Origin: Azolla caroliniana
Taxonomy: Eukaryota; Plantae; Polypodiophyta
NCBI GenBank assembly: GCA_043228905.1
Contig: JBHGNT010000003.1
Span: 5,084,001-5,148,000 of the forward strand
DNA: 64,000 nucleotides
Direction: 5' to 3'
In this document: positions 1 to 64,000 of the stretch, one piece after another
How the letters are laid out: the number at the start of each line of letters is the position of its first letter
Numbering within the stretch: position 1 is the stretch's first letter
Position numbers and translations under genes: made by a program
Notes under the pieces: generated by a model
Databases searched by the model: none
What the model was told of the DNA's origin: nothing
Seen by the model: only the letters and a program-made list of their open reading frames with translations

Positions 1-2165
1 TGCAATTTTTTCATTATATGCAATGTACATAACAAGTAGATTTATATAGTAGCAATGTAGCATGAGAGCTTATTGAAGTGTGTTCATGATTGATTAATAT
101 AGTTTCATTGCAAAAATCCAACTTAGACAATCAATCCTTAGTAAAGAGACATATTTACTAGAGTTTAGTAAATGAAGGAATGATCAATGCTCAGTGAAGA
201 GAATGATTTACAAATCCTCGTCCATACCATTTGTTGAAGCTAGAATGAAGAACAAATGGAAAGATGACCCCTAAGACATCCATGGTGGTTACTCTAGCCA
301 ATGATGGTAAGATGTCTGTTCTATTTACCAACGCATAATCCTAGACAAGGACCTAATTATTGAAAAGATTATAGTTCATGAGTATCATAATACACTTCAT
401 GCAAATGCTTTCTTAGAGATATGTGTTCTTCACATAGTTTATGCTAGACTCTCACTAAGGGAAGACAAATGAGTTAGTTTAAGCTGGACTCACTTAGACA
501 AGAAAGATGAGTCTGTTGATACTACACTTAATGGGGGAAGACAAATGATCTAGACTCGCTAAAGGAAGAAAGGGAGTGCACGCCCGATATCAAATTGATA
601 AGTGAAGTTGGTAGATCCATCTACGATTTTGAGTTGACAATCTCTCTTTTAAAGGAGAAGATGCCCCGAATTAAGGAGATTGATAAACTTTGGTTCAATA
701 TTTCAAAGTAACTCTAGTGGATTAAAAGAGAATATTTTACACTAGTCAAGGATCATGTAGTGGCGGACAATGAAGAAGAGAATGCAACTAATGATTCTTA
801 TTGCCTAGATATGAAAATTACCAATGATAGTGGGATAGCTACACATGAGGATAGTGCATAATGTGTACATATTGAAATATATGAGTATTATTTACTCGAT
901 GTTAGGAGAAAGGCAACTATGGTTTTAATCTCATACCTTTTCGAGATACAAATTTGTGACTTCTATGACATTTATTTAATTTTAGGCAAAAAAGACTTCT
1001 AAAATGTAAATATCAAGGTTTTTTATTATCATTTATAGAAATGCTCTATAGATGCAAAGATATTTTGGAAATAAAGTAAAAAACCTACGTCTTTTATGGA
1101 ATATAAGGTAATATTCCAATTGTGACATTTTATGCGAATCATTACTTGTCATGATCAATGCTCTCTATATAAGTCTCATTAGACATTGATCAAGTAGCAA
1201 CATGCAAAGTGAAGATAATGTAGTAATTCTCTTTAACAAAAGTATTTGGTATTAGACAAAAATATTTGAGTCTAAATGAATTGTGATAGAGAATGAAGGC
1301 CCAAGCTTGAATTCAACCAATTGGCAAAACTTGGCTTGGTGGTTGTAGAAAATGCTATTTCAATGCACATGGATATTATGATTGTGGCTTCTATTGTAGA
1401 GTTTGTGGCATATGAAGTGTGAAAATACTGATTATTTTGATGGTGAACTATTGATTATCGCAACGCATATGAATCATAGAGGATCGTAGAGGTTAATTTA
1501 TGGCAAATGCATTGCTTACATTGCATACTGCCAAATGTATACAATCTTCCATCCATGCAAAAGTGTTTTATTGATGGGCAATGGCATGTAGGTTGCCTTG
1601 AGTAACTGTGTTGAAACATCAAGACATTTTTTATGTGACACATGCTTTTTCTATACACCAAGGCTTTACCCTCCTCGTGGTATAAGTTAGTGTTGAACTT
1701 TGTTAGGTATTGGATCTATCGTACAATGGCGTATGACAAATAGGTTCTTAGCCGATAGCCTCCATGGAGTATAACAACATTGTCTAAGTTGAAAAGAAGA
1801 TTAACTTGGCCATTCTTGTACCTAAGCTACACGGCCACCTCGTCCTTTAGAAGAGTTGTAGCCTTTATGTAAGCCAATGCTACAACGGCTTGTAGGTTTG
1901 CAATGCCATAATATTCTAAATTCTAACTATTTGTAGTAGTGACAACAAGGATACTTTGTAGAGTCAAGATACCATAATATATAAACTACATTCAAGGAAA
2001 AAGTCAGTGCAAGAGAGATATCTATATCACAAGCAATGAAGATGGGGTTAAAACCCCCCCTTCTATATAAACTCCATGTGTATTAAACGTACCTTTAAAT
2101 TCTAAAATTTCTTTAAATACCCGCTATAGATAGTGTGATGCTAGAGATACAATCGGTAATCACGT

Positions 2166-2829
2166 TGTCGCGAAGATGCTCGCGTACATATGCTACTTGA
2201 GCGGGGCCACCGGGGCTACGAACCAGGGAGGACGGTCACGAATTTGTCGAAAAGATTTGACGATGTGGATAGGAGTCGAGGAAACCAATGCCACATTTTG
2301 AAAAGATCGAAAGATTGACAATTATAAGAAGTATAATAATATTGATCGATGGTAAAAGAAGAAGAGAAATAAGAAGTATATTTATAAGAAGAATTGTATA
2401 TTGATGGTGATATCACGTATTGAGCCCCCCCATTACACAAGCCTTACGAGGGTTTTTATAGGTCTATCTATGCACAAAACCATGGGCTTGGACCCATGGT
2501 TTTTGGGCACACGGTTTTTCTTGTGGCATGCACAAAACCATGGGCTTGGAACATGGTTTTGTGCACACGGTTTTGTACGGTAGTTTTCCTATGCCTTTTG
2601 AATATGAAAAGAAATACATAATATTTAAAGTATTTGGTAGTAGCCCTAATGGTAAGATAAATGCCTTCTATCTTGGAGATGCAAGGTTCAAATCTTGCTT
2701 GCACCCCTTTATATGCACTCGAATGCCACTAGGCCCTAGGATAACTTTTATATTTATAATCGTTTGTGTAATGTGCGTGGAATTACACTATTTCACAATT
2801 TCTCCCATTGGACACGCAACATCACGACA
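2166..2829 (-). mobile_element. 3' LTR of a tRNA-Trp-group Ty3/gypsy element (TGTCG...CGACA ends)
   Basis: Starts tgtcgcgaag (preceded by ACGT) and ends atcacgaca. It is followed by tccacccccacc, the complement of the same PPT seen at 21558 and 23290. It carries the family U5 motif gcggggccaccgggg and a minus-strand TATA at about 2455. Confidence 0.75.
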
Positions 2830-4320
2830 TCCACCCCCACCACACCGCACATCCTTCGGCATGTGCCAAGAAGAAAAGAGTGATGTGGTGGACTCAAAGG
2901 TGGTTGGCCTTTGATTTCTTTCTTTTTTACGCCTCGCTTGCATCAGCCTTTGTCCTCCATTTTGAGCACATGCATTCCTTCCACCCGAACCATCGTTGCC
3001 ATCCGATCAACCATATCATTCACTTGCCCTTCGCATTGCCATGACCACTTGGCATAACCCTTTTTGCTCCACCTGAGCGTAACCCTTCATGCATCATACA
3101 CGTGTTGCCTTCATCCCGACCATCTCCTTAGTCATCAAACTTCCTCTGATCGGCCTTTCTTGTCTCATGCTTGCCTTCCCTCATGCTCACTAGCCTCAAC
3201 CGGGTGTCGCGGTTCGTCTTCTTCAACCTATGGCTAGGTCGGCTCAACTTCTGTTTGGATCGGTCTTGACCATTCAACTTCTCACTTGGTCAGCCTTCGT
3301 CTGGATTTGCATTCGGCCAAATCTGACTCAAACGAACGGCTTCCGTCCGGGTCGGCTTCCATCTGGGTTTCGGTTGGGTCGGGTCCGGTTGATCACTTCC
3401 TGTCCGGGTTGGCTTCCGTTCGGGTCGGAATACCAACCGTGTCATCTTCCATTTGGGTTGTCTTCCGGTTCTTCCTTTCTTAATGCTCTCTGGCTCTTCA
3501 TCGAACTCTATTGTAGCTTTATTCTTGGCCTCCTTGTTGGCCACCGTTCCTCCGTATACGCTGGCTTCGACCCTCATCTCCTCGCCACCACTTCTGTCTC
3601 TCCGGTCTTATGTTGGCTCTCGGATACAACTGTTGGAGTCTCTAGAACCAGTGTGGAGGGATCCCTTCATCTGTGGTCATTCACCTCGTTGTCCTCATCT
3701 CCGTTTCGGTCCTTCAATTTCCTTTCACCACCTTCCATCTCTCCGGTCTCATGTTGGCAATCGGGTACAACTACCGAAGTCTCAGGAATAATTGTGGGGA
3801 GAACCTCGGCACCATTTGTCACCGTCTTCTCATCCATATCCATCTTTCGCTCAACGTTGTTATTCGCATTGTCTTCAATATTTGCTTCCCCACCACTTTC
3901 CGTCTCTTGGGTCTCATGTTGGCTCTTAGACACAATTGCCCAAGTCTCTAGATCAAGTGTTGGGAAATTCTCGACACGATCATTCGTCGTGGACTCTTCC
4001 ATAGCCATCTGCGACTCGATGTCGCTCCTCGTGGCTACCACCTCAATCACGTCGACCTCGCACTCTTTACATCCCTCGATCACGCAAACTTTGCTCATGC
4101 TTGCACCTTCATCACTCGATGTTTCAGACACGATGCATGTTCCGAAACATTTGTCCTCGGTTGAAGTGGCGTTCGAAGTCCTCGATTCATTGGTTTCATT
4201 CCTCGTTGTTGTTTCTTTGCAAGACGAGAAGGTGTCTTGTTCCACACCTTCTCTCGTGGTACCATCGTGGTACTGAACTTGGGCATTCATCTTGGCCACT
4301 TCATTAACCCGCATTCGTCG
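2830..4320 (-). mobile_element. Non-gag/pol internal region with an acidic low-complexity ORF (4314..3667)
   Basis: Lies directly inside the PPT. The E/D/T-rich ORF has a repeated ETxxVVxxxQHET module whose DNA resembles 24075-24130 and 24325-24378. Confidence 0.55.
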
Positions 4321-4329
4321 GGAGGTCTC

Positions 4330-5175
4330 TTCTTCTCATACATAGCCCGTTTTTCTTCTCCAACCACTCTTTTATAGATGCCCCCATGCATATGATGCAT
4401 GTGAGGGTGCAAGACATGCATGTAATGCATAAAATGCATGAGATGTATGTTTGCCATTTGGCGCTCATGCATTACATGTGTTGCATGATAACCATGTCAC
4501 TCATTCAAGCTCTCATGTATGAGAATTTACATGTAAAAGTATAATGATAAAATATAACTTTAAAAAATGACTCAGTTTTTTTTTCGTTTCACACTGAAAA
4601 TCTTCAAGACACCGTGCTTCACGATCAACCCGGCCCCAGTCCCGGTTCCATCACCGTCCGATCCAGGTTCCGGATCCGTCCAAAACATTATTTGAATAAC
4701 TTGGCCGTATCCATTTGTCCAAGTTATACAACCCAACCTTTTTGTGCTCCAAGCACATAGATAAAATATAAAGAGATATGGCTCTACTTATATACTCTTG
4801 AATCCTGATATTGTCTTATCTATGTGGGATATCCCAAAGTTTTGTTTTCCTCTTCTTCTTCTCAAACTTCACACTCACATAACTTGACACTAAGTTGTCC
4901 GTTTCACATGTAGTAAAATGCATTCAAAAGCTCTTGAAGACATCTATCTTTTCGTACCAAGATATTAAACTAATATAAAATAATATCTTCACTATTATTG
5001 TTTCATATTGTGTGTGAAGAACCACACTCGATTTTGTACATTCAATTTTCACATGTAGTAAAATGCATTCGAAAGCTCTTGAAAACATCTATCTTTTCGT
5101 ACCAAGATATTAAACTAATATAAAATAATATCTTCACTATTATTGTTTCATATTGTGTGTGAAGAACCACACTCG
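4330..5175 (-). mobile_element. Partial LTR homologous (inverted) to the solo LTR at 55431-56616
   Basis: 4370-4550 matches the reverse complement of 56165-56330, and 4800-5030 matches that of 55480-55680. It includes a ~146-bp tandem duplication (about 4902 and 5047) and joins directly to the chromovirus gag. Confidence 0.7.
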
Positions 5176-6206
5176 CAACAACAACATGGGGAGTTAGCAT
5201 TACGGGTACAACAACTCGAAGCAGCGTTACAACAACAAGGTTCAAATCCCCAAGGATTTCATAAAGAACCCAAGATTGGACTTCCTGTGAAATTTGATGG
5301 AACGCGATCGCAATTCCGGGAATTCCTTAATCAAGTACGCTTAGTCACCCAGATGCATCCTTCCCGATATCCCACTGATGCATCTCGAGTCGGCCTAATA
5401 GGCACGTTACTTAGCGGCTCAGCCTTGGCATGGTTCGCTCCGCTTCTAGAAAAACAATCACCCTTGCTTAATAACTTTGAAGATTTTATTGGTGAGTTTA
5501 AAGCCTGCTTTGGAGATACCAACAGCATCAGGACGGCTATCAACAAGATTCGAAGATTGCGTCAAGGCGATCGTCCAGCCTCTGCCTACGCGGCGGATTT
5601 CCGTCTACTTGCCTCAGATATTCCCTGGTATGATCAGGCCCTCATGGAGCAGTTTCGCTACGGCTTGCGCAATGATGTCAAAGATGTGCTTTTAACCTTC
5701 CCCGAAGAACCAAAGTCTCTTACAGAGGCAATCAGTCGAGCGGTCCGATGTGACACCGCCTTTTCGAACGACGTTCGGAGCGTAAGTTACAAATACCACG
5801 CTCTCGGCCGGAACCCACATACGCCTCAGTCACGACTAAACCATTTGCATGCGATGTACCTCAAGCCAATATTCCGACACCGATGGAGATCGACACCATG
5901 CGTCGACGCGGCCCGTTATCGGAAGAAGAAAAGCAACGACGACATGCCAATCGATTATGTCTTTATTGTGGTGGACCAGGGCATATCGCCATCAATTGTC
6001 CCCATAGGCCAAGAAGACAGGTAAATCAAATCGTCGCTTGTACTAAACCCAAGTCAATTCTTTCATTCGGAGTGTCTGATAGTATTAATAGTACTAATAG
6101 AGTGTTAGATAGTATTCATAGTACTAATAGCCCAAGTATCTGAAACAAATTTGAAATCCTTAGTCAATTAGATGAAGAGTTAAACGATCGAGTCCAGCCA
6201 AAATAG
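5176..6206 (+). pseudogene. gag: Chromovirus Gag with CCHC zinc knuckle
   Basis: PVKFDG...FLNQVRL, SALAWF and LRQG...YAADF capsid motifs, and CLYCGGPGHIAINC. Frameshift near 5755 and premature TGA at 6141. Confidence 0.88.
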
Positions 6207-6233
6207 GAGCCGTTTGGTTGGACAGCAGTCCTA
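6179..6233 (+). promoter_or_regulatory. Putative -1 ribosomal frameshift signal (slippery heptamer plus stem/pseudoknot)
   Basis: G TTA AAC lies in the gag frame and pol is in the -1 frame. An 11-bp stem (6192-6202/6213-6223) follows after a 6-nt spacer. Loop tagga can pair with tccta at 6229-6233. Confidence 0.7.
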
Positions 6234-9200
6234 GATCTGTACAGCCCATTAGTGGTTCCATTCCTTCCAAGCAAGTTAGCAATGTGTTCCTAGCCCAAGT
6301 TATTGTTAGTACTAAAAGTACTCCCCCAGTACCCGTCCTAGCACTCTTAGATTCCGGAGCTAATTCCTGTTTCATGGATCAAAATTTTGCCCAAACTTCT
6401 CATATATCCCTAAGAAAACTTCCTTGTCCCGCATCTGTAGTAGTCATTGATGGTCGTCCCATTGCTTCCGGGAATATTGTAGAAGAATCAGAACCCATTC
6501 AAGTTGTCCTAGGTAGTTTTGTGTGTGTAATATCATTTAATATAATTAGTAGTCCAGAGCATCCCATTGTCCTAGGATTACCTTGGTTTGAATTACATAA
6601 TCCAACCATAGATTGGAGAACAAGAGAAGTCCGATATTGACCACCCCAAGAATCTACTCACCGAGTTTCGACCATTTCACTCCATCAATTACGCAAAGAA
6701 GGACACAAGGAGGCAATGTTCCTATTTGCAATATCACTACATCCTTCCAACACTATTAAGGACTCCTCAGTACAACTTCCGGCAAAATATCATCCTTATG
6801 CCGATGTATTTGACAAGGTAAAAGCCGATACCCTTCCTCATCACCGTCCCTATGACTGTCCCATCGATTTACAACCAGGAACCGAGCCACCATGGGGACC
6901 AATTTACAACTTGTCACCCACCGAGTTAGAAGTCCTTCGAGCCTACATCGAGGAGAACTTGGCAAGCGGGTTCATCCGTCATTCGAAATCTCCAGCCGGT
7001 GCACCCATCTTCTTTGTCAAGAAGAAAGATGGCTCACTTCGTCTCGTCGTTGATTACCGCGGATTGAATAAGGTCACCATCCGGAATAGGTATGCACTTC
7101 CTCTTATATCAAGTCTTTTAGAGCGAATTAATGGTGCCAAGTTTTTTACCAAAATCGATCTACGAGGAGCGTATAACCTCGTGCGGATCCGACCGGGAGA
7201 TGAATGGAAGACCGCCTTTCGCACGCGGTATGGGCACGCGGTATGCCGTTCGGCCTAACCAATGCACCCGCAGTCTTCCAACACATGGCAAATGATATAT
7301 TCAGAGACCTCTTGGATATCTGTTTGATCATCTATCTTGATGATCTATTGATTTATTCGAAGACCCAGCAAGAGCACGATTCTCATGTACTATTAGTACT
7401 AAAGCGACTCTGCGAGAATGGTCTTTATGCCAAGCTAGAAAAATGTAGCTTTGACTGCAAGCAAGTGGAATTTCTAGGCTACGTCATTTCCTCAAAGGGC
7501 AACGCCATGGATCCAGCTAAAGTCCAAACTGTACTAGAGTGGCAAATTCCACGGTCGGTACGAGATGTACAATGTTTTCTAGGTTTTGCTAACTTCTACC
7601 GTAAGTTTATACAGGATTACTCGAAGATTATCTTACCCCTCACACAACTTACGAAGAAGGGCCAAGCATTTCTTTGGTCCATTGAAGCAGATATGGCTTT
7701 TCGGCTTCTTAAGAAAGCCTTTACATTAGCACTGATTCTAGCTCATGTGGATACTAGCAAACCATTCATCATGGAGGCCGATGCTTCAGATTTCACCCTC
7801 GGTAACATCCTTTCTCAACAAGGAGATAAAGAAGAGTTGCATCCGGTGGCTTTCCATTCGCGCAAATTCGATGTTGCGGAAATCAACTACGAAATACATG
7901 ACAAGGAGTTATTAGCCATCGTGGATTCATTTGTGCAATGGCGGCATTTCTTAGAGGGCTCTCCACATCAGGTCGTTGTCTTTAGTGATCATAAAAATAT
8001 TGCTTATTTCCAGAACGCTCGCGTACTAAATCGACGGCAAGCTCGATGGGCGCAATTCCTCACGCGTTTCGACTTCAAAATCACATATCGACTGGGGAAG
8101 CAACAAGGAAAAGCAGATGCACTATCACAGTGTTCATATCTTGCACCTCGTCCTGGTGATCCAACATTTGATAATCTAAAGCAAGTAATCTTGGGACCAA
8201 CATGATTGGACACGACGCGGATTTTTCACACCCCGATGGATTCACAGATTACCGATGACATACGTGCAAACTTGAAGACGGATTGTTTTGCTCAAGACAT
8301 CCTGGCGCACATTGATACTTCTCGGGCATCCTGTTCTCAGTTTCAACAACCAGGTATTGACTACCGACAATTCGAATATCATGATGGTTTGTTATTCTTT
8401 AAAAAGCGCGTATATGTCCCCGATTGCTCCTATCGCCTTCAAATCGTCCAGCATTGTCACGACACCCATATGGTAGGACATTTTAGTAGTACTAAAACGT
8501 TGGAGCTAGTGCATCGATCTTTTTGGTGACCCCACATGCGTCGTTTTGTCGACGACTACGTTCGGACCTGTGATGCTTGCTACCGAGCAAAGATGCCACG
8601 ACACCATCCATATGGCTTGTTGGAACCCTTACCGATTCCAAGTAAGCCGTGGCAGTCTATTTGTCTTGATTTTATCACAGATCTGCCGGTCTTGCAGGGG
8701 TTTGACGCTATCTTAACCATCATCGATCGATATACAAAGCTAACACATTTTGTTCCGTGTACTAAGGCCATCACTAGCGAGGAAACCGCCGTCCTAGTCA
8801 TGTGTAAGGTATTTCGGCATCATGGCCTCCCAGACAGTATCATCAGTGACCGAGGACCGCAATTTGTCTCCAAAATTTGGCAGCATCTCTTCAAGATGCT
8901 CAAGGTCTCTTGCAACCTCTCCTTCGGCTACCATCCTCAGACCGATGGGCATGCAGAACGAACAAACCAAACGCTGGAGCAATATCTCCAGTGTTTCCTG
9001 AGTTATGAACATGACAATTGGGCCGAGATTCTCCACTTTGCGGAGTTTGCGTATAATAATGTTGTTCACTCCTCGACTCGAGTCTCCCCATTCTACGCTT
9101 ATACCGGTTCTCAGCCTCGCTGGTCGGTGATCGACACCCCGGAGCTACCTACCAATCCTCGTGTCGGGGATCATTTGGAGAGACTACGCAAGATCCAGAT

Positions 9201-9967
9201 AGATCTCTCGACTCATCTTCGTCATGCTCAACAGACACAGAAGACTTACGTGGATCGTCATCGGCTTCCCTCCTCTTTTGCCATCGGAGATCGAGTATGC
9301 TCTTATGTCATCACATCAAGACTACTCGACCATGCGACAAGTTGGATTATCGACGACTCGGTCCTTTCCGTATTACGGGTTGATGTCACATTCTGCCTTG
9401 ATCTCCCTCCACAGCTTCAGATACATCCGGTTTTCCATTGTTCTCTTCTTGAACCTTATAAAGCAAACACCATTCCCGATCGTGTTACACCACCGCCGCC
9501 CCCGCTGGAGTTGGACACCGGCCCGGAGTATGAAGTTGCTGCCATCCTTGACTCCAAACTTATTCGCAACAAACTTTATTATTTGGTCGATTGGGTTGGT
9601 TATAGTCCGAGCGAACGCACTTGGGAACCCGTCCAGCATGTTGGCAATGCTCCGGATCTGCTTGCTGATTTCCACCGAAAATATCCATACAAACCCGGTC
9701 CACAATCATCGTGTTACACCACCGCCGCCCCCGCTAGAGTTGGACGCCGGCCCGGAGTATGAAGTTGCTGCCATCCTCAACTCCAAACTTATTCGCAACA
9801 AACTTTATTATTTGGTCGATTGGGTTGGTTATAGTCCGAGCGAACGCACTTGGGAACCCGTCCAGCATGTTGCCAATGCTCCGGATCTGCTTGCTGATTT
9901 CCACCGAAAATATCCAGACAAACCCGGTCCACAATCAGCGCCGACTCGTTCCACTTGTCGTCTTTAA
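6182..9967 (+). pseudogene. pol: Chromovirus Pol (protease, RT, RNase H, integrase, chromodomain)
   Basis: LLDSGA protease; [18 protein letters not shown] and YLDD RT; DASD, NYEIHDKELLA and DHKN RNase H; H-H-C-C and DF..SDRG..E integrase; EYEV..ILD..YLVDWVGY..TWEP chromodomain. Confidence 0.92.
9479..9937 (+). repeat. 229-bp tandem duplication of the chromodomain-coding segment
   Basis: Near-identical units start at 9479 and 9708. Confidence 0.95.
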
Positions 9968-9978
9968 GGGGGAGATAG

Positions 9979-10432
9979 TGTCATGATATGGCAAGACTCG
10001 AACCCATGACCTTATGATATATGGGTCGAGCTCTTAACCATCACACCATCTATTGTAATTCATAAGATATTATTTTCATTTATGTTTTATTATAAGAAAG
10101 TAATGTATATTCCAGATTTCTCTGGAACATTCTAGAAGTTTCAGGATTACTCCTGACAACACTATAAAAGAAGGCACTAGGCATTATGTTGAACCAAATT
10201 GGTTCAACGCCAGTCTTAAGCCTCTCAGCCGCTTATACTTATCTTTTCACATAATATATTAGCTGCTGTCATCATCTTTCTCTCTCTCTCATCCTCGCTA
10301 TCTCTCTCTCTCTCTCTCTCTCCTCTTCTCACTTCCTCTCTCGGGAATCTTACGCAGTCCCGTCCTCTTAGTACTAATAGTATTTCTCTTCTTAGTACTA
10401 ATTCCATCTCTGCTTTAGTACTATTCCTCACA
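9979..10432 (+). mobile_element. 3' LTR of the chromovirus
   Basis: TG...CA ends, preceded by the PPT, TATA at about 10162, homologous to 52417-52858. Confidence 0.92.
9988..10052 (-). other. tRNA-like A/B-box cassette at the 5' end of the chromovirus LTR (second copy about 52426-52490)
   Basis: TGGTGTGATGG-N33-GGTTCGAGTCT, which is tRNA spacing. Confidence 0.6.
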
Positions 10433-12764
10433 ATGGCTTGTCTTCCAGAGGAGAGGGTCACGAACTCCATCTTGCGGGCATGGTGTCACGTACGACATCA
10501 CTTGGTCAAACACACACCGGAGACACTGATCGAGTGGTCTAGACAACCATTATTTTGGAACCCTCAGGTGCAAACAAGTGACGACATGATGTTAGGCCAG
10601 CTTAAGGCCCTAGCATGGGGAAAGTTGGCGCAAACAGGGCTTCACTCTTTAGATTATTGGAGACGCACGACGACTTTAGGAGGAGCCCAGGAGGTTCCAT
10701 TCCCTCCCCTCAAGGGAGCCATGAAAATGCGGAGATTGATAGTTGAGGCAGTTGATAGGGTTCCGATGGGGGAGGTGAGAGAAGATGCTTGGTTTGGTCT
10801 CTTTGATGAGGCTGGAAGGGTTAAGTTGTTGAAGGGCGTGACGGGTCGGACTTTTCAACTGCATCTAGATGACCCCTTACGCAATGGCTGGCGTACATTG
10901 GGCATCCCTAATGAGGTGCTCATTACCTTTTGGAAGGGTCTCTAGCGTCTCCACTTGCCGGAAAAGATAAAGTTTTTTTGGTGGCAAATCGGTCATAATG
11001 TGGTTTCCGTTGGTGAATGGCTAGGTAAACATGGCGGCCCGTTAGGCTGCCCACTTTGCCATTCACCTATTGAGACTCTGAGGCATTGTCTGTGGGATTG
11101 CACTCACTATCAAAAGGTATGGGATAGAGTGACTCGCCTCCTTGTGGCATGTGAAGTGGAAGGAACAACATCGTGGTGTGTTGCGGCATGGCTTGACCAC
11201 TCCGTTGATAGGTGGACGGACGCCTTCAACGCGGATAGTTGGTGCTACGTATGCATGAGAGGCAAAATCACCAAGATTTGATTTGAGAGAGGCTTGCAGT
11301 CTACATCCCTAGGCTCTGGGACATTTGGATGCTGATCGCAGGCTTCGCCCTGTGGTATGTATGGAAAGTGATCATGGTGCGGCCCCCGGAGGAAGTGATC
11401 ATGGACATATGGTTTGCGCTTATCAGCTGCCTACGAGGGCAATTGGACAAGGTTTGTAGCCATTCCACTGACGTGGGTACTACCCGTTTGCGCTTTTGGC
11501 AGAAATGGCGGAACATGCTGTCGTGAAGATTTTCGTCCACGAGTGGAAACCCGAGCAACGAGGGCCAGAGAGCGATGTGCAACGTTGCACATGTACATAA
11601 TGTATTTGTAATAGTAATAAAGGTATAAAGGTGATGTGGTCTTGTACGCACAACCACGCGAGAGAGAGAGGTACTATGCGGTACATAGGTACCTAGTTGT
11701 TTGTGAGGAGGTGGGAGTTAAGGGGGGCCATCGATCTCACCCTCCCCAAATCAAGGCAAATATCCCCTTTGAATGAAGGGGGGATATTTTAGTCTCGTTT
11801 TTGTAAACGGTCTTCCCTCCTTGTGCTATAAAAGGAGAGGGAAGACACCATTGTGGAGGTTTCCCATTTTGCGTTAGAGGGTATACCATTAGATTTAGGG
11901 TTAGTTACATTTCTTCTTCTTCTTCTTCTTCTTCTTCTTCTTCTTCTTCTTCTTCTCCCCCCTTCGTGTTCGCTTAGGTTTTGCTTCAGCTCGTCTCCTG
12001 CGCAAGACCCCGCTCGGCACGACAAGCCCGTGAGCTCCCCGACCGGCGGCTTGGCAGCTGACGACTACTGTAACCTACCTTGGTCCGGCTCGAAGCCGGG
12101 AATGTATTCTTCCTCTTATATATATACATTTGCGTTCGTCTGTGTATATTCGCGTCTCTATTGGTGTCGGGTGCTTCCCCTTTCCTACGTTTCCTGTACA
12201 TAAGGGCGTGAGCCGGGTCAACCTGTGTGTGTGTGCGTGCGTGTGTGCGTGCGTGCGTGTGTGTGTGCGAGTCGGTGTTAAGCGCGCGTCCCCTCTCTTT
12301 CTCTCTCTCTCTTCGGTTGCCTCCGGTGTGCTTCTGGGATGCCCCGGAAACGGTGAAGTACGACTTCCTACGCTCCGTCACTCTCTAGTCCAAGACCCCC
12401 GTGGTCCCGCCTTTCTCCACGCACGCGCGTAACAACGCGACAACGCCTATGGTGACACAAGGAGGAAGTGGCCCAAGGTGGAACTACCAGCTCCCCACGC
12501 TGGTTGTTTCCAGCTCACTTACCACCCTCACTTTGTTGTTGACCCCAGGAGTTGTCTCGTAGTAGCCATCATTGAAGGGCATTGTTTTTAGCTATAGGCA
12601 CTTACATTAAGTAGTCAGTCCGAAAGGCGATGTAACTAGTCTCATTTTCTTGAACTTGATCGGAGGGAGATTCCCCGATCTATGTTTAAGCCTGCTTGTA
12701 CACTCTCTTTGTAATAATCCTTCCTAATTAATGGGAAAGTAGCTTCATTGTTGAAAAAAAAAAA
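10433..12764 (+). mobile_element. 3' fragment of an L1-like LINE (ORF2 C-terminus with zf-RVT, 3' UTR, polyA), interrupted by a solo LTR
   Basis: CPLC..ETLRHCLWDC zinc finger and A-tail at 12754-12764. Homologous to the reverse complement of 47336-49794. Confidence 0.88.
11519..12442 (+). mobile_element. Solo LTR, tRNA-Trp gypsy group, 4-bp TSD
   Basis: Ends tgtcgtgaag...aacgcgaca with flanks ATGC/ACGC. The empty site is visible in the second LINE copy near 47655. Related to LTRs 22558 and 27693, and contains (CTT)n. Confidence 0.9.
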
Positions 12765-14281
12765 GAGTTTTTGTCTTTACAAGGATAGGCCTATTATTGG
12801 GAGTTGTAACATACAAAAATAAAGGCCAAATTCCATCCAAATTGATCACATAAATGATTTCAAATTCTCTACACAAGGTTTATCTCGATGCAAAATAATT
12901 AATTTTCCATATCCATGCACTAGTTTTCTACATATTCACATCCTCCAAAAGGATTTTCATTTTCATTGATTGCAAGCAAGACAATCACAATATTGTATGT
13001 CCATTTCATTTATAATTTCACGTTTCCCCATAATTGCATCAAACGTTACCCTAGTTCCAATATGTAAAGCACTTGAATTGGTTGTGACAAGGAGCTAAAC
13101 TTGTCCTAACTACTACATAGTGAAAGATGTGTACGCACTTGCCACAAAAAATGAGACTTATTAATGGGAAGGTCAATGCAATTTTAAAATAAACTTGGAT
13201 TCAAAAATATTTGAGCTCTGCCTAAAACTTCGGGAAAAATGTTATCATCCATACACATGTTTATTCTTTAATGTTTTTCGATTTAGTCAAGTCAATATAC
13301 TATAAACAAAAATGGAAGGCAACATATAGTTTTGAATCTTGATAGTTTATGCTAATAGGTTAGATGCCAACATGCCTACTATAGAAACATGCACCACAAT
13401 CATATCACACATGTGAAAAGGCACGATTCAATGAAGAGTCAATAAACTAAATCACAAATCGGCACAATATTCATTATATTGCCTTTGCGATATAATTGAT
13501 TTTTGAGGAAAACATTCAAAATATAAAAGCTTGTATTGGTTGACCAATAACTTGAACCCTTGAGTTCCTCTAGGCGAAGACATGCAAAATTTATGAAAAG
13601 CGCGTAAATGTTTAAAAGATTAGGATATTTCGACCCACGAGCCATCATAGCATACTTTAGTTATTCATCCCTTGAAATGTAAAATTGTACCCGCGTGTAC
13701 AACAATACGTGGCAAAAGACATACCCTGATGTCAAAGAAGAAAACGAGTATCGATATTAAAAGCATAACTATTCAATGTCGTACTTTTGGTACAATGAAC
13801 ATGGTAAAATATTGGACTTCTGATTCCAATACAAGTAACTTTAACTTATATATGGTTTGTAAAATTTATTGTCGATTGGTTTAACTGTTTAATTCAAACA
13901 CATTGTTATTTCTCAATAAATGTACACGAATTATTAATTTTTTTGTAATGATCAATTAGTGTATAGTATATACAAGTTATTAAATTTTTCTATAATGATC
14001 AATTAGTGTATACGCATTAATAAATTTAACAACGGTGATCAATTTAGTGTAGACAAAATGATAAATTTAACTACATTACTGTACACATGTTTGTGTACAT
14101 GATTTAACACTAAAAAGTGTGTGGTATGGCAACAAAAAAATGGCACGACAGAGAAATCAACATGGCACTCTCTTGTTTGTGAAATGATGTCTTTGTGCCT
14201 CAAGTTCTTTAGTTGTCATTGTAGCCCACCAAAGGTTGAAGGTTAATAGGAAAACACCCTTAGCCATAGAAGTAGAGAAAC

Positions 14282-14533
14282 TGTTAAGGTTCAACTTACA
14301 TACAAAATCCTAATAGACTTATGTATTGTTCCCCAATATAAGAGGAGATTACAACAGGAATGGCAAAATGCTACCTATTTCCCCTCTTCGCGTACATAAA
14401 ATATATATAACTATATTGTTAAATGGATTGTGGTTCGTTCTTCTATGTAAGAATTATCTATTGTATCATTACTAACAAAAATAGGGATTCTACATTCTCT
14501 CTCAAGCGATCATTTTAACATGGTGTTAGTGCC
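14282..14533 (+). mobile_element. Short LTR remnant with a degenerate iMet PBS
   Basis: tgttaa...ttaaca (14282-14520) with an internal TATA, followed by tggtgttagtgcc (compare TGGTATCAGAGCC). Confidence 0.45.
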
Positions 14534-16293
14534 TCTTTTCTATGTCTAATGATTTTCTTACTCATACACTATAGATATAGGCTACATCACCTTACTGTTA
14601 AAGTTTAGATATGTTACATGCATCTGGTGCTCTAGACTTTTCTTCTTATCAAGCTATGACATTTTCCTTGTTTGTGATATTCATGGTAGACTTTGATGCT
14701 TTGGAGATTTCTTTCATGATTTTAATTTTACAAGAGTTTCCTCAAAGTGAGGAGCTTGTATGGTAGGTATTTGAGGAGTTCTATGTTATATTTTTCCCAA
14801 AGTATAAACCCTAAACCGTAAACTTTACCTTGGAGCCATACTAGTTTTGTTTTCATACTCACCAATTTTAGTGTCCACACTTTATCTTCATCATACTCAC
14901 AACATTTCGTCTTGATTGTCATCATCTTGAGTATATTATTAGGACAATTTAGAACACAATTTGGGCCTTGTGAGAAATGTGATATTGGAATATGGATATA
15001 CTTATATAAAAGTCATATCATTACTTATCATTGGAAAGGACTTTCTGTGAGGAGACCAATGATTACTCAATTTGGACTAGGGATATGGAAGTTATAAGTC
15101 CCTAAAAGTTCCACCATGTTAATCTCTTTCCTTTTATTTGAGAGAATTATTTAGAAATATTCCAAATGCTTAAAAAGCCTTGAGTCTAAATTTGGCCAAA
15201 TGCATTGTTCAATAGCCTTCACCTTGCTTTGAGTCTAAATTCTTCTCCTTCTTTTTGGCTGAACTTCATCACTTCTATAGATTTCAATGAATTGTGTTAC
15301 TTTGTTATAGCACATTATGGTCTCTAATCAACATCATTAATATCTTTTAACGTTACTATGTTATATCGTTGATTTTCATGGCTTATTTTTGTGGATAGAA
15401 ATAATTTCACGAAGGATCTTTAAGCCACATAGCAAAGATAATAACAATTGTGTGTCTAAGTGAATGAGTGAGAGAGAGAGAGAGAGATTGCCGCGTTTAG
15501 TTTTCAATTGCTTCTTTCATTTGGGGGTCAAAGAGGTGGAGATCACAAAGAACTTTGGAGTTTGTTGAAAGGTCAAAATTATTATGCATCCCACCCAATT
15601 ATGGGTTTATCTTGTAATAACTATGCAATATTGCATTGATACAAGGTTCTTTATCTTTACAAACAAAGGAGAAACCATGGGTTATTGGTGTTTACATAGT
15701 CAAACACAAATTTACACGGTTTTATCATTGCTTTGTTGAATCTCTTTGATGGCTATCATCTAAGGCTGAACAAGAATTAAAAGTACATAACTCTAATTAT
15801 GGATGATGGCAAATCGTAAAACATTATTGGCATTCAAAACTGCAACAGACAGAGGTCAAATATGACGTATGAGACCAAAAATATTACATTTTACATAATG
15901 CATGTGAAAGTGAGTAGTGACTCTCGATGTTCAATAACTTTACCAATGAATATTGCAATCGAGAGTGCACATTGTGGTTGTGACAAAAATTCGTGCAAGG
16001 ATTGGCTTTGGTCGAAGATGTGTGGAAATCTTGGTCAAATATCATAAAAAGGCAATACAATGTTTCATAGTGGGATACTCAGATTCTCGAACTCGTTTAG
16101 GGAGAAGTGAGCATAGTCGCCCACTCTCATGACTTGTGCCCGAACACCCAGTCTCACATCGCAATGCATCTGAGCTAAGTCGCATGGAAGCAATGGTTCA
16201 AATGGTAGACAATGGGATGGGTTCTAACACGTATCGATGTATACGGTTTCCCTATTCCACTAATAATATAGTTTAAATGTAATTAGGTGCAAC

Positions 16294-16861
16294 CATAGAT
16301 TGACACATACGTGATATTCATGATATTCGCCATTCGTGATATTCAGAATATTCAAAAATAAGAAATGGCCACAAGAATATTATAAAACCATTCAATAAAA
16401 TAAAGTTATATAAGTAATATAAATTATTTCTTTCACTAAAAAATTAATGAATCCACTAATAATTACATAATTTGGGATTCAATTGAAGTAGGGTTTCATC
16501 CAAATTTTGGGTTTATACAAACCCTAAGTTTGCATATTAAAAACATCACTACATCCATTGGGCAGAGGATGTAGAGCGAGACGAGGATGTTAGACATGAA
16601 GAGAAAATAAGGTTGAAATTAGGGTTTTCAATAAAAACCCTACTTTTAAGGCCAAGAGTAGGATGGAGGGGGAAGCGAGGATGTAGGCATCATGCACAGG
16701 ATGCAGAGGGAGGTGAGGTTGATGTTCACTCTTTGTTCGCTAAAAGAAAAGACGAATATTTTTTATTATTTAAAAAACCCGAATACTTTTATAACCATTA
16801 GTATTTGTATTCATTTGCATTCGTGGGGGAGACCCCGCAAATGTGAATATGTCAATCAATG
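16294..16861. mobile_element. hAT-type MITE
   Basis: TIRs catagattgacacat / atatgtcaatcaatg, 8-bp TSD ggtgcaac/ggggcaac, and subterminal atattc/gaatat repeats. Confidence 0.7.
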
Positions 16862-16896
16862 GGGGCAACATGTGTAGTATAATATGTGAAACGTGA

Positions 16897-17996
16897 TGTT
16901 AAGCGTTTGGATTACACCACGATCGGTTAGGAAAAAGAGAGCACCAACAAGGACGTAGTACGGCTAAAGGAACTATGAAGAGGAAATGGCAAGACGAGAA
17001 GTAGCTAATCGACAGCCAAGTGTGAAAGAGTTAGTGTGAAAGAGTCATACCCTAAATGTAAATACTATATAAAACACATTGTGGTGGCTTTGTAAGGGTT
17101 CTTCCATTTGAAAGGTCTCCCTATTGATTAAGAGCTAGAGTTTCTTCTCCTCCTTGTATCCCTTAACTTAAGAGAGATTAGTGAAGTGTTTAGTTAGAGA
17201 ACACTAATCTCTCCTCCTTGTTGGCGCTAGACCTCTTAGCAAAGAAGGTTAATAAACATATTCATTACCCTTATTGTCTATGAGAGTGAGCTTGAGAGAG
17301 TGAGAGAGATATCATGCTTAATAATCCATTAATCGTTAAGTGGGTGTGAGGTTCAGAGGTGTTTGACGACCATCTCTGCCTGATTTGCCAGTCTGAGCTC
17401 CGTAAACGACATCGAGGAGTGATTAATTCCATCGATACATAGATCTTACACACGTGAGCCTCCACATTTGACCCATGTCATGATGCATTGGCATTGCAAA
17501 AAGGCTCTAGTGATGCATCATGAAGCAAGTGTGTTGCCTCCTATTAAGAATTAGGTAAGTAATCAAGGGTTAATTAGTACCTAATTATGTGATTAAGTTA
17601 AGCGGAAGATTAAGTGATATGTGTGTGTGTGTGTGAGAGGAAGAGAGAGAGAGAGAGAGAGAGACAGAAAGAGATACACTCATGAGCAACACAAGATGGG
17701 GGATGATTAACTCTATATTAAATTAGGATTATCATCATCAAATACAAAAATACCTACAATGAGGTATATATAGATCTCACGTGCAAGGGTGCACATGTGT
17801 GAGTATAATATAGGTACAAAAGTGTAAGTCCTATATTAAATGTACTTGGGAATGGAGGATCTAGAATATCCCACTTAAGTATAATGTCCTATTTAAGGCG
17901 TTATAGTCAACACTTCTAACTAGATTCTATCTAGGTAACTACGAAGTTACATGGTTGACTAAATAACTAAACTAAGTTGAGCTTGATCTCTCAACA
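16897..17996 (-). mobile_element. 3' LTR of the copia element
   Basis: tgttaa...tcaaca ends, adjacent to the PPT complement cgccccctcaa. Confidence 0.7.
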
Positions 17997-20870
17997 CGCC
18001 CCCTCAAGCTCAGTGTGAGGCATTTGACATCCGCTTTGGCTTTCGTCGACTTCGTGTGCTTCCGTTTGGCCTTCAACTTTTCTTCGCGGTGGTAATCTCG
18101 GTTCCTCCCCCTCATGCCGGTGATGAAGGCTTGTAGTGTGTGGGCGAAGGTCGACTACTTCCACCCATCGTGAGTTACGAGCCGCTTCGGTGGAGCTCTT
18201 GGGCTCTTGTTCGGCTGCTACCTTCATCGCGAAGGCATAGTGATGGGTTATGTACTCGTTGTAGCCGAGCCGAGTGACGTAGCTCTAGATGAGTGTCGAA
18301 GTTTTTTGTTCGCTGATGTGAGCCCCTTCTTTGCTTTGGGTGTCCGCATGATGGGTACACTGAACTCACTGTGTAGTGAGGGAGCCGACACATCCGAATC
18401 ACTGTCATCGGGGTGATCAACTTCGTATTCAGGCATCTTACCTTTGCCTTTGTCCAAGTTCGTACTTGGTCGTGACATGCTTGGGTCGCGTGGGGGCTCT
18501 TGTGGCCCACTAGGCCTTGCCGTAATCGGACTTTCTTCGAAAATGTGTTCGAAGTGATCTCCATCTTCTACCTCTTGTTCGGCGGATTCTGGGTCGAGCG
18601 GAGTCGGAGTCGAAGTTGTCTCTGGTGCGTACTAGGATGCAGACTTGTCAAGGGTAAAGGGTTGTAGCACTTGTATGCCTTCTTCTCGGATGAGTATCCT
18701 ATGAAGATACAATCCTCCGACTTCGCGTCGGGCTTCTGTCATTGTTCTTTCGGGATGCGTGCATTCGCAATGCTTTTGAACACCTTGAGGTGCGACAGGA
18801 TCACCTTCCTTCCGACGAGGAGCTCGTATGGAGTTAGCTCATGCACTCCATTAACGGTGCATCAATTCATGAGATAGACGGTCGTGGATGCCACATCGGC
18901 CCAATAGAAGTTTGGCATGTGCTTCTCATGTAACATGGCCCGTGCTGCCTCGAGTATTTGCTGATTTTTCCTTTCGGCTACTCCATTTTTTTTGTGGTGT
19001 GTGTCGGCACGAGAATTCTCTCCGAATGCCTTCACTTTGGAGGTAGGAGGTGAATTCTTCGAAGAAGTACTCCTTTCCTCCATCCGATCATAGGCATCGA
19101 ATATGCCGACCGGTTTCTTTTTCGACTTGCTCCTTGAGCTTTTGGAAATGGCAGAACACTTCACTCTTCTTCTTCATTGGGAAGATCCACGCGTAGCGCA
19201 AGTACTCGTCGATGAAGGTGACGTAGAATCGGCATCCGTCGATCGTCGGCATTTGAGCCGGTCCCCATACATCCGAGTGTATGATGTCGAGGAGGCCTTT
19301 GCTCGCGTGGCTCTCCTTCGGGAATGGGAGTCGATGTTGTTTGCTGAGTTGACATGCTTCACATATTCGGTCGACTCGTTTCGACTCGAATGTTGGAAGT
19401 CCGATGACGACTCCCTTGGTTTGCATTGCTCGAAGCCATTGGAGGTTTATGTGGCTGATTCTCTTGGGCCACAACTCGATGCTAGTTTCGGTTTTGAGAC
19501 CTTTAACGTACATTGTCGATTTAACCTCGTTCAAATCGAGGATGAACATTCGACCATCTATCCGCCCCTTAACTATGAGTCGGCCATCTTTCTCGATGAA
19601 GCATCCTTCGTTGTTGAACCGGACTTGCATACCTTGCTCCACAATTTGGCCGACTGAGACCAAATTCTTCGTTATTGTGGGCATGTGCAAGACATTCTTG
19701 ATGCAGTTGCTTGGCCTTCATTGCCGAATGGAACATTGTCGATGTGCCGAATCAGATGTGTGGTGTCGTCACCCATCTCTATGACGCCGGGTCGATCGGG
19801 TGTGCGCAAATCACAGAACCACTCTTCGTGGGATGTCATGTGATGTGAGGCGCCGGAATCGACGAACTACTTGGAGGTGCTTGCAGAGTCGGATGTCGTC
19901 ATAGAGTTCGCCCTATACCTCATTACGAATAGTCCGCCGTAGTCATCATATTCGGAGTTGGTGGCGTAATTTGTGAGTTGTCTACTTGTCGAAGCCGACT
20001 CGCTTCTTCTTTTTCGGCACTCCTCGCGGTGGCCGATTTTGCCATAATAATTGTAAGTTGCGGGCCTCATTTTCCAACGTTCTTCGGGATGGAAGCTTCC
20101 CCTTCTTCTGAAGGTACCTTGATGGCTTCCGTCTTGTTGTCAAAGGTTTGAGTTCCATTCGTGTGATGGGTCTAATCGACCTCTTCTACCGCCTCGACCT
20201 CGTCCTCGGCCACCATCCGAATTCGAGAAGAACATTTGTCCTTCTGATGTCTTAGTTTTGGTTTGGACGTGGTTCTCTTCAACCATTAGCATTGATTGAA
20301 GGTCGTAGAACGAAGGGGGGATTTCCCTCGCCAAGATTTCCGTCCTCAACAAGTCGAATCGTTGTGTGAGGCCGGCCCAAGCATACTTGAACCATCTCGT
20401 CTTCATCGACGTTTATTTTGATGGAGCCAAGTGAGTCGCAAATGCTCTTGATCTTTGCGGTGTAGTTCAACACAAACATGTCTTTTTGCCAAATGTTGTT
20501 CAACTCTTGTCGGAGTTGAAGCTTTCGGGGGGCGTGTTGGTGGCGAACATTTTCTTTAAGTTCACCCACGCTTCTTTAGGCGTATTGGCGTCTCGAATGT
20601 GGCTAAGCATGTGGTCGTGGACGCATGTTGCCAAGCAATACATGACTCAACTCGCCGCTTGCTCCCATGTTGCGTAGTCGGCGTTCTTTGAGTCAGGTTG
20701 ATTTTCTTGAGCGTAGTTAATGTAGCTCCAATACCCTTTGCCGACGAGGTATTGGGTCATCTTGTACTCCCAAGATGAATAATTACCCCGGTCTTGCTTT
20801 TCACTAGGGAGCGAGCTACCCATTTGTGTGTTCATTTTGATGTAGTGTCTTCCTTCGATCACGTACACGT
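16897..20870 (-). mobile_element. Ty1/copia element lacking its 5' LTR and most of RT/RNase H
   Basis: gag (NYSSWEYKM..YL, zinc-knuckle remnant), protease VDSGASHHM, GAG-pre-integrase and integrase (HSDVWGP, FID, NGVAERKN), then a jump to ...LEG and the PPT ttgagggggcg. 3' LTR 16897-17996. Confidence 0.88.
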
Positions 20871-22010
20871 TGTCACGTTGTTACACGCGTGCGTGGAGAA
20901 CAAGGCGGGACCACTGGGGTCTTGGACCGAGGAATAGGTGGGGAAAAGAGAGAGAGGGAGAGAGAGACACGCTCACACACGGATAGACAAAGAAGCGTGC
21001 GGGAACACAGCCCGATCAACACAAGAGACACAAGTTGGGCAGGAGATAGAGTATAAGAACGCGTATATAAATATATGTATGCAGATGACTTGAACGGTTA
21101 CAGTTGATCAGGTCGGCGAGACGGGTGTCGACGCCTAATCACCCACGCACACAGGAGAGCAAGATGGAGATCCTACCGGAAGCACACGGGCATTCCACGG
21201 AGCAGGATCAGCCTCCTGAGAACCTGCACAAAAGAAAGCTATGGAGAATGACAGAGAAGAAGAGCTCGGTCCCAGTCCGACAGCACTTCGTCCCCTCTAG
21301 CGCGCTCTCCTTTTTCTCCCCCGTCTCCCTCTCTTTTATAGCTCAAGGAGGGAGACCGTTTCACCCGTTTACATCACATTAATTCTCTGTCCTTTCGGAC
21401 AGAGATACTCCTCGATTTCCCTTATAGAATATTGCTACCTAGGATCTAACCTTTGTGCCTACCTATCTACCATACGACAAGGGACGTGCCCACGTGTAAG
21501 GGCTGGTTCACACACATAACACACGGTTTGCGCCTGGGGAAGGTTTTCTTCACGACATCCGCCCCCACCTAACCGCGCATCCACCGGTATGCGCCAAAAT
21601 TGGGTCCCTATGGGAGAAAACCGGTCCTTGCTTTTACTCCTCATTAACCGGTTCGTCCTCCGCCTCGGGCTGCTCGTCGTTGCTGTCCGCGCCTCCTAGC
21701 TCTGGCTCACCGTCGTGTCGTTTCTTGAACGCTTTGATCCTCTTCCCCGCTACTGGTATCGCCATTCTCGTACCGTCGAGCTCCGCGAGATGGTACGTCC
21801 CATTGTCGTTGGCGCCTGTTACTACGTAAGGCCCGAACCACCTCCTCGCAAACTTCTGCGTGGCCCTGTGCTGATTATCGAGGCTACTGTCGTAGACTAG
21901 CACCCAGTCGCCTTCCTTGATCTTCCTTGGCCGGAGCCGGTGTGTTCGGTCGAACCGGGCTTTGTTCCTTATCCTCGCTACTCGAAGTTTCTCCACGGCC
22001 CATTCTACGT
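20871..22010 (-). mobile_element. 3' end of a tRNA-Trp-group gypsy element (integrase C-terminus, PPT, 3' LTR 20871-21557)
   Basis: GDWVLVYD..KFARRWFGPY..NGTYHLAELDG (GPY/F module, no chromodomain). LTR tgtcacgttg...cttcacgaca is flanked by ACGT and inserted just upstream of the copia gag. Confidence 0.88.
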
Positions 22011-22475
22011 TGATTTTCTTCTCCTCTCCGACGGAAGACATGTATTGGATGGTTCTTATACTACAATAATCGGATGTTTGGAAGAGGACAAGGTCTGGTC
22101 TACAATATCTTCTTTAATAGTTTGGGAATTGTGGAAGTTTATAAACTTATATGTAAATGTGTATTTCAGAAAGTCAAACAGAACGTGGTTAAGTTAGTCA
22201 AGGAGATATGGTTACTGCTCTTACATACTCTAATAGGTCAATATGAGGCTATAACTAGTGAGCCTATTGTTGTGATTCGTAAACAACAACAATTTCAAGA
22301 AATTTGGAAAAAGGCAATGGTCTTCACCTCTTTTGGAGAGAGAATAAAGTGGAGATATGCTCCACTTGTCGGTTGATGTGGGTATGAGGATTATAATCTA
22401 TTGTATGAATTCATTGTAGCCTTTGGGCATCTTTCCATTAATACCAAGGTGAATCTTTATTTTTATTTTTTTTTA
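22005..22475 (+). mobile_element. 3' fragment of the second LINE family
   Basis: Homologous to 33143-33490 and 34120-34190. Confidence 0.8.
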
Positions 22476-25400
22476 AATGTGTGTTTTCACCAAAGTGAGA
22501 GTTGTAACAAAGACAACAACTTACATTTACTAAATAGAAACGACATTGTACGACCGTTGTCGCGTTGTTACACACGTGCGTGTAGAAAGGGGGCGGGACC
22601 ACGGGGGTCTCGGACGAGGGAGCTCGAGAGACAAGAAAACCGACTTTGAACACGGCCCAGAGGCAGCCGAGCACGAGAGAGGGAGAGAGGAAAGAAAGCA
22701 TGCGCGCGCGGCACCGACTCTTATGCATAGGAAACAACGGGTTGTGCTCCCGACACCACCAAATACACCAATATGCACAAATAGTTATCAGTATGTATAT
22801 TACAAGGGAAAGAATACAACCTTGGCTTCGAGACGGACCAAGGTGGGGTATGTTACAACGGCAGTCTGCTGCCAAGCCGCCGATTGGGGAGCTCTCAGCC
22901 TCGTCGCGCCGAGCGGGGCCTTGCGCAGGAGGCCGGGCAGAAGCAAACCCCAAAACCGACATGAACTCTCCACCCACACGACGAAGAAGAAGAAGAAAAG
23001 AAGAAGAAAAGGGAACTACAAAGAAGAAACCCTAGAATGAAGCAAGAGTATGAGAAATTGCCTAACCCTAAACTAACGGTATACCCTCTAACACAAAAAT
23101 GAGCAACCCCATACAAGAGACCCCTCCCTTCCTTTTATAGCCCAAGGAGGGAGGAACGTTACAATGTGGGATCAATGCCCCCCGTTATTCTATACATCGT
23201 TTTCCTACTATACATGTGCACATGTTGCACACCACCGACTTGCCCTATTCCACCCCGGTTTCACACTATAGCCAGAAATCTTCACGACATCCGCCCCCAC
23301 CAAACCGTGTGTCCACCGGTACGTGCCAAGTCCGGAAAAGGGTGAGAGATTATGGCCACGGTGATCAACCAGGTCTTTTGCCTTAGCGGCACCCGTCTGT
23401 CTCGCCGGCTCGCTACCGGCCTTGATTCGTCGCCTCCATCTGATCCACCACGTCCGCTGCACGGACCTTCTTCTTCAACGGCCTTCTCGAACACCGTTGC
23501 TAATCCGGTCTCTCTTCCTTCGCCCATATTGTGCATGCCGCCCCTCGCGTACTGTGTGTCCTCTGTGTTCGAGGAACACCTTGTTGTAGTAGCCCGCTTG
23601 GCCACTTTCGTCTTGCGCTGCTGCTACCGGTTCGGAGCCTTCCGCTTGTCGTCATCCCCTTGCCCCCACCAGCTTGTTATCTCGGGTTTTGCATGCCACG
23701 CCAGTCGTTGCCACCCCGACTGAGCCGCCGAGATCTCCGAAGCGGGTGTCGAGGATCCTCCGGACTTCGATATTGCCTCCTATCTTCAACCGTGCAGCTT
23801 GTAACGCTCCCTCGTCCACATTCCCAACATCGTTGTGTGTCGTCTTTTGTTCCCTTGTTCGGTGCCACCCGCACTAAACCCCACTCGCCGGTCCAATACC
23901 TCCTTGCCGCTCTGCCTTCGCCAACCGATCACGTTCTCCTGTCGCCACCGTCCTTTCCTTTAGGGCTCACGCAAGCACTCGGGCCGACCACCGGATCAGT
24001 GTGAGGATCTCCATGGGACCTCCCCCTTTGCCGCCTCGGCTGCCCGCCTTGCCGCCATCACCGTTCTTCCCTCTTGGTCTCACGCCGGCTCTCGGGCCGA
24101 CCGTCAGAGTGTCTTAGAACCGGTGTGTGTAAGGTCGCGGCAGCACCGCTTACCGTTTTCCTCTCGCCGTAGTCCCAACCTTCTCGTCGGCCTCTTTTGC
24201 TAGTCACATTCACCTGCCGCCACCGATGTCTCCTATAGGACTCACGCTGGCACTCAGGCTGACCGCCGGATTGGTGTGAGGATCTCCGCAAACCGCCCCT
24301 CGCCACCACCGTTCATCACTCTAGGTCTCACGTCGGCTCTAGGGCCGACCATTGGAGTCTCTTGAACCGGTGTGAAGGATCCTACTCAGGCTCGTTGTAT
24401 ATCGGACCCTTATCCCGGGTTGTTTTTCTCCGCAAGTCGAGAGTGTGGCTTGTTCCACACCCTCCCTTGTGGTACTGTCGTACCGTGTTCCCGGCCTCTT
24501 TCTAGGACTGCCTCTTCCTCCCTTCCAGATCGGTTATCCGAAAGTCCGCCCCGCCCGGTTCTCGTCCGGGTCCGACCGTCACTCCACATTGCCGGGGCCC
24601 ATTCTCTTGTAGCCACCATCAGTATCTTAGTCTTACGTCGGATCCGATACCTGCATTACGAATGGTCACCCTGTTGACCGGTTGCAGGTCCTGGATGAAG
24701 CACAATGTGTCTTCTTCTTTGGCACGGTAAACCACCGATTCGAATATGGGGCGTTCGACGGTTCAAGGATGCCCATCTCCACCTTCTGCTTCAGTGGCTC
24801 CATCAACTTCGGGATGTGAGCTCTGGGTACCGGAATCAGCTTGAGATTCCACGGCACATGCGGCACCGTGAATATCACCATCGGCTCCACGATCGTCGGG
24901 TCTACGCACCCGATCTCCTCCGGCCAGAATGCGAAGGCTCTCATGTGCCTTCCGAGCATCCTCCGAAACCGGTCCTCCTTCGCTGGCAATAGAAACCCAC
25001 CCCCACCAACCTTGAGCTCCCGTAGCGTTATGTCGGTGAATCAGTGCCCTATGCCGACCGGTTGACATAAACTTGGGTCCGACGTGACCCCCTTTATCCG
25101 CTCTCCGCTACCCTCCGGCAAGGGTGCCGCGATTGGCCTCACCTTCCGGTCCACAGTCTTGTACTTGGTATCCACGCGGTTCGTCCGACCGAACCCAACC
25201 TTTTCCCCGAAGTCAACGATGACTTCGTACATCTCCACTAAACTAACCGGAACTGCCCAATCTTCACTAAGGCCTCCTTCGACAACCTCACGTAATTCCC
25301 CCAAGGTGTCATCGAAGGAGACCGCCTCCACGGTACTGCCAATCTCTTCGTCGGGGCCGAGGACCCCGAGCGCCCTGAGTCTCTCTTCCGCCTTCTTCTT

Positions 25401-27052
25401 TTCCTGACCACTGATGTCGGCTATGGTACAACCTCCATTATCGGAGGACCAAAATTTTCTACCTATGGTACACGTGTGGGGTTCTTCTGGGGTGTCCGGA
25501 CTATCGCGGACCCACGCCTTGATAGCCCTCTCTAAAAATCCCCTCGGCTCTGGCCGCCGAGGATCTGACGATTACGCTCATGGTTCGGCCTCACCGTCAA
25601 AAACTGAACGGAGCGATGTCCGTCCTGGCTCTTTACGCGCGCGTACGCTAATCCGTTGTTAAGCACCTTCGTTTCCATCCGTGCCGTTGTATGGCTCACC
25701 GAGTATCACCGGGTGTGAGGAGGTTTCCTGCACAAAGAAGTGTTGATCTATCTCAACGTCACCGATCTTTACACATACATTCGGGCACGCACCATGCAGC
25801 TCCTTCGTAGCGTGTGTCACCGCGCGAATCTTCCACCCGTGCTTGGTGTTGATCGGCCAATTCCCCTTTTTGTAGAAGTCCATGGACATCAGGTTGATCT
25901 CCGAGCCGTGGTCTACCAATGCCACCACCGGCTCCTGCACGTCACCAACCCGGACAAGGGTCTCCGTAGTGGCCCTGGCCCAATGCGGCTTCGCGTAGTA
26001 GTTGTCCGTCAACTCATCCTCTAGGGTCGTGTCTTCTAGGTGCGTCGTCCGCACCTCCACAGGCTTCTCCAGCTCCGGCTCCATCGAGAGCTGCTTCCGC
26101 TTCACCAAGTCCACAATGGAGTCGTGGAATTCCTTCTTGGCAATTCCGAGCACCTCCCTCAGCAACAGCTCCACCTTGCTGTCGAGAAACCGCTCCTCGA
26201 GGACCTTCCGCAGGTCCGTTGATCTCTTGATCTTCGTGCTCAGCCAGTACCCGGCCCTTTTTGTTTTATCGGGCACCTCGATGTTGCCAGCATCGTTCTG
26301 CTTTGGTCCGAACTGGGTCTCGTACCATTGTGAGGGATCGGGGCCCCCAGCCCTTCCCACGCGCTTGTCTTCTACCAGAACCTCGTAGTTCTGGAATGCG
26401 GCTTCCACGAAGCCTGTCTTTTCTTCAACCGGATCGTCCCATCCAATGACCTCCCGGATACGTTGTTCCGCGCGGTTCGCCTCCTCCTTCCTTAGCCGTA
26501 CCCCGGAGAGGCCTTCCAGCACCAGCGGCCAGAATCTGAAGTCTTTCGCCTTCCGGCCCTCGTCGCCCCCGACCTAGATACCGGCCGACGCGGAGTAGTG
26601 GACGACCTTTGCATGTCGCGCCGCGGCTTCTTCCATGAAGCGCTTCATCCCGTCACGCCCAGTGTTCAACTCTATGGCTTTCCACGTGTCGTCGACATGC
26701 ACCCGCCCATTCTAGAGGTACACCACGTTGGCCTGGAGTGCCTCTACGAAATCCGCGCATTCTTTCTAGATGTGACCGACCACGTCACACAACATGCATC
26801 GTTGCCCTTTCAACGGCCTCCGGTCACGAGGTTGATCGTCGTTGTCCCTCCGTGCTTGTGCGATCTGGAGGTCGCACACCATTTGCATCAGCTCACCCGC
26901 TCCTCCAGAAGAGGCTTGGACCACTCCGCTCGAGACTGGGCTCGTCTCGAGCCAATTCCGAGTCTCTTCCTTCCTAGCCGGCACCGATACCGGCTCCTCA
27001 AGCTTCCTCGCCGGGACCGGCCCCGACGTCGTCGAGCCCTCATCGCTCCAAT

Positions 27053-27073
27053 CCCTAAACCCTAAACCCTAAA
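27053..27073 (+). repeat. (CCCTAAA)3 plant telomeric repeat inside gag
   Basis: ccctaaaccctaaaccctaaa; it creates the stop that ends ORF 27069..27653. Confidence 0.85.
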
Positions 27074-27670
27074 CCCCTTTGACCACGGCCCAATCGGCCG
27101 TGAGGCCGTCATCCGTCTCCAATAGGAGAGCCACCTTCTCCCGATCCAGCGTGTGCACCGACTTGACGAACAGCAAGACCCTGCTCATATCGAGCACGGT
27201 CCGATATAGCGTCGACAGCCTAGCGAATCGTTGTTCGAATTCCTGGAGGAGTACTAACGCGTTCCTCCCCTTTCCAGGGCTCTCAACCCAAGCCATGAAG
27301 TTCCGCTTCAACAGCCGAAGCGAATCGCCGTACCCGTACTTCTCGAGGAGCCACCCCTCGAGCTCCACCCAAGCATGGGATCCGGCCAGCACCTCGAGCA
27401 CCTCCGCGTGGATGCTCGGCGTCACCACTCGAGGGAATCCGGACAGCCGTCTGTCCTCCAAGATGTCCCTCATGATCATTTCGGCCCGATAGGCCTCCAA
27501 ATAGCTCGTGGCATTCTTCCCACCGAATCGGCCTATGGTGCCGACAATCGATTCTACGGCCCTATCAAGGGCACCCATTCCCTCATGAGCACTCACTAGC
27601 CGGTCGACGGCTAATGCCATAGCTTCAGCAAGCTCATATCCCCTCATCTTCAACTCCTTTGCCGCCTTCT

Positions 27671-27688
27671 TTCACATCGGGTTCACCA
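27671..27688 (-). promoter_or_regulatory. Primer binding site complementary to the 3' end of tRNA-Trp
   Basis: The plus strand reads ttcacatcgggttcacca, one transition from the plant tRNA-Trp 3' end TTCACGTCGGGTTCACCA as recalled from memory. Confidence 0.8.
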
Positions 27689-29076
27689 AAGATGTCGCGT
27701 TGTTACGCGCGTGCGTGTAGAAAGGGGGCAGGACTACAGGGGTCTCAGACGAGGGAGCTCGAGAGACAAGAAAACCGACTCCAAACACGGCCCGGAGGCA
27801 GCCAAACACGAGAGAGGGAGAGAGGAAAGAAAGCATGCGTGCGCGGCACCAACTCTTATGCATAGGAAACAACGGGTTGTGCTCCCGACACCACCAAATA
27901 CACCAATATGCACAAATAGTTATCAGTATGTATATTACAAGGGAAAGAATACAACCCCGGCTTCGAGCCGAACCAAGGTGGGGTATGTTACAACGGCAGT
28001 CTGCTGCCAAGCCGCCGATTGGGAAGCTCTCGGGCCCATCGCGCCGAGCGGGGTCTTGCACAGGAGGTCGGGCAGAAGCAAACCCCAAAACCGACACGAA
28101 CTCTCCACCCACACCACGAAGAAGAAGAAGAAAAGAAGAAGAAAAGGGAACTACCAAGAAGAAACCCTAGAACGAAGCAAGAGTATGAGAAACTGCTTAA
28201 CCCTAAACTAACGGTATACCCTCTAACACAAAAATGAGCAACCCCATACAAGAGACCCCTCCCTTCCTTTTATAGCCCAAGGAGGGAGGAACGTTACAAT
28301 GTGGGACCAATGCCCCCCCTTATTCTATATACCGTTTTCCTACTATACATGTGCACATGTTGCACACCACCGACTTGCCCTATTCCACCCCGGTTTCACA
28401 CTATAGCCGGAAATCTTCACGACACTGTTGTATGTAGGGGAAATGGAATCATAAAACAACTTCTCTTGTGTGCTTAAATGGAATCATAAAATAAATTATC
28501 ATGACGAAGATAAATCAGGGAAAATCTATATTATCCACTATATTGAATACAAAAAATATAATTTACTAATTATACAAAAGGACTTTACACATGCTCCCCA
28601 AAGTCAGTTAATTGTCATTAAAAAATGTCCCAAGTTGTGTGCTCTAAATGATTTGATGTTATACATATGCACTCACACACACACACATATTCTCTAATGA
28701 TCAGTCTGGCATGATGGAGATCAACGTATCCCCTTATCATCATGTCAATTGTGGATGTTGTATCACCACTAGTTTACACAATCTATCAAGTTTTGTTGGT
28801 ATATAAAAGCATCTCCTTCATGGTCACCAAGTGTTGTTCACTCCTAGATTTTAACATAAGTAATGTCAATTTTGGTAGTTTTAGCCCCTACCATGTACAC
28901 CAATCATAGAGAATAGTTCATACTATCCATAATTGCTCAAGTATAGAAAACATCAAACTTTAGTTCAAGGATGTCCTTGTACATGTACTTTACACCAATA
29001 AGCCACAATAGTTCATACTATCCATAATCCCTCAAGTATAGAACACATCATACTTTAGTTCTAGGATGACCTTGTA

Positions 29077-29499
29077 TGTTAGAGATCATTCCTAGTGTAA
29101 GCATAAGACAAGGAAAGAAAAGGTGTGGATCCACCCGACCACCCTCGAGCAAAGGGATCCAGATGGACTGGAGGCTTGATCGGCGTCCCATACCACTATC
29201 ATGGCATTGAGTCGTACCTGGTACTAGCGCGCTCACAACAAGATTATGTTCACCACAAGATCACAGTTTCGACGTAGTCAATTGATGTGTCTAATGAGGG
29301 TAGCTAGGGCTCATATTTATAACCAAACCTAAGGCCCCCATGCAAGTTCACACTTGGCCCGTATGGGTTGTCTTAATTCCTAGGATTAAAAGTAATCCTC
29401 CCCTCTTTACACTATCGATTAACCCTCACACTTTATCCTCGTGTGTAGAATACTACGGTAGAACTTACCACAGGATAAATTATAATCATGCCCATAACA
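29077..29499 (-). mobile_element. Solo LTR with a perfect 5-bp TSD
   Basis: tgtta...taaca ends, TTGTA on both sides, minus-strand TATA at about 29315. Confidence 0.78.
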
Positions 29500-31744
29500 T
29501 TGTAGCGAGAAAAACAACATCACTTAGTAGGAGAGCAAGGAGAACATTACCGACTACACTTTGAATGTGTTGTTGTGCACACAGAGATGATAGTAGAGAC
29601 AAGATATAAGCAAATAGTGCAACAATGAGTTAGTTAACTTTCTCCCTCACCTATAATTTAAGGAGTTCATATACAATTACACAAAAGGAGAAGTACAATA
29701 GAGTGGCTAGCTTTACTTCTTACATAGTCTAATTATGTCTTATTTGTTGGACCTCCTAAATGGGGCCCCTTTCCAAATCTTAGGATTTAATATTCAAAAT
29801 AAAGTAGCTTATGTATCTATAGCCTATTTTACAAGAATGACCTCAAACAAATTTACAAGTCACCAACACATGGCAACATTAGGAGAGAACAAGTTGTTCT
29901 AAACAACTTTGTGAAGTTTGTTGAAATATTTCACCTTGAATTTGGTGGATATTATTGGAATCATTCCTCTTTTAAAGTGAGTTTTCCACTTTTGACAATC
30001 AAAATCCAATGTTTAAAAAGTAGTGTTTGCTCTTTGAGTAACACTTCCTAGGTGCCAATTTGAGACTATACAATGGCTTCTTCACTAGTCAAATATGCAC
30101 TATTTTGTGCTACTGCCTCTTGAATAGCTCCCTCATGATAGCCAAGCTAGTAGGGTATGAAGATTAGAATTGCTAGATAATGTAGTGTATCTCAAGAAAC
30201 AACCTATGTTGTTCTCAAGTAGCATGGCTACGCAAGAAGAATGTTGCTACATGAGCAATCAATACTAATCGAGAGTGCACCACTTGATCCATGAAAGAGT
30301 GTAGAGCCTAGGTGGCCAAGACCAACAATGAAACCTAGCCTTGGCCTTGCCAACCCTACCCCACTTTCACACTACCCTCACTTCCCCCTTCCTCTCGTGT
30401 CAACACAAAAACACACAAGCCCCCCCTTGTATGTACAATGTCCCTATCGAGCTACAAAAAATAACAACAACTACTATTCAAGACTCTCATGGTCCCACAA
30501 TTCTAGTAGGAACATATATTCAAACACAATGTGCACATTGAGAAACAACACAACCACATGTTCTCTTGCATGTATAACTTCCATCACATGCTAGAAAAAA
30601 ACAAAACCACCACTTCAAACCATCCTCCATCTTTGAAGACCCACACGATTCTACACAAACTTCCGCACTCTTCTCGTGGATTTTCATGACAATGTGTATT
30701 CATGCACAATGTGAACAGTTGAGCTTGTTATTTCAACTTCATCATCCAATCCACCAACTTGTCTTTCATATTCAATATCATTTGTTCCTCTCTCCTCTAC
30801 TAATTTGCACATTTTCACACCACCTCGTCCATTTCACGTGTGTGACAACAATAGAAGAGAAAAAGGTGGTTGTAATTATAGCCAAGGAAGCAACAACCTA
30901 TGTGTTGGAAGTTTAACCCTTCTTGGCCTTTGCGAACTTCTTCGGCAATTCATCTAGAACTACTTGATGTTCATGACATTGTTAACTACCCTTACACACA
31001 AAAATTGCTCCTTTCATTGTCGCTATGAAATCTAGCATTTCAGACCCCCTTACATACATGGTTTGCCTTCATGAACTTTTTGACATAATTTCTAATTGTG
31101 ACCCATAGTTCATCTTATGTTTCTAGACATGCATATTTGGTCTCCTCAAAACCTTGTTGAAGTTGTTGAGGATGGAATTGATGATAAACTCAAGTTCAAG
31201 GTGCCTCCCTCAATGGAATTTAAGGACACAGATATATATGAAGTCGAAGATGTCCTGTCATACCATTCTTGTCTCTTATCTTGACTTATGTTTTGTCTAT
31301 GTTCCTCATTGCCCCCGATTTGGCTCATTCAATAATTCAGTCTCATTTTTTTCTCATCCTCTGATCCACTCTCATCCCCTCATCAAAGTTCTCAAGTGAT
31401 GTTATGAATATGCGATAATCGAGGTTAGATTTATTAAAGTACTAAGGATGGTGTGGCAAGATGCTAAAACGTCAAAATGGGAATATTACATTCAAAAAGT
31501 TAACCCTCAATGTTGGCCCAAATACAAGGTTAAAATGTCATTTAACATCTCCAATCATCTATTACTCACTCACACAATTTAAAAACGACGTCGAAGTGCC
31601 AAGGTGTTAAAATGCCAAAATTGGAATATTACATTCTAAATGTTAACCCCCATTGTTGGCCCCAATACAAGGTATGATGCCAATCAAGTATTGTTGGCTT
31701 CCATGTGGTACATTTTGTCGGCTTGGTTGTGTACACGTTCGGGT

Positions 31745-34200
31745 TTATCACAAGTTGACTTATTAGAAATTTCCTTTGGGGATCTAAAGATGGTTCATAT
31801 GTGAGAGCCAAAGTATCTTGGAAAGTCATTACAACTCCAAAGGACGAGGGGGGTCTGGGATTGATTGATCCTCTATTACAATTTAAGGCTTTTTTGGGAA
31901 AATTTATTATAAGAGGTTGGTTGCCAAATGGGGAGCCATGGAAAAAAATCTTAAGTCACATAATGGTTAAGGTTATGCCTTCTACATGTGGCAACTGGAA
32001 AGATAGTATTAGATGGTGGTTTTTAAGAGATTTTAATCATTCCCTTGATACTTTTCACCAAGATAAGTTTTTTCGGGGTATCATGAAAGCATGGTGGGAT
32101 TTGAAACATAACTTGGTCCAATCTCTACCATCATGTATGGAGGAATGGTTGCGCCAACCCCTCATAATGAACCCATTGTTTCTATCAAAGGCGGGGGGAA
32201 TGTTAGGGAAAAGAACTAGGTTGAAATGGTTTGATTTTGATAGAGAAGAAGCTAGATCAGTAAGGAATTGGTTGTATTTTTCTTCTTCAACGATGGAAAA
32301 CAAAACCCAGCTCTGTGGCACAATTTGGGGTGGAAACATTATGTATGCAGAAATCGATAGAGTGTTTAATATGTATTCCTTTCAGCCTTCTCAAAGTGGT
32401 CTATTTTGGTATGGTATGTCTTGTTGGGGGTCAAGGGTTATAAAAACTCTCGTGGTTCTTTATTTCGATGTTTTATGTTTTGCACGGCTTCATTCTATCG
32501 TTATGGAATACGAAGTTGTATCTCAAGGGAGTATGTTGCATGTTTGTATATTGTGGGAAAACAGTAAAAAAGGGATGTTGAATCCACACCCAAATGATAT
32601 AAACAATTTATCTGAATTGTGGGTTTACGAGAATAAGCCCATTGACAAACTTTTGTGGGATCCCAATGAATGGAAATGGCAAAGCATATCAACACAAGGA
32701 ATGCTAGGCAAGCAAATCCCATTTTTTTAGTACTCGGTAAAAATTGGTAGAGAATTGCTAACGAGACGTGTGGCTGTTACGCCAACAACATGTAAATTTT
32801 GGAGCTTGGATAATGTACGACACTCTTGGTTGAATGCTTATTGGAAATTGTTGTTGGCCATGCAATTTCCTAGAAAAGTTGTCTTGTTTAGATGGTTGTT
32901 GGTACATTATCGCACCCCTGTGAAGTCATGGATGAAGGGGCATTGCCATGATTTAAAATGTGACAATTGTGGTTTTCCCAGTGAAACGGTGCACGATATG
33001 TTTTATGGGTATGTCCTATAGCTAGAACAGTATGGAAAAGAATGTTGAGAATTTTGTATCCTATTTATGGTAAACAGGTGTACACATGGGGTTTTGGGAG
33101 ATGGGGAAGCTTGGCTAAAGAAATACACAATTATGAAAGGGACTATGTTGATTTTCTTCTCCTCTCTTATGGAAGACATGTATTGGAGGCCTCTTATTCT
33201 ACACCAATCCATTGTTTGGAAGTAGACAATGTTTGGTCTACAATATCTTCTTTAGTAGTTTGGATATTATGGAAGGCAAGATGTAAGTGTGTATTTCAGA
33301 ATGTCAAACCGAATGCGGTTGAGTTATTCAAGGAGATGTGGTTGATACTCCTGCATACTCTAAGAGGTCAATATGAGGCAATACATGGTGAGCCTAATGT
33401 TGTCTTTCTCAAGCAACATCAATTTTGAGAAATTTGGAAAAAGACAGAGGTCTTCACCTATTTTGGGGACAGAATAAAATGGAGATATATGTGAGATACT
33501 TGTTATATCGCATAGGCTAATGCATGATCAACGAATCGCATGCTTACATGAATGCCAAGTGGTGATCATGCATGGATATGAGGTAGCAAGCATTCATGGG
33601 TCCAACCATGCTATATAAGCATGCGCTTTAGTCTTTGATGCATTAATGAACCATCCCAATTCAATGCTAGCCTTCGATGTATTCTTGTATTCTTGTAATC
33701 TTGTTCTTCTTATTAGTATGATTTCATTCTTCTCTAGTTTCATTCTTCTTTTCTTATTCTCTTTTATCATTTTATCTTGTTCTCGGCTACAACCCTTAAA
33801 CAACCTTATCAATTTTGTTAGTGCTAGAACAATGTAACAACAAATGCTGAATATTTTGATTGGTAATTTGGTAGGAGTGCAAGGAAGTGTTCTCTTATAA
33901 CGTAATGATAAGCACACTCAATTCTACTCAAGTGTATATATGACCATGGAATCATGTTAAAGATTTGTATATGATCTATAATGTTACAATACACATATTT
34001 TCATCATAACTACCTCAACATGAGTCTAATGCTCCACCAAAATGGCATTTTCCACCCCCCGTCTTGAAAGGACCATGCATGAGGGTTTCCGCTACTAGAC
34101 ATGTTGATTCATGGGTTGTAATTTATTGTATGGATCCTTTGTAGCCTTTGGGCATCTTTTCATTAATACCACGGTGAATCTTGACTTTAAAAATAAAAAA
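31745..34200 (+). mobile_element. 5'-truncated L1-like LINE (second family), ORF2 C-terminal half
   Basis: KVSWKVITTPKDEGGLGLID, CDNCG..ETVH zf-RVT-like motif, WILWKARC, A-rich end at about 34188-34200. Confidence 0.82.
33490..34028 (+). mobile_element. Unclassified ~0.54-kb LTR-like insertion in the LINE
   Basis: Absent from the homologous fragment at 22350-22365. It has tg...caaca ends and a TATA at about 33612, but no clean TSD. Confidence 0.4.
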
Positions 34201-35230
34201 TACAAGGTATGATGCTTACTTGCACAAGCTAAAAATGCCTTGGATCTTGGAGCATCTTAATACTTCTCAAAGCGCACTCACACAAGGCAGGAGTTGAGGT
34301 AACATATGACATCATCACTTTAATATAAAGATATGGAAGGATAAAACCTAGTGGAGGATGAATATCACTTGTCATGTGGTTAGTTTATAAGGTAGTCCGA
34401 GAGAAGTATATTGGCTTGTTGGATGGACATGATAATTTAAGTGTCATACTTAAATCCCTACTAAGAAAGGTAAGCACATGTGTGCATGCATTATTTTTAT
34501 GTTGAGAGTTTACTACAAATGATATGATTATTTGGTTCTATTAATCAATATTGGCCTCTTCTTGAATGATAAAATTTTATTCTATTATATTTTATGCAAC
34601 CATCTGGCCATATACGCATCCGCCTAGTAAGTTTCTCAATCATCTTTCTAATACTTATGATATCTAGATGTTGTACGTCTTATTATTTTCTACCCAAGCC
34701 CCAACTTTGTGAAGAATTTTGCATAACTTCCATTGATTGATGATTTCCCTCTAATTGTACTTTATCATCCAAAATGAGCTATAGTATACATCAATATTGG
34801 AACTCTACATGTTCAATTTACCCATGGAACACGAAATTCTTAACAATTGTAATGCAACTTTGGTTGTGCCATGTGATCTACATCAATTCAACTCAAATAA
34901 CCAAGATTTCTTGTTTTAAGGCAATGGCTTTTCATTAACAAGAACAAAGTGGATCACCTTACATGCTCTTGGAGTTTTTGGCTCCATAGGTGTCAAAGTT
35001 TTCATTGTTGTTTGTGTCATACATGTCGTTAATCGGGATTTGTTTGGCTTTGAGAAGGGTCGTGCTTCGCCTTGCTTGGTCCCTTCCTAGAGATGTTTCC
35101 AGAATCATTGTTGTATTTGCAAAACCTCTTCAATCCATACTATGTGTTGGTGTTATCAATCTCATGACCATAAACCGTGGTTGTCACCATGCCTTGCTCC
35201 CAAAAGTAACCACCATCCACTTGATCCATC

Positions 35231-35625
35231 TAGTTTCAATTCGGTTCAATTTGGTTTCTTTGCTTCAAAACAGAACCATTTATATAAAACAAAAACCAAA
35301 CCAAGCCATTTAGGAACTCTCAAGCTATCTAAACCAACACATTTAAGAAAAGGTAAACCAATAAGCATTTAAGTTAATTAATTAAATCAATAAAAAAATT
35401 AATTAAACCATTAAATTAATAACCATTTAGGGGGGGGGGGGGAGTTCGCCAAAAACCCATAAACCTTTAAACCAAACCACTCAAACCTATAAACTGATAA
35501 ACTTGAGTTTTAGAACCAAACCATTTATTTATCATCCAAACGAAACGAAACCATTATATTTTTTTTGGAACCGATAAATCATTGAACCATGGATTAACAG
35601 TTCGGTTCAATTTGAGTTGAAACTG
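35231..35625. mobile_element. Old hAT-type MITE
   Basis: TIRs tagtttcaattc / gagttgaaactg, many aacc(g/a) subterminal repeats, flanks gatccatc/ggcccatt differing by three transitions. Confidence 0.6.
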
Positions 35626-38600
35626 GGCCCATTGCTAACCACATCACTATATATTTTTCCAAAACTAACTAGGCTAATCCAAACATCCTAATCTATGGTG
35701 GGTATATTAACTAGGTAATGAAAGGATGTTAATACACCCACCATGGATTAGGATGTTTGTCCCTTTACATAGGTTAATGCTCAGGTTGACATGTCCAACC
35801 AAGCTTGGAGTATTTTGTAATCACCCATGTTGTGACATTAGCCCCCAAAAAATTGGTTCGTATTGGTTTTCCTAGAAGGGGGTTAAGATGTCTCAACAAT
35901 GCGGATCTCCCATAAGGTATTGTCCCTTGCAAGACTTCGAGAAATTGTTTCAATCTCACCTGACCATCACTCCTTTCATGAAATTCCTATGCCCTACTTT
36001 CACTCTCTCTATGTAGCAAGTATGGGTTTGGGTGTCCTCCAAATTACCCTGGCTAGATCACCAATGTCTTGTCTCTCCCTTCTAACTACAAGACATCTCA
36101 GTTTACTAGTTGCGATGCAACAATCAGACATTCTGGGTTTCATTGAAGGGAGCAGAATACTAGTTGCATTCTGCCTCATGGTTTCTTTTCTTTGTGACCA
36201 CTTTCATGTCAAGTCCTAGCACTATTTATTCCTTGATTCTGATGGCAATATTGTGCCACACACTTGCCTCTAGATAGGCAAGACCATTTATCAAGCCAAC
36301 ACCCATGGTAGGATTGATGGTGTTTTCCTCATCCAGGTAGAAATCATTGCCACTCTTCCCAATGAGAAATTAGCAAGAGAATGACACTTTATCCAAGTGG
36401 GTTGCAATCCAATGTCTATGCCTATGGTTCCATGATTACCAACTATTTAGTAGACGAGACCTAGACCAAGTTTCATCTTTTCCATGCTCTCACTCTCTCC
36501 TCTCTTCTTTTCTATTTGAATTTGCAATAATACATCAAATCTACATTAGTGTGAACCCATTTTAATGACCTTCCTCTAGGTCCCTATGATCACGTGATTA
36601 TTGTACGCATCTTAGACCACGTTACACAGCAACAAAAGGATGGACTAAGGAACACATTTTGATCTCCTTTGGTGACATTAGATTAAGGGTTTCAATATTG
36701 AAAATTGCAACAAAATATTTCTCTCTCCCACCATCTCATATATTGACATAATATTTCATAGTATAACTTTCCAAAAAAAGAAATTCATTTGAGCATACCA
36801 TGAGTTTCACATTTGTTCCTACCTTGATTTCTATCATCTAATCATACATCAATCCTTGCAACAAAATATTTCTCTCTCCCTCCCTCTCTTATAGTAACAT
36901 AGTATTTCCTACTATAACTTTCCAAAACTCAAGATTCATATGAGCATACCATGAACTATCATGAACTTGACGTTTGTTCCTATCTTGATTTCTATCATCT
37001 AATCGTACATTGATCCTTCCTATCTGCAAATTGTAATAACCTCCAAAAGGTCTTCCAAGCATGTAAACCATTGTACTTCATGTACTTGGGCCGTTTTTCA
37101 CAAGAAAATGTCTATTCATCAATCTCATTTCAATTATAACGAAGGTACATTCTCACTCTCATACTCGTCATATTCTCAATTGAGTAGCATCACAATTGTA
37201 CATGTTCATTAGCCTGCATCAATATCGTTTTTTATAGGACATTTTATCATCACTTTCAACAGTCGTATACCTTTTTATTCAAAATTGTGAATGTTGCACC
37301 ATATTTGTAAAATCCATGTTTTTTAAATGGCCAACATGCATGTGAATCATATCAGTATTTGCAAATTGTGCTTAGTAATTTTTACTACAATACATGGCAC
37401 GAAGCATTGTTCACATATTTGTGTCACTAAAATCTCAATTACTAATTAATTTTCCTCTAGAGGCATGACGCTTTCCATCTCTCTTAAACCCAAACCTTTA
37501 CAAAACAACTCATCTTTTTGAAACCATTTTCTATCCTTCTAAACCATAACCATTTTCCTCTCTACTATGTTTCCATTTTCATCTTTTTAACCCACTTTTC
37601 AGTCTCCCTCCACTTCAAAATTAATACTATTATACTATGTAGTTTACGTGGTCATTATTTTATATAGTTCAAATTTATCACGCTCATGTGAATCCCAATG
37701 AACGATCACTAGAAAAAACCCAACAAAAAAAACAATCATTTGAGATATTGTAACACGTGAAGAAGTCACTTATTCCAACAAGGACTTTGTAATAAGAGCC
37801 AATGAAACATAAAATAAAGTATGATGAAACATATCGAACGTAACAGGTTATTCTATACCTGACTTGCGTACATCGGATAATATATGTCAATGGTAGATAT
37901 ATTATGAGCAACATGCATTGTGGCACATAGAATATTATTAGAGGGATGGGAGCACCTTGGGGAATAGTGCTACAACACATTAAAGAATACAAGAAAGTCA
38001 AGTATCGAATTTTCACAAATCACCCACACACATTACACACTTAGCTAATGCTTTGCTTTGACAACAAGGTGACAAGTGTGATCCTTACGAACAAAACTGT
38101 TCTTTAAAACATGAAAATGAACTCACAATAACACCTTTGAAAATGAAGGTCTTACTATAGTTAGGAATTGGTTACATATTTGTTTGTTAGGGTTTAAATG
38201 ATACTCAACACTATAGTTAGGATGGCTAACTCATGAAGATGGGTAAATGCCATGGCAACCCCACATAATTAACTATATACAAGAAGGAGACCTTCTTTGT
38301 AAAGGTATTGTGAGACAATTAAGGGAACTTGACATGAATTTGGGATGAAGAAGCATGGTAACTAGACTTCCCCACCATCCCACAAGAAGTGACAAGCATT
38401 GGATACCGCAACAAGCTTCGAAACATGGTTCGAAAAATAGGGATGCATGTTGTCTTGATGAGGGATTTGAAACCATGACTAGCATTAATGGCACAAAAAG
38501 TTAGTTTTAAGAGCAGAGCATTCATTATACCGATTATCTTTCCGACGAGGGGTAGAGAATTTTTACTCCCACTATGCACACTTTTTGATGAATTGAGAGG

Positions 38601-38687
38601 GTGAAGAGGGATCTCATAGATTTCCTTGTTCTTTCTACATGATACAATTTTTACCTACCTAACTCAATCAAAACTTTTTACTCTCCC

Positions 38688-40161
38688 CTACATTTTCTTC
38701 TCGACATTAATTGTCTCTTTCCATATCCTTCCGGTAATCCTCAACCTCAACTCCTTCCGATCTTCTCCGGAGAAGAAGAGGGCCATGTTCCTATGTATTA
38801 TAAGCCCATCGCTACTATCCCGCACTTTCCGATGACTATCTCGGATGCTTCTTGGGACCCCTTGCCATGTTAATTTCCTTCCATGTGCTCCAACTTCGAG
38901 ACTATAGGAGAAATTCTTCGCCTCCGAATCTTCGCCCATAAACCGTAAAAATGCCATGTAGACCGGGGCCGCACCGAGTCGGAAAGCTTCAAAATGTAAG
39001 CAAAAATGCCTCCCAAAGCAATGAAAGACCTAATACAAAAAAACAAACAAAAACTCTTTAGTGGATTTGCAAGTCACTAGTACACAATGACACAACCAAT
39101 TATAGGCTTTGAAATAACAAAAGAAGTGGGAAGATTTAAAATATAATGAGAGGGAGAAGGTTACCGTTAACATCCATGTAGCATTCTCTACATCCTCAGG
39201 GTTCCTTTTAATGTATCGATGGTTGAACGTGTTCCCATCGTGCATGTCCACTTTGTGCTCATCTCTCAAATGAGCCACAATGTCCGGGATGGTGCCGGAG
39301 ACCGAACAATCGGCTCCCGAGTAAGGGCAATTATAGGGTCTAAAGGCACACGTGCTCTCGTGCTTCGATTTACTATAGTAAGGCATCACGGAGGGGCACC
39401 CATGTGGTTGATATTTGCACGGGAGTTCGAGAGCTGCGGCCACCTTCTCCAACGCAAGGCATCGGATGTTGCCGAGCTCGATTCGGCATGTGGGGCATTG
39501 GTTCGATACCCTTGGTTTGCAATCCGAACATAGGGTATGCCCATTTGAACACTACCAAAGGCAAATCAAGACAAATCATGTTATACCAACAATTCATGTT
39601 GTCTTGTACATGTGGATTTGGGTGGGTGTGTGTATCAAGAAGGTTTACACATTCTTCCTATGTGCCCAACTCTCTTATGCTTGTTTAGAGTGTTCAACAC
39701 TACAAGCTTCCATAGCTGAACCTCTATTGCAAAAGCTCGTATTGTTCGAACATTACAAGCTCCGATGCACCGACCATTGCTATAAAACACTATTAGAGTC
39801 CTATAGATATAGCACTAGTACATCAAACACTATACATAAATTGTGCCAACATTATCAATCACCAAACCTGATGAATGGGTGGGTACATCGGCCGGGTACA
39901 CACTGGACAATCCAAAAGCTCGCGGACATCCACTGATTTCCGCCCGTAATTGTGGTGCTGGTGCTGGTGATGATGTTTCTCTGGTTCCATTTTCAACACT
40001 TGGAGCAAGGTAGTGACTTCACTGGTATCAATTACATTAACATTGGAAGTGTGCAAAATGGAGGTGCTCTTCCTGGGGGGGCACATCATGGAGTCGAAAG
40101 CCGGGGAGAGAATGGCATGAGTAGAGGACCTCACATGACCGCCACGACCAGAGCCGGCCAT
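38688..40161 (-). CDS. SINAT: SINA/SINAT-family RING E3 ubiquitin ligase; exons 40161-39868, 39551-39165, 39029-38688 (340 aa)
   Basis: ELLDCPVC..MYPPIHQ|CSNGHTLCSDCK..CPTCR RING, Sina zinc finger, VENATWMLT|VFHCFG, and TRAF-like C-terminus ELRLRITGRIWKE. GT-AG phase-0 introns and an open frame. Confidence 0.96.
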
Positions 40162-40179
40162 TTGTATGACATGCACAGT

Positions 40180-40950
40180 CTGATCCAGGCAGCAAAATCC
40201 CAAGCCAAATCAGAAAACCCTACAAGCAGCCATTACCATTCTATGACGAAAGAACCAAATTGCAATCCAGATGATGCAAAACAGACAATAAAACTAAAAG
40301 CCCCTCTGATTTTATAACATGTACACATTGTGTCTGATTTATGATGATTCTTTAGGTTCATATTATGGCTTCTTCTTCCCAAATTGTATGCATACTACAT
40401 TATGTTGTGCACATCCTGATGACCACAGCATGCCTATATTATGTATATCCACATCATTAGTCCAGATTACAATGACTGCATCCTGATGACCAATTCATGC
40501 CTATATTATGTATATCCACATCATTAGTCCATATTACAATAGCTGCATCCTGATGACCAAATCATGCCTATATTATGTATATCCGCATCATTAGTCCATA
40601 TTACAATGGCTGCATTGCAATGATCATATCATGCCAATACCATATCCTGACTATATCCTGACTAGGTTATGCCCACATCAAGCCCCTGTTATGGCCCAGC
40701 CTGATTCAAAACGCTACTGAATGGAGAATGTAAACCCTCCTAGTGAACACTCAAACCGAGAGGATTCAAAAGCTACTGTTTTCTATTCTACCAAGCCCCA
40801 ACCATCTGGTCTAAACAAGTGGAAGAGAGGCTCAGTTTTTATGCATTGCACTCTGAAAGAGGAAATCGCCCAAATGGAGACAACAAAAACTAGATATACA
40901 TTTATATGTATATATATGGAAGAATTCAGTAAAGGAGGGGCAGCAGTGTC

Positions 40951-40981
<31 letters not shown>

Positions 40982-40997
40982 CGAGAGAAATACAGAC
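40180..40997 (-). other. Probable 5'-UTR intron of the SINA gene
   Basis: Donor AAG|GTCTGT at 40997 followed by a CT-rich tract, and acceptor CAG at 40180, 18 nt before the ATG. The upstream region is CT-rich and leader-like. Confidence 0.5.
40412..40615. repeat. 67-bp tandem repeat, 3 copies
   Basis: Units start at 40412, 40479 and 40546. Confidence 0.93.
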
Positions 40998-42429
40998 CTT
41001 CAGGAGAGGGATTAAGTGTGATGGAGAGTCAAAGATAGTTAGCTCTAAGCATTAGTAGTAATGATGGGATTTTTGTCTTCTGTTTTCTCTGCGGTATTCT
41101 CTGTCTCTGTCTCTCTCTCTCTGCGCGTTTCTAATCTTCTATTCGTTTGATTAAGCCCGCCTAAAAGGCAGGAGAGGAGATTTAAAGAGCTCAAATGAAT
41201 CAAAGTGAGGCGGGGGATTCTCGAGAGGAAGCAGCGAAGAGAATGAGAGAAAGACAGACACAGACACAGAGAGAAACAGAGAGAGATGAGAAAAATGAAT
41301 GCAGAGAGGAAGCTGAAGAGAAGGAGATGGAGATGGAGATGGAGAAGGAGAAGGAGAGCATTCAAAATTTACTCTGTTTCTTCTGTAGAGAGAGAGAGAG
41401 AGGCAGTTCTCATGCTCTCTCTCTTCCTTTTGTTTTTTGTTCATGTTTTTATTTTTTGTTCCTTTCTCCATTATTCTCTCTCCACATTTTTTATTATCTA
41501 TTTTTTACTAGCTCACTTTTTATTGGCTTAATTTTAATTTTCAATTTGTTTAAATTGTTTTTCTCTTATTTTTAATTTGTTATATTTGTTTGTATTTTTT
41601 TGAGTAGTATTTTTTGTTTTCTATTTTATTTTTATATTCCCACATTTTTTATTATCTATTTTTTACTAGCTCACTTTTTATTGGCTTATTTTCATTTTCA
41701 ATTTTTTCTAAATTGTTTTTCCCTGATTTTTAATTTGTTATATTTTCTGTATTTTTTGTCTATTTTATTTTTCTATTTATTTTAGCTTTTGTTTTTGTTT
41801 TAGGTTTTTCCTTTTTAAAAATGCTTACTTATTTATTTTTTCGAAAACAAAACTTTTTCCTTATATTTTGTTGTTGTTATTTCTATTTATTTCTTACTCA
41901 AATTTTTGTTTTTATATTTAGCTTTAGTTTTAGTTTTACATGTTTACTTTTTTTTGTACTTATGTTTTTTTGTTTTAAATTTTAACTTTTAACTTTTTTA
42001 TTTTTTGTTCCATTTTTACTTATATTTTCTATTTTCATTTTATTTCTACTTATTTTTTGGGGGTTTCGTAATTTTGGTGTTTCTATTTCAAATACTAATT
42101 TACATATTTATAGCCAGCTACGTAATTTAAAATAAATAAATAGTAATTTCTTACATTTTCAAAGGATCTACAATTTATATATTCTCTAGAGTCTGTGTGT
42201 GTGTGTGTGTATGTTATATTGATTATATTGATTGATTTATGACACTCTTTTTGTACACATCTAGGGTTTTTATGGTACGAGTGTTGTAGCCCAAAACTTA
42301 TTACATTTAAAAGTCTACATTTATGTACGTACCCTTCCCCCACACACACACACTCAAAATTTGAACATCTATCATCTATACAATACATACAAAACGTATG
42401 TATTAGATGTTGTGCATGTGGATGGACGG

Positions 42430-42660
42430 TTGTATGTATGGATGTATGTATGTATGTATGGATGGATGGATGGATGTTTATGTGTATATGTACATATATG
42501 AATGAATGTATGTATTTTGAATGTATTTATGTATGCATGTCTTTATGTGTGTATGTATGTATGTATGTATGTATGTATGTATGTGTATGTATGCATGCAT
42601 GTATGTATGTATTGTATTGTATGTATGTATGTACATGTATATGTATATGTACATGTATGT
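42430..42660. repeat. (ATGT)n compound microsatellite
   Basis: Seen directly in the sequence. Confidence 0.95.
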
Positions 42661-44529
42661 TTCTTATATATAAGGAGTGAAGCTAAATTCATTATTAAGC
42701 TCAAAGAGTACATTGTATTTCATTCACTCGCTCATTACTGCAAAGCGTTCTTTGAAGTGTGGGATGAGATGGCATTTGTAGTTGACCTACTAATAACTCC
42801 TCTCATATCATGGATATAGAATGAAAGAGTGGATGGATGATCATGCACCTTCTTGGTTCCCTTGCAAGGGAAATGTTCCCCAATTGCATGTTATGCATGT
42901 TGTGGCAGCAATTATTTTCAGGTGCACGATTCTCGAGTTGCCTTGTTGATATATACAATGTACATCATTTGTGTGTCACCACGCATGAGCTAATTCTCAA
43001 TGCACAATTTTCAAGCCTTCTACTTAATACTCATAATTTGTTTGTGTTTGTGTGTTTGTGTGTGTGGGTGCGCATGTGACAAAAGAATGGCTAAAATTTT
43101 GATTATGAATTGACGATTCCCAATATACCATTTCCATGCATTGTCAATGCTCGATTATGTGTAGTGCTACCCAACTTGTCTTTATTGTTATAAACTTGAC
43201 GCGCAATATACTCTACTAACAATGTCAAGGCAAATTGTTGTGGCTTTGTGTGAGTGGGACATTTGTGATATTCCTAGTTTCAACAATTTCTACAAAAACT
43301 AGATGTCAATGATGCCTATGAGCTACCCAAAGTAGAGGAATGAAGGTCTCTCTTGAAGATTATCAAATATTTCCCTCTTTACTACAATGTGCATAGTTAT
43401 GAAGTGATGTTTCAAGCAGAATTTGATCTTCAAGGTAGGACCTCTAACTACATCCAATGTTGCGTCACTTAATTACCTTCTATTTTAGACTACGATAAAG
43501 AGGCTAGTGGTGCCACAAACAATTCCTTACTCCATATGGATAATCATAAAAATAAATAAATTAGCATATGCCTTTTGCTCTATTTGAATGACCTCAACTG
43601 GTTAATTTAGTTCGAATTTTGGGTACTTGTAACTAAGATCTATTCGCACAATTTTCTTGTGATAAGTAGTAGTAGCTAGTTATAGTTTAGGTGTCATTGA
43701 TCTTGATAATGCTTGCCTACTTAGTCACATGATCACCCTATGAACAAACTTATGTAGGTTGTTTCCATGCTCTTACACACGTTTAATCGTTGGAAAAGTA
43801 AGATTACTTTTAATTTATTATGCTTGGTTCTAATGGATTTTTGGTTTTATATTTGATGTGATAGAGATGGAAGCTAAATTTTAATTTCATCTAGTTCATT
43901 CCCATCATGTTAATTAGACTTTGTTTATTAGTTGTTTTGACACTTAAAGTGCTATTTGTATGAGCACATTTCATTGCATCAAGTTATAATAAGAGGCAAG
44001 TTTTTTGGAAAAAAAGAGAGAGGCAAGTTATACTTTGGAATGTGAGCATATCAATGATGTTGGACAAATGTGTAGAAGCTTTAGATTATCAACATGTTAT
44101 TATATTATGATAAGTGAGGTTAAACAAAAAAGTCCCAACCATAGTCTATGAATCGGTCATGTCGTTACAGAACTAATTGTAAAAAAGAGTTAGTCTTCAT
44201 CAAATTCTGTCCACTTGGTAGTACCTACAATATGACCTCTCTCCATGTTGTAACAATTTCACATTATATTGTTTTCTCGTAATGGTTTGCTTCAAACTGG
44301 AGCCATCCATTTTGGTTATAAATAACACCCGCCAAAAATTCAAATCTTGTTGGGGGCTAATAGAAAAATCTACGCAACCTAAGTTCATGATTATCACAAG
44401 TACATTCCGAAATTCAAATCCTCAAACAACTACTTGCACCAAAATGTAAGCACTTTATCCACACACATAAGTGCTTTTTAGCTTCGATTCTAGTAGGTCT
44501 ACTCGTACAATTGTTGGGAGTCGGATTGA

Positions 44530-44922
44530 CAACAATAAAATGTGCCAAATGCAACCAATATTCAAATCCACCAACATTGTTAAAGGTGAATGATCCAATT
44601 CCCACATTTCATCTATTGTGGAAATTTTATATTCATGGCTCGTGTATTTGCAATGTATGCATGCATGGCTTTGATTCTTTAAACATAACAAGTTGTAAGT
44701 TTCTCAAACATCACACTAATTTGAACAATAAAATGTGCCAAATGTAACCAGTTACCAATTTTCAAATCCACCAACATTGTTATAGGCGAATGAGCCAATT
44801 CCCACTTTTCATCTATTGTGGAAAATTTATACTCATGCCTCGTGTATTTGCACAGTATGCATGCATGGCTTTCATTGTTTTTACATAAGAAGTTGTAAGT
44901 TTTTGAAACATCACGCTAATTT
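44530..44922. repeat. ~195-bp tandem duplication
   Basis: acaataaaatgtgccaaatg...catcac(a/g)ctaatttga occurs twice. Confidence 0.88.
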
Positions 44923-47900
44923 GATGTGACTTCAACTAGGTAGGGGTCCAAGGTCTTCCACTACGTAAATATTTGAAATTTACAACCATAATAGCATGGA
45001 TCTGGCTTCCTCCAGAGGGGTCATTCATAATTTATAAATATGGAAGCACAACATATACAGTTTGAGGTCAACGAAGGGGATGTAAAAAATATTTTTAACG
45101 GATTGCTTGACATACACAAGAGGGCATTGCCTTTAAAGAGTATATCCAAAAGAGAATAAGAAAAAGACTAGATCTTATTCATTAAATACTAGTAAGGAGT
45201 ACTTTTTAATATGAACGGAATGTACAAGATTTAGAAGGCTTTAGATATATGTATAGAGTAACAAAGGTCATTAACTACGATTTGATCAAATTATCGATAT
45301 GATGTAAAATACTAAATCTGATTGAATGTGATTTAGTTTTATCTAGGGATGACCGGCGTTAGTGTCTACACAAGTACGCCTTGTTCACCCATGTGATTGT
45401 GTAGGGTTATTCACATGGGGTGTGGGATGACAAGGGCCATGAAGGAAGAGACAAATTAGTTTCCTGGACGGGTTTTAATATTACCTTACAATGATGTAAA
45501 CATCACGGACTTTGTACGAAGTAAAAGTTCAGATTAATGAATATTCAAGCGAAAAAGAAAGAACTTATATTATCGTGAGCCAGGTCTCTCAACATTGCAG
45601 GAGAGAGATCATATCCCAAAAGGAAGAACCTAATGACTCGTGTATGTTGCTTTTCAATGTAAATATTATCAATATTCGCTTAATATTTCTTGAATTATTT
45701 TTTTGTGGCTAATGATTTGCAAGATATCATAGCAAATCCCTAAGACATCTCTCTCTTTATGCCTTGGAAGCAAAAACGAGTTTGAAAATGTCTAAAAGTG
45801 TTTTCCCATAAAATTTACTAGATCTCATGGTAGATCCCTAAGACATCTCTCTCTCTCTTCCTTGGAAGCCAAAAACGAGTATGAAAATGTCTAAAATGGT
45901 TTTCTTATCAAGTTTAAGTGTCATGGAACTTTGAGGTTCCATCAAATTGTACTACCACATTTTTTGCCAATCTCCCCCATTAACTTATCACTTTACAATA
46001 AATATATAATCATCCTATTGCTTGATGCATTAAGAATTAACTCTTGCTTCCTTTTCTTTTGGAATCAATAAGAGAGTTGATCACCCAAGAGAGGCACGAG
46101 AGGTCGTAAGGTGTTCAACCAATAGTGCAAAAACGAGACTCGGGATGACTTACAGACCAATCTGAGTAGTTTAAAGCAAAACAAAGTTCAGTCCACCTAG
46201 TAGAAGCAACAAGCTTAAGTTAGCAATCCTATCATTTGTAAATTCTCCCACAAGATGCTTGAAAATGGATGGCTCATGGGTGAACCCATGTTGTCGCAAT
46301 TGATACCCTTTTCATAGGAATAGTAACATTGAAAACAATCGTGGTTGAGGGATCTAGAAGAAATAGCACATGTTGAAAAATAAAAAGATGACAAAGATGA
46401 AGTATTGGAAGAAATAGCTAAGACGACATATGAACAAGAAGCGGACAAAGTTAACACTGTAGAAGATGGAGAAAGTAATACAATTGCATGACAAGCATGT
46501 AGTAATGTTTTGCGTAAAGGGTAATAATTCAAATATTTCCTCCATTTTTGTATAAAAATGACAAATTTGTCCATTTCACCAATACCCTTGTGAACTTTTA
46601 AGGCATTTTGCGAAATGACGTTAAAAAAACTAGAATGTTTTGCCGTTAGAAAGTTTTTGTAAAGAAAAGACTCAAACATGTAATAGGCATTAGATGGATG
46701 TAACAAATATTTAAATGGGTGGTACAAATCAACAAAATTATTATGGACATTTCTATTATTATGTCACCATAATAGATATTTGAGGAGAAAAATTGGGAGA
46801 CCTTTTCTTGGCATCACTAGAAATAACAAACACATGGTTTTGGTTATAGACATGTTCGTTTGTATCTACCCCACAAGCATCATTAACTATGGTATCTAAT
46901 TCATAAAAAACATCCATTTTATCCTCTTCTTCATTGTCCACCAATGTATTGTCATCATCTAGGTGTAGACCATTCTCTTTTTATCTTACTTTAAGCATCA
47001 TAACAAAATGTTGTGACATTCTTAATTGAAGCGAGCTCCTCTTCCGAAAGAGAGATTGTTTATTTTTCACTACATGGTTGAACTTTTTCGAGTATAAATC
47101 ATACCAAAGGAGTATATGAACTTCGTATTATTAAAGCTCACTAATTGACCACAGATTCTTCTTTATTCTCTTGAGAAGGGTATCATCAACCATGTTAAGG
47201 ACGTGCTTTGAAAGAATTTGCACTTGTGGTGTGGTACCAATAAACTTTACTCAAAAATATTCTAGTTAGTCAATGACTCCTTTTCTATGACAACCTTAGT
47301 GATCAAGAATGAACACCTTTACTCATTAGCATTAGTTTTTTTTTTCCCAAAATGAAGCTACTTTCCCATTAGTTAGGAAGGATTATTACAAAGAGACTGT
47401 ACAAGGAGGCTTATACATAGATCGGGGAATCTCCCTCCAATTAGGTTCAAGAAAATGAGACTAGTTACATCGCCTTTCGGGCTGACTACTTAATGCAAAT
47501 ACCTATAGCTAAAAACGGTGCCCTTCAGTGATGGCTAGTACGAGACACCTCCTGGGGTCGACAACGATGGGAGGGTGGTAAGTGAGTTGGAAACAGCCAG
47601 TGTGGGGGCTAGTAGTTCCACCTCGGGCCACTTCCTCATTGTGTCACCATAGACGTGTTCTGCCATTTCTGCCAAAAGCACAAACAGGCAGTAACCACGT
47701 CATTGGAATGGCTGCAGACCTCGTCCAATTGCCCTCGTAGGCAACTGACAAGCGCAAACCATATGTCCATGATCACGTCCTCTAGGGGCCGCACCAGATC
47801 CTGAAAAACCTTTAGGCAACGCGCTTTCCATACATACCACAAGGTGAAGCCTGCGATCAGCATCCAAATGTTCGGGAACCTTGGGGATGCGGACTGCAAG

Positions 47901-48948
47901 ACTCTCTCAAATTGAATCTTGGCGATTTTGCCTCTCATGCATATGTAACACCAACTATCTGCATTGAGGGCATCCGTCCACCTATCAACAGAGTGATCAA
48001 GCCATGCCGCAACACTCCACGATGTTATTCCTTCCAGTTCACATGCTGCAAGGAGGCAAGTCACTCTATCCCATACCTTTTGAGCTTGAGGGCAATCCCA
48101 TAGACAATAATGCCTCAGACTCTCAATAGGTGAATGGCAAAGTGGACAATCTAACGGGTTGCCACGTTTATCTAACCATTCGCCAAAGGGAACCACATTA
48201 TGACCAATTGCCACCAAAAAAACTTATCTTTTTCGGAATGTGGAGACGCCAAAGACCCTTCCAAAAGGTAATGAGCACCTCATCAGGGATGCCCAATGTA
48301 CACCATCCATTGCGTAAGGGGCCGTCTAGCTGCAGTTGAAAAGTCCGGCCCAGTTTAGTGTTGTAGTTGAAGAAATGACGAAATCTGCCATCATGTTTCC
48401 GCCTAAAATCCCATGGATCCCATTCTAGTTCAACAAGGGGCTGACAACCATATACCCATAACTTCCAATGGGGTTCCACCTTAGCAACATCTGGGTCTGT
48501 CTTCTAGGTGTTACCAACTTGCGCCACCACGCGGATAGGGTGCCAAGAGCCCTTACTCTGACTCTCCCCAAAAATTGTATCTCTTCCCGATCCGCTCACG
48601 CCCTTCAACAACTTAACCCGTCCAGCCTCATCAAAGAGACCAAACCAAGCATCTTCTCTCACCTCCCCCATCGGAACCCTATCAACTGCCTCAACTATCA
48701 ATCTTCGCATTTTCATGGCTCCCTTGAGGGGAGGGAATGGGACCTCTTGGGCTCCTCCTAAAGTCATCGTGTGTCGCCAACATCTATAGAGTGGAGCCCT
48801 GTTTGCGCCAGCTTTCCCCATGCGAGGCCCTTAAGCTGCCCTAACATCATGTCGTCACTTGTTTGCACCTAAGGGTTCCAAAATAATGGTTGTCTAGACC
48901 ACTCGATTAGTGTCTCCGGTGTGTGCTTGACCAAATGATGTCGTACAT

Positions 48949-49735
48949 TGTCGAGGAAATCCTCGTAGATACATAGAAGTTGGGCAGGACCACGGGGGTC
49001 TTGAACCAAGGAATCAAGATGTGAGGAGGAAGAGTCTGTGGTTTACGTGAGCCCTGAGAGCACGGTTTAAACAGAAAGATTAATGAAACGAGAGAGAAAG
49101 TGTAAGAGGGTCGTGCGTAGACACAGGCGCAGGCAAATATGCTAAGAATAACTTGTGCTAGGTGGATAAGTTTCTATTAATTAATATATGTGCGTAGCGC
49201 TGTGGGTGATTACAACCGGATCAGTGCCGGTATTCGAGCGTAGGCTCTATAGTAGTCAGATACGAAGTTGGGTAGGCACACAGAAGGTCAATCCCTTGGC
49301 CGGGAGCACTCGGGCGTCTGACGCGAGCAGGGGAACCGCCTTCCGGTGATATGTCGTAGGACTCCTTGTCCTCTTTTTCCCTGTTTCCTTTCTCCTCTCT
49401 TCTCTCGATTACCTCCCTGTTTCTTTCTCCTCTCTAGCCGATGTCCCCAAAACAATCAAAGGTCGTCCCTTTTATAGCACAAGGAGCGATCGTTACAAAG
49501 CATTCATGACTTGTTGCTTTCCCTTCCTAGATTCTCCCCTGATTCGCTCTCCTCGTAACTCTCCCTACTTACGCGATGTCTGAATCCCTAATAATGCCTT
49601 AACTACCTAGTACACCTCCTTCTACCTATGCCTAGTACTTACACTAGTTAATTCGCTAGGGTCGTGCACTCGTGCACACCAGTGTTCTCGCGCGTTTCAC
49701 ATTGTTTCCACCTATGGCCCAGAATCTTCACGACA
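48949..49735 (-). mobile_element. Solo LTR, tRNA-Trp gypsy group, 4-bp TSD
   Basis: Ends tgtcgaggaa...cttcacgaca with flanks ACAT/ACGT. The empty site tcacgtacg is present in the LINE copy near 10486. Confidence 0.9.
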
Positions 49736-52416
49736 ACGTGACACCATACCCGCAAGATGGAGTTCGCGACCCTCTCCTCCGGAAGACAAGCCATCTTGGG
49801 TGGGACTCCGCTCATGCAACACCAATTCAAGGAGTCGGGCCAAGGCCTACCATACTTGGGAGTCCCTACCTACAACCTATTGTGAAGTAGAACCTTCCAA
49901 CACCCCTTACCTGGTAGGAGGCATCGAACCACCATTTTGGCTAGCAATGCTTGGCTCTGCATTAAGGGGTCTATGAGGCCAAGCCCCCCTTTGGCCCGTG
50001 GTTGTGTTAACCAATGCCATGACACTATGGCGGCAGCCATCGGATTGTCCTTACTTGACCATATAAACCCCCTGATGGCAGCCTTAATCGTGTGTAAACC
50101 TAAAGGGTCCATAATCCAGAAGGAGACTGAGTGCCACATGGTGGTGAGCATCACTTGATTCGCAATAAGAACTCTACCAACGAAGGATAGTTTAGTCTTG
50201 CTCCATTGGTTCAACTTCTTGCTTAGTTTGGCTTGCACATGGGACAATTGCGCTCCCTTGGGGATTGCCCTCGCCATCGTAAATCCGAGGTACTTGAATG
50301 TTGTCCCATCAAGGACCCATGCAAAATTAGCATGGGGATGCCACCTTGGCACTAGCTGCCTGACAAAAGTCCTCAACAAGATGTTCAGCTCGCTACAAAT
50401 TTACATCATCACCCTGCAAGAAAAGGACCATATTGTCGGCATATTCAGATAACAGAAGATCTTCAGTCACATTGGGGATGGGCAATCCCCTCAATCCGCT
50501 GCTTGGTGGTTGTAAGTAGGCAGAGAACACCTCGGTTACAAATAGATAGAGATATGGGGCTAGGGGACAACATTGCCTCATTGAACGATGTAGTTGGAAG
50601 GCGGGACCCCTAGCACCAGATACCAACACACTATTGGTAGTAGTCCGATAGAGTGCAAAAGTGCAATTCCTCCATTGTTGGGGAAGGCCCATAGCTCTCA
50701 TCACGCTTTCCAAAAAGGGCCATAACCCCCTATCGTAGGCCTTCTCAAAGTCTAACATCAGAATAGCCGAGCTCGATATAGCGCGATCTGCCAATGCCAT
50801 AACTTCCCAAAGAAGTAGCACATTATAAGAGATACACCAACCCCTGATAAACCCTGTTTGATTCTCATGTATGATGTCCGGTAGGAAGCTTGCTATTCGC
50901 CTACCTAGGACTTTTGTGAGTATCTTGTATATCGTGTTAAGGATCATGATTGGACGCCATTGACGCAGCTCGAGGCTTCGTCTTGCCGCTTTAAGGATGA
51001 GATAGATCATCCCCTCAGCCATGCCAATTGGCATTGCTCCTGAGGTCCAAATCTCCCGAATCCCATCTTCCAATGACGGGATAACAGTTTCCCAATGAAT
51101 CTCAAAAGAAATTCGTGAGAGACCTTTGGGGTCGGGGCATGCTCCTCTCCGCAAATCCCTAAGTGCCTCCGAGAGTTCTAATCGAGAAATGGGGCATTCG
51201 AGCACAAGTTCCATCTCATGGGTTACCTTGGGTTGAATGCAAGCCAACATTCTCTCAGCCAGCTCCGTGTTTTGCCTAATATGCATAGGTGCGAGCAGGT
51301 CGCGATAGTATTGTGTTGCCATATGCAGAATCTCATCCTTGTCCTTCGTTATTGAGCTGTCTGGTTTGTGCAGCCCTTGTATATGTCCACCACTACCCTT
51401 GGGTGCCCTAGAGTGAAAGAAATGACGGTTGACCTTGTCGTCTGGTCTAGCCCACCATGTTGCGGTCCTTCGAAATAGCATTTGGTTCTTCTCCAGCATC
51501 TCTTCCTGCAGCTTCAACTTTGCTTCCTCCAGCTTAGCTCTAGACCAATTGCAGCTAGGGTATGCTTGTAGGGTTACCTTGGGTTGAATGCAAGCCAACA
51601 TTCTCTTAGCCAGCTCCTTGTTTTGTCGCATATGCATAGGTGCGAGCAGGTCGTGATAATATTGTGTTGCCATATGCAAAATCTCATCCTTGCCCTTCGT
51701 TATTGAGCCCTCTGGTTTGCACAACCCTTGTATATGTCCACCACCACCCTTGGGTGCCCTGGAGTGAAAGAAATGACAGTTGATCTTGTCGTCTGCTCCA
51801 GCCCACCATGTTGCATTTGGTTCTTCTCCAACGTCCTTTCCTGCAACTTCAACTTGGCTTCCTCCAGCTTAGCTCTAGACCAATTGCAGCTATGGTCTAC
51901 TTGTAGCAACTGTTGCACGGCCACAACGGACTTCCATAAGTTTGTTTAAATGGCTCTAGCCTGCTAGAGGGCCAACTTGGTTTCATGTTTTAAAAAAGAG
52001 GAGGAGAGGGCCAGTTTCTTCTGCAAATCCTCACTGACCGATTCACTTACAATGGTCTCCCACCATATGCTCTACAACCCTGCTTTCACCTTTGCACTCT
52101 TCATGATCTTTGTGGGAATTTTCACATTGAGACCCCCCTTGCTACCGCGGGGTGGGTTAAGATCTAGTCTCATCGGCTGGTGATCCGAGAATGTAAGACC
52201 TGCCAAGATAGTGAAGGAGCCCCCCAACTCTTCAAGGGACAAGCTGATGTATATGTGGTCTAGTTGTGCAAGACTACCACCCCTAGCATTCACGGGGTGT
52301 AGTGAATATGAGCATCTCCTAAGGGAAGAGCCCCATGTATCCTTCACCCCAATTTTTCCAACTAGGAAAACCCATGAGTCCAACTCTGCACCATGAAGCG
52401 GTCTTTGGGTCCCCCC

Positions 52417-52858
52417 TGTCATGATATGGCAAGACTTGAACCCATGACCTTATGGTATATGGGTCGAGCTCTTAACCATCACACCATCTATTGTAATTTG
52501 TAAGATATTATTTTCATTTATGTTTTATTATAAGAAATTAATGTATATTCTAGATTTCTCTAGAACATTCTAGAAGCTTCAAGACTACTCCTGAGAGCAC
52601 TATAAAAGGAGGCACAAGGCATTGTTTTGAACCAAATTGGTTCAATGTCACTCTTAAGCCTCTTAGCCACTTTGTACTTATCCTTCACATAATATATTAG
52701 TTGTTATCATCATCCCTCTCTCTCTCATCCTCGTTATCTCTCTCTCTCTTTGTCTCTCTTTCTCTCTCGGGAATCTTACGAAGTTCCGTCCCCTTAGTAC
52801 TAATAGTACTTCTCTTCTTTAGTACTAATTCTCTCTCTGCTTAGTACTATTTCTGACA
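52417..52858 (+). mobile_element. Solo LTR of the chromovirus family, 5-bp TSD CCCCC
   Basis: Homologous to 9979-10432; splits the LINE endonuclease domain. Confidence 0.93.
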
Positions 52859-54961
52859 CCCCCTTTCCTATCTCCCAGATGCTCAGTCATGTTGAAATCT
52901 CCAGCCATTACCCACGCCTCTGCATCAGGCAATGTTGTCGCTAGCATCCTCCAAAAGATTGCTCTCTCTAGGGAAGAGTTAGGGGCATAAATATTTAGCA
53001 CCCCAATATGAAGGCGATTCCATTTCAAAAGCACATATAAGGCTCTACCCGCCACCAACGTGCCATGTGATGTTACTTCGTAACGGGCCTGATTGCTAAT
53101 GAAGATGCAGACCCCTCCTCTTTGGTGGAGGTCATCCTGTGCAGCCGACCACCACATGGTCCATCCACCCGACAAGGGGTTTACTATGCTCTGAGTTCTC
53201 TCTTGAGAGAGGTGGTGTTCCTGCAAAAGCAATATGTCAATGTTGCCCCGGATATTAAGGGGATTCAACTCCTCCCGAAGTCTTTTGCACTCATGTTGTT
53301 GCCGGCCTCCACCAAGGCCCTACACATTCCACGTTAGGATCCTCATCTGAAGGCGGTGAGGTTGACGTCCATGTCGGGGCCGACCCCCATGTCAGGGGGC
53401 AAACTGTCATCTACTTCAGGGGGTAGGGACTCCACAGTAGATTGGAGAGCCCCTAAGGGATTCCTAGCCTATCGTTCCCGACCCGCTTCAAATAGTTCCC
53501 TTTTTCACTCTCTCTCTCCCTCACACGCAATCGCCCTTGGGAGGGGGGTTCACCCCCCACCTATTAACACTTTTGGCACGCTTGAAAGGCCGACCCTCCT
53601 TTGAGAAGAAGTCACGTCTCCCTCCCTCACTCTCCCTCTCCATCACTGATCTCTATCTCTCCATTTCTTTGTACGTGTCTGTTAGTGTTTGTGTAGGGAG
53701 TATGGTGTGGTGGATGGACTCTTTGTGTGGGAGCTAGCCTGTGATGAAGATATCAACATTATTCCCTTGAGAAGAAGACTCTCTTCTCCTCCTCTGCTTC
53801 TCTGCCTACCCCTCTGTCAGTTCTTGCTGCACCATCTCCACAACATCGCCTACACATCCCTTTCCCCATCCCCAATATGTGATGATGATCTTGCTTTCAA
53901 CCCCTTTCCTCACTCTCTCTACCTAAAATCCTAGCCACCCCAGAGTTCATCTCTATATCTTAAGCTCTCTTCATCTTTGGGTTAGCGGCTATGTTGTGTG
54001 TGTGTTGGTCCCACCATAGAAATGGTGGGCGTTCCATCTGAGAAGTTTTTTCTAGTTTTCCCCACAATATAATGCCTCATTCCTGCTTCAACCCAAACAG
54101 AGAAATTGAATATAGTGATGGATCTACATCAAGCATTGTTAGGGATCATTATACCTCCCATCATTGTGTGTGTGATGCTATTGTGCCAATGTTAACAAAG
54201 AACAAGATCACAATAGATTCATAAAGGAGGATTGTGAATCACTATGGAAGCTTGGATCACTTGGTATATGAGGCGTGTTCTCCTTGCATAGATGCACGGA
54301 AGGATCATCACCACTGACTGGGTTCATCATCTTCACTATCAGAATCAGAGCTTGAAGAAGATGTGTCTCGACGGTGGCATAGGTGGCCATACGATCGAAC
54401 AAAGGTGCGACAATCAGATAGATGGCGCCAAGCAACTAGACAAAGACAGTCCGGTAGCCGGACTAAGACGACCCTGAACAGAGATAGCCGCCGCATAGCC
54501 ACAGTCGAAGCGGCAAAGAGATGGCCAACATCTCGTAGACAGCCGAAAAGCATCGGCCGAACCAGCATGGCCAAGACGCGTGGCTGAGAGGGCATCAGAA
54601 GAACAATTCAAAGATCAGAGGGCATACAATAAATTTTTAAAAACTTGAGGGTGAAAATAAAAATTCGAAAGAACAAGGTGTATAAAACATAAAACCCAAC
54701 TCACATGAATGAACTAGAGAATACACAAACGCACAACACGATTTCACGACCCATGCCACATTGAATTAGCCGATTGGTGTATGATCAAATTGCGACTTGT
54801 GCTGACCGAACGAGAAGGTTCGAGTCAAGCAAAGCTCTGATCAAAGTTATTGATCGTAGAGCAGTGATCCGGTCGAGGGATTTCCGACTGTTGAGACGAC
54901 CGATGGAGTTACAGTTGAGAAGAGTTGCCATGGTGAGTGGGTTCACCGTGCAATGCACTGT

Positions 54962-55267
54962 CCCACAGGCGTGCCATGTGTTACCCCCGTAAGAATATAC
55001 GGGGAGGCATAAGGGTAGGTGTAATGATGTGGTTGATGTGTATGTGTAAAGTAAATGAGTCTGTGAGGATGAGTATGTGTATGGACACATGCACAATTAT
55101 GTGCATGTGTAGAAGAATGTGTAACGGTCTTATTTATAACGTTCATGTAACCATTACATTGGATGTATTATATAAACCCCGTTTGGGCATGTAATGAATA
55201 TACATTTTTCTCCTCTCATTTTGGTGTCATTTCCTATTTGTCTTTCTCTCTTGCTCTCTCTCTAACA
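54962..55267. mobile_element. Short LTR-like segment (54979-55267) with an adjacent PBS-like motif on the minus strand
   Basis: tgtta...taaca ends. The minus strand continues ca-TGGCACGCCTGTGGGA, which resembles a tRNA-Arg PBS. Confidence 0.45.
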
Positions 55268-55430
55268 TAACCCCCCTTGGGAGGGGGGTGAAGCTTATTC
55301 TAGGTTTCACCCCCCACCCCAACAATAGCGATACAGTTTGGCTCCTAAGCGGTTGCGTATCCTACACCCCTCTAGCCCAGAGAGACGACGCCAAACCAGG
55401 TGATGGTCTGCCTATTTTGCCCTTGATCGT

Positions 55431-56616
55431 TGTCGTGAAGATTTTCGGCAATAGTGTGAAAATCACATAAAACGTACCAAATCGAGTATGAATCACATAA
55501 AACAATAATAGTGAAGATAACATTTTAAATAAGTTTAATATCTAAGTACAAAATGATGGAGGTCTTCAAGAGCTTTCGAATGCACTTTATTACACGAGAA
55601 ACAGACAACTAAATGTCAAGATATGAGGGTATAAAGTTTGTGAAAGGAAAAGAGAAAACTGTGAGATATCCCACATAGGCACGACAAATACGGCTCTCAT
55701 CATATATAAGGTAGATCAAAAGCTATTATCTTTGTGTCTATGTGTGGAGCATAGAGAGTTCAAGGTAACTTGAACTAAGAGTGGAGGTGGCCTAACTACT
55801 TGTAAAGGTTTTTGGCCAACCAAAACCGGACCGGCGATGGAGCCAGTGATCCGGCGGTAGTCACTTTGGTGGCACACCGGCAACCGATGATCCGGCGGAA
55901 CCGGCATCTGGCGACATCCAACGACAACAAGGTGACGGCATCCGGCAAGGTGGCAGCCACCGGTACGACATCCAACGCCGGTGAGGCAACGACATCCGGC
56001 GAACCGACGATTAGATAAATAAATATATAAATATATATATACACACACACACACATATACATATATATATACAAGGAGGGCAAGTAAGGATTCAAACCTT
56101 GCACCTCCAAGTTAAGAGTCAATTGGCTTACCACTAAGCCATGACATTTATGTGAATTTATATTTCTATCATTGTACTTTTACATGTAAATTCTCATACA
56201 TTAGAGCTAAAATGAGTGACATGGTTATCATGCACCACATGTAATACATGGGCGCCAAATGGCAAACATGCATTTTATGCATGTCTTGTACCCTCACATG
56301 CATCATATGCATGAGAGCATCTATAAAAAAAGGGACGAAAAAGAAGAAGGGTTAGGTTTTTTTTGTTATGAAATTAAGAAGAAGAGAATTCGTTATCGAA
56401 TTGATCGTGTAACTTGTTTCTTAAAATCTAAAATCAAGAGTTCAATCTTAATTTCTCTCAATCTAAAGTCAAGCGTTCTATTCTATCTCAAGCTCTCTCT
56501 CTCTTTCAATCTAGCTTAAATACTTTCTCGCTAAAGCTTGCGCCAACTTCAAGTCCTTCCGGTCCAGAACCCCGACGGTTCTGCCTCACGATCCGCGTGT
56601 AGTGATCTTCACGACA
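55431..56616 (+). mobile_element. Solo LTR, tRNA-Trp gypsy group, 4-bp TSD
   Basis: Ends tgtcgtgaaga...tcttcacgaca with flanks TCGT/CCGT, TATA at about 56321, inserted in LINE ORF1. Confidence 0.85.
56076..56147 (-). other. tRNA-Lys(CTT)-like degenerate sequence within the LTR
   Basis: A-box TGGCTTAGTGG, loop CTCTTAA, B-box GGTTTGAATCC with a paired T-stem. The acceptor and anticodon stems are poor. Confidence 0.65.
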
Positions 56617-59535
56617 CCGTGCCCATCCGGATCCACGACTTCACTAATATGAGGTCACCACCACATTCACGTTCCATCATGAAGGGGGCATTTGTCAACA
56701 TCTCCTCAGGGGTGGACGATACCTGTTGTGGTTACATCTCCATCGGGGTGGAGAACACGAACTTGGGGGACAAGGATTCGCATGGGGACAATGTTGCTGC
56801 CAACGCTTTTGGGTCGCCATCCCCTAGCCCTTGGAGCAATGTAAATCTGTTGGACGCTCTCACCTATAGGTTGTGCATCTCCGCACTCCCGGAGAGGATC
56901 TTCACTCGTTTCAAGGGTTGTTCGTCCACACTTGCTGGTGACAAGGTAGGAGAACTTCTTTCTACGGGACAGTCTTGAAAGAGGGGGGGTGAGGTTGCAC
57001 CTAGGCTTCAAAGTTTCCCCTGCTTCTTAACGGGGTGCCAAAGAGCCTCGCTGCCCTTGGGTGGCGCGGCCTTCCATGAGGTTCGAGGTCCCGAGTTTCC
57101 CTTTCCAGTCTTATGAGGACATTCCTTAGCTAGGTGCCCTTTCTGTTTGCAGATGAAAAACTGCCCATGGGAGTCCCTCATATACCATATTCACCATTGT
57201 GAGACCTAGCTCCTTAGAGTATAGCCTAATTCTGGATGGAATTCCATGGAGGGAAGGCACTAAGATGCATAGCTTGGGCACCTCCGCTACTGTATCTGCC
57301 ATGGACATTTTTTTAGGGCAAATCGTCCTTATTTGTTCGCCAAAGAAAGGAAGTAGATGGCACAAGTAGGGAGGGAGGCCGGGAAATGTTGTGGTGATCA
57401 CCCTAGGATTGTTAAGTTTCCGCAACTCCTCAATTGGATTGAACCTTGGTGACCACGATTGGAGCAGCACCTTACTGTACTTTAATTCAAGAACCTTGAG
57501 CTCTACCAATGGTTGCACCAGCGCGCCATCACCCAATTCAATGTGGAAGAAATTTTTCCCCAAACCCCGGACGCTCTTGATCGGAGGCATGTTTTCCATC
57601 ACAGCCACTTGGAGCATGTCCCGAACCATGCCACGACTTGGTCTACCGACAAGGAACCTACATACAAAGGAAGTACGACGTAGGCGTTCGATTTCCTCCG
57701 CTAAGAGCCGATTGGCCTCTAGGGACAAGGTGACGTCAAGATCTGTTTCGCCTTCTTCATGTAACATAGTGGGTTTTGTTGGAAGTTCAGTTTCTCCCAC
57801 CATTGCACACTATGGTTCTGTTTTTTTTTTGTTTTCCCCCCTTCCCTTTTGTCGTGTTTCATTTTCTTTCTTCTTCTTCTTCCCCCCCCCCCCCCCCCCC
57901 TTTTTTATTTTATTTTATTTTTTATTTAAATAAATGTATATATATATCCATTTTTTTAGAATTAATTAATTAATTAATTAATTAATTTAAATATTATAAA
58001 TATAAAGCACTTCTTGAACCCACTCCTCGAACCCACTCTTCGAAAGCACTCCTCGAACCCACTTCTCAAACCCACTGTAACCCTAAACTACTCTACATAG
58101 CAACGACGACGGCGAGGGGGGGGCTATGGCAACCACCGCCCTTCGGAAAGTTGTGCTGAGATGACCTTCACATTCAGCTCCTGCTCTTGCACTCACTTTG
58201 TTCTGCTGTGTGGTGGCCGCTGCTCCGCTCCTCCTCCACTCTTCTATTAACACTCTTCCCCGAAGGCCGCTGCCTACCTGCCGCTGCTCCGCTGCCTCTC
58301 TTAGGTCTGACTCTCTCCTACTCGAATGTTTTCTTCTATTAATGCCCGTTTTATTTCTCCTTCATTTTATGTGGGGGAAGTTTTTTGGATTTATCGTCCA
58401 ATGTTTTACCTAGCTTTCCCTAACTATTCTAGAATGTGGATCGTCTATGGGGTTGGAATAACATCTATTTCGTGTTTGTGAGACAACTAAGAGTATGTTT
58501 GAATATATTCCTAAGCCTAATAGAAAATATAGATAAAAGAACCAAAAAAACTCAAACCTTAACACCTAATTACGCACTCAAGATGTCAAAACTTAACCCA
58601 ACATGCTTAATCACTTAAATATAGGCAATAAGGTACATTGTCCCTTCAATTTTTACCAATTTCTAAGTGTATAGAAATAATTAGCATATTTTAGCATTAA
58701 TATTAATAACTCATGAAAATTTCAAAAACAATGGCAACATATATCTCTTTGCTTTGGATTGAATATTTGTGTAATCTAATTGGGATTGGCAAATGCATTT
58801 AACTTTAGTTGGATTTTGGTCCACTATTGTTGGGCATGAAAACATATTTGTGAGCCACCATTCACCCTCTATAAATCTATTTGTTGAGAAAGTATATGTT
58901 AAATGTCTTGTAATGCTTAGGTGTATGACAAGGGACATGAAATTTCGGAGAATACAACAATGTAATTTCATCAAAGTAGCTTAGAAGCTGCTAATTGATA
59001 CAACCACTCCATGACATTAGATGATGGATGCAATGACCTCCTACAAATGTTTTGTGAGAAAATCTCCCCCAATGAAATTATTTGGCAATTCTACATGGCA
59101 TATCACCTTGTGGAGGGAGGTTTACTCCAATTTGTCATATGTTTCCTTGCTCCATGATAAGCATTTCCCTTATCATGGCTCAAACAACAACAATTATCAT
59201 TTGGTATAACTAGTGGATCTCCAACTATGAGTGTGACAAGGATCATGGGTGGGTATGCACAAGAGGTCCATTTTTGCTATCAATGTCCCACAACATGAAC
59301 CCCATGAAATGTTGGCCGTCAATGAAAAACCCAACAATGTCTCAATGATTTCTATGACAGTAGGGACCTTTTTAACCCCAAAAAATGATCATAAGTTAAA
59401 TCATGTACAATGATCATGGGTGGGTATGCACAAGAGATCCATATTTACTATCTGGCCAAACCATCAATGTCCCACAACATGAACTCCATGAAATGTTGGT
59501 TGTCAACAAAAAACCCAACAACGCCTCCATGATTT

Positions 59536-62500
59536 TGTTGGATAACGGGTCCCTTTGGATGGGAAGTGGAGCTTAAGGAAAAAGGGAGAACCGTTTCCCA
59601 CAGAGTTGATAAGTATTTCGGCCAAGGCCGAAATCCAAAACCGAAACCGAAACCGAAACTCAATTATATAACCGATTCGTGAGACCATATTTGTAAATAG
59701 CCTAAATTTGCCCATGTGGGCTATATTTGTAAATAGCAAGAAAGTTGTATAAGTATATATACAACTAGGGCAAACTTTATGGTTAACGATAATCATCATT
59801 GTTGTATAGTCAGAAGGTAGTTGCCTCTATAACTGTGAGTGGGAGAGAGAGAGAGTGAGAGTAGTAACTTTGCCGCCATCTGTTAGACGAAGAAGATCTC
59901 GAGGTCGTTGCCTTCGAGTATCTTATTGTACTCCCCCTCATCATAGTTATTCTGTTTCTTGGGGTTTGTGGACCCCCGTGGTTTTTCCCTTTTGGGTTTT
60001 CCACATAAAAGATCTTGTGTCTCTGTTTTTCGTTTTGTGTCCCCGCTTTTTTTCTGTCTGTGTACTAGCCTTCTGGATCTTTGCACCCGAACATTTGAAG
60101 TGAAACCGGTTGTGGTCAGTCACGATCCTAACAAAGTGGTATCAAAGCGACGGAAGACTTGTTTGTTGGCATGGTCAAATTAACCGGCTCCAACTACTCA
60201 GATTGGAAGTCAAAGATGAGAAACATGCTCGTGTGCAAAGACCTTTGGTTGCCGGTGCAGTTCGGAGATAAAAGGCCAGAGAAGATCGATGCATCAACTT
60301 GGGAAGTGTTGCATCTGAAGGCGGCAACATACATAAGGGGTTTTATAGACATGAGTCTGTACAACAACTTTGGTGAAGAAACAGAAGTGGATGTCCTATG
60401 GAAGAAGATCGGCGTGATGTTGAAAACAAGAACGTCGTGAATAGAGTCTCAGTTTACAGAAAAATCATGAGACTCTAGTATCAAGCCGGCTCCCGCATGA
60501 CAGAGCATATTAAGGCCTTCCAAGGACTGATGAATCAAAACACCTCTCTAGAAGTACCTCTTGCAACAAGGTATTAGCTTTATTGTTGCTGGATCCCTTC
60601 TGGACAACTGGGAGACGCTCGTTGTCACATTGGGCAACGCTGGACCGGAAGGGAAGCATTTATCCCTAGAGTAGGTGAAGTCGAGCTTATTAAATGAGGA
60701 AGCTCGCCGGAAGTACCGAGAATCCAATACCGACCCAAAGACCTTACTCACAGAAAGTGATGCGAATCCAGGACGAGGCCGAAATCAAAATCCCTAGAAT
60801 CGAGATAAGTCGAGGACAAGGTCGAAGTTGAGGGGAAGCTGGGGCACTTCCAAAAGAATTGCCGACATTTCCGAAAGGAAAAAGGGGGAGCCAACGGTGT
60901 TCAACCGAAGAAGATTTCGGACAGCAAGAACACCTCAACGATCTGACAAGTGAGGAGGAGTTGTTGCTCATCAGTGAGCAAAAGAAGTGAACCTTATCGG
61001 CGATGAATCGACATGGGTGGTCGATTCGGGTGCGTCATTCCAGCTAACATCCGACCGGAAATGCTTTTCATCCTACGGAGCTAGAGATCTCGGATCTGTA
61101 AAGATGGGAAGTGAAGGAGCATGCCGAATTGTCGGCATTGGAGAGGTGTGCTTGACAACGTCAACCTGGTGCAAACTTGTGTTGAGAGATGTTCGACACG
61201 TTCCGGAAGATCGATTGAACTTGATATCAGCTGGTCGGTTGGATGACAAAGGCTACACGGGTAGCATCCGGAATGGCATCATGAAGTTCTGCAAAGGGAA
61301 CCTAATCGTGGCTCGAGCTCAGAAAACCATCACACTATATGTGATGCATGCTCGATTATGCGGAGGGGAAGCAAATGTGGCAACCGACACAGTCGATGAG
61401 TTATGGCACACATGGCTATGTCACATGAGCCAGAAGTGGATGCGAAGACTTGCCGATGACAACTTCATTCCGGAGGTAAAGAATGTGCAACTTGAGAAGA
61501 ACACGGATTGCTTGGCCGGCAAGCAAAATCAAACCTCCTTCCGATCGAGGCCCCCGATGAGGAAGAAAATGTCGCTGGAACTCGTGCATACCGACGTATG
61601 CTACGTGGACACAAAGTCTCATGGTGGTTCATAGTATTTCGTGACCTTCATAAACAACTGTAGCCGGAAGTTGTGGGCTTCTGTGCTGAAGATAAAGGAT
61701 CAGGTGTTATTCATCTTCAAAGAGTTCCAAGCAAGGGTTGAAAGGGAAACCAACCGAAAAATGAAGGCAATCCGAGTGGACAATGGCGGAGAGTATCGTA
61801 GATCGTTCGAAGAATATTGCTAAGTGCAAGGAATCTGGCTCCAGTATACCATGCCGAAGACGTCGGAGCTTAATGGGTTGGCCAAGAGGATGAACTAGAC
61901 CATAATGGAGAGGGTCTGAAGTATGCTTACACATGCAAAATTACCAAAGACGTTATGGGATGAGGTGTTGATGATGACAACGTATGTGATAAACTGATCA
62001 CCCTCGATACCCTTGGACGGTGATATTCCACAAAGGGTGTGGAGCGGCAAAAACATCTTGATGACGTACCGACATCGGATGGGATTCGTCTATCTTGCCT
62101 ATGTGCATGTTGCAAAGGACCAAAGGGGGAAGCTAGACCCAAAATCTTAGCCATGTATATTTCTCAGCTACAACGACGACGAATTCGGTTATCGGCTAGG
62201 GGACTTAGCCGAGAAGAAGGTGAGTAGGAGCCGGGATATTGTTTTCATGGAGGAGAAGACATTTGTCGATTGGGAGATTGAGAATAAGTCTCCAACTACC
62301 GAATCGAGCCGAGTCGATGCTTGGCCGAATCGAGTAGAAGTCGATTCGATTGAAATCAAATATGAGCTAGTCAGCCGATTTAATACTTGGCAAAATCAAG
62401 AACCGACTGAAGAACAAGGGGAACTAGCCGAACAAAGAATCGAATTCAACTGGGCTGAAGAAGAACCGACTATATTGAATGGAGGCAGAAGATATCCCTT

Positions 62501-64000
62501 AAGAGAGAGAAGGGCCCCCCAAAAATTTCTAGATGAAGAGCGTGTACTGCTAACCAATGAGGGGGAGCCAAAGAGCTTTGAGGAAGCAAAGAGAGATACA
62601 CACAACCGAAAGTGGTTAAGTTCCATGCAAGAGGAGATGGATTCCTTGCATGAGAACCACACATACAAATTGACCAAGTTGTTGAAAGGGAAAAGGCACT
62701 CCGGAAAAAGTGGGTATACAAGCTGAAGCCGGGAGATGGCGAAAATCCACCGAGATATAAAGCCCGAATTGTCGTGAAGGGCTTCCAGCAAAAGAAAGGT
62801 GTAGATTTTGACGAAATATTTGCCCCAGTCGTAAAGATGACGTCAATCTGAACAATGTTGAACATAGCGGCTAGCATGGATCTTGAAGACGAGCAACTAG
62901 ACATCAAGATTGCACTCCTTCATGGAGATTTGGAGGAAAAGGTATACATGCACCAACCGAAAGGATTTGTGGAGAAAGGTAAAGAGAACGTGGTATGCCG
63001 ATTGAGGAAGAGCTTATATGGGCTGAAGCAAGCACCTCGGCATGGTACCTAAAATTCGAATCCTTCATGACCGACAACGGGTACCACAAAATGGAGGCTG
63101 ATCACCGCGTGTTTGTGAAGAAGTTCGACGAAGGAGATTTTCTCATACTCCTGCTATATGTGGACGACATACTGATAGTCAGACGAAACCATAAAAAGAT
63201 TCGAGCTCTAAAGAAGGCCTTGAGTGGGTCATTCTCGATGAAGGATGTGGGACCGGCAAAACAGATCTTGGGAATGCACATTGTCTGAGACAGGACAAAG
63301 AGATTATTGTGGTTGTCACAGGAGAAGGAGAAGTACGTGACAAAAGTGCTCCAGAGATTTAACATGGAAAGCGCGAAACCGGTCGGCTCGACACTACCGA
63401 CAAACTGTAAGCTGACTGGAAGCCAAAGTTCGAAATTGAAAACCGAGAAGGCGGAGATGAATAAGGTCCCTTATGCCTCAATAGTCAGAAGCCTGATGTC
63501 TGCAATGGTTTGCACGAGGCTAGACATTGGATACGCAGTCGGAGTGGACAACCAATATATGAGCAAATCCCGGAAGATGGCATTGGGTAGCCATCAAGTG
63601 GATACTGTGGTACCTGAGAGGCACCTCGAGTGTGTGTCTCCGATTCGGCTCAGGTAACCCCAAATTGGAAGGTTATATTGATTCAGACATGTCGGCTAAT
63701 GTGGATACCAACCGATCCACGTCTGAATACGTAATGACGTATGCATGGGGGAATTGTTTCGTGGCAGTCTAGGTTGGAGAAGGTCGTGGCGATGTCGACC
63801 ATGGAAGCCTAGTATATGGCTGCAACAGAAGCCGGCAAGAAAATAATATGGATGAAGGAGTTCATCGGAGAGTTGGGAATTTGACAAGAGGAATTCCGCC
63901 TCCACTGTGATAATCAGAGTGCCATCCATCTTGCGAAAAATGCCGCCTACCACTCGATAACCAAGCACATCTAGAGGAGATACCATTGGCTCTGAGAGCG
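59536..64000 (+). mobile_element. Ty1/copia element (Tnt1/Tork-like), degenerate, runs off the window end
   Basis: 5' LTR 59536-60133 (tgttgg...ctaaca), iMet PBS tggtatcaaagc at 60137, gag KLTGSNYSDWK, protease WVVDSGAS, integrase HTDV and DNGGEY, RT KARIVVKG, SLYGLKQA and YVDD, RNase H CDNQSAI. Many stops. Confidence 0.93.

What the first reader, a model, noticed from the sequence alone, without database searches (positions are those of the whole stretch)
2162..56620. LTR retrotransposon group that inserts at CpG: 4-bp TSD centred on CG at 6 of 6 sites
Seen: six insertions with TGTC(G)...CGACA ends but divergent LTR bodies. Their flanks are ACGT (2162, one side), ATGC/ACGC (11515/12443), ACGT (20867, one side), CCGT/CTGT (22554/28425), ACAT/ACGT (48945/49736) and TCGT/CCGT (55427/56617). 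Two targets are confirmed by empty sites in the paralogous LINE copy. In all four two-sided cases the only mismatch is a C>T or G>A change in CG/CCG context, the footprint of methylcytosine. The other LTR families here have ordinary 5-bp TSDs (CCCCC, TTGTA). Known: most plant LTR elements make 5-bp TSDs with weak sequence preference, while CG-centred 4-bp targets are described for insect elements such as ZAM and tirant. Inference: this integrase, whose C-terminus at 21634-22010 has no chromodomain, reads CpG or mCpG directly. That would steer it into CpG-rich, methylated TEs, and at least four sites are inside other TEs. I cannot establish whether this has been reported.
Basis: partly seen in the sequence, partly recalled or inferred. 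Interest (0 to 1): 0.8.

Follow-up and report, generated by a model that had tools for sequence, protein, structure and literature searches.

The report
Known CG-targeting Phygy-type retrotransposon copies
Six copies of a plant jumping-gene family do all sit in 4-base targets centred on CG, but this preference is already published for the moss 'Phygy' lineage to which they likely belong, and nothing here shows that the enzyme needs the CG to be methylated.

Summary
All ten flanks read as stated. Two empty paralogous sites fit a 4-bp duplication best. Outside the window, 28 of 38 independent flanks of the family have a central CG against 3.3% background, and 35 of 38 have CG or its decay products. 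Contigs from four sequencing runs give the flank consensus ACGT.

It is not new as a phenomenon. Neumann et al. 2019 (REXdb) list the Ty3/gypsy lineage Phygy with '4 bp (100%) (NCGN)' targets, no chromodomain and a tRNA-Trp primer site. These elements match on domain order, missing chromodomain and target. A tree against REXdb could not be run.

Likely mechanism: a foamy-virus-like integrase cuts with a 4-bp stagger around a bendable CG step and reads neighbouring bases; the preferred site is the palindrome C-ACGT-G. The methylation reading is unsupported: the C>T changes arose after insertion, and 4 of 6 sites in other transposons matches the 76% of CpGs that lie there. Small additions: the extended consensus, and relatives in liverworts, a fern and Chara.

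The parts
2162..2165 (.). Target flank ACGT of insertion 1 (one side only)
2166..2829 (-). 3' LTR of insertion 1 (664 bp), preceded in element sense by a polypurine tract at about 2830-2840
2830..4340 (-). 3' internal region of insertion 1, not pol-like, related to 23290-24660; right boundary approximate
10488..10491 (.). Empty target ACGT in LINE copy A, paralogous to filled site 48945/49736
11515..11518 (.). Left TSD ATGC of insertion 2
11519..12442 (+). Solo LTR, insertion 2 (924 bp), inside LINE copy A
12443..12446 (.). Right TSD ACGC of insertion 2
20867..20870 (.). Target flank ACGT of insertion 3 (one side), next to a copia gag start
20871..21557 (-). 3' LTR of insertion 3 (687 bp); polypurine tract at about 21558-21568
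21637..22011 (-). Integrase C-terminal 125 aa (weak SH3_Tf2-1 match, acidic tail, no chromodomain); element cut off at about 22005 by a LINE fragment
22554..22557 (.). Left TSD CCGT of insertion 4
22558..23289 (-). 3' LTR of insertion 4 (732 bp, 95% identical to the 5' LTR); polypurine tract at about 23290-23300
24634..25571 (-). Start of pol (pre-RT region and first part of RT, 84% identical to relative P0139 over 107 aa); the match ends at about 24634, the rest of RT, RNase H and integrase are absent
25662..26573 (-). gag C-terminal/protease region with a weak DUF4100 match (21.8 bits, under the 27.9 cut-off)
26769..27671 (-). gag region, broken
27671..27688 (-). Primer-binding site, 4 nt inside the 5' LTR; 17 of 18 bases complementary to a CCA-ending plant small RNA listed as miR894 (18 of 18 in most relatives)
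27693..28424 (-). 5' LTR of insertion 4 (732 bp)
28425..28428 (.). Right TSD CTGT of insertion 4
47653..47656 (.). Empty target ACGT in LINE copy B, paralogous to filled site 11515/12443
48945..48948 (.). Left TSD ACAT of insertion 5
48949..49735 (-). Solo LTR, insertion 5 (787 bp), inside LINE copy B
49736..49739 (.). Right TSD ACGT of insertion 5
55427..55430 (.). Left TSD TCGT of insertion 6
55431..56616 (+). Solo LTR, insertion 6 (1186 bp), in the 5' part of LINE copy B; the most divergent LTR, with both family end motifs
56617..56620 (.). Right TSD CCGT of insertion 6

Best explanation
These six insertions are copies of one chromodomain-less Ty3/gypsy lineage, likely Phygy, whose integrase likely picks 4-bp CG-centred targets by DNA bending and base contacts, without needing methylation. 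Shown: 4-bp duplication, central CG, extended preference A-CG-T followed by G (palindrome C-ACGT-G), gag-protease-RT-RNaseH-integrase order in relatives, no chromodomain. Inferred: as in the foamy-virus intasome, two active sites cut 4 bp apart, which forces a sharp bend that unstacks the central pyrimidine-purine step; symmetric side-chain contacts would narrow the choice from any such step to CG and favour the flanking A/T and C/G. Candidate readers (inferred, untested): the acidic residue three after the second catalytic Asp (E in 56, D in 3 of the 59 matched among 66 relatives), at or next to PFV Ala188, and a 14-residue C-terminal loop with invariant L, Q, H, K and F (65 of 65). Landing in other transposons follows from where CpGs are. 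The TSD mismatches are later deamination of methylated cytosines.
For: Target data: (among 28 CG flanks: +1 A 18, +4 T 18, +5 G 19, each against about 26% in CG-context background, P 2e-5 to 4e-6). Published Phygy features match: 4 bp (100%) NCGN, no extra domain. Relatives P0139 and others carry RT, RNase H, integrase and no chromodomain; tails after the GPY motif are 36-97 aa in 66 proteins. The predicted integrase of relative P0121 (pLDDT 83) is closest to PFV integrase (Foldseek E 1e-15; core Z about 20, rmsd 1.6-2.5 A). PFV makes 4-bp TSDs, unstacks a central YR step and uses Ala188 and Arg329 for base contacts (PMC4422553 passages). ZAM integrase binds CGCGCg directly in vitro (PMC2527525 abstract), so CG-centred choice by an integrase alone has precedent.
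Against: No tree with REXdb Phygy sequences was possible (the FASTA supplement was too large to read), so membership rests on features. The tRNA-Trp identity of the primer is recalled; two tRNA scans found no gene to confirm it. The only near-complete unit seen is about 7.3 kb, slightly under the Phygy range of 7656-9968 bp. The alignment to PFV has a one-residue gap at Ala188, so the residue match is uncertain by one position, and the C-terminal domain was not aligned residue by residue to Arg329. No methylation data were available, so a methyl preference on top of the CG preference is not excluded. The metagenome flanks come from a few assemblies whose host may not be the window's species.
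Confidence: 0.8

Rival explanations
1. The integrase prefers methylated CpG (for example through easier bending of the methylated step or a methyl contact), which steers copies into silenced transposon DNA without a chromodomain.
For: Four of six sites lie in other TEs; all four two-sided TSDs carry deamination-type changes; no chromodomain. PMC6911290 notes Phygy nested in Tcn1 elements. A 1992 paper on CpG methylation affecting retroviral integration in vitro appears in a reference list (title only).
Against: TE nesting is no higher than the 76% of CpGs in TEs; TSD mismatches postdate insertion and fit the 18% CpG divergence of the element's own LTRs; no methyl-binding family found in the integrases scanned; ZAM and tirant choose CGCG in Drosophila, which has almost no CpG methylation (recalled).
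Confidence: 0.1
2. A host protein that binds the CACGTG (G-box/E-box) palindrome tethers the integration complex, and the CG-centred TSD is a by-product.
For: The extended consensus is C-ACGT-G, which is the core bound by plant bZIP and bHLH factors (recalled).
Against: The cut falls at a fixed register inside the motif, where a bound factor would block it; many sites keep only NCGN (CCGT, CCGC, TCGC, ACGG); palindromic motifs extending past the TSD are the rule for integrases themselves (PMC3276498 abstract and passages).
Confidence: 0.04
3. The target rule is right but these elements are a sister lineage of Phygy (a wider streptophyte and fungal Ylt1-like group), not Phygy proper.
For: REXdb defined Phygy from Physcomitrella only; named relatives found here are from Riccia, Adiantum, Chara and the fungus Smittium, none from Physcomitrella; the unit length is slightly below the Phygy range.
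Against: NCGN was the one exception among all plant lineages in that survey, and the elements match it together with the lack of chromodomain; Phygy has since been called in a liverwort (PMC12885004 passages). Absence of Physcomitrella names may reflect unannotated TE proteins.
Confidence: 0.15
4. The pattern is an artefact: the CG bases belong to the LTR ends, or the TSD is 5 bp.
For: None found.
Against: Empty-site alignments, internal junctions without these bases and variable first and last TSD bases.
Confidence: 0.01

Closest known systems
Phygy (non-chromovirus Ty3/gypsy lineage, REXdb; Neumann et al. 2019, PMC6317226: passages, section 9, Additional files 4 and 5 read; files 1 and 3 not readable)
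   Same: 4-bp TSD with NCGN preference (186 elements, 100%), no chromodomain or other extra domain, compact gag-pro-RT-RH-INT, tRNA-primed (tRNA-Trp 81%).
   Different: Defined from Physcomitrella; this host was not identified here (earlier unchecked notes call the genome a fern). The paper gives NCGN only; here the preference extends to C-ACGT-G. Insertions 1 and 4 carry a 1.3-1.5 kb 3' region that is not pol, and insertion 4 is non-autonomous.
Selgy (REXdb, Selaginella)
   Same: Non-chromovirus, 4-bp TSD (96%), compact.
   Different: No sequence preference reported, tRNA-Ala primer, about 5 kb.
ZAM and tirant (Drosophila errantiviruses; PMC5408687 passages, PMC2527525 abstract)
   Same: CG-centred palindromic target (CGCG); integrase itself binds the target.
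   Different: Insect elements, target CGCG rather than ACGT; their integrases lack the GPY/F motif that this family has. Works alike; no test of kinship was run.
Prototype foamy virus integrase (PDB 4e7k, 3oym; PMC4422553 passages)
   Same: Closest solved integrase fold; 4-bp TSD; central pyrimidine-purine step selected.
   Different: PFV preference is weak and covers any YR step; here the step is nearly always CG.
Tcn1 chromovirus (also present in this window, 5119-10432)
   Same: Ty3/gypsy of non-seed plants.
   Different: Chromodomain, 5-bp TSD, self-priming; only about 29-30% RT identity to this family.

Membership tests
Phygy (REXdb) | Ty3/gypsy order gag-protease-RT-RNaseH-integrase | tested here: met
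   Window has gag, protease region and RT start in order; close relatives P0139, P0138, P0144 continue RT-RH-INT.
Phygy (REXdb) | No chromodomain after integrase | tested here: met
   No PF00385 in the window's C-terminus, in six scanned relatives or among the listed Pfam domains; the window's Tcn1 integrase scored it at 1e-11 as a control.
Phygy (REXdb) | 4-bp TSD | tested here: met
   (two empty sites); one perfect two-sided ACGT/ACGT in L014, while L013 and L038 have mismatched sides.
Phygy (REXdb) | NCGN target preference | tested here: met
   6 of 6 in the window; 28 of 38 right flanks and 5 of 5 left flanks in metagenome loci; four runs.
Phygy (REXdb) | Primer site for tRNA-Trp | tested here: inconclusive
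   15 relatives share an 18-nt primer site complementary to an abundant CCA-ending plant small RNA (PMC5846777 table). That this RNA is the tRNA-Trp 3' end is recalled; ARAGORN found no tRNA in 31 viral and 57 prokaryotic loci.
Phygy (REXdb) | Length 7656-9968 bp, coding region filling most of the interior | tested here: inconclusive
   Window copy is 5867 bp and deleted; the one repeat unit seen on a contig is 6518 bp plus one LTR, about 7.3 kb, and may be a collapsed assembly.
Phygy (REXdb) | Clusters with Phygy references in an RT-RH-INT tree | not testable with these tools
   Reference FASTA too large to read; no protein named from Physcomitrella among the hits listed.
Selgy (REXdb) | 4-bp TSD without sequence preference, tRNA-Ala primer, about 5 kb | tested here: not met
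   Strong NCGN preference; pol alone is over 1100 aa and the unit about 7 kb.
Chromovirus Tcn1 | Chromodomain, 5-bp TSD, self-priming | tested here: not met
   about 29-30% RT identity.
OTA/Tat (TatI has 4-bp TSD and tRNA-Trp primer) | Additional archaeal-type RNase H domain | tested here: not met
   Only one RNase H region in P0139, P0138, P0144, P0154, P0167; TatI features.
   No methylome or assay; indirect tests gave no support.

The most novel reading that the evidence does not exclude
The integrase of this lineage reads a methylated CG inside a C-ACGT-G palindrome through its conserved C-terminal loop, making it a chromodomain-free, DNA-methylation-guided retrotransposon that places itself in silenced DNA across bryophytes, ferns and Chara.
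Probability: 0.1. Interest if true: 0.7.

Novelty: new member of a known kind. Interest (0 to 1): 0.17.

Why it matters
The CG-centred 4-bp target is the one sequence preference already reported among plant LTR lineages, so the finding mainly confirms it in another genome. It adds a sharper consensus (C-ACGT-G), intact pol relatives and two candidate base-reading sites in the integrase. These make the open question testable: how this integrase reads CG, and whether methylation matters. My searches found no mechanistic study of Phygy targeting.

Tried and rejected
No whole genome is held for this window, so the genome-wide logo was replaced by contig loose ends and a metagenome motif scan. The first read-laying on 7.9 kb showed only 24 of more than 10,000 loose-end rows, none at an LTR boundary itself; two rows ran through a related LTR end into CCGT and ACGT. 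The first automatic flank count (25 of 35 CG) had visible register errors and was redone with a weighted end rule. In one search, 61 of 120 loci were set aside as chance matches by the 12 LTR bases upstream of the motif; of the 59 kept, 5 were dropped (3 contig ends, 2 unclear LTR ends), 15 were primer-site junctions and 39 host junctions collapsed to 38 unique. L003 and L068 look like chance rows and L085 may be off register; all three were left in and count against CG. Attempts to name the primer tRNA failed; Rfam found nothing in the window. A paper search for DUF4100 returned nothing. PMC7466625 (passages) did not link RLG2/RLG3 to Phygy or give TSDs. PMC2864245 (passages) describes fungal Ylt1-like elements without target data; PMC1838911 (passages) lists the small RNA without naming a tRNA. 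No tree was built, because no Phygy reference was on hand. Earlier findings held nothing on this target preference.
Full report
**1. Observation.** Self-comparison of the window and an alignment of the LTRs show six insertions: two truncated elements with one 3' LTR each (2166-2829; 20871-21557), three solo LTRs (11519-12442; 48949-49735; 55431-56616) and one two-LTR element (22558-28424, LTRs 95% identical). The LTR bodies diverge, but all seven begin TGTCGTGA in element sense and carry a shared motif about 33 nt before the terminal GACA, so they are one lineage.

TSD length: with the insert removed, a 4-bp duplication aligns best to the paralogous LINE at both testable sites. LTR boundary: at internal junctions the LTR meets the primer-site spacer or the polypurine tract directly, without CGT. 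Enrichment beyond the window: a scan of metagenome contigs for the LTR motif gave 120 loci. Using only LTR-internal bases, 59 were kept as family; 5 were dropped, 15 were primer-site junctions and the rest gave 38 unique host flanks. Of these 28 have a central CG (background 3.3%, P about 1e-33) and 35 have CG, CA or TG. Five of five left-hand host flanks are NCGN; of the three two-sided loci one matches perfectly (L014) and two do not (L013, L038). In four sequencing runs, 49, 40, 29 and 39 contigs leave the LTR at 27693, and their consensus ends in ACGT each time, preceded by C in three. Among the 28 CG flanks, A precedes the CG in 18, T follows it in 18 and G comes next in 19, each against about 26% expected. 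The preferred site is therefore the palindrome C-ACGT-G, with NCGN as the core. Other LTR families in the window have 5-bp TSDs.

**2. What the elements are.** The two-LTR element runs on the minus strand: 5' LTR, primer site (27671-27688), broken gag, protease region with a weak DUF4100 match, the start of RT, then a deletion that removes the rest of RT, RNase H and integrase. The integrase C-terminus at 21637-22011 belongs to the neighbouring truncated copy. Intact relatives exist: P0139 (84% identical over the RT fragment, 72% over the integrase C-terminus) has RT, RNase H, H2C2 zinc finger and integrase core and no chromodomain. Named relatives come from Riccia sorocarpa, Riccia fluitans, Adiantum nelumboides, Chara braunii and the fungus Smittium. 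The ESM Atlas places the protease region with DUF4100 clusters of streptophytes and basidiomycetes (a lead only). I did not identify the host; two earlier unchecked notes on this genome call it a fern.

**3. Comparison with what is known.** Neumann et al. [quoted passage not shown] Their Additional file 5 lists Phygy as 186 elements, '4 bp (100%) (NCGN)', 7656-9968 bp, tRNA-Trp primer in 81%, no extra domain. Jedlicka et al. 2019 (PMC6911290, passages) report 4-bp TSDs as the commonest in Phygy and GC-rich centres in 4-bp TSDs. Phygy has also been called in a liverwort (PMC12885004, passages). The elements here meet domain order, absence of chromodomain, TSD length and NCGN. The primer site is complementary to an abundant 18-nt CCA-ending plant small RNA listed as miR894 (PMC5846777); its identity as the tRNA-Trp 3' end is recalled, not shown. 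The defining tree could not be run because the reference FASTA and Additional file 1 were too large to read; file 1 may hold per-element TSDs that already show the extended motif. Selgy, Tcn1 and Tat fail on defining features.

**4. Mechanism.** The model of a relative's integrase (P0121, 85% identical to the window's fragment) is closest to prototype foamy virus integrase. PFV also makes 4-bp duplications; its target DNA is sharply bent with the central pyrimidine-purine step unstacked, and Ala188 and Arg329 contact bases (PMC4422553, passages). ACGT fits this geometry, with CG as the unstacked step. Bending alone would also allow TA and CA, so extra base contacts are inferred. Two conserved candidates are the acidic residue three after the second catalytic aspartate (one-residue uncertainty against PFV Ala188, whose numbering I recall) and a 14-residue C-terminal loop with five invariant positions in 65 of 65 relatives. 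ZAM integrase binds its CG-rich target directly in vitro (PMC2527525, abstract), a precedent for an integrase choosing CG unaided.

**5. The methylation idea.** The two copies of a TSD are identical at insertion, so C>T and G>A differences record methylation afterwards. The element's own LTR pair differs at 18 of 100 CpG columns against 19 of 630 others, so such mismatches are expected. Outside these elements, other TEs cover about 53% of bases but 76% of CpGs by my rough annotation; four of six sites in TEs is no enrichment (P=0.63). Six sites give little power, so a methyl preference is unsupported rather than excluded (about 10%).

**6. Verdict.** The phenomenon is published for Phygy, and these elements are most likely further members or a close sister group. 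Searches for NCGN with retrotransposon, for Phygy, and for moss insertion preference found no mechanistic study and no extended consensus, which leaves a modest, testable question. Interest 0.17; novelty: new member of a known kind.

Noticed in passing
window 27671-27688 (-); L009, L010, L036 and others: The family's primer site is the exact complement of the abundant plant small RNA catalogued as miR894 (18 nt, ending CCA; PMC5846777 maps it to gypsy repeats), probably a tRNA 3' fragment that could prime or silence these elements.
   Followed up: partly
window 4340-5200 (-): LTR-like remnant about 80% similar in two blocks to the solo LTR at 55431-56616. It contains an LTR-start-like sequence ending at 4611 followed by CCGT, a possible seventh NCGN junction; ambiguous and not counted.
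   Followed up: partly
window 2830-4340 and 23290-24660 (-): Insertions 1 and 4 share a 1.3-1.5 kb region with internal repeats between the coding part and the polypurine tract that does not match pol; insertion 1 has a 222-aa acidic open frame there (3670-4335) with no Pfam match. Possibly a non-autonomous subfamily.
   Followed up: partly
window 5119-10432 (+): Tcn1-type chromovirus lacking its 5' LTR, with a 229-bp tandem duplication (9479-9936) over the chromodomain-coding end; a solo LTR of the same family sits at 52417-52858 with TSD CCCCC.
   Followed up: partly
window 38691-40209 (-): A seven-in-absentia (SINA) E3 ligase gene (Sina zinc finger, E 4e-29), the only host gene I recognised in the window.
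   Followed up: no
window 10433-12764 (+) and 47336-58400 (-): Two copies of one LINE family, about 90% identical, that together host three of the six insertions and one Tcn1 solo LTR.
   Followed up: partly
window about 17990-20866 (-) and about 59900-64000 (+): Two degenerate copia elements; the first is cut off at the insertion-3 flank.
   Followed up: no
L036 and L037 (one 12,351-bp contig): Two LTRs 6518 bp apart, each preceded by a polypurine tract and followed by a primer site: a tandem array sharing LTRs, or a collapsed assembly.
   Followed up: no
window 29077-29500: Solo LTR of another family with the 5-bp TSD TTGTA.
   Followed up: yes
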